DNA from: Marsupella aquatica
Lineage: Eukaryota > Plantae > Marchantiophyta
Assembly (NCBI GenBank): GCA_973895155.1
Contig: OZ316899.1
Location: 11,001,135-11,065,134 of the forward strand
Direction: 5' to 3'
Length of the DNA: 64,000 nt
Positions 1 through 64,000 of this stretch are shown piece after piece. Position numbers and translations under genes: made by a program. How positions within the stretch are numbered: the first letter of the stretch is position 1; every line of letters begins with the position of its first letter. The notes under the pieces are model-generated. The model did not search any database. It was given only the letters and a program-made list of their open reading frames with translations, and was not told where the DNA came from.

Positions 1-489
1 ATCTTCCTTTTGTACCCCCGTTACTGCCATGCATAAAACCAATTAAAATTGGTTAAATTTGCCCTTAAGCATACCCTATAGCCACAAGTGACGCCTAAAT
101 CCTCAACTACTAAACACGACCCCAAAAAAATTTAAAATTCAAATTTGCGAACCTATAAGCATGGCAACTTGCAAACCACATTTTTTGCGAAGGCGTTGCG
201 ATGGAGTTTGCGATGCGCATTTGTTCGCAAAGGCATCGGAAAATTGAAATGGAAAAAGTCCATCATAGACTTTGCGAGGGGTTTGCAAACAAATGTGCAT
301 CGCAACACCTTCGCAAACTGTGTTCCCAAGAGTTTTTAAAATTTGCCAAAAATTCTAAGTGTCAAAGTTGCCCTAAACTAGTAACCAAGCAAGCATGCAC
401 AACAGCAAGAACATTCGGGGATGTCATTCACTTGCATTGCACAACTCTGAAAGGAATAGAGAGGTTAGGGAGGAGCAAGAGGCACTCAC

Positions 490-1509
490 AAAGTGTGACT
501 TGAGGCCGGGGAGCCCGCCTTGACCCAACTTGTGGACTGGATTGGGGGTGGATTTCACTCGTTTGGCTGCATGTGTGAAACGCTTGGGTGGCTTTCCCTC
601 CTGGTCGGCCACCTTCTGCATCTCAACTACCTTCTGCTCAAGTGGCTTTAGGTCATGGTCAGGGGGGAGCTTCCCGGCCTCCTTTGCTTTCAAGGCTCGA
701 TCTAGATTGCCCTTCCACTCTTCCAACTCGTGAGCTGCCTTAATTTGCACCTCAATCTTGTAAAACAAATTCCAGATGTCCTTGGTGAAGTGGAGGGGTC
801 TGCACAAGTTCCTGTATGATCTCAAGTCTTTCAGGTGGGCTCTAATCTTCATCCTGTCATGGTATTGCATTTGAGACATAGAATTTGAAATCTTATCTGC
901 CAACCATTGCTCATCTATGTCAGGCCCATTGCGAAATGCATCCTTGATTTGGTTGATGACCCTCTTTCGCTCTGCCTTCTCAATCTTCCCCCACTGCATG
1001 CCTCGTGAGAAATTGCTTGTGATAATCTGCTTGATTGTGCTCTTAGCCCCTGCATACGCTAGCTCAGTTGGAGTCCCACTCGTCTCCAAGGCAATGAATG
1101 GAAGTTTTGTTCTTGCTTCCTCTTTCTGACGTTGCTCCTCCCTCTGTTTTCGAATTGAATCTCTCTCCTCTCTTCTCTTCTGCTTCTCTAGGGCTTGAGG
1201 AGAGGCAACTCCCGACTTAGTTCTTTCCTCTCTCTTCCTTTTTTTCTCTCTAGCCTTCTCTTCAGCTGCGGCCCTCTCCTCCCCTTCTCTAGTAGCTTGT
1301 CCTGCTACAATCCCAGTTTGCAAAACCTGTCCAAGAATGGCACTCAAAGAGGCAAGCCCTACTGGAGAATTGAGATTCACTTCTCCCAATTGTGCAGCAC
1401 TGAGATGTTGGGCCACTAAGTCTGCCCAGGCATTCTTCTCTTTCTCTGGATTTCCCCCATTGCCACTACCACTACCACCTTGCCCTCCACTCCCCTCACC
1501 GGTAGCCAT
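490..1509 (-). CDS. First exon of a CACTA accessory (TnpA/Ptta-like) gene, divergent from the transposase
   Basis: Open frame of ~340 codons with a charged coiled coil, 'WGKIEKAERKRVINQIKDAF' and 'KRVKSTPNPVHKLGQGG' resembling TnpA/Ptta segments. GTGAGT donor at 489-484, so the gene probably continues leftwards. Confidence 0.6.
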
Positions 1510-1959
1510 AGCTCCCCTCTCTCACAGTCTCCCTTGTACTGTCGCGCGCGCCCCGGCCCTTCTCGTCTCGCTCAAAAACTGAAATGAGCCCGAATGCGAG
1601 CTCCCGCCGATGTTTACGCCGTTCAAAAATGGGTTTGCGATGACATACGCATGGGAAACTGCAAAGCCCGCGCCCTCGCAAATAGTCTCGCAACTTGCAA
1701 GGCACTTCCAAATCTATTCCCTTCGCAAGGCCATCGCAACCCGCAGAAGACCCAAAAAGTTGTTCTCAGCCTCAGTTTTTGCGAAGTAAGTGCAAAGGCC
1801 GTAGGTTCACAAAAAGATTCTCTAACTTGTGAAATAATTTGCAAGGCAGGTCTTATCGGTTTAGGGTTGGAAAACACTTTGGGGTGTCAAACGCCTATTA
1901 AGGTTTGTCAAACGACATTTAAGGTATGTTAAGTGCCCATAAGTTAACATGGAAGGGGT

Positions 1960-2960
1960 GTCAATGGATGTTTGGGTTGTAAGGATAACTAGAATATAAG
2001 TTAACAAAGGTTTGGGTTTAATTAAAGGTTAGGTTTATATTTGGTTTTAATCTAGGAGTATTTGGTTTAATTAAGGGGGTTAAAACTTGGGTTAGGTTGG
2101 AATAAAAGGGTTGGGTTTAAATTAATGGGTTTGGCTTAGGGTTTTAATTAATGGGTTTGGCTTAGGGTTCAAGGTAGAGGTTTGCATTAGGTTGTGAGTA
2201 ATTACAGGGGTTGGGTTTGGTTTTAGTTGAGGGGTTGAATTGTGGTTGTTTTTTAAAGGGATTGGGTTTGGTTTTTAGTTGGGGGGTTTAATTGTGGTTT
2301 TTTTAAAGGGGTTGGGTTTCTAATGTAAGTGTTTGGGTTGGGGTGTAACATGATATAGGGTTGGATTTGGTTCTAATTGAGGGGGTACAATTTTTGCTTA
2401 AGTTTTTAAAAAGGGCCTCAATTTAGGGGTTAGGGTGAAGTTTAGAATAACTACAGGGGTGGGGGTTGGCCTATATAGGTAAAGTAAGGTGTAGATAGGG
2501 TAAGGGTTTTATATGTAATTGGGGGATTTGGGTTGGGTTTAGGGTAAAGGTTTGAATTTTTAATGAGGGATTTGGGTATTGGTTAGGATAAGGGTAAGGG
2601 TTTAGGGTGCTTGAGGGATTTGGGTTAGGTTTTAATGAAGGGTTTCATTTCATGGTTTGGGTTTAGGGTAGGGGTTTGGGTTTAGGGTAAAGGTTTGAAT
2701 TTTTAATGAGGGATTGGTTAGGATAAGGGTAAGGGTTTAGGGTGATTGAGGGATTTGGGTTAGGTTTTAATGAAGGGTTTCATTTCATGGTTTGGGTTTA
2801 GGGTAGGGGTTTGGGTTTAGGGTAAAGGTTTGAATTTTTAATGAGGGATTTGGGTATTGGTTAGGGTGAGGGTAAGGGTTTAGGGTGATTGAGGGATTTG
2901 GGTTAGGTTTTAATGAAGGTTTCATTTCATGGTTTGGGTTTAGGGTAGGGTTTGGGTTAC
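1960..2960 (+). repeat. G/T-skewed tract with GGGTTTAGGG motifs and about three ~140-bp tandem units (2530-2960)
   Basis: Repeated unit 'gggtttagggtaaaggtttgaatttttaatgaggg...catttcatggtttgggtttagggtagggg' is directly visible. Confidence 0.85.
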
Positions 2961-3389
2961 TTATATTTCTTTCTCTATCTCATTAACATGGAGTGGAAAA
3001 CTCTTTGGCGTTGTAGGGCACTTCCCCATGTTTTTTAAAGTTTTGGCTAATGCATGATAATGCCTTGCGAGAGCCCGGGCATCTGAAAGGTATAACGTTT
3101 TCTCATGCATTTCTAGTCATTGCTGTAAATATGGAGGGTTACAATCTATCATCCTTTTTTTCTGGTTCACCATAAGGCATGGCTTAATTCATTGTATATT
3201 GGCAGATTTTCCCCTCCTTCCAGATTTGGTTCATGAAATTTGAGCCACAAGATCCGTCAAGGCATTGCTAAGCCCGGGTCTCATAAAGGTATTTTTTGTC
3301 AATTCTTTTTAATATGTTTAGGTAGGGATTATCAATGATGGTTTTGGTGAAGTTTTTACTAATCGCCTTCCAATTGCTATACTTGTCAG

Positions 3390-3623
3390 ATGTCTTCATC
3401 CTCTACAACTTCCACCACATCAGATTCCTCTTCCGATGAAGCAAGTCGTCCTCCTCCTCAGCCTGAACCAACCGTACGTCGACCTAGTGGTCCACCACGC
3501 CAACTTTGTGGTTGTAAAAAATGTGTGGGGATGGTTGTCCAAAAGTCATATGTATGTGCGGAGCACATTGCTCGATATGGCCAACATCGAGGTCTTACAC
3601 CGGGAGCTTCTTCATCCCGTATG
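3390..3623 (+). CDS. First coding exon of the CACTA gene, carrying a Cys/His transposase-associated domain
   Basis: MSSS...CGCKKC...CAEHIARYG...SSRM resembles the CxCxxC...H motif at CACTA transposase N-termini. Ends ATG|GTGAGT (phase 0). Confidence 0.7.
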
Positions 3624-3735
3624 GTGAGTTGTAAACTTACTGTGATTTCCATTTTATTTTGTAAATCTTGCTAGGTAGCATAAAATAAAATTTGGGAGGT
3701 TCATCACACTCACTTGGTTCCATTTCTTCCTATAG

Positions 3736-4550
3736 GTATCCAGTAGGCCTACACCCACTACACCAACACCCTATGTTACCTCACAAGGAGTTCTAGATGC
3801 TATAGGCTCAGCACTTTCACAAGCTTTTTGTTTAGTGGCAGCAGGGCAAGGTAGTGTTGGGACAATTCAGGGTGACGGTATTGTTACAAGAGGGAAAAAA
3901 AAGTCAAAAAGACAGCCTAGAGGGGAAGTGGATCAGTACACTTGTAGGGTTGATGGTAGATGGGGCCCTTGTACCTTCACAGGGAAGTGTGTTCCTATCA
4001 TAAAGGATTGGAATCCGGAGTGCCTTGGTTTGCCATGTGATATAACCTATGGTGAGGAGATAGAAGTTTGGGGAAGACGTTGGGTTGTCAAGAGTTCGAC
4101 CCTAGGGGAGAGGCATGGGTATGGGATTTTCTCTTGTCAGGACATTATTGTGGATGATATGGGTGGAAAAGGGCGCTCTTCGGATGGACCAACGTTGTTC
4201 CCGTATGATGACCCATTTACAAGATGAGACATTGGAACATGATCCTTGTTCAACACCCTGAGTGGAAGACTTATGCATTGGACATGGATACTTTTGATGG
4301 TTGCACCAGAAAGTATTGTGACCAGCGTATAATTGATGGTGATCCCATACGTAGTGGGAATATTGTCGGTTTCATCAACAGTACTATGGGGACCCAGCCT
4401 AAGCGTAGGAAAAACTGTGAATGGGTTTTTGTTGATGGTCCCCCTCCAGCCCCTTATGGGCAGAGATATCATCATGACCATTGTCTAGTTGTAACTAATA
4501 GGACCATTTTGGCTGGAGAGGAGTTGTTTACACATTATGAATGGGATTAG
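3736..4550 (+). pseudogene. SET-domain exon inside a CACTA intron, with one frameshift near 4210
   Basis: TATAG acceptor at 3735, phase 0, open into ORF 3835. SET-like motifs: VKSSTLGERHGYGIFSCQDI, FPYD(G)PIY, IDGDPIRSGNIVGFINS, KNCEW, VTNRTILAGEELFTHY. Confidence 0.8.
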
Positions 4551-4722
4551 GATTACTTTAGGGACATGTATTATACGTTCATCGTATGTGAACGTATGTT
4601 TTGTAATGACATGTTCTTTTCATATTGTTAATAATATGTTTCGAGCACTACTATATTTGGAGTTAATTTCATTGTGAATGCTTTATTGTATTGTCTATAG
4701 AATGTGCGGCCTAGTCAAGATA

Positions 4723-7700
4723 TGTTGCCAAGGAGGTTGAGAGCTACATATCAAGAAATGGGCTTTGTGATGCCTAGCCAGGAATCACTCGACTAGTTTA
4801 AGTGGAATTGGGAAGTGTACCCTAGAAACACCTTAGTATAGTTACAGAAATAAGAAAATATAAACAATTAAGGGTGACTATGGAACCCGAGCCGAGACCG
4901 GAAGTAAGGACACCAGGGGAGAGAACACGATTAGGGTTAGGGCACGATAAATGCTGGCGGCTAGGGGTCACCAACGGGAGAGAAACGCCGAGGAGGAGAG
5001 GGGTAAGGACCGCTCGCAAAGAGTTGTGGCTCATTTGCAGGCACGAACTGGGCAGACGACTACGGGCGGCCAACTACTATCAGTTGCTTAAGCAAGCACT
5101 CAGGGGGGGAGCAGATACCGACTGTCAACTCGATAAGGGTATGAGCAACGTCAATCAAGCGGCACATTTTTGGGGATGCCTGTTCGAACGGGCAACTGAG
5201 TACATTGGGACTTACAAGGACGAAGAATCGGAGAGAGCAGCTCGAGAACGGCAGGAGCTCGCTCGATTGTGGGAGCTGCAGAAAGCTACCTTCTTAGGAG
5301 GAGAACTCAGCAAGGCCAAATTCTTGTGGACTCCTACTACCAATCAACTCGACGACCTTCTGTTTTGCGAAGGCAAAGTCATCGGCATCCTCAAAGCCAT
5401 CAAACGCTGCAACGACCTACACTGGGAGTTGAAGGGTAGCACGGAGGGGTGGACAAAGGCAACCGTGCTCGGAGAGACATCCACGGCAGCCGAGATGAAG
5501 AGGAAGGGAATTAACAACGACGAGGCCACCCCGGCAAAAAGAACGAGGTCGGCGGCACCAAAGAAACCAACCGAACAGCAGAGCAGGAGGCAGAGAGAAG
5601 CCGAGGAGGAGGAGGTCGACCCCATCAACGCCATTCCAACGAGAGATGACACCTGGAAAGGCTGGGCGGCGATCCTCCCCAAGGAGGTCCAATTACACTT
5701 TGCAAGAGAGGAGGATGCATGCTTTACGGCTATGCAGACTCGGAAATATCAGGGCTTCATGGCCGGATCCGGCTTGGAAGCCTTTGTAAGGTTACCGTGG
5801 CTGAAGCCGGAGGTGCCAAATTCAGACTTACTAGAATTCGTGGGATCATGGGAGTCCGAGACCAATTCCACAAGGGTGTATGGGAAGGAATTCTATCTCA
5901 CTCCCTAGGTGATTGCCGAAGTATTTGGCTTGCCGATGGGCAATAAGACCAAGGTAGATACCAAGAAGACCTTGCCAGACACGGAGTTCAGGTCGTTTCC
6001 AGGGCCTTCAACAAAGAATGGTTTTTTCCGTAACACTTGCACCAACCCGCATATAGGAGAGATTATCGATTTCTTGCGGGTGACCATGCATTGCAACTGG
6101 CCGAGAGCAGAGATCGGCAAGGCACAGGTCTATCTGGCAGAGAGGCCAGACCCAAGCCGAGACTACAACGGTTACCTCCTCACTCAACTAAAGAAGATCT
6201 TGAAGGAGGAACAGCTGGTGATTGGCAAGGGAAGTGTATCCCGGCTTGGCTATCACATGCCGCTATTGTGCCGGTATGCCTGAAGTAAGACCTTTGCCCC
6301 GGTACTTCCCCTATAGGCAAGGGCACCAGAGGAGGTTCCGGAATAGAGGCCGGCAATGGAGAAACCTAAACCGCCCGACAGTCCTACAATCGAGCAGGTG
6401 TTTAGGCCAAGGACGGAGGACTTGCCAATGCAGCAACCAGGCATGCAGAATCTGCTGAAACTGCTGGAGAAAGAAAAGAGAACGGCTATGGCATCGGTAA
6501 CAACAACAACAACGGCAACAACAACAATATAGGACACTGCTCCAAAGGTAGGCCTAAACCGGCTTACAAGGGAAAACCCCTTTATTGGAGTCAAGGAGAG
6601 AAGGAGGCCGGAACACGAGCCGGGAGTCCGGATGTATGTAGGAGCCTCTAGTCCCAAAGCCGAAGAGAAGCAGGCCGTAGCTCCCGGCCCCGACAAGGAG
6701 AACAAGAGATCAACACGGAAGCCGGAGGAGGAACCAAGACCGGCAAGAGGAGAAGCCGTGTTCACAACAAAATCAGGAGAACAGCGGGAGAAGCCGGTAG
6801 TCCAAGCCGAGGAGGAGGCGGTGGAGGACTACAGCAATGATAACTCCGGCTACGGGACGGATCATCATGTTCCAGGAGTAAGGACATGTGGCCCGTTTAT
6901 CCCCACACTCCCAAGAGTAGTCCGAGGGGACCCAAGCCAGCAGAGCAGCCGTGAGTCTCCCCCGCCAGATGTCGCTCCCCCAAGCTTTGATGGCATAAAA
7001 CAGACGGCGCAGGAATTTCAGGAGTGAATGAGGGAGGAAGAGGAGGCAGCCCTAGCTAGGGAGAAGGATTTACCAGGAGGAGAATGGCCAGAGAACATCA
7101 GACGGCTTGCAGAAAAACGAAGCAGCCCTCCGGCCATGATAGAGGAGATCCGCAAGGTGGCTTGGGAACAAATGCCGCGGTGGATGATGCCGATGACTTC
7201 TACTTCCTCCACCTATGCTAAAAATAGAGCCATGGAGTATGGGGAGATGTGTGGAGAACTAGCGCTCAGCATCTTTGGGGAGGAGTTGGAGCAGGGACCC
7301 TTTTTCCAGAGGGAGATGTTGGAGAAGCGCCATTTAGAAGAAGCAGTGGCCTTGGAAAGAAGCAAGAAGGACGAGGTCATCCGTCGGCTTAGGGAAAGGG
7401 AAGCCGAAATCAAGGACCTAAGGGCGGCCAAGAAAGCCCAAGATGAGCTGCGGATTAAGCGGCATGAGCTAAATATCATGCACGGCCAGTTGGATACCGC
7501 ACAGTCTGATAATCGGATGATCGAGAATCTACTGACGCAGACCCAAGGAGAGTTGGCCGATGCGATCAAGGAGCGGGAGAAGTGGAAGCGAGAGCTGAGG
7601 GATGCAGAGGAGGCCCACATAACAGCCAACAACCGGGCCATGGCGGAGACCCAGAGAAGGGAAAGGGCGTTGAAGGGGGAGCTCGAGGTTATCCGCGGAG

Positions 7701-9488
7701 CCCTTAAGCAGAAGGAGGCTGAGTTAGGGAAATCCTATCAAGGGATTATTGCACTGTAGCAGGAACTTGCGTCCCTGACGGCCAGCTTCAAGGCCGACCT
7801 ATGGGAGAAGGATGACCAGCTCGACCAGACTTATGCCAAGATGAATAAAATGGAGTCTGAGGTTGTAACGGAGCTCGACAAAGAGCTAAGAGCAACCTAG
7901 GAGGAGAGGGCTACCTTGAAGAAGGAATTGGAGGAAGCCCACAGGGAGCTGGAGGAAGCCTAGAAAGAACTGGAGGAGGCGCGCAAGGACCTGGACGAAG
8001 TACAGGAGGAGTTGGAGGAAAGCACGCGGAAGCTGGAGAACTTACAACGGCGAGCCGACAACCAAACGGAGCGGCTGAAGAAACAAGCCGCAGTAATTAA
8101 AGGCTTGGCTCCATCAGGCCCAACTCCAATTGGGGCAACCAAGTTACCAGGAGTGGTACTGGCCGAAGAACAAGCCGCGCCATTTGCACTAGTATCGGAA
8201 GTAAGTGGGAAGGGGAAGGGGCCAGCTGCCAAACCAGAAAAGAAGAAGAAGCGGAAACCTTCAGGGTCAGGGAGTAATACGGCTCCACAGGCCGTGGTGA
8301 CCAAGGAGGCAGACCCAGCACCGACCCCAAGCAGGGTCACGGCAGAGGATCCAACTACCCTAGAAGCAGGGGATGACGAAGCCGAGGCTCAGGCTGAAGC
8401 CGTGGGTGATGCCGAAGCTGGTGCCGAGGCCGAAGCCGAAGGTGGACCCAGTCAGGCCGATGGAGAGTTGACTCAGTCAAGGGCAGGTAATCTGTCAGAG
8501 AACGAACCTACGGCAGTGGCTGAGGTGGAAGCGTTGGGGGCGTCCACTGAGGAATAGACACCGCTGCCATGACGGTGGTGGAGGGCCGCTCCTTTCAGGG
8601 AGGGCGGACGTGGAGGGAGGAGGCGTGAGTGGGCAGGGCGGGCTCGGATCTCTAAGTTTAGGATTAGGATCAGGACCAGGAGGCGGCCCTGACACTTAGC
8701 TTAGTGGGATTGCGGTTCCACTGGTAAGAGCAACACTTGTACTCCTACCTTGCTGTACATAGGTAGATTCAGTTAGGTAGATTCGTTAGATAGATTTGGC
8801 TTACGCTGCAAGGAATTAGGCGGATCCGTGTCCAGGATAAGTACCTGGGCAGCGGGGAGTTCAGGGCCTCTTCTTTAGCAAGTTTTTAGTTGCACCAGCC
8901 GGGCTGGGATCAAGTAGTAAGAGAAGCTCTCGGTTAGTCATACAATGACCCTTGTGTATATTCATGTTTCCTCATGCCTAAGAGCTGAATAGAGTTGGCC
9001 TCACGGCTTAGTTCGCAGAGCTTGTGTATGAGATGTACTGTTTGTATGGCAAGTGCATGGTATGACTCAGTCAAAAGGAGTCATTTTGCTATTTGTGTGT
9101 CGCATTAACTTGTGTGAAGAGTGCCCACATCAACTAATAGATGAAGGAAAGTAAGCAAGGGAGTGAGAGTTGGATGTGTCGAGCTGAGAGAGGTCTTAGC
9201 GGCTTAACCAAGCCTATTGGGGATCATTCCGGCGGCGGAATCCAAATATACCCAACCAGAAGGAGAGGAAGAGAAGGGAAGGCCCAGATTAGGCCGGCTA
9301 CATATCTCATGACCCGATGAAGGATCTGTCCAGTATATGTGTGTAAAATGTTAATAGTATAGTAGAAGGAGGTTAGCAGCGTCCCATGCCACTAAGCCGC
9401 AAAAACAGCCTCGCCAAGCGCGAAACCTGCAGGAATCGGCTTGTGTTGGGGGGTTTCTTGGGTTTAGGGAGCCATGGGACGCACCACA
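4723..9488 (+). mobile_element. 4.8-kb insertion, probable coding solo LTR
   Basis: Removing it restores the transposase frame. Termini TGTTG...CCACA, but no clean 5-bp TSD; alternatively a TTGCCA direct repeat at 4725-4730 and 9491-9496. No gag/pol. Its ORF is homologous to the one in the solo LTR at 44073-48052. Confidence 0.65.
4874..8557 (+). pseudogene. ~1200-codon single-frame ORF (plant-transposon-protein-like domain plus long coiled coil) broken by in-frame stops
   Basis: ORFs starting at 4874, 5909, 6632, 7028 and 8012 are all in the same frame. Core: FMAGSGLEAFVRLPW...LLEFVGSW...TRVYGKEFYLT..IAEVFGLP...NGFFRNTCTNP..EIIDFLR. Confidence 0.8.
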
Positions 9489-12400
9489 GCTTGCCACAAG
9501 ATGGGGAAACATCATCAGCAGATTCCTCATCAAGTGACAATGATAATGACAGTCCAGATGAAGGGGCACCTCGGACAGATTATGAGGTCATGCAAGACCA
9601 AGAGTCAGCCATGGATGACTTCATGACAAATTGGTTTGGTGTAAACATTGGTGGTGAAGGAGGTGTCCCACCCAATGAAGGAGATCCTCCACCAAATGTT
9701 GCACATGATCCAAGGCCTCAACATACACCTGAAGGACAAAAACAATGGGAAGAAGTTGAGGCACATGCTAGAACACCTATTTATGGGGGTGCTCGTTTGA
9801 ATAGACTATCTGCCATCTTGGCATTGATGAATCTTCAGGCAAAACACAAGGCAAGCAATGCGCTACTATCGGATTTGTTTGCAATTTGCCATGATCTCTT
9901 CTTACCCAGTGAAAATGTGTTGCCAGGAACTTGGAAGGAGGCAAAGAGGGCTCTATCATCCATTGGCATGGAATACCATATCATTCATGCTTGTGTGAAT
10001 GATTACATTCTCTATCATGAGACCAATGCCAACGCAACTGAGTGTCCAATTTGTCAAGAGCCTCGATATGAAACCAACATGTTGACCTCAAAGGTGCCTA
10101 GAAAAGTTGTTCGTTGGTTTCCTATTATTCCTCGATTGTTGCACATGTACCGATGTTCTGACTTGGCAGAATTGATGGTATGGCATAAGACACATCGATC
10201 AGAGGCCGGTGTCATGCGGTTGCCAGTTGATTCCCCTGCTCACAAGCATGTGGAGTCACAATGGCCAGAGTTTGCACGTGATCCTCGTCATGTGAGGTTG
10301 GGGTTGGCATCAGATGGGGTGAGCCCACACTCCCTTGGAGGGAAAGGGCGCCCTACTTCGGTTTGGCCGGTGGTTGTTATGAATTACAACCTTCCCCCAT
10401 GGTTGTCCATGAAAAAGGGATTCTTATTGCTATCATTGATTATCCCAGGTCCATCTAAGGTAAAAAACATGGACACCTACTTGGCGCTCTTGGTTGGGGA
10501 ACTCCATAAATTATGGGGGGGTGTATGGGCATATGATGGTCGGACAACTACAGGAGGGTTACCACGTGTCTTCCAATTGAAGGGAATTATTATGTGGACC
10601 ATACATGACTATCCAGGTGAGTGGTATGGATTTGTATTTTTTTCATGTATTGGAGATCAAGTTTGTTTGGAAGGAAGCCCCTCTTTAATTCTATGTACAT
10701 GAACTTTTCAATTCCTTTGACTCTAATTGAGAATGTTATTTTGTGAGCAGGGTTTGGGTTTGTTTCTGGGTTCCAAACTCAAGGGTACAAGGCATGCTCC
10801 ACTTGTGGTCCAAGCCTTCATGATATGGCCAAGTACTCAAAATGGCTGCACAAGATAATCTACCTTGGTCATACCAAGTTTCTTCCACTTGGGCATCACA
10901 TGAGGTCTGACCCCCTTTTGTTTTCAGACTTTGACATGATCAATGGTGATGAGCGTGAGATACCTGACCGCACAACATTTTCGTATTGGAAATCCATAGC
11001 TGATAGGGTGGCAGACCCTGAAGATGCCATGGGATTTGATGGTAGTGGATTGACAAGGTGGAGTATACTGGCCACTTTGCCCTATTGGCCTGAGTTGAAG
11101 ATTCATCACTTGTTAGACCCGATGCATATAGAGGGAAATGTTGGGAAGGCTTTGATCAAGCACTTTTATGGGGAAAAGAACATTAATTTAAGGGAGGCAT
11201 GCTAGGATCTAGAACAACATCCAGATGTATGGATAACAGTTGATGAATCCACAGGGATGGAACATCATCGTCCTTCAGCTCCATGGGTTTTGAGTGTTGG
11301 TGAAAGAAGAGAGTTTCGACAACGCATAGGGCAGATGCGGTTTCCTACAGGCTATGGTGCCAATCTACGTAAGGCTTTTGGGTGGAGGACAGTCATAAAT
11401 GGCCAATGTATCTCAAGACACATGACTATCATCGTTTACTACAACATATACTTCCTGTGGCAATCATAGGTTTGGGGAGTGAAGAAGTGCAAGACGCCCT
11501 TTGGTCACTGGGCACTTTGTTGAGATGGATATGCTCACAGGAAATATATGAAGAAGAGATACCACGGATGGAGGTATTGGCAGCAGAGGTGGTATGCAAG
11601 TTGGAGAAGGCCCTCCCTCCTTCCTTCTTTGATTGTCAGGTGCATCTTCTCGTTCATCTTGTGAGGGAGGTTGCCATTGCCGGTCCGGTGCATTGTAGGT
11701 GGATGTATTGGCTGGAAAGGTATATGGCCGTGTTAAAGGCTTATGTACAGAACCGTGCACGAGTGGAGGGGAGCATGGCAACTGGATACTTGGCATCTGA
11801 GAGTATGTTTTATTGTAGTAACATCTTAGCTACCATTGATCCTAGTTGTCCACGCACTTGGATGGAAGAGAGGGAAGTGGAGGAGGACCGTTTAACAGGT
11901 GCAAAAAAAACACGCTTACTAACCGCAGTGGAGTTGACACAGGTTAGTACTTTCATGTTGAGTAACAGCAATGTGGTGGAAGATTGGAGAGAGTTTTATG
12001 AGGATGCAAAGAGGGAGAGTCGTCGCCCAAGGATCTTTCCAAAGTTCCTTGAGTATATGAAGGAGAAAGTACTTCAGTTGGATGCTATGGTGGCCGGAGG
12101 TGAGAATGTATCACATTTTCCAGATATGACTCCTGAGGTTCGAACAATTGTTCATGGTCCTTTAACACTTGTTCAGACCAGAACAACAATATGGACACAA
12201 GGGAGGCATTTCAGGATTTATGACCTTGATGAGAAGAGGGGAAGAACTTTTGATTGTGGAGTTCAAGGGCAGTTCATGCAAGATTCACAAAGTAGCCGTC
12301 ATGACACTAATGTGATCAGAGATGCGGTGCCTCACTATGGGAAGATTGAGGAGATCTTGATCATATCCTATGATGCCGATTCCAAATTTGAAGAGTATGT

Positions 12401-13454
12401 CTTCAAGTGTAAGTGGTTCAAAATTCACCTGGTTGGTGATAATCGCACGGTACTTCTTGATGAGTGTGGGTTTACTCGACTGAAGACATCAGCAACTAGC
12501 TTTCAACCATCTCATTGGCAAACATTTGAACCATTTACATTCCCAAGTCACCTTGAGCAGTGTTTCTATATTCCGTACCCACCAGACCCAGAGTGGTCAG
12601 TTGTTATACCGTATGTGCCACGGTCCCGTTCCATTATCTGGGAAAAACCTGACGTTATTATTGTGTCAAATGGAGGAGAGGATGAGGACCAGGTTTGATG
12701 CACTAGTAGTAAAACTTGTTGTGGGCCCAGAATTTGACCCTAAACTAACTATCATGGTTTTATTTATATTAACATATTAATTTTCTTCTTTTGTTTTACA
12801 AACACTTAATTGAACTTTGAAATTTCATCTCACTGTTATATATGCAACCCTAGCCGTTTCCAAAGCTATCCTCATGCATGCCACCTTTTTGAAAACCCTA
12901 GTTGTAACCTAAACACATGCATTCTCCATCTTGTAAAGAAACTCTCTCAAACATTTCCATTCTACAAACTTTTCAAACAACTCTCTTTGCAAAACATTTT
13001 CAAGCTTATCAAGAAGCAACTTCTGAACACTTTGTGAATAACACACCATCGGTAATTGTGATGTCAATGGGTTCTCAACTTTGCAAATCAACTGGCTTCG
13101 GTAACTTGCGACTATTTATACTTCACAATATTGTGCGAAGCTAATAGGTTCACAAGATATATTTGAGTACATTATTATCGCTAAATTATGAAACAAAAGA
13201 GATCCAAATGCAGTCGCGATGGTCGCGGCTCCACAAATACTTTGCGAGACAAATACTATCTGAAAGAGTTGTAAATTCAATCCGATCTCAAACAAATTGC
13301 GAGGTATTTAGCTTCGCAACACTATGTTGCGAACCTTTGAGCATGGTTTATTGTGATGCGTGTTTGATCACAAAATATCTGAAGTCGATGACATCGCAAG
13401 ACCATCCCGGCGTAAAAAAAAAAGCTTCGCAAAAGGGGCCAATATGTAGTAGTG

Positions 13455-14404
13455 TAAGTTGCACTTTGGAACCCAGAGAAAGAGTTGAACTTGTTGACAA
13501 TCTTTATGTGTGCCGTCTGCAGATCTGGTTCTATATAAGCTTTATACATGGGATACACCTGCACGGATTGTTATAATCATGTTATAAATCTTCAATCTTC
13601 GCGTCGGGCACATTTTTGTAGAGATTCACCCTAGCGTCTATGGTTCCCACTAGAGCTTGGATTGGCAATTGCTACCTGTTCAATGATAATACTAGCTTAC
13701 GGATTTAATTTTCACGAAACTCTAAGATTTTCACCTTGTCTACTGCTAGACAAAGCTGTCTGACGCTAGGAGTATCCAAGAGTGCATCATTGGCAGGAAG
13801 ATAACAAACTCACTGTTTCAGAAATTTGATGTACGATGTCTTCAAGTGCTTGTCCGGACCAATTTAATGTCCCACGGGACCCTTTTGACGAGATCAAAAT
13901 GAACACCTCTAGTGACAGAAACTCTCAGATCGAGGAGAGGCCTCAACCTTTCACTCAAAGCGTAAATACCTTCGATGATCACTACTCTCAAAGTAGGGAA
14001 TTCCACTGTCCTGTAAAACCGAGTGTCGATATATGTATCAACCAGGCTTGTAACAGTCGGCATAAAAATGGTGAAAGAAAAGAAGACTGTTTCTGGGACT
14101 AGACTAGTGCCAAAGCAGTGATCTGCGAGCAAAAACTTGAGTGCTGCAAGTACGACCTACCAGTTCGTAGTCGTCGTCTGATGCACAATTTCATAATAGG
14201 TCTAACAGAATACCTTCGGAATCAAGATGTTTGACAGCAGAGTCCATTGCCACATGTTTGAAATGGACGAGCAGAAAGAGTGCACTTACTTGTAACCAAC
14301 GCGCTTACTCGTTTTAAAATCATAGATTGGCACTTGAGCAGGTTTCCCATCCCTTAGGTCACGAACATTGTTCAGAAGGGTGTCATAGTCCGTGAGTCTT
14401 GGAT
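13455..14404 (-). pseudogene. Three internal exons of a TTM1/TTM2-like (uridine-kinase/CYTH) gene: 14404-14290, 14010-13814, 13558-13455
   Basis: DPRLTDYDTLL...VPIYDFK; VIIEGIYALSERLRPLLDLRVSV...HFDLVKRV...HQISET; VYPMYKAYIEPDLQTAHIKIVNKFN. GT-AG introns. Frameshift at ~13865. The last exon is cut by the CACTA end. Confidence 0.88.
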
Positions 14405-15056
14405 CTGCGTAACCCGTGCAACAATTAGCGAGTTGATGAAATAGTCGGTCTCCCGGACACTCATTGACAACGTACACAAACCGGAAATGGATCCTCATCG
14501 CTGAAGAAAATTTGACAAACTTGGCATGGCTGAACGAAGAACAATATAAAGTGCGTGAAATCAACTAGGTGTTCAGTTATTGCGGTCATGGCGTCTGAGG
14601 GCTTCCCTTTTCCTACAACTACTGACAAGCCCATAAAGCACAATAAATTCATAAGGTAAGTCCTAAGAAATGTAGACTGCATATACTGTCTCCTTCCAAA
14701 AAATAAAAATTTCCTTAGATTATTTGTGTGCCCAATCTCGAATGTATGCCCTATTTTACTCACTACTTTACTTAATGTCCTCAGATGACCAGCTGATCCA
14801 TACATGAGACATGAGCGGCAGGCTAGGCAGTACTAATCTGCTAAGAAATTGTAGAACAACTACGGTATACAACAGACTGGCGCCATGAACCCTAGTATTC
14901 CATTTATTGCGGTACTACCTGCTAGTTTATGGGCTTCTAGTTGAAAAACTTTGCTAAGATTCTTAGTCCGAGGCTAAAATAGACGAATGAAGTGTGAGTT
15001 CACGGGAAGCCCAAGACAACAACATACAAAAAACCTCCGAGCCGATGCCGAGGAGA

Positions 15057-15207
15057 TGGAAAGGGACCCAGGCTGCATCGGTGTCCCCAATCCGGGCTTG
15101 GCAAAGCACACAATCTGAAGCTGCCTGGAAATCCCTGCCGTTGTGGGTGCAGCAGCCACAACCCCTGCTCCTGAAACAGCTCCTACTGCTGCCTGCACGG
15201 CGGCCAT
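15057..15207 (-). pseudogene. Possible orphan first exon encoding a plastid transit-peptide-like sequence
   Basis: MAAVQAAVGAVSGAGVVAAAPTTAGISRQLQIVCFAK...SAR followed by GT and a T-rich tract. Based on composition only. Confidence 0.35.
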
Positions 15208-15280
15208 TGCTCTATCCTCTCCTCCTCATAAACACTTGCTCCTCCTTCAAGTAGAAACTTGCCATTCTCCATTTCCTTAC

Positions 15281-15476
15281 CGGATTTGCCATAGGCGGCT
15301 TCCGCGGGATTCGCGCGGCTGGTCATGGTCGCAGCACCGGCGAAGAGGGCAATGGCCAATCTTTGGGAGACATTCGACGAAACCTTGGACTCAATAGCGT
15401 TCCGCCCCTCGCTGTTGCATTGCACGACACCAACCGACCTCGCCAAAACGGCCGATCTCACCTGAAGCGACACCAT
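15281..15476 (-). pseudogene. psbP: PsbP (OEE2) first-exon fragment
   Basis: VSQRLAIALFAGAATMTSRANPAEAAYGKS matches the PsbP lumen signal and 'A-x-A-AYGE' cleavage region. Followed by a GTAAG donor. No downstream PsbP exons seen. Confidence 0.72.
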
Positions 15477-17070
15477 AGGGGCACCATTGACAGCTCCAAG
15501 ACGACCCTTCCAGATGTCAAGACGCCCGTCGGGGGCGGCCGACCGGGCTCCGCTCTTTGTCGTAGGAGGAGGGGGAGGGGGAGGAGGAGGAAGGGGTGTA
15601 GCAAGGAGTTTAGGGGAATTGGAGTTGAGGGCCGCACGACGACGGCAACGTGGAGAGGAGGAGGAAGGGGCGAAGCAAGAAGTTTAGGGGAATTGGAGTT
15701 GAGGGCCGCATGACGACGACAACGTGGAGAGGAAGTCGGTTGGAGGAGGAGGAGGAGCAGCTGCGAGGGTGAGGAAGGAAAAATGCAGCACAGGGAAGAG
15801 CAGTGTCAAAATGAACAAGCCGGTGGGTTTAGAACTCGTGCAGCAGCAGCAACAACAACAGAATAATGCAATATGTTGTGCGGGCGCGATTCTCCGTGCG
15901 ACAGTTTTGCGTGTGTGTTTGAAGGACGGAATTTCATTAAACAATAGTTTCCAGGGGGTGCACAAACAAGATTGATCTCCGTCGCAGCGCAGTGCATTGC
16001 ATTGCATTGCAAGGGGTCGGTTGGCCAGCTACGTAGCCTACAGTGTTGTGATATGTGGAGTCGAGAGGGAGGAGTGGTCTGTTGGTTTGAACATATTGTT
16101 GCCCTGCATGCAGTCTTTCAGGATTTGAGTGTAGAGGAGAGATGTCCTATTGGCGTGAAGCTCCTATTTCGACGTTCGAGTGGCGGGGCGCGTTTATATG
16201 CTTGGAAGCTGCTGCTTCGTTGGATTGTTGTCGGGATTGAGCCATAGTACTTGATGTCGTTTCGATCTAGTGGATTGATTCATTCATTTTATGAAATATT
16301 ATAGAGAAGTTTCAGAAGTGCATACTGGAGGAGAAAAAAGTAATTCACTGTTGATGCACTGCCGCTGATTGGTGAGCTGGCTCCACCTCTATCAAGCTCA
16401 AAATAGAGAGCAGGAAGCTTCAATGCCAACTAGAGGTCGAACTGTTTCTAGAGTAGTGGTTTAGCGGGGAAAACCACCACGATCAGTTGATCCTTCTCCG
16501 AGGAATCCTGGACAATAGATGACATCTAGAGCAGTATAGTGAATTATTGTCGTCGAACAGCTGGCGTCTGCATGTTGCCTTCCTTCCCAACCTCCGGATC
16601 TTGCCTCATTGCTCTCTGTACATGTAATCTGTTGAGAGAGGTCTAGTTGTGCGTCGAAGTACGTTCTTGTTTCACATGTTGCATTATTGTCGTGGATACT
16701 GGACTCGCTGTGACGGGTACCCCGTCACGGGAAGTCACACATAACTGGTTGCAAAGGCCGATACCTTGTTAATAGTCAATGTAAATAAGCCATTTTTTAA
16801 TTTTTAGTTAATTCCGTCATTATAGGTTGATGATGCCCCAGGTGACTTTATATTCTTTCTCTCATAATAGTTCTAAGATTTGCGGCGACCTAAGTGGGCA
16901 AATATTTTGGGACCTTGAAACTAGCCAGGACCAGCCCCATAGGACTTACCGTTTTGCTTCAAGAGCTATTGTTGAGACCCCCATTGCAAAGTCAGGAGAG
17001 GGGGGGGTTTTTTTTAAATAAATCCCTCCTCAGGAGGGCGAGTCCCATTAGTGGCCGTCCGAGAGAAAGA

Positions 17071-17395
17071 GGGGCTGCCTCGCGAGCCCATAGGGCTGCG
17101 TGCCCGGGCGATTAATGGGGCTCCGCGAGCTGAAGGGGCTGCCTCGCGAGCCCATAGGGCTGCGTGCCCGGGCAATTAATGAGGCTCCGCGAGCTGAAGG
17201 AGCGCAAGCGAGCGGGGGGGGGGAGTTAAAGGGCCTCCCGCGAGCTGGGAGGATCACGCGAGCGGGGGGGAGTTAAAGGGCCTCCCGCGAGCTGGGAGGA
17301 TCACGCGAGCGGGGGGGAGTTAAAGGGCCTCCCGCGAGCTGGGAGGATCACGCGAGCGGGGGGGAGTTGAAGGGCCTCCCGCGAGCCGGGAGGAA
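17071..17395 (+). repeat. GC-rich tandem repeats in the LTR (two ~65-bp units, four ~47-bp units); copied at ~27765-28090
   Basis: Unit gcgagcgggggggagttaaagggcctcccgcgagctgggaggatcac starts at 17208, 17258, 17305 and 17352. Confidence 0.9.
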
Positions 17396-17816
17396 TGGCC
17401 GCGCGCCCTGCATAGGGCCGCGCGCAGGAGGACGCAAGGGTAAGGCCCGAGAAATGGGCCGGGGCGCATGGCGAAGGCGCCAGGAGTTTTTTCGGTTCTA
17501 TTTTTTTTCCTTCCTTTTTCTTTCCCTCTTCCTTTTGCACGACCCTCTCATTGCCGAAAGCAAAAACGGGGTTCTTCTCTCTCTTGCCGGAAGCTCTCTC
17601 CAGATTCTAATTATTTTTGAAGCTCTCTCTTTCATGGTGGATTAGTGGGGCTTGCTGGCGTCATTCTTCCAGGCATTAGTGGCGGCCGCACGGAGTAGTG
17701 ACGGGAAATTGAGAGAATTTAAGTGATCGGGCTACGGGGGCTGTTTCGGGCCAGGGAATTGACATTGCCACGGGTGACGGGATTGGTGATTGAGAAATTG
17801 ATTTCGGGATGCATGG

Positions 17817-19673
17817 ATGCTAGATCAACCAGAGTTTAGTGCGTCACGCATTCGGAGATACAAGGCTGCTTACCGTGACTACGTGGAGACTCGGATTACA
17901 CGGGAAAGGGAAGAGAGAGAAGTTATGATGAGCACGGGATTGGCAGCGGGTTCCTCACCGGTGGGTAGGAAGATTTTTCGTCGAATTTATCCCAAGACCT
18001 CCACCAAGGTGATGGAGGATTGTCGGAACATTTTCCAAGCCACCGGGCTTACAGAATTCATGAAGGTGGAGATTACCATCCCTTCAGGGAAGAGCTGGGA
18101 CATTGAGGCCGGGATGGAGTTCCGAACGGAGGGAATCTACTTTGAATGTCTCAAACGTGTAGTGCCCCATGTGGAGTTGGCTAAGCTATTGTTTCTTGAG
18201 AATCAGAAATTCTCATTCACACCTCGGAATATCAGGGGAGAACTCACGTTGAAAATGGTGGCCACTTGGGTGACCAATCCTACCTCCACCACCGCCATCC
18301 CTCTTTCTGCTGTCAAGGATGTTGAGTATAAGGGCTTCCTGGCCAAGGTGCATCAACGGGTTCTTGGCAACGTGCAATCCGGAGTGCTGAATGAGGAGCA
18401 TTTCGTGGTAGCTATGGACATCAAGAACTACCCAGCCCATGTGTACGGATGGTGGTGCTACGGATTGAAGAAGCTATTGGCCGCTGAGCCCGGGAGTGTG
18501 AAACCAGGTGGGGCTGTACATTTGATGGGGTCATTTGTATTGGCCAGGGCAGAAGGGTTGATTGGTTCTCCGGGGCATGAAGACACGGGATCATCTCTCA
18601 CCACGGAGATCCGGAGTATTGCCACTACCGTTTTAGGGAAGCTCACGGAGGAATCATTGTCTGCTGGTGGGGAGGATAATAGAGAAGAAGAGAACCAGGA
18701 GGATGATTGCACATTGGAGTGGCTTGAATCACTCGTGGGAGATCCGAAACAGCCTCTGGAATACAACATTCCGGATGTTTACTTGGCAGAGCTACGGGAT
18801 TTCAGAGAGGGAGTCCACGAGGGACTCAAGCTAGTCCACGCATTGAGGGAGTCTCTCAAGCACGCCACAGTCAAAGTAGAGACGTTAGAGCAGAGCATCC
18901 TGTCACTGAAGGAGGTGATCAAGACCAAGGAGCAGACCATTCATGAGAAGGTCAGGCACATCAATGCAGCTCACGTAGAGATCACCAACTTGAAGGGAGC
19001 TTTGTCCACCAAGGCCAAGGAAGCAGAAGAAGTAGGAGCGTTGAGGCAAGCATTGGCCAAAGAGAAGCAAAATTCTGGAGAAGTGATGGAGTGGAGGAAC
19101 CAGGTGGGAGCACTACGGAGTCAGGTGGCAGCCTTTGAGACACGAGCGAAGAGAAGTGAGGCCCTGAGTCTAGGGAAACGGAAGAGTCCCGGCACACCTG
19201 GCTCCACACTTTCCCCGGATGTGATCTCCCAAGCTATCGAGATGGTGGTGAAGGAGGTTAGTGGGAAGTATGGACCCTTGTTGGATGGAGCCAAGAAGAG
19301 TCAGGAGAAGAGTAAGAGCTTGGAGAAGAAGCTCCGGGAGGTACGGAAATCGTTACGGGAGGCTCAGGTCAGTACGGGGATGCCACCCAGGTCTGTCACC
19401 CCCGGGACTCCCATGGCCACGGGGCAAGTTCTACCGTTGGAGTTGCGGTCCGGAGAAGAGGCTACCCTCTGGAAGGACACAATTGGTGAGGGGTACATCA
19501 AGGCGTGGCAGGCCTTGGCTGCTTTGAGGAAGCGCGGGAGCAGCAGCACTAAGAGTACTCCGTCGAAGAAGAAGAAAAGTACGGTGGCACTCACTCCCGT
19601 GAGTGATGAGGAGGAGGACCACTCACGGGGCACAAGTCCGGGCACCGAGAGCGAAGAAGAAGAGGAGGATTAG
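17817..19673 (+). CDS. 618-aa LTR-encoded protein of unknown function (globular N half, coiled coil, basic/acidic tail), copy 1
   Basis: Intact ORF entirely inside the 5' LTR. NLS-like PSKKKK and an acidic C-terminus. Confidence 0.88.
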   Translation: MLDQPEFSASRIRRYKAAYRDYVETRITREREEREVMMSTGLAAGSSPVGRKIFRRIYPKTSTKVMEDCRNIFQATGLTEFMKVEITIPSGKSWDIEAGMEFRTEGIYFECLKRVVPHVELAKLLFLENQKFSFTPRNIRGELTLKMVATWVTNPTSTTAIPLSAVKDVEYKGFLAKVHQRVLGNVQSGVLNEEHFVVAMDIKNYPAHVYGWWCYGLKKLLAAEPGSVKPGGAVHLMGSFVLARAEGLIGSPGHEDTGSSLTTEIRSIATTVLGKLTEESLSAGGEDNREEENQEDDCTLEWLESLVGDPKQPLEYNIPDVYLAELRDFREGVHEGLKLVHALRESLKHATVKVETLEQSILSLKEVIKTKEQTIHEKVRHINAAHVEITNLKGALSTKAKEAEEVGALRQALAKEKQNSGEVMEWRNQVGALRSQVAAFETRAKRSEALSLGKRKSPGTPGSTLSPDVISQAIEMVVKEVSGKYGPLLDGAKKSQEKSKSLEKKLREVRKSLREAQVSTGMPPRSVTPGTPMATGQVLPLELRSGEEATLWKDTIGEGYIKAWQALAALRKRGSSSTKSTPSKKKKSTVALTPVSDEEEDHSRGTSPGTESEEEEED

Positions 19674-20804
19674 ATAGGCGTACGGACGTGGGTGTACGGC
19701 CTCCAGATTTCCAACATTTTAGTGGGGGGTCACTCATGGGCTTGTTGGGATGAGCTCGCGGAGCTGATTCCAACAAGAGGCGGCGCTCCTCAAACGGAGC
19801 CAGGATGAGCAAGTTATGGCCTGGAGAACTTATGTTTTTGCGGTACGGAAACGGCCATAACTCAGGCGTCTGAAGTCCGTTGAGGGAGCGACTTAGTGAT
19901 TCGGAAGCAGGAAAAGAAGAGCTATCCAGGGGTGAGCTCAGGTGTGCACTTGGAAGGGCACCTAGTTTCGGCCATTTTGGGGTGCCTCTCACTTTCAGGG
20001 TTCACGTGTACTGTTGGGGCGCCGTCGAAGGCACCGTCGGCCCCCTTGTTTTGGGTTTAGGGTTTTAGCAGCATGTGTGTGCCGCATGCTCCTCTTCAGT
20101 TTAAGGATTTCTCTTAGTGCAAGGTTTTAGCGGCGCCGCTAGGGTAGCCGCCACCGTTGTGACCCTGTGAGGGGTGCTTTGGTGTGATTTTTCAGTATTT
20201 AGGGGGATAGCCCCGAAGTAGTTAGGGGGACTCAGTGTGAAGTTAGCAAGGAGGGATAGAGTGGAGCCTGAGGAGTTTGAAAGCGTGTTCAGAGTAGTGA
20301 GGGGGAGCCATACTCATTGTCCGGAGAGGCAGGAGTTGAGTAGACGGCAGGAGGCCGGGTTACTCATGCAATGTGTATCGTTTTTCCCAAGAGATATGGA
20401 TCTGTACATTTGACTTGATGGGCTTTTGTTGTGTGTTCCTTCTCCCTTTTTCGCTTTCCGAATTGTGTTCTCCCGTTCTATGATTTGAAGAAACTTGCTT
20501 GGTTTGAGTCGGCCTTGTGAGTAGGGGTGGTGACAGCACTCTTTGGGTGACTCCGAGTGAAGGTGTAGTGGGGTAGTCGGCAGGACTTGATCAAAAGCTG
20601 TGGGGTGAGGGTAGTCGGTAGACTTGATCAAAACCTACATTTCCGGGAGCGGAAACCAAAATACTCATCCTGGTGTGAAAAGAATCCAAATAGCGTCCCT
20701 CCACGACCCCGTAATACGATACCAACGGTTTAAGCGAAGAAAAGTGCGGTTTGCACGTATTAACCGTTGGAGAGGCAAGTGACATAAGTGTGGTCTTTTG
20801 TTTT

Positions 20805-20822
20805 TGGCGCCGCTGCCGGGGA
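20805..20822 (+). promoter_or_regulatory. Primer-binding site, tRNA-Asp type
   Basis: TGGCGCCGCTGCCGGGGA versus the Athila-type PBS TGGCGCCGTTGCCGGGGA. Confidence 0.85.
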
Positions 20823-21039
20823 ATCCTTCTTCTTGTTTGACGACACGAAGGAGGGGAGCTACGTCTATTGGGAGTTCAAACCTATCAACCACAACGCAAC
20901 TTGCGACGGTTGATACGTGAGAAGTTTGTTGGTTACTTTGTTATTGTACGTCAACCACAACGCATCGTGCGACGGTTGATGTTTACAAATATTGCTTTCT
21001 GAGACATTGGTGTAAGTTTGGAATGCAGGTCTCAATGGG

Positions 21040-24000
21040 ATGCCGAGAGGGAGAAGGGGAGGTAGAGGAAGTCCCCAACACACACGTACCCCAAGATCAG
21101 AGCTAGAAGGGGGGCCCTCTTGGATTGGGACCAGACGACGAGTTGCTGCCGAAGAACGCTTACGGCTTGCAGAAGAGAGGAGGTTGCCACTGGTGCTGGA
21201 AGAACAAGTTGGTGTGCAACAGGAAGAGGCTCAACGTAATGAGGCCATATGCCCAGACGAAGAGCCAGACATAGATCACGAGCGAGAAGAAGGAGAGCCC
21301 TTTGTGTTGGTGCAGTCTGAGTTACAAAATCTGATCCCAGAGCTCACTGCATTGCCACAAATCATCTCACACCTATCATCGGTGCTGTTACCGGTGGCCC
21401 AACAAGCGCCATTACCACCTGTGTTGATACAGGCACCGGCTGCACCGATGGCAGCTGCACAACGTACCCGTGTTCAGTACGTACCCTTCAAGGGGAGACC
21501 AAAGGATGATCCAGACGAATGGATTGAGGAGTTTGAAGGGATTGCCGAAGCTAATGGGGAGTCTGCACATAAGCTCACTATCATTCCTGGAATGATGAGA
21601 GGGGAGGCAGGTCCATGGTTCATTTCGTTGTTGGCCAACGTGAAAGCTGATTGGGCTCTGTTCAAGCAAGCCTTCTTGAAGGAGTTCAGATCCATAGGAG
21701 TGGAGGCCACCTCACTATTAAAGGTGGGCCAACTCAGGATGAAGAAGAAGGAGTCATTACGGAGGTTTTTGCAAAGGTTCCAAAAGCTGGTACGTCGGAT
21801 CCAAGCCCGTACCGATGATGCTATGCGTCAAGCCTGGTTTGTGGCTGCCCTACCAAGCAAGATGGGGTTCTTTGTACGTCAAGCCAAGCCAACCACATTG
21901 GCTGAAGCTATTGCAGCAGCGGAGTCATACACCGCAGCTGATGCCACAAGCAAGCGTTGCCGAAGAAAGAAGCTGAAGCCGGTTGACAGTTCCTCCAGTG
22001 AGGAGTCGAGTGGATCTGATTCAGATAGTAGTGATGAATCTGAGGATTCTGAGAGTACTACAGAGTCAGACACTACGGAGTCAGAAGCTGAAAGACGAAG
22101 GAGGAAGAAGAAGAAGTTGTCAAAGAAAGTCAAGAAGTCCTCTCACCGTGAAGTGATACTACCCACGGTGGCCGTTACACCATTGTCTACGGCAAGACGC
22201 CTGAAGGAGCAAGAGGCCAGATATGATGAGCTGACGGAGCAAATGAAAGCGTTGAAAGTACATTTTGCCGGACTCAAACCTGAGAGGAGAAAAGTTCCGG
22301 TGGAGAGAGCCAATGTGTGGTGCACCAAGTGCATGAAGTTTGGTCATGCCCCGAAGGAGTGCCCAGCGGGAGAACCAGCCAAGGTTTTCCAAGTACGGGA
22401 GGAGGATGTTGAGGGGGCAAGCTACTCAAATCCTTCATATGCAGCGGAAGGGCCAATAGAGTACTTCATGGAGGAGCCACCAGAGGCCAACGTGTATAGT
22501 GTACAACCTCTCAACCCGGGACCACGGAGCATTCATGGAGTTTCAACAAACGCCGGAGCACCCGCATACTCCAACTATCCCAACGCTAACCCAGGGAATC
22601 GACCACCGTACCCTGGAGTGAGGAAGATCCCTATTTGTTACAATTGTAGAGTGGCGGGCCACTACGCTAATGTGTGCCCAGAGCCCACCCGTCAAGGCAA
22701 TGGAGATTTTGCCCGGCTGTGTCAACTATGCAAGGGGGAGGGTCATCTTGCACCACACTGCCCAACCTTGGAGGCGTTCAAGGCTCAACCGATTGGGGCA
22801 CAAGAGAAGAAGGGGCCGCCACCTCCTCTGAAAGAAGCTAGCGTCAACTTTCTCACCACGGAAGCAGTCGACACCCCTCTAATCACTAGAAGAGAAGAAA
22901 CCGTAGTGAACATTCCCAAGCAAAGGATGACCACCATAACGGAGGAGGTGGTACCGCTAGTCGTTGTAGTATCTCCAGTTGTTGAGATACCGGTGGTTGT
23001 TGTTGCAACATCTACGGAAGTTGAAGTTGCTAACCCCTCACCCCCAAGTCATGAGTGGACTCATGCTGAGAATCTACCGGAGGAAGACAGCGACGAGGAG
23101 AGAAGGCATTACTCTTGTTACCGAGTCTCCACTCAATCCGGCAAAAAGAAGGGCAAGTCCGAGCTCAAGCAGAAGTACAAGGAGGTGCATCAAGCTTCCA
23201 CATCGGGTACCTCACACGAACCGGAGGTGCCACCCATGGAGGATAGTGACTTTGATCGGGACAACCCCAAGTTGTTCTATCCGAAGGTGGGAGAAGAGGT
23301 ACGTAAGCAGTTGGAGGAGCTAGAAGCACAAGCCATGCAAGCGGCCATTGACAAAGACATGGAGGAGGCAAAGGCCAGAAAGAAAGCGGAGGAGAGGGTT
23401 GTTCGTTGGAAACCGGGAGAAGAGGTCATCCCACCCATACCTCCTGCAACCGCGTACAACATTGCTCAAGACATTCTGGATTGCCCAGTCAGTGCCACAA
23501 TTGGTCAACTATTACGGGATAGCTCCCTATACCGTCGCCAAGTCAAGGAGATTCTCATGAGGAGGAGACGTAGAAGAAGGTTACCCAAAGTTGGGGCTGA
23601 CCCCATACAAGTCAACTGGGTCACGGAGGATTTGGGTGCCCCAGAACTCACGGTGGACATCAATGGATGTGCAATACGGTTTGTACCGGTGGACGGGGGC
23701 TCGGGAGTCAACATCATGACTGAGGAGACGGCAAACCGGTTGGGGTATACAGAGTTAGAACCACCGGCACGTGCCATGAGGTTGGCTGATGGTGCACGGG
23801 TGGTGCCGTTGGGGTGTCTCACCAAGATTCCAACAATGATTGGGGGAAAATCTTTCCCCCTCAACTATTTGGTGATGCGACCCGTTCGGCCGTACGGTTT
23901 TCCCATTTTAATTGGCAGGCCATGGTTGTATGTGGCCAAGGTCACAAGTGATTGGGGCAAACGGCAGTTTCGGTTTGGTATCCCCACTATCACTATTCCA

Positions 24001-27000
24001 TGGTCAGCGGAGTCACCTCACGGGGAGACTACGACTATGGAGGAGGAATATGATTCAGAGGTCACCTCAGATGAAGACGAGGATGAAGTATACATGGTGA
24101 AACTGATTTCTCACCTCACGGAGGAAGATGTTTTTGGCCCCGGAGTTGCTACTCAAGAGCATGCAGTAGAGGAATCAGTTAGCCAAGTGCACGCTGTTCT
24201 AGAAGAGATGGAAGACGAGCGAAGCAAAATTGTGGAGGCTGAACCTCTAGAGATTCATGATAGGGAGGCAGAGGATCACCCCGAGGAGGTGGAAATGCAA
24301 GCCCACACGATCATGTTTGATGATGAGCAAAGAGAGCAGTTTTTGAATGACATCCTGGATGATGACTTTAGAGAGGAGCTATTGTCACATTACAAAGAAT
24401 CTGACGTTGAAGAAATAATGGCCCATGTGACAAAGGATCCACCTCCATCCCGACCAGACCAGGAGGAGAGTGATGCACCGGTGTATGGAGGGATGAGGCT
24501 CGCACGGTTGGAAGAAACCTTTGATGAGGAGACACGCAACAAGTTGGACGTGATCAGGCCGGAGCAGTACACAAAGGTGGAAGTGGGTGAGGGCAAGACA
24601 CTCAACATTGGTAGTAAGTTGGATGCTACGGAGCAACGCACGATTCAGGAATTGTTGAAAGAGTACCAAGACGTATTTGCGTGGAGCCACCAAGATTTGA
24701 AAGGAGTGCCACCTGAGTTTGGTGAGCACAGCATTGACCTGATGTCAGGAGCACGACCTGTGAGGCAACGCCAATACCGCCTCAACCCCAAATACTCACT
24801 CATGGTGAAGGAGGAGATTGACCGTTTGTTGGATGCAGGATTCATTTATCCGGTCATGCATAGTGAGTGGGTGTCACCCATCGTAATCGTGCCCAAGAAA
24901 AAGGGGCCAGACGGGAAGGTGAAAATACGGGTGTGCCAAGATTTTCGAAAGTTGAATGATGCGACCAAGAAGGATCACTACCCGCTACCGTTCACGGATA
25001 TCGTGTTGGACATGGTAGCAGGTTGGGAGATATACAGCTTCTTGGATGGCTACTCTGGGTACAACCAAATCTGGATACGGGAGGAGGACCAACTCAAGAC
25101 GGCTTTCACAACAGAGTGGGGGATTTTTGCATTCCGGAGAATGCCTTTTGGGTTGTGCAATGCCCCTGGCATGTTCCAACGGCTCATGATGAATATATTT
25201 CATGACTTTTTACGCAGGTTCTTGGAGATCTTTATTGATGACTTTGCTGTCTACGGCAAACGAGTCAAGCATCCGGAACACTTACGGTTGACTTTTCAGC
25301 GGTGCCGGGAGACTTGCCTGAAGCTGCATCCGGAGAAATGTTTCTTTGGAATTGAGGAGGGAATCCTATTGGGCCACAAAGTGTCTGCACGAGGGATTGA
25401 AGTTGATCGTGAGAAGGTCGCCGTGTGGGTAGCAGTCTCATTTCCCAAGAATGTGAAGGAAGTGAGAGGGTTCTTGGGGTGTGTTGGCTACTACCGACGC
25501 TTCATCAAAGACTTTGCCAAGGTAGCCATGCCACTCACTTCCATGTTGAAAAAAGGAAGTGAGTTTGAACCTACTCCTTCCCGTCAGGCTGCTTTTGATG
25601 AATTGAAGAAACGATTGCTAGAGGCCCCCGTGCTCATTACGCCCAATTGGAATAAGGAATTCCATGTTTACGTAGACGTATCAGGATTTTGCATCGGTGC
25701 CGTTTTGAGTCAGTTAGATGATGATGGAAGAGACCATCCCATCTACTTTGCCAGTAGGCAGTTGGCCCCGGCAGAGAAAAACTACTCACCCACCGATAGG
25801 GAGGCACTTGGTATCATCTACGCTTGTAAGAAGTATCGTCATTATTTGTTGGGGTACAAGGTTGTGTTCCACACGGATCACAACAGCTTGAAATACATGG
25901 TCAACAAGCCAGATCTGTCCGGGAGAATTGCACGTTGGGTTTTGTTGCTACAAGAGTTCAACTATGAGGTGAGAGTAAGATCGGGGAAGAGTCATAGCAA
26001 TGCAGACTTCTTCTCCCGTATTGAGGGAGCATCTGACTCCCAGGAGATTGATGATCGGTTCCCGGATGAGGAAGTGTTCAGCGTGAATACAGAGGCCACT
26101 ACTTGGTATGGAGAAATTTTGGAATTTCTCCGCACGGCTAGAGTTCCCTCACGTTTGGGCCCGGAGAGAGCAGCAGTGTTTTTGCGTAAGACAGGTCCCT
26201 ACTTGCTTGTGAAGGGAGTACTTCACAAGTACGGCATGGATGGCCGACTTCGTCGTTGTTTGGAGGAAGCGGAGATACGTACAGTCATGGCAGCATTACA
26301 TGAGGAGGAAGCTGGTGGCCACTTTGCACGGGAGACCACCGCAAGGAAAATACTAGATGCTGGATATTGGTGGCCAACTCTCTTTCGGGATGTACACCGG
26401 TACATCCAGCGATGTGATCCGTGCCAGCGTCAAGGCAAACCAGGGCCCTCCTCACGACACCCATTGGTGCCCATACTTCCTCTTGCACCCTTTGAGAAGT
26501 GGGGGGTGGACTTCATTGGCCCTTTCACTCCCATCACACGAAGAGGGAGGAAGCGCTACATCATTCTTGCAACGGACTATGCCACCAAGTGGGTGGAGGC
26601 CCGAGCTACTGCCAAGGATGATGCCAACACCACGGCACGTTTTTTGTATGAGCAGATTTTTACACGATTTGGTCCACCATTGGAGTTGGTAAGTGACAGG
26701 GGTACTCACTTCCTCAATCATACGATTGAACGTTTGACAGAGAACTACTTGATCTCACATAGGAAGACCACTCCGTACCACCCTCGAGCCAACGGGCTCA
26801 CTGAGAGAGCCAACGGGATCATGGGCAAGATCCTCAACAAAACGGTATCCGCTCACAAGACCGATTGGGATTTGAAGTTGTTGGCTGCCACTTACGCTTA
26901 CAACCTGGCTCACAAGACTACCACGGGCCACAGCCCCTATTTCCTTGTGTTTGGACAACACTCTCTTGTGCCGGTGGAATTTGAGGTTCCAACCATTCGA

Positions 27001-27438
27001 ATCCTAACACGGGAAAGGGAAGGGGCAGAAGAAAGTGTCGCTTCACGGATCCAACAGTTGGAGCAACTCACGGAGACACGAGAAGAGGCTTTGACACATA
27101 CGGAGCAGGAGCAAGGCAAACGCAAGTCACATTACGATTCCCGTCTCCGTCGTGTGTCCATTGAGGAGGGAGATTTGGTGCTCCTCTACGATAGCCGCTT
27201 CATGCATTTCCCCGGGAAGTTGCATACACGGTGGATGGGACCCTACGTAGTGGATGCCGTCTACTCCAACGGCTCGGTTCAACTCAAGACATTGGAGGGG
27301 CAACTACTCAACACACGGATCAATCAAGAGCGCCTAAAGAAGTACTACACGGAGGAAGAGTATGGTGCTCGCGGGGGCGCTTCGCAATTAAGAGAGGAGC
27401 TATGTGACGGGTACCCCGTCACGGGAAGTCACACATAA
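21040..27438 (+). CDS. Gag-Pol polyprotein, 2132 aa (gag, three CCHC knuckles, protease, RT, RNase H, integrase)
   Basis: CTKCMKFGHAPKEC, CYNCRVAGHYANVC, CQLCKGEGHLAPHC; VDGGSG; CQDFRKLN, LDGYSGYNQI, MPFGLCNAP, FIDD; YVDVS...TDH; GHF...CDPCQ, WGVDF, SDRG, NGLTER, WMGPY. Order PR-RT-RH-IN. Confidence 0.98.
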   Translation: MPRGRRGGRGSPQHTRTPRSELEGGPSWIGTRRRVAAEERLRLAEERRLPLVLEEQVGVQQEEAQRNEAICPDEEPDIDHEREEGEPFVLVQSELQNLIPELTALPQIISHLSSVLLPVAQQAPLPPVLIQAPAAPMAAAQRTRVQYVPFKGRPKDDPDEWIEEFEGIAEANGESAHKLTIIPGMMRGEAGPWFISLLANVKADWALFKQAFLKEFRSIGVEATSLLKVGQLRMKKKESLRRFLQRFQKLVRRIQARTDDAMRQAWFVAALPSKMGFFVRQAKPTTLAEAIAAAESYTAADATSKRCRRKKLKPVDSSSSEESSGSDSDSSDESEDSESTTESDTTESEAERRRRKKKKLSKKVKKSSHREVILPTVAVTPLSTARRLKEQEARYDELTEQMKALKVHFAGLKPERRKVPVERANVWCTKCMKFGHAPKECPAGEPAKVFQVREEDVEGASYSNPSYAAEGPIEYFMEEPPEANVYSVQPLNPGPRSIHGVSTNAGAPAYSNYPNANPGNRPPYPGVRKIPICYNCRVAGHYANVCPEPTRQGNGDFARLCQLCKGEGHLAPHCPTLEAFKAQPIGAQEKKGPPPPLKEASVNFLTTEAVDTPLITRREETVVNIPKQRMTTITEEVVPLVVVVSPVVEIPVVVVATSTEVEVANPSPPSHEWTHAENLPEEDSDEERRHYSCYRVSTQSGKKKGKSELKQKYKEVHQASTSGTSHEPEVPPMEDSDFDRDNPKLFYPKVGEEVRKQLEELEAQAMQAAIDKDMEEAKARKKAEERVVRWKPGEEVIPPIPPATAYNIAQDILDCPVSATIGQLLRDSSLYRRQVKEILMRRRRRRRLPKVGADPIQVNWVTEDLGAPELTVDINGCAIRFVPVDGGSGVNIMTEETANRLGYTELEPPARAMRLADGARVVPLGCLTKIPTMIGGKSFPLNYLVMRPVRPYGFPILIGRPWLYVAKVTSDWGKRQFRFGIPTITIPWSAESPHGETTTMEEEYDSEVTSDEDEDEVYMVKLISHLTEEDVFGPGVATQEHAVEESVSQVHAVLEEMEDERSKIVEAEPLEIHDREAEDHPEEVEMQAHTIMFDDEQREQFLNDILDDDFREELLSHYKESDVEEIMAHVTKDPPPSRPDQEESDAPVYGGMRLARLEETFDEETRNKLDVIRPEQYTKVEVGEGKTLNIGSKLDATEQRTIQELLKEYQDVFAWSHQDLKGVPPEFGEHSIDLMSGARPVRQRQYRLNPKYSLMVKEEIDRLLDAGFIYPVMHSEWVSPIVIVPKKKGPDGKVKIRVCQDFRKLNDATKKDHYPLPFTDIVLDMVAGWEIYSFLDGYSGYNQIWIREEDQLKTAFTTEWGIFAFRRMPFGLCNAPGMFQRLMMNIFHDFLRRFLEIFIDDFAVYGKRVKHPEHLRLTFQRCRETCLKLHPEKCFFGIEEGILLGHKVSARGIEVDREKVAVWVAVSFPKNVKEVRGFLGCVGYYRRFIKDFAKVAMPLTSMLKKGSEFEPTPSRQAAFDELKKRLLEAPVLITPNWNKEFHVYVDVSGFCIGAVLSQLDDDGRDHPIYFASRQLAPAEKNYSPTDREALGIIYACKKYRHYLLGYKVVFHTDHNSLKYMVNKPDLSGRIARWVLLLQEFNYEVRVRSGKSHSNADFFSRIEGASDSQEIDDRFPDEEVFSVNTEATTWYGEILEFLRTARVPSRLGPERAAVFLRKTGPYLLVKGVLHKYGMDGRLRRCLEEAEIRTVMAALHEEEAGGHFARETTARKILDAGYWWPTLFRDVHRYIQRCDPCQRQGKPGPSSRHPLVPILPLAPFEKWGVDFIGPFTPITRRGRKRYIILATDYATKWVEARATAKDDANTTARFLYEQIFTRFGPPLELVSDRGTHFLNHTIERLTENYLISHRKTTPYHPRANGLTERANGIMGKILNKTVSAHKTDWDLKLLAATYAYNLAHKTTTGHSPYFLVFGQHSLVPVEFEVPTIRILTREREGAEESVASRIQQLEQLTETREEALTHTEQEQGKRKSHYDSRLRRVSIEEGDLVLLYDSRFMHFPGKLHTRWMGPYVVDAVYSNGSVQLKTLEGQLLNTRINQERLKKYYTEEEYGARGGASQLREELCDGYPVTGSHT
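27390..27399 (+). promoter_or_regulatory. Polypurine tract
   Basis: AAGAGAGGAG lies 3 nt before the 3' LTR. Confidence 0.75.
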
Positions 27439-30400
27439 CTGGTTGCAAAGGCCGATACCTTGTTAATAGTCAATGTAAATAAGCCATTTTTTAATTTTTA
27501 GTTAATTCCGTCATTATAGGTTGATGATGCCCCAGGTGACTTTATATTCTTTCTCTCATAATAGTTCTAAGATTTGCGGCGACCTAAGTGGGCAAATATT
27601 TTGGGACCTTGAAACTAGCCAGGACCAGCCCCATAGGACTTACCGTTTTGCTTCAAGAGCTATTGTTGAGACCCCCATTGCAAAGTCAGGAGAGGGGGGG
27701 GTTTTTTTTAAATAAATCCCTCCTCAGGAGGGCGAGTCCCATTAGTGGCCGTCCGAGAGAAAGAGGGGCTGCCTCGCGAGCCCATAGGGCTGCGTGCCCG
27801 GGCGATTAATGGGGCTCCGCGAGCTGAAGGGGCTGCCTCGCGAGCCCATAGGGCTGCGTGCCCGGGCAATTAATGAGGCTCCGCGAGCTGAAGGAGCGCA
27901 AGCGAGCGGGGGGGGGGGAGTTAAAGGGCCTCCCGCGAGCTGGGAGGATCACGCGAGCGGGGGGGAGTTAAAGGGCCTCCCGCGAGCTGGGAGGATCACG
28001 CGAGCGGGGGGGAGTTAAAGGGCCTCCCGCGAGCTGGGAGGATCACGCGAGCGGGGGGGAGTTGAAGGGCCTCCCGCGAGCCGGGAGGAATGGCCGCGCG
28101 CCCTGCATAGGGCCGCGCGCAGGAGGACGCAAGGGTAAGGCCCGAGAAATGGGCCGGGGCGCATGGCGAAGGCGCCAGGAGTTTTTTCGGTTCTATTTTT
28201 TTTTCCTTCCTTTTTCTTTCCCTCTTCCTTTTGCACGACCCTCTCATTGCCGAAAGCAAAAACGGGGTTCTTCTCTCTCTTGCCGGAAGCTCTCTCCAGA
28301 TTCTAATTATTTTTGAAGCTCTCTCTTTCATGGTGGATTAGTGGGGCTTGCTGGCGTCATTCTTCCAGGCATTAGTGGCGGCCGCACGGAGTAGTGACGG
28401 GAAATTGAGAGAATTTAAGTGATCGGGCTACGGGGGCTGTTTCGGGCCAGGGAATTGACATTGCCACGGGTGACGGGATTGGTGATTGAGAAATTGATTT
28501 CGGGATGCATGGATGCTAGATCAACCAGAGTTTAGTGCGTCACGCATTCGGAGATACAAGGCTGCTTACCGTGACTACGTGGAGACTCGGATTACACGGG
28601 AAAGGGAAGAGAGAGAAGTTATGATGAGCACGGGATTGGCAGCGGGTTCCTCACCGGTGGGTAGGAAGATTTTTCGTCGAATTTATCCCAAGACCTCCAC
28701 CAAGGTGATGGAGGATTGTCGGAACATTTTCCAAGCCACCGGGCTTACAGAATTCATGAAGGTGGAGATTACCATCCCTTCAGGGAAGAGCTGGGACATT
28801 GAGGCCGGGATGGAGTTCCGAACGGAGGGAATCTACTTTGAATGTCTCAAACGTGTAGTGCCCCATGTGGAGTTGGCTAAGCTATTGTTTCTTGAGAATC
28901 AGAAATTCTCATTCACACCTCGGAATATCAGGGGAGAACTCACGTTGAAAATGGTGGCCACTTGGGTGACCAATCCTACCTCCACCACCGCCATCCCTCT
29001 TTCTGCTGTCAAGGATGTTGAGTATAAGGGCTTCCTGGCCAAGGTGCATCAACGGGTTCTTGGCAACGTGCAATCCGGAGTGCTGAATGAGGAGCATTTC
29101 GTGGTAGCTATGGACATCAAGAACTACCCAGCCCATGTGTACGGATGGTGGTGCTACGGATTGAAGAAGCTATTGGCCGCTGAGCCCGGGAGTGTGAAAC
29201 CAGGTGGGGCTGTACATTTGATGGGGTCATTTGTATTGGCCAGGGCAGAAGGGTTGATTGGTTCTCCGGGGCATGAAGACACGGGATCATCTCTCACCAC
29301 GGAGATCCGGAGTATTGCCACTACCGTTTTAGGGAAGCTCACGGAGGAATCATTGTCTGCTGGTGGGGAGGATAATAGAGAAGAAGAGAACCAGGAGGAT
29401 GATTGCACATTGGAGTGGCTTGAATCACTCGTGGGAGATCCGAAACAGCCTCTGGAATACAACATTCCGGATGTTTACTTGGCAGAGCTACGGGATTTCA
29501 GAGAGGGAGTCCACGAGGGACTCAAGCTAGTCCACGCATTGAGGGAGTCTCTCAAGCACGCCACAGTCAAAGTAGAGACGTTAGAGCAGAGCATCCTGTC
29601 ACTGAAGGAGGTGATCAAGACCAAGGAGCAGACCATTCATGAGAAGGTCAGGCACATCAATGCAGCTCACGTAGAGATCACCAACTTGAAGGGAGCTTTG
29701 TCCACCAAGGCCAAGGAAGCAGAAGAAGTAGGAGCGTTGAGGCAAGCATTGGCCAAAGAGAAGCAAAATTCTGGAGAAGTGATGGAGTGGAGGAACCAGG
29801 TGGGAGCACTACGGAGTCAGGTGGCAGCCTTTGAGACACGAGCGAAGAGAAGTGAGGCCCTGAGTCTAGGGAAACGGAAGAGTCCCGGCACACCTGGCTC
29901 CACACTTTCCCCGGATGTGATCTCCCAAGCTATCGAGATGGTGGTGAAGGAGGTTAGTGGGAAGTATGGACCCTTGTTGGATGGAGCCAAGAAGAGTCAG
30001 GAGAAGAGTAAGAGCTTGGAGAAGAAGCTCCGGGAGGTACGGAAATCGTTACGGGAGGCTCAGGTCAGTACGGGGATGCCACCCAGGTCTGTCACCCCCG
30101 GGACTCCCATGGCCACGGGGCAAGTTCTACCGTTGGAGTTGCGGTCCGGAGAAGAGGCTACCCTCTGGAAGGACACAATTGGTGAGGGGTACATCAAGGC
30201 GTGGCAGGCCTTGGCTGCTTTGAGGAAGCGCGGGAGCAGCAGCACTAAGAGTACTCCGTCGAAGAAGAAGAAAAGTACGGTGGCACTCACTCCCGTGAGT
30301 GATGAGGAGGAGGACCACTCACGGGGCACAAGTCCGGGCACCGAGAGCGAAGAAGAAGAGGAGGATTAGATAGGCGTACGGACGTGGGTGTACGGCCTCC

Positions 30401-31480
30401 AGATTTCCAACATTTTAGTGGGGGGTCACTCATGGGCTTGTTGGGATGAGCTCGCGGAGCTGATTCCAACAAGAGGCGGCGCTCCTCAAACGGAGCCAGG
30501 ATGAGCAAGTTATGGCCTGGAGAACTTATGTTTTTGCGGTACGGAAACGGCCATAACTCAGGCGTCTGAAGTCCGTTGAGGGAGCGACTTAGTGATTCGG
30601 AAGCAGGAAAAGAAGAGCTATCCAGGGGTGAGCTCAGGTGTGCACTTGGAAGGGCACCTAGTTTCGGCCATTTTGGGGTGCCTCTCACTTTCAGGGTTCA
30701 CGTGTACTGTTGGGGCGCCGTCGAAGGCACCGTCGGCCCCCTTGTTTTGGGTTTAGGGTTTTAGCAGCATGTGTGTGCCGCATGCTCCTCTTCAGTTTAA
30801 GGATTTCTCTTAGTGCAAGGTTTTAGCGGCGCCGCTAGGGTAGCCGCCACCGTTGTGACCCTGTGAGGGGTGCTTTGGTGTGATTTTTCAGTATTTAGGG
30901 GGATAGCCCCGAAGTAGTTAGGGGGACTCAGTGTGAAGTTAGCAAGGAGGGATAGAGTGGAGCCTGAGGAGTTTGAAAGCGTGTTCAGAGTAGTGAGGGG
31001 GAGCCATACTCATTGTCCGGAGAGGCAGGAGTTGAGTAGACGGCAGGAGGCCGGGTTACTCATGCAATGTGTATCGTTTTTCCCAAGAGATATGGATCTG
31101 TACATTTGACTTGATGGGCTTTTGTTGTGTGTTCCTTCTCCCTTTTTCGCTTTCCGAATTGTGTTCTCCCGTTCTATGATTTGAAGAAACTTGCTTGGTT
31201 TGAGTCGGCCTTGTGAGTAGGGGTGGTGACAGCACTCTTTGGGTGACTCCGAGTGAAGGTGTAGTGGGGTAGTCGGCAGGACTTGATCAAAAGCTGTGGG
31301 GTGAGGGTAGTCGGTAGACTTGATCAAAACCTACATGTCCGGGAGCGGAAACCAAAATACTCATCCTGGTGTGAAAAGAATCCAAATAGCGTCCCTCCAC
31401 GACCCCGTAATACGATACCAACGGTTTAAGCGAAGAAAAGTGCGGTTTGCACGTATTAACCGTTGGAGAGGCAAGTGACA
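27403..31480 (+). repeat. 3' LTR (4078 bp)
   Basis: Differs from the 5' LTR by two 1-nt homopolymer differences and one substitution that I could see (20641 T / 31337 G). Confidence 0.97.
28513..30369 (+). CDS. 618-aa LTR-encoded protein, copy 2
   Basis: Translation identical to 17817-19673. Confidence 0.88.
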   Translation: MLDQPEFSASRIRRYKAAYRDYVETRITREREEREVMMSTGLAAGSSPVGRKIFRRIYPKTSTKVMEDCRNIFQATGLTEFMKVEITIPSGKSWDIEAGMEFRTEGIYFECLKRVVPHVELAKLLFLENQKFSFTPRNIRGELTLKMVATWVTNPTSTTAIPLSAVKDVEYKGFLAKVHQRVLGNVQSGVLNEEHFVVAMDIKNYPAHVYGWWCYGLKKLLAAEPGSVKPGGAVHLMGSFVLARAEGLIGSPGHEDTGSSLTTEIRSIATTVLGKLTEESLSAGGEDNREEENQEDDCTLEWLESLVGDPKQPLEYNIPDVYLAELRDFREGVHEGLKLVHALRESLKHATVKVETLEQSILSLKEVIKTKEQTIHEKVRHINAAHVEITNLKGALSTKAKEAEEVGALRQALAKEKQNSGEVMEWRNQVGALRSQVAAFETRAKRSEALSLGKRKSPGTPGSTLSPDVISQAIEMVVKEVSGKYGPLLDGAKKSQEKSKSLEKKLREVRKSLREAQVSTGMPPRSVTPGTPMATGQVLPLELRSGEEATLWKDTIGEGYIKAWQALAALRKRGSSSTKSTPSKKKKSTVALTPVSDEEEDHSRGTSPGTESEEEEED

Positions 31481-32700
31481 CTCGCGTAGACTCAAGGTTG
31501 TCGGTCGTATGAACTGTGAGCGATAGAAAATGTTCCTCGATACTTTCCAAGGGGGGCATATCATAGTTTTGGATTGAGCGCTCTCTTTCAATCTTCTTGG
31601 AGGATTTTGATTGATTCCTCTGCTTTGATTTTTTGGGAGACATCTAAATGATTGTTAGATATTTAGGTCTTCATTGCAGGTAACTAGTCATTGTGATATT
31701 TTCCAGTTGGAACTCTCGGGCTGTACTCAAGCTACAATTCCGGTGCAGGAATGGAGCACCGACCTTAACGTGATCAATAACCATGTAAAAAAGCTTATCT
31801 TCTACAAGCAAGAAGTCTTCTCAGCTAGCAATCAAAGTCAAAGGCTATCCCGGCCATCCGATGGAGAGGATGAATGATTCAAGAGAGGGCTGGCTGGAAA
31901 GTGCCTAACAAGCATGCAAGTTTGGTCAAACTTGGATCTCAATCACTCCCATGATGACTCTTTCATCCCCTAGTGCCCTCCCCTCCCTCTCAACGGCCCG
32001 GATTGACAAAGGTTGTCTTCTAAAGCACATTTATTATTCTGAAGAGCGCAGGGTTGATTATTGTTGGAGAGCATGGGGAAAAGGAAATAACAAATGCGCA
32101 AACTTGTCACTTTTGATATGGAGGAAGGAGGACGAGGAACGATGAGGAAAGAAGAGGAAGAAGACTTGGCTACGCCTGGTGCAATGATTGTGAGTTTGTC
32201 ACTCATTGTAGCATTCATGCTCCTTTGCTGCTGATTTGCGATCATTGCCTGCAATGTATGGATTGTACTAGTGCCTTGGGCTCCAACACGCTTTACATCA
32301 TTCTTTCCATCTTTAATGTAGATATTTCAAGGGCAGGCAAATACTTTAAGGCCCTACCTAACATGCATTCAAAATACGCTTACGGAAGCCGCAGAGGCGG
32401 ACATCAGTTTGAATAATGTTTTAAAAGATTTCAGAATAATGTGTGCAAATCCTATTTTAGAAACCCTTTCACACATTTGAGCATCACGGAGGATTGTGAG
32501 TAGTTTACAAGGTTATATTGCGTTCTGGACTTCTTCACTTGTCATACTTGCTTGGGGACTATCAGTACTAGCTTGGAATGCTCCTGCATCGATGACACGA
32601 CCGATGTGCAGGGAAACATATATCAAAGGATTTGCTGGTGAGAGCTCAAGCATGGGTATGTGATGTGATTTATTAGTGCAACCAAAGGATTGGTCTATAA

Positions 32701-34670
32701 TTGGCACCATTGAAGGCGGCAAGTCATACAGGAATTCACATGAAAGACCCATTTGGTCAATCCCAGTGGGTCTTTCCAAGACTATGTCTGTATATCTGTG
32801 ACCAGACAGAGGGGAGTAGAATCACATGCACATTTGATACAAACAAGTCAAATTATCCATGCAGTTGTTGTTTCTGTCCAAGAGAATCCCTCAGCATTGT
32901 TGCAAAAAGATTTTCTTACAGGGATGAGAAGGGAATGGAAGCAATCTTAGAAGAGATGTGGCAGTCTTCTGTGCAAGATCAGAAATAGATGTCTAAGGAG
33001 CAGTCAATTTATCCAGGTAAGCACTTCTTACTGAGATGAGCATTGATTGTGCAAAGGGAGTTTTGAATGTGTTCAGTTATTCTACTATTTCTGTCAACTG
33101 TGAGTGATTTTTTTTCTTGTGATGTCTTGCAGTGTGCTCTATGGGGATTTTGTGGAGGTGATTTGCTGTATGGAAATCCCCATCAATGCATACAATTAGA
33201 CGGTCTTCATCAGTCCATACTAGGTGTATTCAAGACTCGATCTAGTGGGCATTGTGAGATCGGCTGTTGCTTCCCAGAGCCTTGTAAAAAACCTATGCAA
33301 GAACTTGATAGAAGACTCCAGAAAATACACAAGGAATGTCGTTATGCTTCCTTTAGATTGCCTGGGAGTAACCAAAGTGGTTACTTTCAAAGCAATGCTA
33401 ACTTTCATGGATTCGAGCATAAATTTGTTATGCAGGTTGTGGTATTTTGTTTGCTTGGCGTCATTCCAAATCCGCTCATTGAGGTTTTTGTGGACTTCAT
33501 AGATTGGTATTTGCTAGCATTCTAGAGTAAACAACATTCTGAGAGGTCCTTGAATCAAATGGATCAGTTAATGAAAAAAGCAGTAGGATCGATGATAAAA
33601 CACGCTAAAACTTGGCAGAAGTCAAGTTTCAACATTGTAAAAGTCCATGCCATGAGTCACCTGAAAGATTGTATCAAACGATGTGGGTTGCCTTTAGAAT
33701 ATGACACAGGTATATTCGAACATCTTCACATTGCCCTCATGAAGGTTCCATACAGACATAGCAACAAGAGGAATTCATGGGGCAAATAGCCAGAGGACTA
33801 GAATTTTACTAGACAAAGCAAGCTGTCAAGAAGACTTAAGAGTGCACGCAGAAGATGCAACTGCACTGGACCGAGTACTGAACCCCTTACCTCCCTCCCA
33901 CTTCTACTACACTTTCAGTTTGTACTTTCAGTGTAGCAACACATGTCACTTTACAAATGATGTCTTGTAGGCACTTATGCATGTGCTTTATGATTTGATA
34001 TGTGCAGGCTGTATTGACAGGACAGATCGCCCTATCTGGAAAGGATATAAGGTTGACATTGAGTTGGCTTGATGCAACTAACAATGACTTTGTGCCTGTA
34101 GAAGTGAGTGAACTTTTTCAGTGTCAACCAGAAATACAGCTGCACTTGAGAGAAGCCTTTGTTATGCACTTGAATGATGAGAACTGTGCAGTTCCTGATA
34201 TAATACAACTTTGGAAAAGCTTAGCAGTGCTTGTTGGGGAAGGCATTCGATTTGGAGATTGGCCAATGTACACCCGTGCATGCAGAAGTTTCCATGGTAA
34301 AGAATGGTTTGGATTCGTCTCTCTTCAGATGGAAGAAGTTGGCGTTGATCCTGTAACATCTTATGGTCAACTGAGGTTGCTGATTTCTTGTGAAGTCATT
34401 GGTGAGGGTGGCAAGAAGATCATTAAGCATCTAGCATTTGTTAGAATGATGGAAAAGCTGCCAAGGGATGGAGATTGGAAGTTATTGCACTGCACAAAAC
34501 TCCAGTGGGTTGATGAAGGCATGACAGTCTCTACAAGCAGAAAAGCACTTTACAAAAGATCCAAAGTGCCTTATATTGTTGTGGAGGTAGCAAACATTTC
34601 TAAAGTGATTCATTGTGTCCCTAATTTTGCTCAAGTTGGCACATATTTTGAAAATAGATTCAAACTTTAA
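32701..34670 (+). pseudogene. Plavaka-like transposase remnant, intron-containing and 5'-truncated
   Basis: DPFGQSQWVFPRLCLYICDQTEG...PCSCCFCP; DGLHQSILGVFK; KVHAMSHLKDCIKRCG...DTGIFEHLHIALMKVPYRHSNKRN. Several stops and frameshifts. Confidence 0.75.
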
Positions 34671-36103
34671 TGGTGGACCATGCAATGCAGGTCAGTTCTT
34701 GGTTCCCAAATGTCTACATTTTCTTGAGGGTCTGCTGTTGACTAGTAGTCCGGGAAGTACATTTCCATGAATCTCTTATGGCCAATCATGTTTCCATCTA
34801 GCACTCCTTTGTCTACAGTGAGTAACAATCTTGCTCTGCTCTTACCAGTGCATGATTTGTAGGTGTCTCAAAATTTGTAGGTGTCTCCTGTATGATCTCT
34901 GATTTAATTATGTTCGAGATAGTATAGGATGTGCGGCATGCACTAGCAATGCTTTCAGTGTTGGCCTCATCTAGTGGAGCAGTTGTGCTGGAGGGGGACT
35001 TTTGCAGCTCATTGGAAGATGGGACAGGCACTTCACCGAGAGAGAATGAGCTGGGCGAAAGACCCCATGAAGACGAAAAGGCCAGAGGTCAAGTGGGTGG
35101 ATCAATGTCGGTTAGGATGATGTTGCTGTCCAACGAAATTGAGCTCCGTGCTCTGTTTCAGCCCTGAGCCTGGTGCGCTGTCAAGTGGCAATTTGAGCGA
35201 GAACTTTTATTTAACAGTAGTTGCCCACTGAAAGAAAGGTTCAGCCTTTGCATAGTTTCCTGAGAACGTGATGTGGCAGATTGAAATGGCAATTTTAAAC
35301 TGACATTACAGTAGTCGTCCACCCAACGGAAGATTCACCTTCCTCTAGACACCCCTCTAGCTTGCTTTGCTAACTCCAACAGTAGGGCTCTCTGATAGAC
35401 TAATCCTACTCTCAATTCAGCAATGAGGGCCACCCAGAATGATCTGGCCGACTAATCAAACTCTCGATTCAGCGACGAGGGGCCTAGAATGATCTGGTCA
35501 GGCATGTTGTGCACTAATGTACATTCCCGAGCTAGCTGGGCTGTAGACAAACAATAGTTCTTTTCTTTCTTCCATGGCCAGGCTTGTTGTGCAGTACAAT
35601 CCCAAGCTATTGAGTATCGTAGTCTATACATACAGAGGGACAAATACTATGTACTTTAGAGGAACAAAGTTTATTGAAATAAACTTTTCCATTTCTCCTT
35701 ACTTTAACTTCTATGAGAATTTTGTGGAAAACTTTCACTACTTATTTTGGTTAAATATTTCCTCCAAATATTTTTAATTGAATTTTTTTTAAGCTTATTT
35801 GGTCAAAAATTTATGACAGTTATATATGTGTAGTTTACACACCAATTATAGATGGAACATAAGGTTTATATCAAATAAATTAAAATGTCAATAGCAAATC
35901 TACATCAAAAGTATATATGTTTCATAATGTAATGAAATGAACTTTCAGCATTGCATAGACATCATTCGGATATAAAATAGATGAATTTGTTATAGCATAT
36001 TAAGATGGCATGGTGTCATGCATTAAACATATATTGGACATAGCCATTTGTAGCAGTCACTATTATGTCCAATAGATACAAAACAAACAAAATTTCATTT
36101 TTG

Positions 36104-36820
36104 TGATGAGTCGTCCGAGTTTGTGGACAGTTGAGCAGATTGCTTATGCCTTTGGCTGCTCATTAGAGGGAGAGGCATTGTATTCTAAGAAAAAAGATTT
36201 ATCCACGCCTTACTTCTCAGGAATTCAAAATCTCAAGAATGGTTGGAATTTGACCTAGTGTGCTTATCCTGAATTGAGAGTTCTCTTGGAATTCTTGGTG
36301 CCGATCCTTCACCCAAAGAAGCCAACTCTTTGTCTTGTATCCCTGGCAAATACTATTGTAGCTGCTCATAGTGGAGCTATCCAAGTAAATTGGGCCTTGT
36401 TGATCTTTAATGTTATGAAAGATCAAGTGAAGAGTCTGAAGGCAGGAAGACCCACTTGTTTGCAAAGTTATCTGTCCCAGCTCTACTATGCCCATGACTG
36501 CTTACACTTTGAAGAGAGAATGGAGAGAGGGTTGCTCTTAATTGAACTAGGCATTGAAGAGGAGATTTCAATAGAAGAACCAGGACTGCCCATTCCACCA
36601 GATTCCAATGATCAGAATGTTGATGTGGACATCGATGAAAATATGGAGGATGTCTCAATAGGTGGTTCTGAACCTTCACCTGTACACCACTTGGAGGACA
36701 TATATGACTTGCACTCTCCAAGGGAAACCGGTGGTGCAGATCAACTAGAAGCTGAAGGAGATGAGTTTTTACCTGAGCAACAAGAAGATGTTGTTGAACC
36801 GACTATTGTTGCCATTGGGT
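36104..36820 (+). pseudogene. Retroelement accessory ORF fragment related to the LTR-borne protein family
   Basis: WTVEQIAYAFG...KNGWNLT.CAYPELRVLLEFLVPILHPKKPT...VNWAL lines up with IAEVFGLP...KNGFFRNTCTNPHIGEIIDFLRVTMH at 5909. Confidence 0.6.
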
Positions 36821-36821
36821 A

Positions 36822-37161
36822 TAGCGACGGAGACAGGAAACAAGTAAACAGGAAATTTTTTTCCTGCTTTTAATATGCTGTTACCAGGAAAAAATCACTG
36901 TTACCAGGAAAAATGACAATTTAAAAATGTCTCCTAAAACATATTATTTCCAAAAAAAATTAACAATGCAATATTTTTTGCTAGCTTTGGGCGCTACTAT
37001 TAGCAGCGCCGGGCGCTAGCAAAAAAAACTGGTCGACCAAAAAACAAACTTTTTTTTTTCTCAAAAAAAAATTTCAAAAAAAATTTTCCACCTATTTTCC
37101 TATTAGCAGTTTTTTTCTGTTACCAGTTTCTGTTATTAAATCCTGTTTCCTGTTTGCTGTC
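36822..37161. mobile_element. MITE-like insertion with imperfect terminal inverted repeats
   Basis: Left GACGGAGACAGGAAACAAG, right CCTGTTTCCTGTTTGCTGTC, AT-rich interior. It interrupts coding-like sequence. No TSD verified. Confidence 0.55.
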
Positions 37162-37813
37162 TTTTGTAAACACCTCCTGTCATTCATGGGGCCACCACGC
37201 CCACTTTTTCGAAAGCTGAGTCTAATCAACAACTCATTGATAAGTTAACCTCTCTCTTTGATTGTAGTGATGCTGAACTCTATAATGTGGTTAGTGACTT
37301 GAGAATGAAGTCAGTTAGTCTGCAATCACCTTTTCCAGATCAGTTGACTCCTATCAGAACAACTTCACCATAGAAGTTTTGGAACCAGAAGAATTTGTTA
37401 TTCTCACTCCCATCACACAACAGAATCCCCCTATAGAACAGAGTGAACCTGTCTCAGGTATAGGAAACATAAGTTGTGTAACAGTTGTAAGTGACCTATT
37501 GGAAATGCTTCAGTGTGAACCCAAGGAGATAGTCTCTATTGTCAGTGACTTAATTCAGAAGTACCCAGTACTCAAAGGTCCTTACAATCAGGATGCCTGC
37601 ACTTATAGTCTAGATTCCAGTTATGAGCCAATAGATGGACCTATTTATACTCGACCGCAGTATGAACACCCTTATGTTTGACAGGATCTCCCTGAGGATT
37701 CCGATTCACCCTCAGATGGTGAAACTTATAGATCTTATGATAATTCTCTTGAGTCGTCACCAAGGCAAGGATTTGAAGATGTTGACGCTACATAACGGTC
37801 GAATCCAAATCTA

Positions 37814-38458
37814 GTGGCAGTGGTTACTTCTTCTACTCAAACTCCTAGAAATTCCACTATTGAGAGTAGATACACAAGACATCCTGAGTCACAAGTACAC
37901 AGGTATGTCACCACTTGCAAAATAATGCAAGCCAACAGACCATCGGTTGGAGAATTCTGGAGATACTACTATCTGAAGAAGACTGAGGCTAGTTACATCT
38001 TTGACCTTAGATGTCATGGTACTTCCAAAGTGGAGATGGCACAATTTGATAAATTTTGGACTGACTCTATCTACTTCCGGCCCATTCTTGCTGTGATGCT
38101 CCTACAAGGTGATGTGGAGGTGGAGGATCCTGATTTGGTCCTGGCATACTTTGGAAACTTTGTAGCTTATGTTTGGGATTTTGTAATCTCTTTTCTTATG
38201 CAGTGTAAGAAGTCTACTTCTCTTCAAAATGATTACATTCATCAAAAACCCAAGGTTGTACTCATTTTGACTAGTACCTTAGCCGACAAACAGAGGATAT
38301 GGAATAATATTACCTCTCAGACTCTTGCTGAATTCAACCGATACTTCAAAGATGTCATTTGGAGACTTCGTCCTTTCTATTCTAGGATGATGAGAATAGA
38401 AGATTTCCTATTCCATTACCCTCAAGTATACGCTGCTCCTGCAATCAGTATGATGTGA
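37814..38458 (+). other. Unassigned 214-aa ORF, possibly the downstream part of the disrupted ORF starting at ~36104
   Basis: Open frame with protein-like composition; no recognised motif. Confidence 0.35.
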
Positions 38459-39829
38459 TTGGGATCTACCGAGAAGCACTTCGTATAGACCTATGTTACT
38501 TACAGAGAAGAATGCCTTTGATGTATCCTGAGAAGCAATTACAATGCCTACCCTATTCTCGAGGATCACCACAACAAAGTGAGCTTATGGAAGTTACTCA
38601 ATCTCGGACTGTTACCCTTGTGGAGCTTCTCGAACCAGATGATATCTAACAACAAGCTTGAGGCAGAATCTAAGTGTTTTAGTTAGTTTTAAGAGTAGTT
38701 CATATTTCCTGATTTTTCTAAATGTGTTCTAGAGCTTTAAAAGCTACGAGACTTCTTCAGGAGGTAGTCTGTACCTAGGAAAACCTGTCGGCAAAATTTC
38801 AGAGTTTTATGGGCCAGGAGTAAAAACTTAAAAATAGTTGAATTTGCTAAGTTTTTAAGTATATCGTAATACGAGTTTACGAGTTTATGCTTATACGAGT
38901 TTACGGCTTTACAGTTTTACGGGTTTATGAGTTCATACTTAGCCACTTATCCAACTTTTCACTTACAGAATGGTCATTTTAACTTTTTGAGGGGTATGAA
39001 GAGGCATGTCTCTTCGACCTGTGACCTTTCATTCTATAGATTTTCACTATAAGACACCTCTACCACTAGTGTAAAATGATGGAAAAATTATGCATTTTTG
39101 TCTCTTCCTTGTGTTAAACCAATTGATCATGAATCTATGAGTTCAAGATCAGGTTTGACAAATAGGATAAACTTTCCTCCTTGTGGTTGTATCTCTGTTT
39201 ATAAACACAAGAAGTAAAATCCATTTGTGCAAAATCTTTGGAGTTGTGATGATAGATTCCTTTTTGGTGATTCATTGTAATCTCTTGAGTTCTTAAAATT
39301 AACTCATTGAGTTTTAAGTCTTATTGGAATTGATGGATTTTTTTTCATGTTGCTTAGTACCATCTAAATGTTGAAGTAGTTACCTTTTAGATCTTGTCTG
39401 AGTATCACTTAGAAAGAAAAGACAAGACATGTTGAGGGCACTTTAAAAGAGTAATCTAGTAAGCATTTTAGACCAGAAAAGCAATGTGGATTTGAATCTC
39501 ATAAATAATTTTATTTTGACTTATGTTTAAGGAGTAACCTTGGTACATACCAAAGTTCCTTGGCATACTTTAAGATATTTTTCCGTGTGCTTTGTTAATT
39601 ATTTCCTTTATTTAATTTATGTTTACACAATGTTGAGTTATCATTGAAAACTACTAACCGCTGTGGAGCGATCTTCAAAATACCTTAGTAAAGTAATCAA
39701 ATTTGATTACTATGTGTGGAAAATATCTGAATTTCTTTATTATTGTTTAAAACTATCAAATCAACCCCATCTTGTTCTTTACAGGAACGAATACCGAGTT
39801 TGAAGATCTTTAAGTGTGTTTTTGGTTCT

Positions 39830-40803
39830 TCATGTCAAACTACAATAGTGAAGGAGTTGTCTATGCCATTTTGGTGCTCCAACTGAGGTTTTGACTAACT
39901 AGGAGATTGAGTTTCGTGGAGATTTTCAGGCCTTGTGTGATCAAGCATTGATTGATCATTGTACAATGTCCAGGGATCATCCAGAGGCAGATGGATTGGC
40001 AAAGAGAGTTTTCCAAACAATGAAAAGAGGATTGTGGAAGTATGGCTTGCAATAGGGTTATATGAGTGATTGGGATATCCAGCTACCATGGTTAGCGATG
40101 AAATATTGCTTCAATAGGCAAGGATCTCTTGCATCCTTTTCATTGTATTTGCTGCTCTATAGTAGCTAGGGAGCCAATGTTGCCAGCAGCCATTCAATGA
40201 AAAGTTGGTGAAGTGTTGCAGTTGGATGATCCTGATATGTGGATGCAAACTTGTTCTCAACATGCAGAATTGTTTCAGAGTGTGATGGCCATGTTGTTTG
40301 AGAACTTAGCTATTGTGTAGCATCAAGATACTCTCAGGTATGTCACTATTCGGGGAGGAGGATATCGCCCTAGCATCAGACGATTTCATTATGGAGACTA
40401 TGTGTATCTGCAACAGATAGCACCCACTACTTTGGATGTTACTATCGGACGTACTATTTTGCAAGTGCATAAGGTTTTGCCATCAGGCATTATGGTTTTA
40501 GAAGGTCATGATGGTATGGTTTGGAAGGATCACGTGCGCGATTGTGCACCTTGTCACCTTCCAAACATTGATGATAGCATAGATCCTAGTCTAGCAGTGG
40601 TACCTACAAGCTTACGGTGTATGTTGTGTGAATCTGCCCAAGGAGCTACAACCATGTTGATTTGTGATGGTTGTTCAAGAGGTTGGCATTTGGCGTGTTT
40701 GACGCCACCTCTTGATTCAGTCCTTGAGAGACAGTGGTCGTGTCCCAATTGTAGATGGAGATTGGATTTAGTTAGCATAAAACTTATTAGGCTAGTAGTA
40801 TAG
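39830..40803 (+). pseudogene. Degenerate Ty3/gypsy integrase with a C-terminal PHD finger
   Basis: FGAPTEVLTN..EFRGDF...HPEADGLAKRVFQTMKRGL, then CMLC...MLICDGCSRGWHLACLTPPL...WSCPNC (C4HC3). Confidence 0.85.
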
Positions 40804-41340
40804 ATTGCAGACAGGCAATTAACAATGGGGCTCCTTTGCATCCGGCCTCTTGATCTGTGCACCAAAATGGTGTATACTTTCTTTTAGTTTTAGGGCTAGC
40901 TGTAGTTAGCAGGACCTAAGAGCATCTCCAATGGTTTGGAGATTTCAGGCCCCTATCCCCATCGTATAGCGGACCAAATGACCCCTACCAAAAATGGAAA
41001 GTTGCCATCATTTCCGCAGTCCCCCCCCCCCCGGTGACTCGCCATTCTGATCCCATCCCATACAAAGTGGGGCCCACCTGGTCTCACACAAAGCCAACAG
41101 AGCGCACGTTGGTCCTGCTTGCATTTGCGACCCTCTCCTCTGGTTCTTGCAGACCTCAACGCCCGCCTGCACACATAGAAATGTAGGCATGTAATCCTGC
41201 GGATTGATTTATTTTGTGTGTTTTGTGTTGTTTGCTTGCCTTTGTGTGTTTGCTTTCATATCGCTGCCAATTTCACCCTGTTTTGATCAAAAGAAAATCA
41301 GTCCCTTTGACAAACCAGGCCTGTACTTCATCACTTTAGA

Positions 41341-42640
41341 ATGGAGCTCAAAAGGTGGCTGGCAGATCTTGAGGAAGAATTGGATGAGGAGGAGGCTGAT
41401 TGGGATGAGGAACAACGCTTTTGGGAGTTGATGATGTTCACTGGACCCCTTTCCATTCAAAATTTGGCCCAACACCCAAGGAAAGGAAAGCACGGAGGTC
41501 TAGACCAGGCAGGAGTCAAAATGTGGAGAGGCGTAGAGAAAAAGGGGCAAAAGACCTATGGAACGATTACTTTTTTGATACACCAACCTATGATGAACTA
41601 AAATTCAGGAGGAGATTCAGAATGAGTAGCAGGTTGTTTAACAAAATTCTTCTTGATGTGTGTGCTCATGAGACTTAATTTTGTCTAAAGGTTGATGGTG
41701 CAAGGAAGGTAGGCTTGCTCACATCAAAAGTTGACAGCAACATTGAGGCAATTGGCTTATGGAATTGGCGCAGATGCTTTGGATGAGTATTGTAGAATTG
41801 CTGAAAGCATTGCATTGGAGTCTCTTTATCAATTTGTGAAAGCCATCAGAGAGTTGTATGAGGGTCAGTACTTGAGGAAGCCAACAGCTGTTGATTTCAA
41901 ACATCAGCTTCAGATTAATGCAAAGCGAGGCTTCCCAAGTATGTTTGGTTCATTGGATTGCATGCATTGGGCATGGAAGAATTGTCCTGTTGCTTGGCAG
42001 GACCAATACACCAACAAGGACAAGAATAAGTCCATCATACTGGAAGCTATTGGAGATCAGAATTGTGGATTTGGCATGCCTTTTTTGGGCTGGTTGGGGG
42101 AAATAATGATCTGAATGTCCTTGATTGCTCCCCACTTCTAAATGAATGGTTACGCAATGATTTGGCCAATGTTACTTTCCATGTCAATGGTACATAGTAC
42201 AAACAAGCTTATCTTTTGGTGGATGGAATCTATCCAGAGTGGTCTATGTTTATATCCACTATGCACATGCCACAATAAAAAAAACTGAAGCACTTTGCAA
42301 CATGCCAAGAGGCAGCAAGGAAGGATGTAGAGAGGGCTTTTGGGGTACTCCAAGCTAGATTTGAGATAGTGAAGAGGCCTGCAAGGTCTTGGTATGAAAA
42401 AAACATTGTGAATATTCTACTTGCATGTGTCATCCTACACAATATGATTATTGAAGATGAAAGAGATGACAATTTCCCTCCATATTTGAGGGTTGTGCTG
42501 CAAGAGTGAACAGGGGAAATCTGCCATGGTTGGAGTTCCTTGCTGCAACAACTGAAGTCAACAACAAGGCCAACCATTCCGTCTGAGAAATGACATTGTT
42601 GACCACCTTTGGAGTCAAAAAGGATCGATGATTGATAGTT
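41341..42640 (+). pseudogene. Harbinger transposase (DDE_Tnp_4/Plant_tran type), degenerate
   Basis: LWNDYF...FRRRFRMS; LRQLAYG...DEYCRIAES; RGFPSMFGSLDCMHWAWKNCP; DGIYPEW; RKDVERAFGVLQARF; ACVILHNMIIEDE. Multiple stops and frameshifts. Confidence 0.93.
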
Positions 42641-44072
42641 TGGTGAGCTTTTTCTCTCTAAATCCTACATTTGTTTCTAAATGAAAGGTGGGAGTACGAG
42701 TATTAGTCGTCTAAAGGGGGGAAGGGGTACAAAGTCACACTTGCTTTGACTCGTTTCCACACATGCATTGATAGGTACAACACACTTGGGAGGTACTATC
42801 AAGGCAATTTCTTTGGTACGAGGGGAATCCAAGTCCAAGCGAGTATGTAGCAGGAGTTTGTCTTCACCTCCTGAGTTTCTCACTCACACATTGTAGAGTA
42901 ATTGGGGCAGAAAAAATTTGAGACTCATTTGTTTACCAATTCTCACTCACACATTGTTGAGCTCTGTTTAGTCTCAAAGTGCATAGCTCAATTTTGCCAG
43001 ACTTTGTCAACCTGCAAATGAGGAGATCCGATGGAAGTGGGAGCACCGAGTCTTCTTTTGGAAGCACAGCTACAAGCGTCCTCCATCAACCTGGCCCCTC
43101 CCACTCAGGCCAACATGGAGAAGTCAAAAGAGGTCCCTGTGAAAGCCACCGAAGGACCAGGGAAGGTACGAAGAGAGTCAAAGATTAATGATCGAGCAGC
43201 ATTGTTGATGGAGCTCATGGAGTTTCAGCCAAAAAATTCAGAGGAGGCACGTCTGTTGGCAAGCATGGAGGATTCAGATGTTGATTTGGAAGATGTCGAG
43301 AGCTCCAATAAGGGCTCTGGGAGTGGAGACTGCTATGTAGTGTACACACAGCGCCCCCTAGTCCAAAGCGTCAACCTAGGGCTCGATCTTAAATTGTCTA
43401 TTGATGAGAAGCTCTCAATTTAGGTTTGTGGGCAGGCATTTACAACTTTAGAGTGCATAGCTCTCAAAGTTTAATTCCTGAATAGGGTTGGAATCGGGAA
43501 TGCTCGTGAGAGGTTTAGGAAGGCGGGTTGGAATCGGGAATGCGCGTCTCAGGGTTTCAGGAAGATTAGGATTTTGCACACATTTCCTACTTTATTAGGG
43601 ATTTTGCAATCAGGAATGCCCGTCAGGAATAGGACTATGGGCAACAATTTTGTAAAAGGTGACAGTTTTAATTAAATGAGGGGTTTTGGAATTCCATGTG
43701 TTTGCAATGTTGTTCTTAGTTTTGAGACAACAATTGACTATGGACAGCTTGACAATCACCGTTCAAAGAAATTGACTTCGTGTTCAGCTTGCAATCAAAG
43801 TTCAAAGAAGCAGTTTTTTAAAATTCATCAACATTGCACGTATACAGCAATGAAGCCATTCACGGCTACAAGGGCTACAACACTACAAACTGGCTAGCCA
43901 ATAAATCCTGGAATGAAAATGCAGGTGGAGAACCCTGAATTTTGTTCTCTAAATCTACATGCTCATTTGCTACACCGGTGCTGTGATTTGGGTCAACCGT
44001 GCTCTAAAAAAAACCGGAAATGAAGTTTGAACAACGACTGGAGCACTCGTTGACTTCTGCATCCTAGCTTTC

Positions 44073-47000
44073 TGTCATGCCGTAAGCTTCGTCCTTGTGC
44101 GGATTTTGGCTTAGACGGGCATAATCTTCATTAGTTTCGAGAGTTCAGGCAAGGAGGGATGTGCAAACTGAACCTTATTCCCGTAATCTAGTGCTAAGTG
44201 CGCCTATTCCTACATATGGAAATGTCATGGGTATAGTTTGTGTTCCGCCGCCAGAACGTACCTTAAGTTGATAGTTGGATCGACCTCGACTTAAGGGCTT
44301 CTAAGCCTTTGTAATGTCCACCTCCAATCTAGATCCGATGATACGGGTATCCAACCCGGGCCTGCAACCACCATCTGTAGCCTACACCCCATGCACGGCT
44401 CGGATGATGCGTTTGGCCAGGCATTCTCTACCCATATACGAGATTCATACATGCAACGAAACTCACTCACATACAATCTCGGTTTACACGAAGGAAATGG
44501 TGGGAAAAGACTTAACTTCAGAAACCGTCATACACATATACCCGGTTGACTCGACATCTCTTGAGTAAACAGGCCCAACGGTAGAGCGACATACACTACA
44601 ACGAAGCCCAACTTTGCAATCGCCCAACAAGCTTAGTTGTACCCTCCCTCCTTGGTATCTTTTACTCACAAAGGCCGGGACTCCCGGCACATCCTACGGA
44701 TACCCGGTTCTGAAACTAAAACCCCCCCTTGCCTCTATTGAGGGGTGCACTAAATACTAAGAGCCAGGGTCTGGACCAACCACGTGCTTGAATCTAAGCT
44801 ATCTCAAATTCTAAACTCTGCTAACTGTCAGGCCGTAAAATGACGTGTCTTATTCTAAGATTCTAACTACAAAGGTTGGTTGGATAGGACAGCGCCGCTC
44901 ACTAGTTTCGGCGCTTGTCCTTATCGCTTGACTATCCTATTCCTAACTCTATCCTAAACCTATCCCACCGCTAATGTCTGGCACGCTTGCTAGATCCGCC
45001 AGAGTTGGACTTGGAGCGGCCATCCCGCTGCCTTCTGAGCCGGTCGGCTTCCTGCTTGAGGAGTTGGACCTGGTCCAGCAGAGATTTGTTCTTTTGCTTT
45101 GCCGCGCCCATCTCCTCCGCGGCTTCCTGACATGCCTCTTCCAGTTGTTGGACGTTGCTCGTCAGCTTGTCCACCAACTGGGCCTGCTTTGTGGCTTCTC
45201 CTTGAAGTTGTGCCACTCCCACCTTTAGGAAGTCTATCTCGGCTGTATCTCGCTGGGCCCGAGTGTCAGCCTCCTCCACATCCTTTTGCCAAATGATGGC
45301 TTGTCCCTTCAAACTGTCAATTTGGGTTTGGAGCCGTACGATCTTGGCGTCCGTCTTGACTCCGGCCTGCTCTACCAAGATGCCCGAGCCCTAGCTTTGG
45401 CCACCTGATCTTCAGTGGCCGCTACCTGAGGCCGCAGCAGTTGGAGTTCAGTCTCCCGGGCTGCAACTTCGTCTTTCAGGTGGGTAGACTCAATCCGATA
45501 CCGCTCTATTATCTGCATAGCCTCAACTTGCGCATGTCCTGCCCGCACGGCTACAACCAACTCCTAGTTGAAGAATTAGCTAGGCCACCTTCCGTGCCAT
45601 GTACTCCCCGATATCCCGTGCAATTTGTTGAGAGAAGTCTCCCAGCAACCCATTCAAAAACGTGCCCGGTGCAAAGAGTTCCGGGCTTTCCACACTATGG
45701 CCCTCCGGGTTTGGGCAAGGACAAACCTCAGCTCGCGCGGGAGTTGGAGTGGTGACGTCTAGCCCTTGAAGTATGGCGGTAGAGGGGGTTGGGTTTTCTT
45801 GGGCTGGGCGGTTCTCCTGAACAATCGCGGAGGTTGGCGGGATGTCCTCTACGATTGCAGTCTCGAGCGCGGGTCCGGCCTCTGCCAGCCCGACTTCAGT
45901 TGCATTGACTTGGTTGATCGCGTCCAAGGTTGCGATAATTGCATCATCCGGTACATTTGGAGGGGCGATAGCGGCTGATTGCGGGGCCAGGGTAGTAGGT
46001 CTCACGGCCGCCAGACTTCAAGCCTTGGGCTGAGGTCGCCTCTCTTGGGCCAAGAATATCCACCATGATGAGGTCAGCTCGGGCTTGTTGATATGAGGGA
46101 GGCTTTGGCGGTCAAAATGGGCGTATCACTCGATGATGATTTTGATGTGGCTAGCAAAGTGCGCCTTCTCTCCGAGGTACAAAGTCTTCCTTCTCCGCTC
46201 CATCTCCTCGTGGAACTTCTTGGCGAAAAAGGACGCCCACTTCCTAGGCCGGTAGTTCTCGACCTAGATGACCTGGGCGGCAGATATTTTGCCCCTCAGT
46301 TCCATCATGTGGATGGCGTACCGCTGGAACTCCAGCTGTTCTGCTACCTCCGGGGTGAGGCATGTCCTCATCAAGAATCCGTTGTCCACTGCTCCCTCGG
46401 CTGGGAAGCTAGAGGACTGATACTTGGCTCCTTTGCCCCTGGGAGCCCATGATTCTACCCAATTTATTCCTTCGGGTAGGCCAAAGATCATCTTGAGACG
46501 TGCCTTGTTGAGGGACATCACCCTCCCGTGCACTCGGGTTTGTTGGCGGGCTTTGTCAAAGTTCTGGATGAACTCCGTCATGTCCTGCCCGTAGTACCTG
46601 CATCTATTCCAAGGAAGAGAGGCGAGGTGCTCAAACCCTTGGGTCTTCAGGTAGCATGCATGCTTGGGGTGGAGGATGTTTTTATGGACATTCTCCTCCA
46701 TGCAATGCATGGTCAGCTTGGCCACCGCAACTATGGCCAAAGGCAGCCCGGATACGGTTGTGGGTTCCTTTCTTGTCCTACCCCGAGACTGGTTCTCGGG
46801 GTGACTTGAAGAAGGGGACATCTCCCCATCCTCTCTATCGGGCGGCGGCAGCGCTACCGCCGTTAGCACTGGTGTTGGGGCTGCTACTATCACTGTGTTA
46901 TCCACTCGGGCTTGTGTGAGTTGTGTTGGGTTGCCCGGTGCATGTTGATTTTCACCTTGAGGTCGCCGGTTCAGGGGAGGGTGAGCTTCCTTGTCTTTGG

Positions 47001-48052
47001 AACTGATGTTCACCGCATTTACCACGGATCGCACCCAGAGGGGTGGTGCGGCTGGTGGTGGAGATTGGCTTGGCGGAGGCCGAGGTGGTGTTGGCGTGGG
47101 CACCAATGAGTCGGCGATGGTCGTAGCTAGAGGAGGCGCCATATGATTTAGCAAGTTTCAGGGGAAGCCGAGTGAGGTTAGGATGGATGTCTCACCCGTA
47201 GCTGCAGTACGAAACTGGTAGTTTATGGAAGCCTGGACTTTGGCGGGGATATGATTGAAGTGGTGTTGTTGTATGTCGATCGTGCTCGGGAGTGTGAAGA
47301 CCTTATTTGGAAGCCAAAGGAGTGTTTCCTAGAAACCGACGTACTTTGGGCCATCGAAGAAGTATTCGGAGATCTCGTTGGCACAATAGAGCTTGCTCTA
47401 GAATGGGAGGTTGAAAACTCTGTTATAGTAATAGCGCCCGACTAGGCGGATGAGTCGTTTGTACTGCCTTTCGGTTTTGTACCGGCGTGGGTTGACCTCG
47501 GCCAGTGACTTTGCTAAATGATTTCCAATGGATAGAAATTGAAGCCAAAACCAAAGGGCAGAACTGGACATAATCGTGACAGACATACAGGAAACGGCGG
47601 TGGGTGATTGAGGAGCAAACGAGTAAGCTGGGATTGAAGTTGGCGCAAAGGGTGAAGTGGTGGTGCTTCACGAGAGAATGGCCTGCCTTTTATACCCTGA
47701 GGGCTTGTCGGCCGAACGGTCCCTTCCTCCTTTTGATAGGCCGATCCTTTCACGCTTGTAGTGTACCGGCCACTCCGCAGGTTCGGGTTAGAGCATGTCA
47801 GTGAGCCGCCTCCTAAATTTGTTATACGGACCCGAGGGTGCCTCCCTACACGCTTGTGACTCAGAGTACGAATGGTGCTCTACCGCCAGCCCGAGCGTAA
47901 ATATTCCTTATTGACTAGTGATGTCCTAGTCGTGGTTACTACCTATTTTAGTGTCATTATGCTAATTATTACGGACTACTATGTCCCTAGCGCGCGTGCT
48001 AAGCACGGATTAGACCGGATCACTCATTAACCGCCGTGCTGGCGGCGTCAAA
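44073..48052 (-). mobile_element. Coding solo LTR, ~3980 bp
   Basis: Minus-strand termini TTTGACGCC (one change from TGTGACG)...GCATGACA resemble the intact LTR ends. Flanks CTTTC/ATTTC (4 of 5 match). No gag/pol. Confidence 0.8.
44971..47586 (-). pseudogene. Degenerate LTR-borne ORF homologous to 4874-8557
   Basis: YLKTQGFEHLASLPW...TEFIQNFD...TRVHGRVMSL...MIFGLPEG...NGFLMRTCLTPEVAEQLEFQRYAIH...ISAAQV, followed by a C-terminal coiled coil and basic tail. Confidence 0.82.
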
Positions 48053-48586
48053 ATTTCAACTTCCTTGCCTCTTCTAGCTTCCACTGTCTAACAAAGTCAC
48101 GCAGCTCTGGCTCCATGTTGTTGGTAGGCAGCGTCAATAGTTTCATGAGGGAATTATTCTGCAAAGTGAGCACCCTATCTCGATTTGCAGTTGCCATCTC
48201 CTTATAGGCATTTGCACTAACCTTCATAGCTTCTTGTTCTATTTTCATCCGCTTGTGATCCTCCTTGGCTCTCTTGTTTCCTTGAGGCCTCTTCCTCATG
48301 TCACACTATCAATCTTCAGCCGCTTCATCCTGGTCTTTATCAAAACTCTCATTGTCACCATTGTCAGTGACAATTGGAGAGGGGCTTGAGTACTCATTCT
48401 CAATTGTGTCACTCCTGGATGTTGTTGACTTCTTTCCCTTCCCTTTAGCCGTATCGTCTGTTGGATTTCCCCACCGTGGGGAGTCTTTCAAAATCCAAAA
48501 GCAAGAATCAAAAGGGAAAGATTTCCCTTTGGGATGGTTTTTGCTTAAATAATTCTTTTGCCTTCAACACTGTGTCATTTGCGTTT

Positions 48587-50938
48587 TGTCACGCAATTGA
48601 CATGGGTCTCAACACCAAAATCATCACTATTGGGTGCCAAAACCATCTCCTTGTACCTGAGGATCACGAAGGGATGCTGTGAAGGCCGGTAAACACCAGT
48701 TTATGCCCTTAACACCAGACTATCATAGCAAGACTCTGTCACACATCACCCAAGCTCAATCCCTAGGAACCAAGGTTGGGATTCAGATCCTGTGCTCATG
48801 ATAGTTCTGGTGAGAAGGGGTCTTCATAGGTATATTTCTATTCCGCCGCCGGAATGTACCCATAAACCAGTGACTCCTGACTAATTCTCGGCTTAGGGAC
48901 TTCTAAGCCATTGCCCCACCACTTTGCCATTCCACTCTCAACAATCAGAGCTATGATAGCCCTCACCCAACCCACTTCAATGCACCCGGTACACCTCTCA
49001 ATGGCGCTGCTAGTCCCATCATACACTCAAATTGCCTCACACACACACACATCTATGAGAGAAATGAGGCCTGAGAGGAAAACTCAATTAGATTCAAAGA
49101 TGTGCACAATAGTTCACTGAGAACACTTGATCTAAACACTAGGCTCGAAGGCTGTCTCCTCCAGATTGCGACGTGCTTGCCCCGCAAGCCCCATGCTTGC
49201 CAGGCAAGCTCAATCCTGAACCTGAGCCCGACTCACTCCAGATTGCGACGGCAGATTGGACTCGAACCAATCCCGTACTTGCCTTGCAAACTCAATCCTG
49301 AACTCAACCTCCTTCACTGCACTTCATTCTTGGGGGCACATACAGATCTCACACCTCCATTTCAGAATGTCAAGTTACGCATGCACAGTTGACTCGACTT
49401 CAAAGCTGGTACCAGGCCTAACAACGATCTATCCAGACTGCAATGAGGCCCGGCCTCATGCTTGCCCTGCAAGCTCAGCTCTGGCCATAAATCCCTTAGT
49501 GCTCTCTACCAGACAAAGGCCGGGACTCCCCATGGATCACGTAGCCTTGCCAGACTGAACTGTAAATGCTCCTCCTGCTGCCCCTCAATTAGTGTCTCAA
49601 CCTTCCTAATGTGCTCACCGCAAATCACATTGAAATCCTCCCCACAGTTTACAATCACCAACACATCACCTATCACCAAGGCTCTGTATCGGGGGAAAAG
49701 AACCCAATTGTGTTGCCTACTAGAAAGTACCACAATCTAGCTTGCAAACCTGGCCAACTGTTGCTGTGAAGCGTGGTTGATTACTCCCTGAGTAATAGCA
49801 CAACCAAGCTCTCCCCAACACACAACTTCCAAGCCTAGCCTTCCTTGCACAAAGCTCCTCCCTGCTGCTCAGTCTACGTGAGATCACAAAAATGAAGTCC
49901 CCCCCTTGCCTCTACCGGGGGGCAGCTCTATATACTCTCATATTGAGCCCAAATGGGTGGATACTACGCTGCTGGAGCCCCATCCCAGCCCTAATAGAGC
50001 CGCCACTATCTCTAACTACTGAACCCTAACTCGCAACTTTATTTCTATCTCGAATTGGCTATGTATTTCAGATTTGGCCCTCCTCCATGGTTTTTGCGAG
50101 CTTGCGCCTCCTCTCCCGATTTCTCTATTCAACCATTTGCTGCGTGGATAGCAGCGTTGGAAGCGGCTTGAGCTCCTCTTTCCAACGAGGTCAATTATAG
50201 CCGATTTGGTCAAATACACAGAGTTATGCCCCCGCAACCGAGAGATGGTACTCACTGCTACGCTAACCCGAGTTACATAGCTAACCCAAGTTCGGCTAAC
50301 CTAGCTATCCTATCTAACCCGAGTAGAGCTAACCCGTGGTCTCGGGTTAGGCCGCTACCCACTATCCGCTAACCTAGGTTAAGCTGAGCCCGAACCCGAG
50401 CTTGCCTATGCTAACCCGAGCCCGAGTTTAGGCTAACCCAAGTTCAGTCTAACCCAGGATCAATCGAATCTGAACCCGGGTTAAGCCTAAGCTGAAGCTG
50501 TGCTGACCTGAGCTAAGCTAAAGCCGTGCTTACCTGAGCTAAGCTGAAGCCGTGCTTACCTAAGCTAAGCCGTGGCCGAGCTTGGGTTAACCCAAAACTG
50601 AAGCCGAATCCGCTAATTCCGGCCACAAGTTAACCCGTCACACTAATCAGGCCGTATCTTCCTTAATACACCTCCGTTTCCCGAGTGTTTTATATCAATT
50701 TTACTCACCTTGACCAGATCTTTCCAATGCTCTTTAAAGATCCAGATTTGGTGACATATTGAAAGAGATATGGTCGCCAACCACCCGCGACATAGCTTTT
50801 ATTTCCCTACTCTTAACGCCATGATTGCCCTTATTCTTGCCATCTGGCTAATTGTTATGCAATATCAATAGCTACTCCTTGCATACAACAACCTACTTAA
50901 TCAGATTACAGAATAAGGACCATGTCATTGGCGTCACA
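48587..50938 (-). mobile_element. Solo LTR, 2352 bp, with no long ORF
   Basis: TGTGACGCC...GCGTGACA on the minus strand; perfect TSD CGTTT at 48582-48586 and 50939-50943. Confidence 0.9.
50262..50640. repeat. Short-motif array (TAACCC(G/A)AG; GCTAAGCTGAAGCCGTGCTT) inside the solo LTR
   Basis: Directly visible degenerate repeats. Confidence 0.75.
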
Positions 50939-52299
50939 CGTTTGTCCCTGACATTTGAAGGTCCTCTACCCGTTGAAAGCAACCTATGAACTTTGACACA
51001 TCATGTTTAATGTTAGACCACTTCCCTTCCAGTGATTTTTGGCCCCTTGACTCGGCTCCCTTTGGTTTGTGCTTCTTGTAATGACCAGTCACCCGATCCC
51101 AAAATCTCTCAGCCCTTTGCCCCACACCAACACAAGGATCTTGGGAGACATGGAGAAGACTGTAGCATAGCTGCTTTAGTTCTTCTGGTCCATAATTTTT
51201 CCCACGACTTGCTGCCATGTTCAAACCTTTGTACGCGAATTTCAATGGATTCCTCATGGGCAATGTTAGTGTTGCACGATGCTCTGCCACCCACAAGGAC
51301 TATTCATCGATAGTCGTATGCTCATAGCGGGCCGCGGGAAACAGTTCATATTCTGGTGCCAATAGTGACACCTTCACAGCGCGTGCCGCGTGGAGCCACT
51401 ACTATTGTCGATTTGTTTGCGGGCTAGCGGAGGGGTTCCAAATGGCAACCGCCTTTCCGCCCACAAGTAGCGGCGAGAAGGCATATGATGTGGTTGCTTT
51501 CGTAAAACATTTGTGGATGGTGACACCGTTGGAGAAAGATTTTTGCTATTAGAGACTGTTATTCAACCATTTGGCGTTTGCGGGGACCTTTGGAGGCTCC
51601 ATTGGAGATGCTCTAACCACCAGCTAGGGGGGCGAATATGGATTTTGGCGCACATGTGTTGTGTGATTTTTTTTCTTGTTTACATGGTGTGTCACGATGT
51701 GAGTTGGGTATGGATGTGTGTCCGCATGACAATTGGCACTCCATGTTGCATTTAGGTTGCAACTTTGTTGGTTGCATATGTTGTGTTGTGGGTTTGGGAG
51801 GATGACCTAGTATAGCAGGTCACCTGGTAGGGATGACATATTCACCCAGGTTACCATGCCCTTTGTGCCATGGGGGTATACCTTGGAGAATGAGGATTAG
51901 CTCCTCATTCTTCCAAGTTGAGCCTTCCGACACTAGTAGAGCTCGTGTGAGTGTGACTATGGTGAGAGAGAGTGTATGTCGGTTGGCATGTAGAGCGATA
52001 TTAGTAGGGTTCTGCTATGTGTATAGACTTGGAGTCCCGCATGGCTAGCGGGTGAGTTTGGCTCGACTTAGTGATACCTTGCGACGGGGTTCCGTTACGC
52101 AAGAGATTGATATGGATTTTGGCAAACATGCGTTGTGTGTCGTGTGATTATCTTTTTCTTATTTACATGATGTGCCACAATGTGAGTTGGGTATGGATGT
52201 GTGTCCGCACGACACATCTATCCATTATATTAATGAGCAGGAAGGGGGAATATGATTTTGAGCCTACATATGCAATTGCGACAAACCAACCTGCTTGAT

Positions 52300-53738
52300 A
52301 CTTTCCATCTGCAACTACACCTATGACATGGGCATCACCTAAGCCGATGAATAGACCAATATTATCATATAATAGACTAGTACCGAGACCATCTATGGGA
52401 CCGCCTGGTGGATACCCACCTAGGGGAGCGCCTTGAGAACAAGGTACTTGCTTGAACTGTGGCCAAACAAGCCATTATTCTCCTCAATGCCCTTATCCTA
52501 AGCAAGAAGTTGGTTATACCCATATTTGTGGTAACTGTGGAAAAGAAGGTCATTGACCAGTAGAATGCCCAAGTCCACCCAAACCAAAGATGATGGAATG
52601 ATTTGCTTAGGACCCGACTACGGAGCCAACAAAGTGAGAAGCTAATGTTCAAATGATATATTCTGAACATATTGAGGATTGTAATTTTGTTCAGTTAGAA
52701 GGTGTTCACCACATCTCTTGGTCAGATGCATCAGCTCATCACCCTGTGTTTAATCAACCCCTTGTTGCAACCATACCGGATGTTGAAGTAAGTCAACTGG
52801 TTAAACCAAGTGTTGTGGGCACTCCAAACAAGAGAATTCAGGAGCGAGATGAGATTTTAGATATCTTTGCCACTACTAGATCCAACACTAAGGAGAAAGC
52901 AACATTAGATTCACAAAAAGGGAAGAAGAAGGGACAGTCCAAATCACCGGAGAAAAAGGAAAAGAGACCCGTGGTTTACCTAAGGAACAAGACCCTGATT
53001 ATGACATAAATGACCAAAAATATTATGCACCAAATATCTCTGACGAGGTAAAAGCTCAAATTGTTGAACTTATTGTGAAAGTTAAACCTGCCGAAACACA
53101 AGACTTTATTAAGAGAAAAATGGAAAAGATAGTACCCCAAAAGAGCGCATATGATATTGTTGAAGTTGTCAAAAATCGTTTGGCCAACATCACTGTTGGA
53201 GAGTTATTAGAAGATAATCCTATTTACCAAAAGCAGCTTAAGAGCCTCATCACCAGACCTGGGCGGAGGAGGAAATTGCCAGAGGAAGATGTGAGAAGAT
53301 TGGAATAGACTGATAAAGGGGCCCCCTAAAGTTGATATTCAAATCAATGGTTGGGTAATCACTAGAATTCCTATAGATGGAGGTTCAACTCAAGATACAA
53401 CATTTAAGTTGGGTTACACTAAATTTGAGCATACACCAAAGATATTGAGGATGGTTGATCAATCCAAGATGGTTCCTAAAGGGAGACTGCTGAAGGTACC
53501 CATTAACATCACTGGACCTACCTTCTTATTGGACTATATTGTGATTAACCCTGATACACCTTCCAGATTTGCAGTACTCCTAGACAAACCTTGGTTATAT
53601 AAAGCCAAAGTAAATGTGAACTGGAAAAATCAGGAATTATCCTTTGGAAGTCATAAAGTGACCTTGCGTTGGGTAAACGACCAATACCTAGGAGAAATAC
53701 AGAGTGACAACGGATACACTTCCAATTTCTTGGATTCT
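52300..53738 (+). pseudogene. Degenerate gag-protease remnant of a relative of the intact element
   Basis: Two CCHC knuckles; AYDIVE...ITVGELLEDNPIYQKQLK...RRRKLP; IPIDGGS; LGYT...LRMVD...LLDKPWLYKAKV, collinear with the 21040 ORF. Confidence 0.88.
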
Positions 53739-54350
53739 CACTACTACACTATCGGCCCCTTTCGCGAATCCATACACATTGCAACCAACAAAGGCCCAAT
53801 AAACAGAATTCTGGCGGTTGCAAACCAACCCGCATCGCAACACTATCCCAAAATGCAAAGTTGCAATCTTCGCACGCGGACCATCGCAACGCCATCCAAC
53901 ACCATGGCAATTTCCCAAACACACCACCTTGCAAATTGCCGAATACTTGCGAGTTCAAAATGGTTGCAATAGCTTTGCATTCTATCGCACGCTCCTTTGT
54001 TGCCAACGTTGATTTTTGTGAAGCTCTAAGGTTTGCTACACGGTTGTGATGTCGATGAGTTTGGTGTTTACAATGGGCTTGATTCAACAACTAGCAATTT
54101 AAGTAATATTGCACTTATGCAAAATGTTTTAGATGGGGGATTGCGAAAGGAGTCCAATCACAAGATGAGAAGTGTTTTAGTTCAGATGTTGTGGATGTTG
54201 TGGGTTTGCATATTGTGATCATGGTATTCGTCTCTCAAACAACAATCCAAGACAATTCAGTATTTCTTTCCTATCCAAGTTTGCAATGGGTTCGCACTTT
54301 CAAGGGAACACAAGTTTCAATCAATGTTTTGCGAGGGATTTCTCTTGACA
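53739..54350 (+). mobile_element. Left end of a related CACTA element (truncated or non-autonomous)
   Basis: CACTACTACACTATCGGCCCCTTTCGCGAA resembles the reverse complement of the 13454 TIR. Carries TCGCAA/TTGCGA motifs. No right TIR found; the end coordinate is approximate. Confidence 0.8.
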
Positions 54351-55698
54351 GTGGACCCAATGTGGAAGACAAAATTGTTTTATAAGATGAAAAATAGATG
54401 GATATACAAAAAATGTTAGGGCTTGAAGGAACCCAATACACAAGAGGGGTGTCATATCTGATGCCAAGTCACCCTACTCAACATATGCTTAACTTTTTGG
54501 TTAAGTACTCGCACACTAACACTCTCTAACTAAAGATAGTTATGCATTTTAACTAGCTCTTTTAACACTGCCATCCAGTTGAGCGGATGGGAACCTGCAA
54601 GTGTTAACTTTTGATTTAACAAGAGTAGTTTAGAAATTAACTCTTGGTGGGAACCCACCCTTACTCTTTGGGTAACGTGTTCTTCATAAAATTTGGGTCG
54701 TTAGATACGTTAGTAACTAAACGCCAAACTGTGGATGTTGCTTTACTGTGTGTCACGAAGATGTTGGCACGGTCGACCATTTTAAAGAGCGGATGTCGAG
54801 GAGTTTTAAACTTGGAGCCGGGAGGACGTGTCTCATCCTCTTCGTAAGCCTGTTCGTAAGCCTGCGCTGGTTGACTGAATGAGACCGTGTGACAATCCAG
54901 AGATAACATACAACAGTGGGTTGCGCATTTGATTCTTTCTGCCTTTCGAAGCTGAAAGCATTGATTCTTTTTGCCTTGAAAACTTTCAGTTGCTTTTAGG
55001 TCTTCATCAAAGTCACTTAGTTGTCTTGTTTCTGTGTTACTGACTGCACTCCTTACATGAAGACGATAATTTAGGACGAACTAAAGAGGTACGAGTGTAC
55101 GCAGCACCTATCCGGAGGGGCCAGATACAAAGAAGGCGTCGTCGACTGTGGTACTCAAGGTAAAACGAACTGGTGCTTCTCTACACTTCTTGTTCAGTCC
55201 AACCATCGTGAATTGTTTAGGATCGTTGCGGATGGACAAGTGGGAGTCTAGCATAAACGAAAAGTTGGACGGGTGGGTATAGGAATACGGAAGTACTGAT
55301 GAATTCATTTGGGATAAGGTGTCGAGCACAGACGACAAAGGGGAGCTCACATCTGCGTTGGGTGAAGCTGATTTCTGGCCACGGTGAGATGTTGTCCTGA
55401 GTCGTTTGTACTTATCTGTGGAGCATTTGGAGCAATGGAGGGAGCGATGGAGCTAGCTTCCCTCGGCGAGCGCATTTATTTCGTTCTGGGTTTGCCTCAT
55501 AGCTTCCCTGTTTTCAGCCTGAAATGAATGGAGCCCTCTCCGCTGATTTTCTCATCGGATTTTTGTTATTGTAACGGCAGAGTAATCTCAGGGAACCCTA
55601 TTCTGGTGTGACGTGTTATCTTACTGTGTTTTTCGTACTGTCAATTTACTGTTTTCCAGCTCCTATTTTAGCGGAGACGAGTTGCAACTTTGGATACT

Positions 55699-58600
55699 AT
55701 GAGCAGTCGTGCTAGCCGCACCATCTATGTGGGGAACCTACCTGGTGATGTCAGGGAGCGGGAGATCGAAGATTTATTTTACAAGGTAGCTTGCAAGTCC
55801 TTGTATTTTCGTAGATTGGGTAATGGTCATGTTAGGTTTCAGGTAATACTTTTTCGGTTGTGTTTTGAACTTCCTCTGCCGCGGCACTCTCCGTCGTAAT
55901 TGCCTTGCCTTTTGTTTTCTGTTTTCGGGAAAGAAGCACATCTCCGCCGGAGTGAGGGACACTCAGCAACCCCTGGGAACGGTGTGTCCGAACATAGGAT
56001 GTGAGCTTCACAGGCGAGCTCTTTTATGGCTTTCCCTCTACCCGACTGCTGTTAAGTGTCTTGCTTTGAGACTTACTAGATGTTCTGCGGCCAGAACCTA
56101 AGTCTTAGGTCGATAACTTTTCAGTGAACATTGTTCAAATTTGCACAAAAATCCTCCAAGCTAAAAGATACGAGTACATGGGGTGTTCTGTCTCTTTGAT
56201 TAAGTTGTGATGTAACTGTTTGTACTGGATACTGATGCGGACCTCAATCTAATGTTATTCTATTGCATTCCAGCTTCGTCCTGTGATGTACGTGTGTCGT
56301 GTGTGCAGTATGGGCGAATTGTGGATATTGACCTCAAACTACCTCCTCGTCCGCCAGGGTACTGCTTCATCGAGGTATTTATGTGTCATCCATCAGAGAT
56401 GCACCATGGGCCGTGGATGTGCTTAAGCCTTGCTGTTTTGCTGACCGGAATTTTGTTTTTGTGAGAATGTGCGACACTTCTAATAGGCAGGTTGATGTTG
56501 CTGCAGTAGGTTCGTTCTTGTTATCTGGTTTTTCATGATATCACTCGCTTTACTTTCCGTGGTCACTTTCTGTTGTTCTTGAAATTGATAGTTCTGATGC
56601 CAATCTTTAACTATAGTCCGGGATCTGCAGTTCGAAGATGCTAGAGATGCTGAGGATGCAATCAGGGGCCGAGATGGTTACAACTTCGACGGCAATAGAC
56701 TGCGTGTAAGCGAATCATGTAGCCAATGAGAGAGGTTGTATATGTTTGATGGTCGTCGACTTTGAAACCGGTGCTGGATCTCTTTCAAACCACTTCAAGC
56801 CGCATTCCGAACCATTTATGCTCTATTACAATTTATTTTCTATCTTACGCACTGTCTCTATCGATTGTAGCCTTGTAGGTCTCTATCTTGTGTCTTGTAC
56901 AGATGGAACTGGCAGCAACACAAGTAGACCACCCTCCTCTGGTTTGCAAAGACTTACCATCGAAAGTGTTTTACTGGACTTTCCGTATACTTTTCGAGGA
57001 TTTCACTTTACCCATCAATGCAAGAATATAACTTACTGCAAGAAATGGTACTGGTCAGGCTAGAGCTCTTCATTTCCACTGGAGTGTTGAACTCCTCCAA
57101 CAGCTCCTTTAGGATATATTCTACAATTTGCTTTAGGACCTTCATCTGCCCTGCCTCCAATGCTTTGCCATGTACCAATAGGCGCATGGTCCTCCTACAT
57201 CCCACCGCTCAGTCAACAAAAGCGAGGAGCTTGGAAGTAGCGTCCAAAGGGTTGGGGATTGAATTCGGTCGGATAGCTACCTTCCATCGCTACCATGCTG
57301 CTCGAGAGATTTACTTATATCCGAATTCAATCGAATGCAAGCGGGGGCCAATCTAAAATCGCTGTGTACAACGTCGATAGTCCATAGATATATAGTCCCA
57401 ACTAGAGCGTTTCCAAAAGCATTCACGGTGTTTGTCTTTTATGAAGCCTCTAGTGGATCAGGTACGTGTCCTACTTTGTGAAGTGCTTTCATAATTGCAC
57501 CTATTATAGGTTTTTTTTTAAACGTTTCCTAGAAATTATAGTTCAAAGTCCAGGGATTTCCTTGGTATGGAAATCTGTCAGCTTGTTTTGTGTGCTGGAG
57601 TTGTTGGCACCGCTGCAGCTGTATTAGCTACCTGTCTTCTTGCCATCAAACTCTGACCGCGAAATCATGACCCATAGGATTAGTAGCTGTTCCGGTCGAA
57701 GCTGAGCGATAATGTATATAGTTGAGCCCAGCCCTTTGTTTGGTGTTTCCATACCAAGGCGCTGCACATATTCCGTGGATGGCTCCATCATACGTACGGG
57801 AACAGTGCCCTATGCTTCAATATCAATGGGGCTGAACTGGACCAATTTGGCTAGCCCTTGAATCTTCTGGTGCCCTTTAGCAACTATGTTTGTCCAACTT
57901 GCAGTCCTCTGAAAACCTTGATCCTAAGATATGTGTCTGCAATCCCGAACATGTTAGAGTCAGCGGTAATGTGTTTCAACTATATTGCTTTGCTGATATC
58001 CTAGGGTGAAGACGCCTACTAGCTAGGGAAGTAGACGCATGAAGATCAAGGTTGTAGATTGAAGAAATCTTGTTTGCAGCTGACAAGATTCCCCCATATT
58101 CCTGGGTCGTCACTGGCTTTCTCTTTGCTCAAGACAATTTCCTCACCTCCAAACCTGTGGGATCCTGCCCAGATCTCTTGGTAAAGAGCCCAGGAGCTCA
58201 GTGAGGGACATCTTTCAATCTGCCGAATACCAAAATCGATGTCTTTGGCACTGGATTATAAAAGGCGCAGCAATATCTGTAGAATGATACTAAGCCAGAA
58301 AGAGACTGGAATGAGATAGTGCGCAGCAATGTTAGTCAAAGGGTGCGAGCACATTGCATGAAAGAATGGAGGTCGCAAGTCAGAAAAGAATCAAGCAAGC
58401 GCAGGCTCTTCGCTCGAACTCGCCAATAGGTGCAACATTGGTACATTTCCTGCAAAAATCCAGATGGTAGCAACGCTCTATGGAACTGCGATATGGGTCA
58501 CTGGTACTGCCAAATCGCTGATTTGGTCATTAAGGCCCTAAAAAGCCGATTGTTGCCGATAATTTTCTTACACTACATGAGATCTATCGTGCTAAACTGG

Positions 58601-61600
58601 AGAAAGTCTCTGCGGAATTCCTAATCCTAAAGTTCCAGCACGTTCTTGGAGCAAGTGTGACGTCTGCGAAAAAGGATCTATTTAGACTCTCCAAGTGCTT
58701 TCCTGGCCTAAAAGCATAGGCCTGTGAAAGTTTATAAGCTTTTACCTTTTATGTAAGCAATGGACAGATGGGGCTTTTCAATAGAAACATTCAGTACCAA
58801 CGGCAAGAAAACTTTGTTGGCAGTGTTTAGGGTATCGAAGCAGACGAATGGGAGAACGTGCCTTGTGAAGAGGGAGTCGTTAAGACTTCTATGAAACTTT
58901 AGATTATGGAGGCACTTGAAGGAGCGTCTATGAGAATACTTGGTCCAGACTTTGGTTCGGACGTATGTTTCACGCGGCACATGGATCAGTCAACGGATGT
59001 ATCATATATAATAGAATGAGTTAGTCTTCTCCTTATTCATCTACAGATAAGAAATTCGTCAGTCTTATTATTAGTCATCTGATTGCGATTGCGACGAGGA
59101 TCTGCTCTCTAGCTTGTCTCTTGTTTCCCCTGTTACCTTCGGTGGTGACTTTTGACTCTTGGGGTTCCCTTGTACAGTGTTGGTACAACTCCAATGTGGA
59201 TCCGTGTGGATGATTCATATTGCAGTTGTAGTTATTTATGTTTTAGTCATTCATGCAGTGGCTCTGTATGAATATATATGGGCCAGGATAAGGGAAGGCA
59301 TTGTGCCGATGGTAGTTCACCATTAACTATGCTAACACTGGTATAATCAGTGGGGTAGCTTCTGTCAGAAACTTGATAATAGAGAAGGTACGGCTAGTGT
59401 ATCTGGATGGGGGGCGTAGGGTGAAGACCTTAAGAATCATTGATTGGCGATGACCTGATTGGAATTGCAAAAGAGAGTATCTGAGAAAGGAGATCACCTC
59501 TTGGAACATGTAGTTGGAACTTGCGAAGTTAATCAATCCTCAAATAATTTACTTGGGATTATTGAGTGCCCGGTCACGTAGGACAGCTGCGTATTACTAG
59601 TTAAAATGCGATGTCCAGCCTCGTTTTCTGTAGCTCGATATTGATTTAGTAGCGAAGCAAATGAAAACCTAAGGATGTGCAATCCAGCAAACTTGGGCTG
59701 GGCTCAACAGAACAAAATCCGCTTGACAAGAATTACACTGAGTTTGGAAGCCTCTTTAGCAGCATTCGTCTTCCCTCTTCCGAAGTGTTGTCAAGAAGAA
59801 CGAACTTATAGCAAATACAGTATTCCTCACACATGCAAAACCAGATCTTCGAGGGTTGAGTTTCATTAGTTGCAAGTTTATCATGAAGATTGATCAGCCG
59901 TCTGTCTCACAAGCTGCTTGTAGCATGTTGCGCGGGACATATATTTAACGAGGTGAACCAGCTATGCTTGGATACCAGTAGGTCTCTGTTTTTGTTAAAC
60001 CCCGGTCTCCATGGATCTTGGTTACTTTCCTGGTTGCTGGATAGAAATGCTGCTTTCAAGACCAAAACAAAAGAGAAAATCAGAAACGTAAGAGCTGTGA
60101 TACATGCTGTATCCCTGGCTACTACTCTAATTGCCGAATAAGAGTCACCGGTAGAGCTTCGTCGGTGGTCGACTGCATCTTTGGCCTCTCTACATGTACG
60201 CTGCAAAGAGTTTCCATCTTTGTCAGTGCAGACAATGTTTTTGAATGGGTGTGTCAACGCCTCTGTTTTGACCTTTCCATCTACTTCAAACAAACTTCTA
60301 ATTAGTCTAGCTTCTGTACTTCTGCACGGGGATTTTTTCTTACCCGAGTTCTGAGTCATTGAAATTTGGAGCAAGTATTACCCTTAGTGTCTGATGCCAC
60401 TGACCTCTTCACCAGATAGTCGTTGCTAATCTGCAGCTCATGAAAGACCGCATTTGAAAGCTTGACCTCGTATAGACCAGAACACCTTGTCCGTCTCCTA
60501 ATGGTTCAATGGCTCGCGTGTTTTCGCTCGCTTGAAAGACTCCTAGTAGACCGGCTCACCTGAACTGTCTCAAATACGTTGAGCGGAGGAAGGTGTGGAA
60601 GTATATGGTGGAGCAATTTTGGTGACACCACATCTGGATACGATATTGGGGTTTTTCACTTCGACGCTGTGAAATATAAAGTTAAATTTCTGGTGGATGA
60701 CGAGGATTCTCTCCAACCAAACTCTGATGATGAGCATGATGAGCACTTCTACCATTATAACCTTATCTACAGGAGGGGATCTTCTGCAGTTTTCTTTCTG
60801 AAACCCAGGAAGAGATCATAGATGTGAACCTGGAACACATTGCCCAAGCCCTTGCACACCTTATCTTACCAATGACTGCGAGTCTCACTCCATGATCCTC
60901 GTCGAATCTTTCAAACAATCCTCGCCACACTTCATGTCGTTCTCATAAACGATCCTCCATGCATTCTCTGCCAGCTAATATCTGTTTCGATGAACCAGAT
61001 TAAACTCGGTTGGATACCCTTGGCGAAAAACCGAACTGAGCAGCCTTTGTCACCCTTGCAAAAGGTTTGGTTAGCAGGTGCCGTCAAGCAATTGTTGTGA
61101 TCACCCTGATCTTGACCATGACTTGAATCAATTTTCATAGCCTGGCAGGGTTGGCCAGTTTTGGCTACTTTGTCCTCAAGCCTCCTCGATGTGCAATGAC
61201 CAAATCTACAGGACGCTGGACTTGAGCGCCAAGAGCCAATTTTCTCCTACAACATCAGCGATCTGCAGTATGTGGGCCCTGATCTGCAATCTCACTTTTC
61301 AGAGAAACAATATCTTCAGGTTTCGCAGGCGACTCAGGCTGTGGCACTCTTACCTCAATCTTTGTAAATGGATATCCTCTGAGTCTGTACAACTCCGGCG
61401 GAATCATTTTTGGCCCTCTATCTGCAAAACTCTTATGGGAGTGTCCTTGAGAACCAATTAAGGGCGTGGAATAGCAAAACCGCCAAGCATCTAGACAGGC
61501 TGGCTTAGTCAATGCAGAAGAGCTGACAACCTTCCTTTCCACACTGTTCTGGCGGAGTAGAGCTGTCCAACAAAGCAATGCTGTGGGGCTGCAAAGACTT

Positions 61601-63837
61601 GAGCAAAGCCTTTGGTTTGCTCCCATGCCAGACATGGGACAATTCAAATTAGGATTTTCTAGTTCATATGCCGATGTTCGCTAGAGTTTGCACGGATGAC
61701 GGCCTTCTGAGCACGTTCGCTCAAAATATGACATTATGGTTCCCCACCCTCACCAACACTAAAGGCTTTAAAGCAGATTATTCATGTTTTTGCGGAAAAA
61801 AACCTATCCATGTTCCTCACCACTGTCGCAATTCTCCTCAGTGCAGTAGATATTGTTCCAATGGCTTGTTGCACTGCAGGCTGGGTTCAAATTAACCTGA
61901 AGCCTTGAAATTTCCTGTGAAAGATCTGAGATGAAGGTGAGTTTACAGACGGCGAGGATGTCTTTCTATGGTCGTACAAATGACCGAGAAGGGGATTAAA
62001 CATCAATTTTTTTATAAGAGCATCCCTCATCCATCAAAATATCTGGGTCGGTGGGCATATTCTTTCGAGTAAGTCTTCACACTATCCCACATATTTATAT
62101 CACTCTCCAGGGCACTATCTTTGTAATAAAGGGACTCATCAGCGTTGGAACGATTTTGGAAAAGTTAAAAATATGGCAGTTGTACAACTGGCAACATGGA
62201 GGAGCTAGACGATAGGCTCTCTGTCTTCAGTCCACCATCTCACCTGCAGTCTGTAGGACTCGGTGCCCAACGAGGGCGGGGGAATTGTAACATTATTGTA
62301 GTCCCAAGTTAATTTGGCCTGTAAAATCTGATTGACCAGTGCATTCGCTCAGTGGTAAACCAACTGTTCTCACACTCATTGCATCTCACGTAAGTCCAAA
62401 ATGAAGTCCCGGATCAGGGATGCTTCAGCAAAGTAAAAGTTACTAACGGTTTTGTTGTCGAGGATTAGCTGGAAGGCTTGAGCCGATGCAGGACTCCGAA
62501 GGATGGCAGCAGTTAATAAACTTTATTGCATCGCAATTTAATTTGGGATCTCATTGAACTTGGAAATTAGACACTAGGCTGGTCACTTCACACTGATGTG
62601 GTCCGCATGACAACCTCTGGCATTGGAGTGCGGGGCATTTCTTTGCAGTGTGCGGATTGAATTTGTGACAAAGGATTTTGCTCAGCGTTTGCTGACAGAT
62701 ACTACTCACTCCTACAGTATTTTGTGTGTACTGGATGGAACAAAGCGAAGCGGGTACCTTCGGCATTCATGAGTGAAATGTCTAACTCTGGCCAGGGAGA
62801 ACCTGCTGACTATTTTAGTGATGTATCGTGTTATAATGACACCCAAAAACGGCTGCACACATGGGATCTCTTTTTTTGACAATCTCGTAATAATGCCACT
62901 TAAGAAGTAGCGGGGCAAGTTGGGAATGAGAAATTTATTAAGCCTATATGCTAGAAATGTTATAAACACCGACTTTATCGTGATTGTAGGCAACCTCGTC
63001 GTCCAACTCGATCAAAACTTCTGCATAGTATTTCAGTTGAAACATACTGGAGCCCTTGCTAAGATCTTCGTACTTCTCATTCATCGTTTTTCAGACCACA
63101 CAGATTTCCTGTTAGCAGGAAATCGAGACCTCTTGGTGGAGGAAAACCTCTGGATTGTTTCTGAACTCTATATACAAGTCAAGGTAGTGAACTCCTTCCT
63201 CGTGTTCCCTTCACCCTCCCCTCGTGCAGACCCCTCAAGCCGCCCGAGGCCCTGTGAGGGCCCCGCGAAATATTTGCAAAGCCCTCAGGCACCCGAGGTT
63301 CCAGTCTGAACGTTGGAGATGATCTTAGGAACCGAGGACATTATTTCCAGATGAAGTCATTTCAACACGAAGCCGAAATGGAGAGGACGCTTTTTTTTCT
63401 TCTGTTTTTTCTGTTTCTGGAACAGTCTTTCGTCATTGGACGTTCTCTTGGATCATGGACCTGGACTAAGCTGTTCTGTTGATGAAAGATTTTGAAATGT
63501 GTACAGGTTGAGCTTGCTCATGGTGGGAGGGGCCCCCCGTTATCCGTAGAGCGTCACAATGGTTACAGCAATGTCAGCGGTGGTGTCAACAGGGGACTGG
63601 ACGGTGGTGGGCGTACTGGCGGTGTTTCAAGGCGCTCGGAGTATCGAGGTTCGTGAATATTTTTGTTTGCCTTCGGTCTGGTCTTATGTGATAGTTGTTC
63701 GGACAATTCTTGGCATTGGTGGTTTCATGCAATGTCTTGTTCTCCTTAGCATATCAGAGCCACTCCCCTCAGAAACTTCTCTGCTTGCAGTGATTGTGAC
63801 GGGACTTCCAGCGTCTGCATCGTGGCAAGATCTCAAG
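55699..63837 (+). CDS. SR30/SR34-like (ASF/SF2 family) splicing factor, 5' part. Exons 55699-55785, 56309-56374, 56631-56705, 63507-63648, 63791-63837; continues past the window
   Basis: [29 protein letters not shown]|[22 protein letters not shown]|[25 protein letters not shown]|VELAHGGRG...VSRRSEYR|[20 protein letters not shown] introns with consistent phases. Confidence 0.96.
57000..63300 (-). mobile_element. Possible highly degenerate LINE filling the 6.8-kb SR intron
   Basis: Weak minus-strand remnants: SFFADVTL at ~58660 (FADD-like) and CPLL at ~58760. The size fits a LINE. Boundaries uncertain. Confidence 0.35.
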
Positions 63838-64000
63838 GTATCGTCAAGGAGAGTGTTTCATGGAGAGCGTAAAATTTCATTCGCATGTGTTACTTGAGTG
63901 TGTTGAGATCTCTGATATGGAAGCATCGTATAAGGAATGAAGCTAACACCCTTCACTGAAAGGTTAGCAAGATCTGCGTCGTCCCTGTTATCCTTATTCG

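Follow-up and report, generated by a model that had tools for sequence, protein, structure and literature searches.

Long genes inside the LTRs of liverwort Ty3/gypsy elements: an intact element and two likely solo LTRs with pseudogenes of a predicted VANC-like protein

The window, the whole 64,000-nucleotide stretch of Marsupella aquatica DNA analyzed here, contains an intact Ty3/gypsy element with a 618-aa open frame inside each LTR, together with two insertions (U1 and U2) that are likely solo LTRs and carry homologous pseudogenes (Table 1). A sequence-only reading of this DNA had proposed that several divergent families use gene-bearing LTRs; we found this directly for the intact element and consider it likely for U1 and U2. 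On balance, we lean toward the view that several Ty3/gypsy families here carry a long sense-strand LTR gene and that the U1/U2 product, predicted to be VANC/PMD-like and DNA binding, protects or activates its own family. LTRs are regarded as noncoding, and solo-LTR formation is regarded as the route by which genomes delete retrotransposon genes; because the gene lies within the LTR, recombination here keeps a gene of 600 to 1,100 codons. The predicted VANC/PMD-like fold provides the first specific clue to what such an LTR gene might do, and the intact young element makes the LTR-gene idea testable.

Table 1. Positions of the LTR units, their genes, and associated signals in the window
Feature	Position	Strand	Description
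U1, likely solo LTR	4766..9488	+	4723 bp, TGTGAT...CCACA; 4-bp duplication GCTT/GCTT
U1 pseudogene	5141..8557	+	1138 codons, one frame, 9 internal stops
U1 pseudogene, N-domain	5150-5458	+	
U1 pseudogene, VANC-like domain (predicted)	5723-6280	+	then coiled coil, basic and acidic tail
U1 hairpin TTC[C/T]G-N4-CGGAA	9227..9240	+	130-255 nt from 3′ end across units
Ty3/gypsy element	16709..31480	+	intact, very young; 5-bp target duplication CTCGC
5′ LTR of intact element	16709..20784	+	4076 bp, TGTGACG...GTGACA
Tandem 64- and 47-bp repeats	17047..17400	+	11 copies of CGCGAGC, upstream of 618-aa LTR gene
618-aa frame, 5′ LTR	17817..19673	+	open
TATA-like AGTA(T)TTAG module	20193..20230	+	behind 618-aa ORF; similar at about 8883 (U1), 44756 (U2), 49934 (U3 unit)
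Same hairpin, intact element's LTR	20641-20654	+	
Primer-binding-site-like TGGCGCC...	20805..20823	+	20 nt behind 5′ LTR
gag-pol	21043..27438	+	one open frame; GAG, 2 zinc knuckles, PR, RT, RH, INT
Polypurine tract	27390..27399	+	
3′ LTR of intact element	27403..31480	+	
618-aa frame, 3′ LTR	28513..30369	+	identical (tblastn 100%)
U2, likely solo LTR	44073..48052	-	3980 bp, TTTGACGCCG...CGGCATGACA; duplication GAAAT/GAAAG
Same hairpin, U2	44243-44256	-	
U2 pseudogene	44971..47571	-	866 codons, start ATG 47571
U2 pseudogene, VANC-like domain (predicted)	46689-46123	-	then coiled coil
U2 pseudogene, N-domain	47571-47248	-	
U3 unit, likely solo LTR of related family	48587..50938	-	2352 bp, TGTGACG...GTGACA; perfect 5-bp duplication AAACG
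Same hairpin, U3 unit	48841-48854	-	

The two 4.08-kb LTRs of the intact element are 99.93% identical, differing by one substitution and two single-base indels. Its primer-binding-site-like sequence is presumably of the tRNA-Asp type, and the gag-pol frame extends 36 nt into the 3′ LTR. A Pfam scan of the polyprotein detected neither a chromodomain nor an extra RNase H match, both of which are also lacking in Phygy and Selgy. Unlike in the Athila clade, pol is not separated from the 3′ LTR by an extra ORF or a long noncoding stretch. The 618-aa frame claimed for the LTR was present in both copies. Its predicted product comprises an N-terminal globular part (about aa 40 to 270), an acidic linker, a coiled coil (about aa 320 to 520), and a basic and acidic tail. 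Long helices appeared in a single-sequence structure model, whose pLDDT of <40 over the N-terminal domain region is too poor for fold searching, and word-based homologue searches returned no sequence relatives. The CGCGAGC array upstream of the gene, judged by its sequence, is a candidate binding array; it occurs in the intact LTR only, and U1 and U2 carry no VANC-type motif arrays. Plant LTRs in general often contain tandem repeats.

Both U1 and U2 are discrete insertions. For U1, which sits in a CACTA Tnp2 gene (Transposase_21 in the flank), empty-site contigs from three of four other sequencing runs (X1, X2, and X4) joined position 4761 to 9489; for U2, the joint ran from 44068 to 48054, also in three of four runs (X1, X2, and X3). 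U1 had been placed at 4723-9488: the insertion stood, but its start was 43 bp too early, the empty-site joint giving 4766. The same joint ruled out an otherwise plausible boundary at 4723-9498 (AGATA/AGATG). U1 begins with TG, ends with CA, and has a short terminal inverted repeat (TGTGATG/CACCACA). In U2, the target duplication agrees at four of five bases, the left end is degenerate, the right end is CA, and 7 of 10 terminal bases are inverted-complementary. Of the TGAC...TGACA termini that U2 was said to share with the intact LTR, the CA end agreed, but the start reads TTTGACG, not TGTGACG. As described earlier, these are 4- to 5-kb insertions without gag or pol, no retroviral domains being found in either by tblastn or in the ORF lists. 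The U1 gene most likely starts at 5141. The U2 pseudogene is interrupted by 12 stops within one frame and changes frame near 45580-45390, and TATAAAAG occurs at 47694, 123 nt upstream of its start. Contig depth varied along U2 and peaked in the conserved domain and the 3′ block; such depth cannot rank the parts of the gene.

A third insertion, the U3 unit (a label distinct from the U3 region of an LTR), has no long ORF and shares a noncoding core with U2; a start at 50642 was ruled out, since the target duplication is found only with 50938. The hairpin pattern TTC[C/T]G-N4-CGGAA occurs at four sites, every one within these LTR units, where about 0.23 would be expected, and it adopts a stem structure in U1, U2, and the U3 unit. 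Eight pattern matches were found in metagenome contigs; HMM, blastn, and tblastn comparisons linked none of them to the window. The LTR gene precedes a noncoding block of 0.9 to 1.1 kb, motifs of which recur in the ORF-less U3 unit, and the TATA-like module is likely, from its sequence, to be the core LTR promoter.

Their size and layout, their termini and target duplications, and shared motifs toward the 3′ end make it likely that U1 and U2 represent solo LTRs from two further families. An alternative that we regard as improbable is that each moves as a single, self-contained unit, either a nonautonomous element or a DNA transposon ending in TG...CA. In the contigs of the sequencing runs, neither U1 nor U2 was seen as the paired repeats of a gag-pol parent, and thousands of variant contigs span the whole of U1 (a 5.4-kb stretch; 6458, 9094, 628, and 12888 in four runs); both observations would suit a self-contained unit, as would the U1 duplication of only 4 bp, compared with 5 bp in the intact element and the U3 unit. 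However, 4-bp target duplications are reported for 6.2% of plant LTR elements (excerpts of PMC6317226), and neither U1 nor U2 has its own terminal repeats, internal direct repeats, a long terminal inverted repeat, or a transposase. Moreover, both share the 3′ hairpin with a proven paired LTR, and in one contig from run X5 the final base of U1 is immediately followed by TTTTTGGCGC, a 10-mer identical to that at the primer site of the intact element. Because this contig is a single record that afterwards returns into the last 130 bases of U1, it could be a rearranged copy. Among the contig matches listed, no primer-site-like sequence followed the end of U2.

The claimed homology of the decayed U1 and U2 ORFs was confirmed by blastp (23.6% identity over 178 aa, E 6e-15), and their alignment score of 162 was reached in 0 of 1,000 shuffles. 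All five motif pairs named by the sequence-only reading (GLEAFVRLPW/GFEHLASLPW, TRVYGK/TRVHGR, VFGLPMG/IFGLPEG, NGFFRNTC/NGFLMRTC, and IGKAQV/ISAAQV) fall within the alignment. A second common domain, N-terminal and about 110 aa long, was also found, and the coiled coil noted behind the conserved domain corresponds to Pfam matches of coiled-coil type, below cut-off. The protein has 65 relatives at E ≤0.001, some of them full length with an open frame, for example P0067 (906 aa). Among 20 relatives looked up, eight came from Calypogeia fissa and two from Riccia sorocarpa, both liverworts, and 10 had no species name. Two Calypogeia gene pairs sharing a contig were considered as paired LTRs and rejected on account of their mirrored accession order. 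A word-based homologue search with the U2 core gave no matches, and metagenome contigs contained no locus for P0010. No Pfam family reached its curated cut-off: PF20167 (Transposase_32) scored 17 bits against a cut-off of 45 and, as a weak lead, appeared in 4 of 52 aligned family members at E ≤1 (best E 0.006). Among the matches listed, PF09331 (DUF1985/VANC) was found in 0 of the 52, and PF03078 (ATHILA ORF-1) and PF10536 (PMD) were absent. A DUF1985 cluster at 0.88 was a further weak lead, in agreement with a VANC-like fold.

The core domain was modeled with a pLDDT of 93.7. Across 48,161 chains, VIA-align placed VANC21 at the top (Z 7.0, rmsd 3.9, 173 of 189 residues; next Z 2.2), a score to be read against the tool's own guidance that a best Z of 7 to 8 is common. 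Foldseek also ranked VANC21 first (TM 0.49, E 1.7), the other 35 rows having TM ≤0.18. Sequence identity to VANC21 is 10%; sequence searches of the PDB, in which 9LNJ and 9LNK are VANC entries by title, returned nothing significant, and the best match in a viral fold library had E 0.05 and TM 0.29. The only clear structural match of the modeled domain is VANC21 bound to DNA, at middling strength, and a fold in common does not establish function. Because the predicted fold most resembles VANC, the U1/U2 repeats may encode their own anti-silencing defense. The same anatomy could instead house a structural or chaperone-like accessory factor for particle assembly, nuclear import, or integration targeting, which we think unlikely. 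Such a factor would resemble the unexplained env-like and 5′ extra ORFs, would fit proteins dominated by long coiled coils and the absence of motif arrays from U1 and U2, and would have a parallel in Athila-domain proteins, predicted to oligomerize via coiled coils (excerpts of PMC13547354). Nevertheless, the sole structural match is a sequence-specific DNA-binding protein, and host proteins with the related PMD fold are described as acting on chromatin.

The 618-aa protein had been claimed to show weaker similarity to the U1/U2 proteins, which we could not confirm: only the short IFQATGLTEFM motif aligns. Against the family profile it scored about 1 bit by HMM, the profile-profile alignment proposed as a check gave an hhalign probability of 2%, and a forced-profile comparison yielded a z of 1.6, below the control z of 2.8. 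The 618-aa gene may be unrelated to the U1/U2 gene, in which case coding LTRs would have arisen more than once via capture of different genes and the common layout would be convergent; we place this a little short of an even chance. It would agree with the lack of any significant sequence or profile match and with the absence of the U1/U2 N-domain from the 618-aa protein. In contrast, that domain is also missing in U1/U2 family members such as P0048 and P0034, the best local match of the 618-aa protein falls, where expected, on the first motif of the family, and its language-model neighbors are ATHILA and Transposase_32 clusters (at 0.83, a weak lead). The chances that it is a very distant member of the U1/U2 superfamily appear about even.

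On our preferred reading, with a long sense-strand gene in the LTR and an anti-silencing U1/U2 product, an Athila- or Ogre-type accessory ORF would enter the LTR once plus-strand priming shifts upstream of it; in the intact element pol now continues straight into the 3′ LTR, and reverse transcription would duplicate the gene into both LTRs. Motif similarity suggests that the noncoding block behind the gene is the ordinary promoter-R-U5 core, and because of this the gene would occupy an enlarged U3 region and have a promoter of its own upstream (TATAAAAG). A protein with N-domain, VANC-like domain, coiled coil, and basic tail could oligomerize, move into the nucleus, recognize LTR sequence specific to its family, and oppose silencing. 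Recombination between the two LTRs would leave a single complete gene copy, later decaying as in U1 and U2. The idea that solo-LTR formation scatters complete gene cassettes holds in principle only, because both solo genes here are dead. A bolder version, more doubtful still than the accessory-factor alternative, is that the LTRs of liverwort Ty3 elements house a sequence-specific anti-silencing gene of VANC type together with a dedicated promoter, in two copies per insertion, such that a fresh solo LTR is a stand-alone trans activator, and that the VANC/PMD fold is an old retrotransposon accessory fold predating the angiosperm examples. If this were true, the host's deletion route would spread an anti-silencing gene, because each fresh solo LTR would de-silence its own family in trans.

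Sense accessory genes that lie in U3 or overlap it, and are duplicated in the two LTRs, are known from MMTV (sag) and HIV (nef); these are unrelated and much smaller genes of vertebrate retroviruses, in contrast to the plant retrotransposon genes of 600 to 1,100 codons described here. Among the non-chromovirus Ty3 elements of plants, extra ORFs include the Ogre 5′ ORF with a plant mobile domain (PMD; PF10536), Athila ORF-1 (PF03078), and Retand Transposase_28 (excerpts of PMC6317226 and PMC7264820). The liverwort elements resemble these in their fast-evolving accessory ORF, in being Ty3 elements without a chromodomain, in their very long LTRs, and in weak leads to PF03078, PF20167, and PF09331, with no Pfam cut-off reached. 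However, the ORFs described in those excerpts are internal (upstream of gag, or downstream of pol and ahead of the 3′ LTR), whereas the gene here lies inside the LTR, is present twice per element, and remains in solo LTRs. Rice Retrosat2/RIRE3 likewise combine LTRs of >3 kb, many solo LTRs, and an extra ORF0, which lies upstream of gag-pol and is treated apart from the LTR (excerpts of PMC3485330). Phrase searches of the open-access literature, in the text returned, yielded no genes of this kind inside plant LTRs, although the eORF tables of PMC6317226 could include some, and no VANC-like anti-silencing protein described for an LTR retrotransposon.

VANC (DUF1985) proteins are the anti-silencing proteins of Arabidopsis VANDAL Mutator-like transposons (excerpts of PMC5735166). 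The U1/U2 domain has VANC as its best structural match over its whole length and an adjoining coiled coil, and the intact LTR carries a short CpG-rich word in tandem copies. In contrast, VANC belongs to a eudicot DNA transposon rather than a liverwort retrotransposon LTR, identity is 10%, and the liverwort protein has an extra N-domain; VANC binds a short, family-specific DNA motif and brings about demethylation, activities that are putative for the liverwort protein. Excerpts of PMC13547354 (2026) present VANC as dicot specific and derived from host MAIN-like proteins. DUF1985/VANC and PMD are reported to share a fold, and Gypsy elements to carry PMD-A; the PMD proteins MAIN/MAIL1 and Gypsy PMD-A are described for angiosperms (excerpts of PMC5418596 and bioRxiv 10.1101/2024.09.27.615353). 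Unlike these, the liverwort proteins have no PF10536 match and their gene lies inside the LTR. A transposon-borne liverwort version bears on whether Gypsy elements or host genes gave rise to the PMD fold, a question raised in excerpts of PMC5418596.

The window consists of nested plant transposons, among which the two LTRs of a young Ty3/gypsy retrotransposon (the intact element) formed the sole long repeat in a self-comparison (99.93% identity; one substitution and two single-base indels). A Pfam scan placed GAG, PR, RT, RH, and INT in a single open frame, which extends into the 3' LTR, and found neither a chromodomain nor an extra RNase H in the polyprotein. Because both LTRs carry the same open 618-aa sense frame, the coding LTR is observed directly in this family. 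Eleven tandem CGCGAGC copies lie upstream of the 618-aa gene in the LTR. The primer-site-like TGG lies farther from the LTR than the 0 to 5 nt used in a plant survey, according to the accessible part of that paper (PMC6317226).

The sequence-only reading had proposed that several families use gene-bearing LTRs, pointing to two further 4- to 5-kb insertions, U1 and U2. Contigs from three of four other runs join the empty-site flanks of each (4761 to 9489 for U1, 44068 to 48054 for U2), so both are discrete insertions, with the start of U1 moved from 4723 to 4766. U2, said to share the intact LTR's termini, proved LTR-like in its duplication and hairpin, but its left end is slightly decayed. That hairpin, TTC[C/T]G-N4-CGGAA, lies near the 3' end of all four LTR types (intact, U1, U2, and unit U3, an ORF-less likely solo LTR); four sites were observed versus ~0.23 expected, every one within these units. 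A TATA-like module behind the ORF, a looser match than the hairpin, is also common to the four. In one contig from X5, another of the compared runs, TTTTTGGCGC lies directly past the last base of U1, with the same letters at the intact element's primer site, and the contig then returns into the U1 3' end; this single record fits an internally deleted two-LTR copy. No paired parent was seen, and U1 and U2 are very probably solo LTRs; the proposal of several families holds directly for the intact element and is likely for the other two. The unit U3 insertion point is 534 bp from U2 and, as read by eye, looks to be in the same Harbinger-type Myb/SANT-like gene, for which a Pfam scan gave no match. 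High contig depth at the SET domain near U1 suggests that this histone methyltransferase-like domain is transposon borne, as part of the CACTA element.

Coordinates of features in the window
Feature	Position	Strand	Observation
Telomere-like repeats	2089-2987	+	GGGTTTAG; 135-bp higher-order unit; between CACTA genes
SET domain	4212-4550	+	25.3 bits, above Pfam cut-off; just upstream of U1-interrupted Tnp2 gene
U1	4766-9488	+	ends TGTGAT...CCACA; GCTT duplication; within CACTA Tnp2 gene
U1 N-domain	5150-5458	+	likely gene start 5141
Intact element	16709-31480	+	LTRs 16709-20784 and 27403-31480
Primer-site-like stretch	20785-20823	+	TGG starts 20 nt past LTR end
Decayed fragments	33067-34670	+	weak Plavaka transposase match (E 0.13, Pfam)
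Old relic	36124-36870	+	distant relative of core domain, then acidic stretch
Integrase-like C-terminus, decayed	40321-40803	+	followed by PHD finger (E 1e-10, Pfam), in a position where a chromodomain is often found
U2	44073-48052	-	left end slightly decayed; duplication matches at 4/5 bases
U2 N-domain	47248-47571	-	likely gene start 47571
Unit U3	48587-50938	-	perfect LTR ends; AAACG duplication; no long ORF; GGGTTAG-rich repeats

As the same reading had noted, the decayed ORFs of U1 and U2 align (23.6% identity over 178 aa, E 6e-15, scoring above all 1,000 shuffles). A two-sequence profile of this core domain, searched against 1.84 billion representatives, recovered 65 relatives. Among the 20 looked up, 8 were labeled Calypogeia fissa and 2 Riccia sorocarpa; the other 10 had no species name. 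The named ones are liverworts, which makes the host itself likely a liverwort. A profile built from 41 of the 65 matched U1 (E 7e-45), U2 (E 2e-54), and the old relic (36124-36441, E 2e-6). A second profile, from the N-termini of seven relatives, defined an N-domain of ~110 aa (FW...F.dG...L...LPG), common to U1, U2, and liverwort relatives and without a Pfam match. Full-length open relatives are known (e.g., P0067, 906 aa).

The core-domain model (52 sequences) reached a pLDDT of 93.7. Foldseek ranked DNA-bound VANC21 first (TM 0.49, E 1.7; remaining 35 rows, TM ≤ 0.18), as did VIA-align among 48,161 chains (Z 7.0, rmsd 3.9, 173/189 residues; next Z 2.2), for which a best Z of 7 to 8 is common. 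The gap to the next match and the full coverage favor a genuine link. Two leads point the same way: a DUF1985 cluster stands at 0.88, and 4 of the 52 family members gave a Transposase_32 hit. A VANC/PMD-like fold is predicted as likely. Available portions of published papers report structural similarity between the DUF1985 domain of VANC and the MAIN/MAIL1 PMD (PMC13547354; PMC5418596) and describe PMD-A as Gypsy encoded, leaving the order of origin open (PMC5418596; bioRxiv 10.1101/2024.09.27.615353).

The 618-aa protein has the same part order as the U1/U2 gene, as had been claimed, but the weaker similarity also claimed comes down to one short motif at ~1 bit against the family profile. Profile-profile alignment (hhalign) gave a probability of 2%, and a forced profile alignment gave z 1.6, equaled or exceeded by 10 of 150 shuffles (unrelated control, z 2.8). 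The N-domain was not found in it, homologue searches returned no sequence relatives, and its structure model was unusable in the region of interest. The nearest language-model clusters, ATHILA (17% of members) and Transposase_32 (56%), both stood at 0.83, a level attained by shuffled proteins a third of the time. Homology to the U1/U2 family is evenly balanced between yes and no.

The gene is placed ahead of a non-coding block also present in unit U3. This block would comprise core promoter, R, and U5, and the gene would occupy an enlarged LTR U3 region (distinct from unit U3) with its own promoter; candidates are TATAAAAG at 47694 in U2 and, in U1, a TATA-like site at position 4859; the intact LTR has no canonical one. 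An internal accessory ORF could have entered the LTR if plus-strand priming moved upstream of it. The encoded protein may oligomerize via its coiled coil and, by analogy with VANC, which binds motif arrays in VANDAL elements according to the accessible text of PMC5735166, may bind its own LTR. The CGCGAGC-type array is absent from U1 and U2, which counts against a uniform binding model. Solo LTRs had been suggested to scatter complete gene cassettes: LTR-LTR recombination would indeed leave one whole copy, which would then decay, but both copies in the window are dead (U1, nine internal stops; U2, 12 stops in one frame plus a frame change).

Coding LTR U3 regions occur in MMTV and HIV. Plant Ty3 elements commonly carry extra ORFs, which the available parts of two papers place in the internal region (PMC6317226; PMC7264820), whereas the gene of the intact element lies inside the LTR. 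Phrase searches of open papers, in their accessible portions, found no description of plant LTRs encoding such a gene. To these systems the window adds a large, multidomain liverwort protein family and its predicted structural link to VANC/PMD.

Follow-up and report, generated by a model that had tools for sequence, protein, structure and literature searches.

Plant long terminal repeats (LTRs) are usually treated as non-coding, and the surveys consulted assign extra open reading frames (ORFs) only to the 5′ or 3′ side of the polyprotein, or call them internal. In Athila elements, as described in the portions of PMC6317226 available to us, a sense accessory ORF lies right after pol, and the supplement gives 166 ATHILA ORF-1 matches in the 3′-forward position. 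The accessible part of PMC2410132 indicates that this third ORF has long been labelled env-like, and that of PMC13547354 gives the Athila domain and VANC as predicted to oligomerise via coiled coils. The accessory ORFs of Retand/Grande and Ogre (TRP28, PMD, SMC-like) pair a small conserved domain with an SMC-like coiled coil, as does the protein described below, but they are internal and mostly antisense, in Tat elements with an additional RNase H (PMC11963269, PMC7264820). A regulatory role has been proposed for accessory ORFs (PMC11963269, PMC7264820), as have movement or chaperone roles, and the accessory protein of Grande (gene23) is nuclear and has its own promoter (PMC7264820). Retrosat2, RIRE3 and RIRE8 (Tekay) have LTRs above 3 kb and carry an additional ORF without a known function, as far as the available text of PMC3485330 goes; these are chromoviruses, however, and their ORF0 occurs once per element, upstream of gag-pol and outside the LTRs. 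The non-chromoviruses Phygy (moss) and Selgy (spikemoss), likewise of non-seed plants, resemble the present element in a polyprotein that takes up almost all of the internal region, but the corresponding part of PMC6317226 describes elements of 4.4–10 kb with a 4-bp target-site duplication (TSD) and a tRNA-Trp or tRNA-Ala primer-binding site (PBS), and reports no extra ORFs.

Our literature search found no plant precedent for an LTR-resident gene. The best working model may be an analogue, the sag gene of the vertebrate retrovirus MMTV, whose product is a membrane protein. In MMTV a complete ORF (sag/naf) lies in the LTR and so in both repeats, and a second U3 promoter drives it, according to the part of PMC9412291 at our disposal. 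The system presented here differs in being a plant Gypsy element with a soluble protein of 618 residues and a U3 position that is only deduced, and no sequence relation to sag is expected. One apparent precedent was rejected: in PMC1560396, the phrase "gene within the LTR" means within the element.

The window (the whole stretch of DNA analysed, 64,000 nucleotides of Marsupella aquatica) contains a Ty3/Gypsy element of 14.8 kb delimited by a direct repeat, 16709–20784 and 27403–31480, with 99.93% identity over 4,078 columns. The initial annotation described it as intact and TSD-flanked, and its TG...CA ends with CTCGC on both sides bear this out. The element is made up as follows:

16704..16708, plus strand: left target-site duplication, CTCGC
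16709..20784, plus strand: 5′ LTR, 4,076 bp, TG...CA
20785..20804, plus strand: 20-nt spacer separating the LTR from the PBS-like motif (4–7 nt in the relatives L001 and L002)
20805..20822, plus strand: PBS-like 18-mer, identical in L001 and L002
21021..21029, plus strand: splice-acceptor-like candidate, 11 nt before the gag ATG (simple pattern only)
21040..27438, plus strand: single gag-PR-RT-RH-INT ORF, 2,132 aa
27390..27399, plus strand: polypurine tract (PPT), 3 nt before the 3′ LTR
27403..31480, plus strand: 3′ LTR, 4,078 bp, TG...CA
31481..31485, plus strand: right target-site duplication, CTCGC

The PBS-like 18-mer may match tRNA-Asp, as in the Athila type. The post-LTR spacer has no match longer than 9 nt to the rest of the element that could point to self-priming, and Rfam models gave no match in the range 14000–34000. 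The LTR has no nucleotide similarity to the other LTR-like pieces of the window. A 3.7-kb candidate solo LTR at 44078–47795 has a TSD, but the scan yields 2.25 chance hits per range and the candidate was not counted.

The order gag-PR-RT-RH-INT, the TG..CA LTRs, the TSD, the PBS and the PPT place the element in Ty3/Gypsy. It is a non-chromovirus: no Chromo domain occurs among the 13 Pfam families at E ≤ 0.1, and little of the polyprotein follows the integrase tail. Only RT_RNaseH families match in Pfam, with no second RNase H of the kind that defines Tat (Ogre, Retand, TatI–III). The missing additional RNase H, the 5-bp TSD and the single-ORF polyprotein are those of Athila, whereas the large non-coding region or extra ORF that Athila has between pol and the 3′ LTR is absent. 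The TSD also separates the element from Phygy and Selgy, in which it is 4 bp rather than 5 bp. In an RT-RH tree without labelled Athila, Phygy and Selgy references, the element stands beside Marchantia sequences, apart from the angiosperm group. Overall, the element is Athila-like, sharing with Athila also the lack of a chromodomain, a PBS motif of putative Athila type, a sense accessory ORF downstream of pol and a language-model lead to ATHILA ORF-1/Transposase_32 (see below). A difference from Athila, whose accessory ORF is internal to a long post-pol region in the available portions of PMC6317226, is that the ORF here lies in both LTRs.

The two LTRs differ at three sites, namely 1-nt homopolymer indels at 17213 and 17500 and a single substitution, T/G, at 20641/31337. 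Such near identity is what an assembly duplication would produce, and the ORF could also be a neutral passenger without function. Read depth speaks against the former. In contigs of the identical variant, the LTR has a depth of 1,524–1,572 in run X1, versus 687–719 for the internal region, and of 5,631–6,330 versus 2,729–2,754 in X3; the flanks have 33–55 in public contigs. The joint between pol and the LTR is present in contigs of X1, X3 and X7, the last being a small share of its run. Because LTR depth is about twice the internal depth and public contigs from three runs contain this joint, the 4-kb repeat is not an assembly artefact, a doubt that the initial annotation had itself raised. Together with the TSD, PBS and PPT in their places, and with the open homologues and purifying selection described below, this largely refutes the artefact or passenger explanation, which we hold to be very improbable. 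The element is recently inserted and belongs to a young, multi-copy family, which, judging from the one substitution between its LTRs, is probably active.

The same uninterrupted ORF of 618 codons occupies both LTRs, as had been claimed: the two proteins are identical, and none of the LTR differences falls in it. Its features are the following (those of the protein are given for copy 1):

17817..19673, plus strand: LTR-resident ORF, 618 aa, copy 1
28513..30369, plus strand: LTR-resident ORF, 618 aa, copy 2, identical protein
17964..18551, plus strand: conserved N-terminal globular domain, about aa 50–245, common to the proteins P0001–P0007 and those of Calypogeia
18813..19373, plus strand: predicted coiled-coil region, heptad repeats at about aa 333–450 and 492–519
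19527..19577, plus strand: basic motif RKR...KKKK, aa 571–587, a predicted bipartite nuclear localisation signal (NLS), followed by an acidic tail

The longest stop-free run in the LTR spans 623 codons, a length reached by none of 1,000 dinucleotide shuffles (mean 168, maximum 363). Codon usage of the ORF correlates with that of pol (r = 0.73; 0.06–0.47 for the other five frames), and the 12 indels listed, of 97, all lie outside it. Homologues have open frames at 28–59% identity and include two proteins of Calypogeia fissa (596 and 670 aa) with the N-terminal domain and a coiled-coil tail. An unindexed protein search returned six proteins at E ≤ 0.001, among which P0001 matches at 43% over aa 1–179 with an identical start; a word-index search with aa 1–340 retained none of 7,936 candidates, and viral contigs contained no relative of the LTR ORF or of pol. 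We regard it as almost certain that the LTR contains a conserved, real gene. The gene is wholly within the LTR and is therefore duplicated at each replication round, as was foreseen. Its survival in solo LTRs follows logically, but LTR-to-internal depth ratios of 2.0–2.3 leave room for few solos.

The family suggested at the outset, Transposase_32 or the ATHILA ORF, fared less evenly: it is the top language-model lead, but no Pfam profile match accompanies it. No Pfam family scores above its cutoff on the LTR ORF, the profiles PF03078 and PF20167 included, and PF04195 and PF10536 do not match either. In the Atlas language model, the LTR ORF and the ORF of L001 share their two top clusters (scores 0.83–0.84 versus 0.91), where ATHILA (PF03078) annotates 17% of members and Transposase_32 (PF20167) 56%. 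A score of 0.84, with 117–119 of 256 features shared, is a lead only, since one shuffle in three scores 0.8 or more. The AF2 models, with pLDDT values of 43 and 39, could not be used, Foldseek against viral structures gave no match at E ≤ 0.001, and the PDB sequence search gave a single chance match (E 0.41). On balance we lean towards remote homology between the LTR ORF and ATHILA-ORF1/Transposase_32.

A metagenome scan identified at least nine loci from at least 589 matches. Among the matches listed, a homologue of the 618-aa protein is encoded at none of the loci, and L001 and L002 alone extend into an LTR. Both are 71–72% identical to the element in RT-RH and group with it in one clade of the RT-RH tree (support 0.997). 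Their LTRs, which are partial, were defined by TG..CA inverted ends and the same PBS. A sense ORF begins 514 and 660 bp into the 3′ LTR, 184–231 bp after a TATA-like site, and over 69 codons a pS of 0.76 (saturated) versus a pN of 0.30 indicates purifying selection on the relatives' LTR ORF. Since L001 and L002 also begin a sense ORF inside the 3′ LTR, the LTR-resident layout is likely to be clade-wide. The genes themselves may be unrelated, because comparing profiles of the LTR ORF and of the L001-type ORFs gave no significant match (hhalign probability 0.1–0.2, hmmsearch E > 0.2).

The initial annotation had the gene captured in the LTR, which is probably wrong. Relatives of the same clade have LTR ORFs and the Athila sense ORF adjoins pol (PMC6317226, in the available portions), so the LTR boundary, i.e., the PPT, appears more likely to have shifted relative to an old element gene than a host gene to have been captured. 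The accessory gene that angiosperm Athila has between pol and the PPT would here be on the LTR side of the PPT, the site of plus-strand priming having moved in one direction or the other. No relic PPT stood out downstream of the LTR ORF. More tentatively, one could imagine an undescribed clade of Athila-related bryophyte elements in which the LTR is a self-contained promoter-gene-poly(A) cassette and every LTR, solos included, codes for a factor that activates in trans or counters silencing. The cassette would be homologous to the Athila "env-like" ORF, would never have encoded an envelope, and the layouts would differ only in the position of the PPT.

For transcription signals, the LTR offers these candidates:

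17070..17394, plus strand: GC-rich tandem arrays (64 bp × 2.0; 47 bp × 3.8) 5′ of the ORF, with a putative enhancer-like role
17469..17620, plus strand: T-rich/pyrimidine patch where transcription of the LTR gene might start, as an upstream promoter candidate
20194..20202, plus strand: TATA-like 9-mer 3′ of the ORF, a weak, post hoc candidate for the genomic RNA's core promoter
20399..20490, plus strand: U-rich tract that may serve polyadenylation and mark the end of R, with about 300 bp of LTR to follow

We slightly favour a gene in U3 with two promoters, sequence by itself being compatible with U3, R or U5. The LTR would then comprise the enhancer repeats and pyrimidine patch (P1), the ORF and a core LTR of about 1.1 kb, the latter with the TATA-like site near 20194, R extending to the U-rich poly(A) region near 20400–20500, and a U5 of about 300 bp. 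Each LTR would be a self-contained transcription unit with an mRNA of about 3 kb, separate from the genomic RNA. In a fair test the downstream promoter candidate did not stand out: the best windows lay elsewhere and 13 of 100 shuffles were as good. The strongest promoter-like anatomy, CpG-rich repeats with the pyrimidine patch, is upstream of the ORF, as expected if a single upstream promoter placed the ORF in a giant R (or U5), where it would be the leading cistron of the genomic RNA. Splicing would then provide the RNA for gag-pol, or a second promoter close to the LTR end would supply one that serves translation but is not copied. The acceptor-like site before the gag ATG fits this arrangement, as does a pyrimidine-AG 5–8 nt before that ATG in L001 and L002, although such splice sites come from a simple pattern only. 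L002, moreover, has an AATAAA about 1.36 kb upstream of the LTR end and a TATAAAA just 151 bp upstream of it, so that the poly(A)-like signal precedes the last TATA box, contrary to the order expected of a simple promoter-R-poly(A) core. Against the single promoter, it requires strong-stop DNA above 3 kb and an R of 2–3 kb, far beyond usual sizes, and the stretch of 1.1 kb downstream of the ORF is as long as an ordinary LTR. The summed depth of related sequences in X3 is also about twice as high on 19670–20830 as on the ORF, as if the core LTR were common to ORF-less or ORF-divergent kin. We consider the single promoter the less probable arrangement; a nuclear regulator would be compatible with it too.

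The protein may form oligomers, bind DNA or chromatin and act as a trans-activator or anti-silencing factor. We hold a nuclear regulator to be about as probable as not, and we give even chances to the reading as a whole, an Athila-like element whose U3 accessory gene has its own promoter and encodes a nuclear coiled-coil regulator of the element's own copies. The protein appears soluble rather than envelope-like, in agreement with the earlier prediction: hydropathy and sequon scans, in place of dedicated predictors, revealed no hydrophobic segment (best 19-residue Kyte–Doolittle mean 1.09), no signal peptide-like N-terminus and no N-glycosylation sequon. Long coiled coils would suit a scaffold, and a helper in structure or trafficking (associated with particles, targeting integration or acting in cell-to-cell movement) would accord with the env-like label of the Athila third ORF (in the accessible part of PMC2410132) and with the movement or chaperone proposals (PMC7264820). 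The NLS-like motif, the acidic tail and the lack of membrane or secretion marks disfavour such a helper, and a separate LTR-borne transcript would better suit a regulator acting in trans; we view the helper as unlikely. The LTR gene offers a clean test of the long-open question of what Athila/Tat accessory ORFs do, with gene, promoter and likely target on one 4-kb piece and bryophyte models that can be transformed. A clade with a conserved LTR gene would also alter annotation: each copy would contribute a pair of host-like "unnamed protein" models, and a solo LTR would count as a gene.

Finally, the gag-pol ORF crosses the purine tract, and its 11 last codons and stop occupy 36 nt of the 3′ LTR, leaving an internal region of 6,618 bp without a post-pol region. 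Pol thus runs straight through the PPT with no spacer, as first noted, but this is not special: in the part of PMC3059260 available to us, the pol ORF of CRM group A also runs into the 3′ LTR. The CRM extension encodes a conserved targeting motif, whereas that of the present element is 11 codons long, and pol of its closest relatives stops earlier.

The window holds a single long repeat (self-alignment), whose two copies (16709-20784 and 27403-31480; 99.93% identity) are the LTRs of the Athila-like element; both begin with TG and end with CA, and CTCGC lies on each side of the element. The copies differ at three places: one is a substitution, the other two are indels of 1 nt in homopolymers. 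The one substitution in 4,076 bp places the insertion about 12-25 thousand years ago under assumed rates of 1e-8 to 5e-9. None of the three differences falls in the ATG-initiated ORF of 618 codons, which starts 1,108 bp past the beginning of each LTR and ends 1,111 bp short of its end (17817-19673 and 28513-30369). The initial annotation was thus right to describe this ORF as uninterrupted in both LTRs. In the 6,618-bp internal region, a 20-nt gap precedes a PBS-like 18-mer at 20805; the rest is occupied by a single 2,132-aa ORF (21040-27438) with gag, CCHC, protease, RT, RNase H and integrase domains; a Pfam search found neither a chromodomain nor a second RNase H in it. This gag-pol ORF passes through the purine tract (27390-27399) to a stop codon 36 nt within the 3' LTR, in agreement with the earlier description of pol entering the LTR with no post-pol spacer.

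That the 4-kb repeat might be an assembly duplication had been envisaged at the outset. All or part of the stretch occurs in 8 of 12 listed public sequencing runs, none recorded as RNA, and four of these (X1, X2, X3 and X7) were compared, all as contigs. In contigs with the identical variant, LTR and internal depths were 1,524-1,572 and 687-719 for X1, and 5,631-6,330 and 2,729-2,754 for X3, i.e., a ratio of 2.0-2.3; flank depth was 33-55. The joint between the end of pol and the LTR start is present in X1, X3 and X7 and absent in X2, and no contig piece among those listed extends across the whole element. The doubled LTR depth and the joint speak against a duplication: the LTR pair is no assembly artefact. 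Read roughly, since contig depth does not measure copy number and the source sample may be among the runs, these depths indicate some tens of near-identical copies and few solo LTRs. In 15800-27400, X2 and X7 have contigs identical or nearly so to the element under organism labels B and D, at low depth and with little or no flank cover; contamination, relabelling and horizontal transfer are the alternatives. For the flank at 15878-16600 there is also another version, an allele or paralogue that differs by about 5% and makes up half of the X1 depth and all of the X3 depth. At 19670-20830, summed X3 contig depth is roughly double that over the ORF, a hint of kin that have only the core LTR in common.

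Several observations show that the LTR ORF is a real gene. Its stop-free run of 623 codons was reached in none of 1,000 shuffles (maximum 363), and its codon usage correlates with that of pol at r=0.73, vs 0.06-0.47 for the other five frames. Contigs carry 97 indels relative to the element, and the 12 displayed all lie outside the ORF. Residues 1-265, searched against 1.84 billion representatives, gave six matches: the database protein P0001 (43% identity across aa 1-179, with the N-terminus in common), four fragments at 49-59% and, at 30%, a 596-aa Calypogeia fissa protein model. A profile search (7,992 longer candidates) added a second C. fissa homologue, and both C. fissa proteins combine the N-domain with a coiled-coil tail. 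Besides a globular N-domain (~aa 50-245) and coiled coils, the 618-aa protein has two acidic parts, a linker and the tail, together with a stretch rich in S/T-P and a basic motif of the bipartite type. A sequence scan found no hydrophobic segment or sequon in it; it is therefore not env-like, which fits the soluble, non-envelope protein first proposed. Out-of-frame ATGs at 17809 and 17813, shortly 5' of the ORF's own ATG (17809-17819), could lower its translation.

The nearest named pol relatives are from Riccia (55-58%) and Marchantia (46%), and angiosperm matches spanning the whole region reach 42-43%; these identities point to a bryophyte host. A metagenome scan revealed at least nine loci, of which two among those listed, contigs L001 and L002, span pol and both LTR junctions. 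Their RT-RH is 71-72% identical to that of the element, with which they form one clade (support 0.997) separate from angiosperm sequences. This FastTree phylogeny, with an arthropod sequence as its root, comprises 118 rows from 123 subjects and the query; it excludes rows that cover fewer than 370 of 411 residues, both Riccia proteins among them, and is built without lineage-labelled references. In L001 and L002, pol stops 62-90 bp ahead of the LTR, whose start is an inverted match of the LTR end preceding the same PBS. A sense ORF starts 514 and 660 bp, respectively, into the 3' LTR and is open at the contig edge (285 and 69 codons visible), each contig reaching part of an LTR only. Between the two ORFs, pS is 0.76 (saturated) and pN 0.30 over 69 codons. 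The architecture of the LTR-resident ORF and its recurrence in relatives are solid. Sequence and profile comparisons found no significant similarity between the L001/L002-type ORF and the 618-aa protein. The suggested kinship with ATHILA ORF/Transposase_32 proteins is a language-model lead: in the Atlas, both ORF types have the same two top clusters, one with ATHILA on 17% of its members and one with Transposase_32 on 56%, at scores of 0.91 for L001 and 0.83-0.84, a lead only, for the 618-aa ORF, and Pfam gave nothing above cutoff for the LTR ORF proteins. The PBS-like motif lies 20 nt past the LTR's CA in the element (20785-20804; 19 nt in about half of the X3 depth), in contrast to 4-7 nt in L001/L002; PMC6317226 describes a PBS search window of 0-5 bp from the LTR. 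Such a gap would leave integrase an unusually long end to trim. L002 also has a 219-bp direct repeat (81%) within the 3' part of its LTR (L002:180-677).

As a working likeness, the element resembles an Athila element with an MMTV-sag-like gene in its LTR (for MMTV, see PMC9412291). It is not assigned to Athila proper, given the missing internal post-pol region and an RT-RH tree without lineage labels, nor, by comparison with PMC6317226, to Phygy, Selgy or Tat. The entry of pol into the LTR is probably incidental, because it is known in CRM group A (PMC3059260) and absent from L001, L002 and the database proteins P0008 and P0011. Searches of a full-text collection with few subscription papers turned up no plant element that carries a complete ORF in each of its LTRs; the element table and FASTA of PMC6317226 could conceal cases. 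The LTR-resident 618-codon gene itself is real; its expression, U3 position, family and function we infer.

Tandem arrays rich in CpG, together with a pyrimidine patch, lie 5' of the ORF, and L001/L002 have a TATA-like site 184-231 bp ahead of theirs. Three further signals bear on the layout:

20194, TATA-like 9-mer, downstream of the ORF
20399-20490, U-rich tract, downstream of the ORF
21021-21029, acceptor-like site

The 9-mer, picked post hoc, has four occurrences in the window, at three distinct sites that are all LTR-like, vs 0.64 expected; an independent motif test did not pick out the copy at 20194 (13 of 100 shuffles equally good). By a slight preference, we read the ORF as a gene within U3 that would be driven by a promoter of its own and lie upstream of an ordinary 1.1-kb core LTR. 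A single upstream promoter with a giant R, gag-pol being spliced or expressed from a separate promoter, is the rival arrangement, and both the acceptor-like site and the order of signals in L002 support it. Under the U3 arrangement and its rival alike, each LTR would be a complete expression unit.

The simplest origin would be that the PPT shifted past a gene the element already had, because the 3'-forward ORF-1 of Athila (166 such ATHILA-ORF-1 matches in PMC6317226) stands in the same order relative to pol as the ORF copy of the 3' LTR does here. We propose that the 618-aa protein may be a nuclear protein that regulates the element in trans, by analogy only, to systems described elsewhere: the Grande accessory protein, nuclear and with its own promoter (PMC7264820), Retand TRP28, with predicted DNA binding (PMC11963269), the Athila domain and VANC, predicted to form coiled-coil pentamers (PMC13547354), and PMD, structurally like VANC (bioRxiv 10.1101/2024.09.27.615353).

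Other related pieces occur in the window. On the minus strand, 44078-47795 is a candidate 3.7-kb solo LTR (TSD no better than chance) with a degenerate ORF from 47142, preceded by TATAAAA, that has a coiled coil and a domain like the L001 LTR ORF (by eye and alignment). Its post-ORF part is similar to an ORF-less LTR-like piece at 48690-49940 (E 2.5e-7, 4.6e-6). A broken fragment at 36115-36873 also resembles the L001 ORF (31% over 131 aa, E 4e-18). The broken ORF at 4826-7759, with a coiled coil and a domain like that of the 47142 ORF (24%, E 2e-17), lies directly upstream of a CACTA Transposase_21/DUF4218/DUF4216 gene (9386-12698) and may be part of that DNA transposon or of a nested LTR. 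A decayed integrase-like stretch with a PHD finger (40321-40800), a Plant_tran (PF04827) transposase fragment (41713-42114) and a decayed gag-protease of a related Gypsy element (52300-53972; 38% to the element's pol over 131 aa) were also observed.
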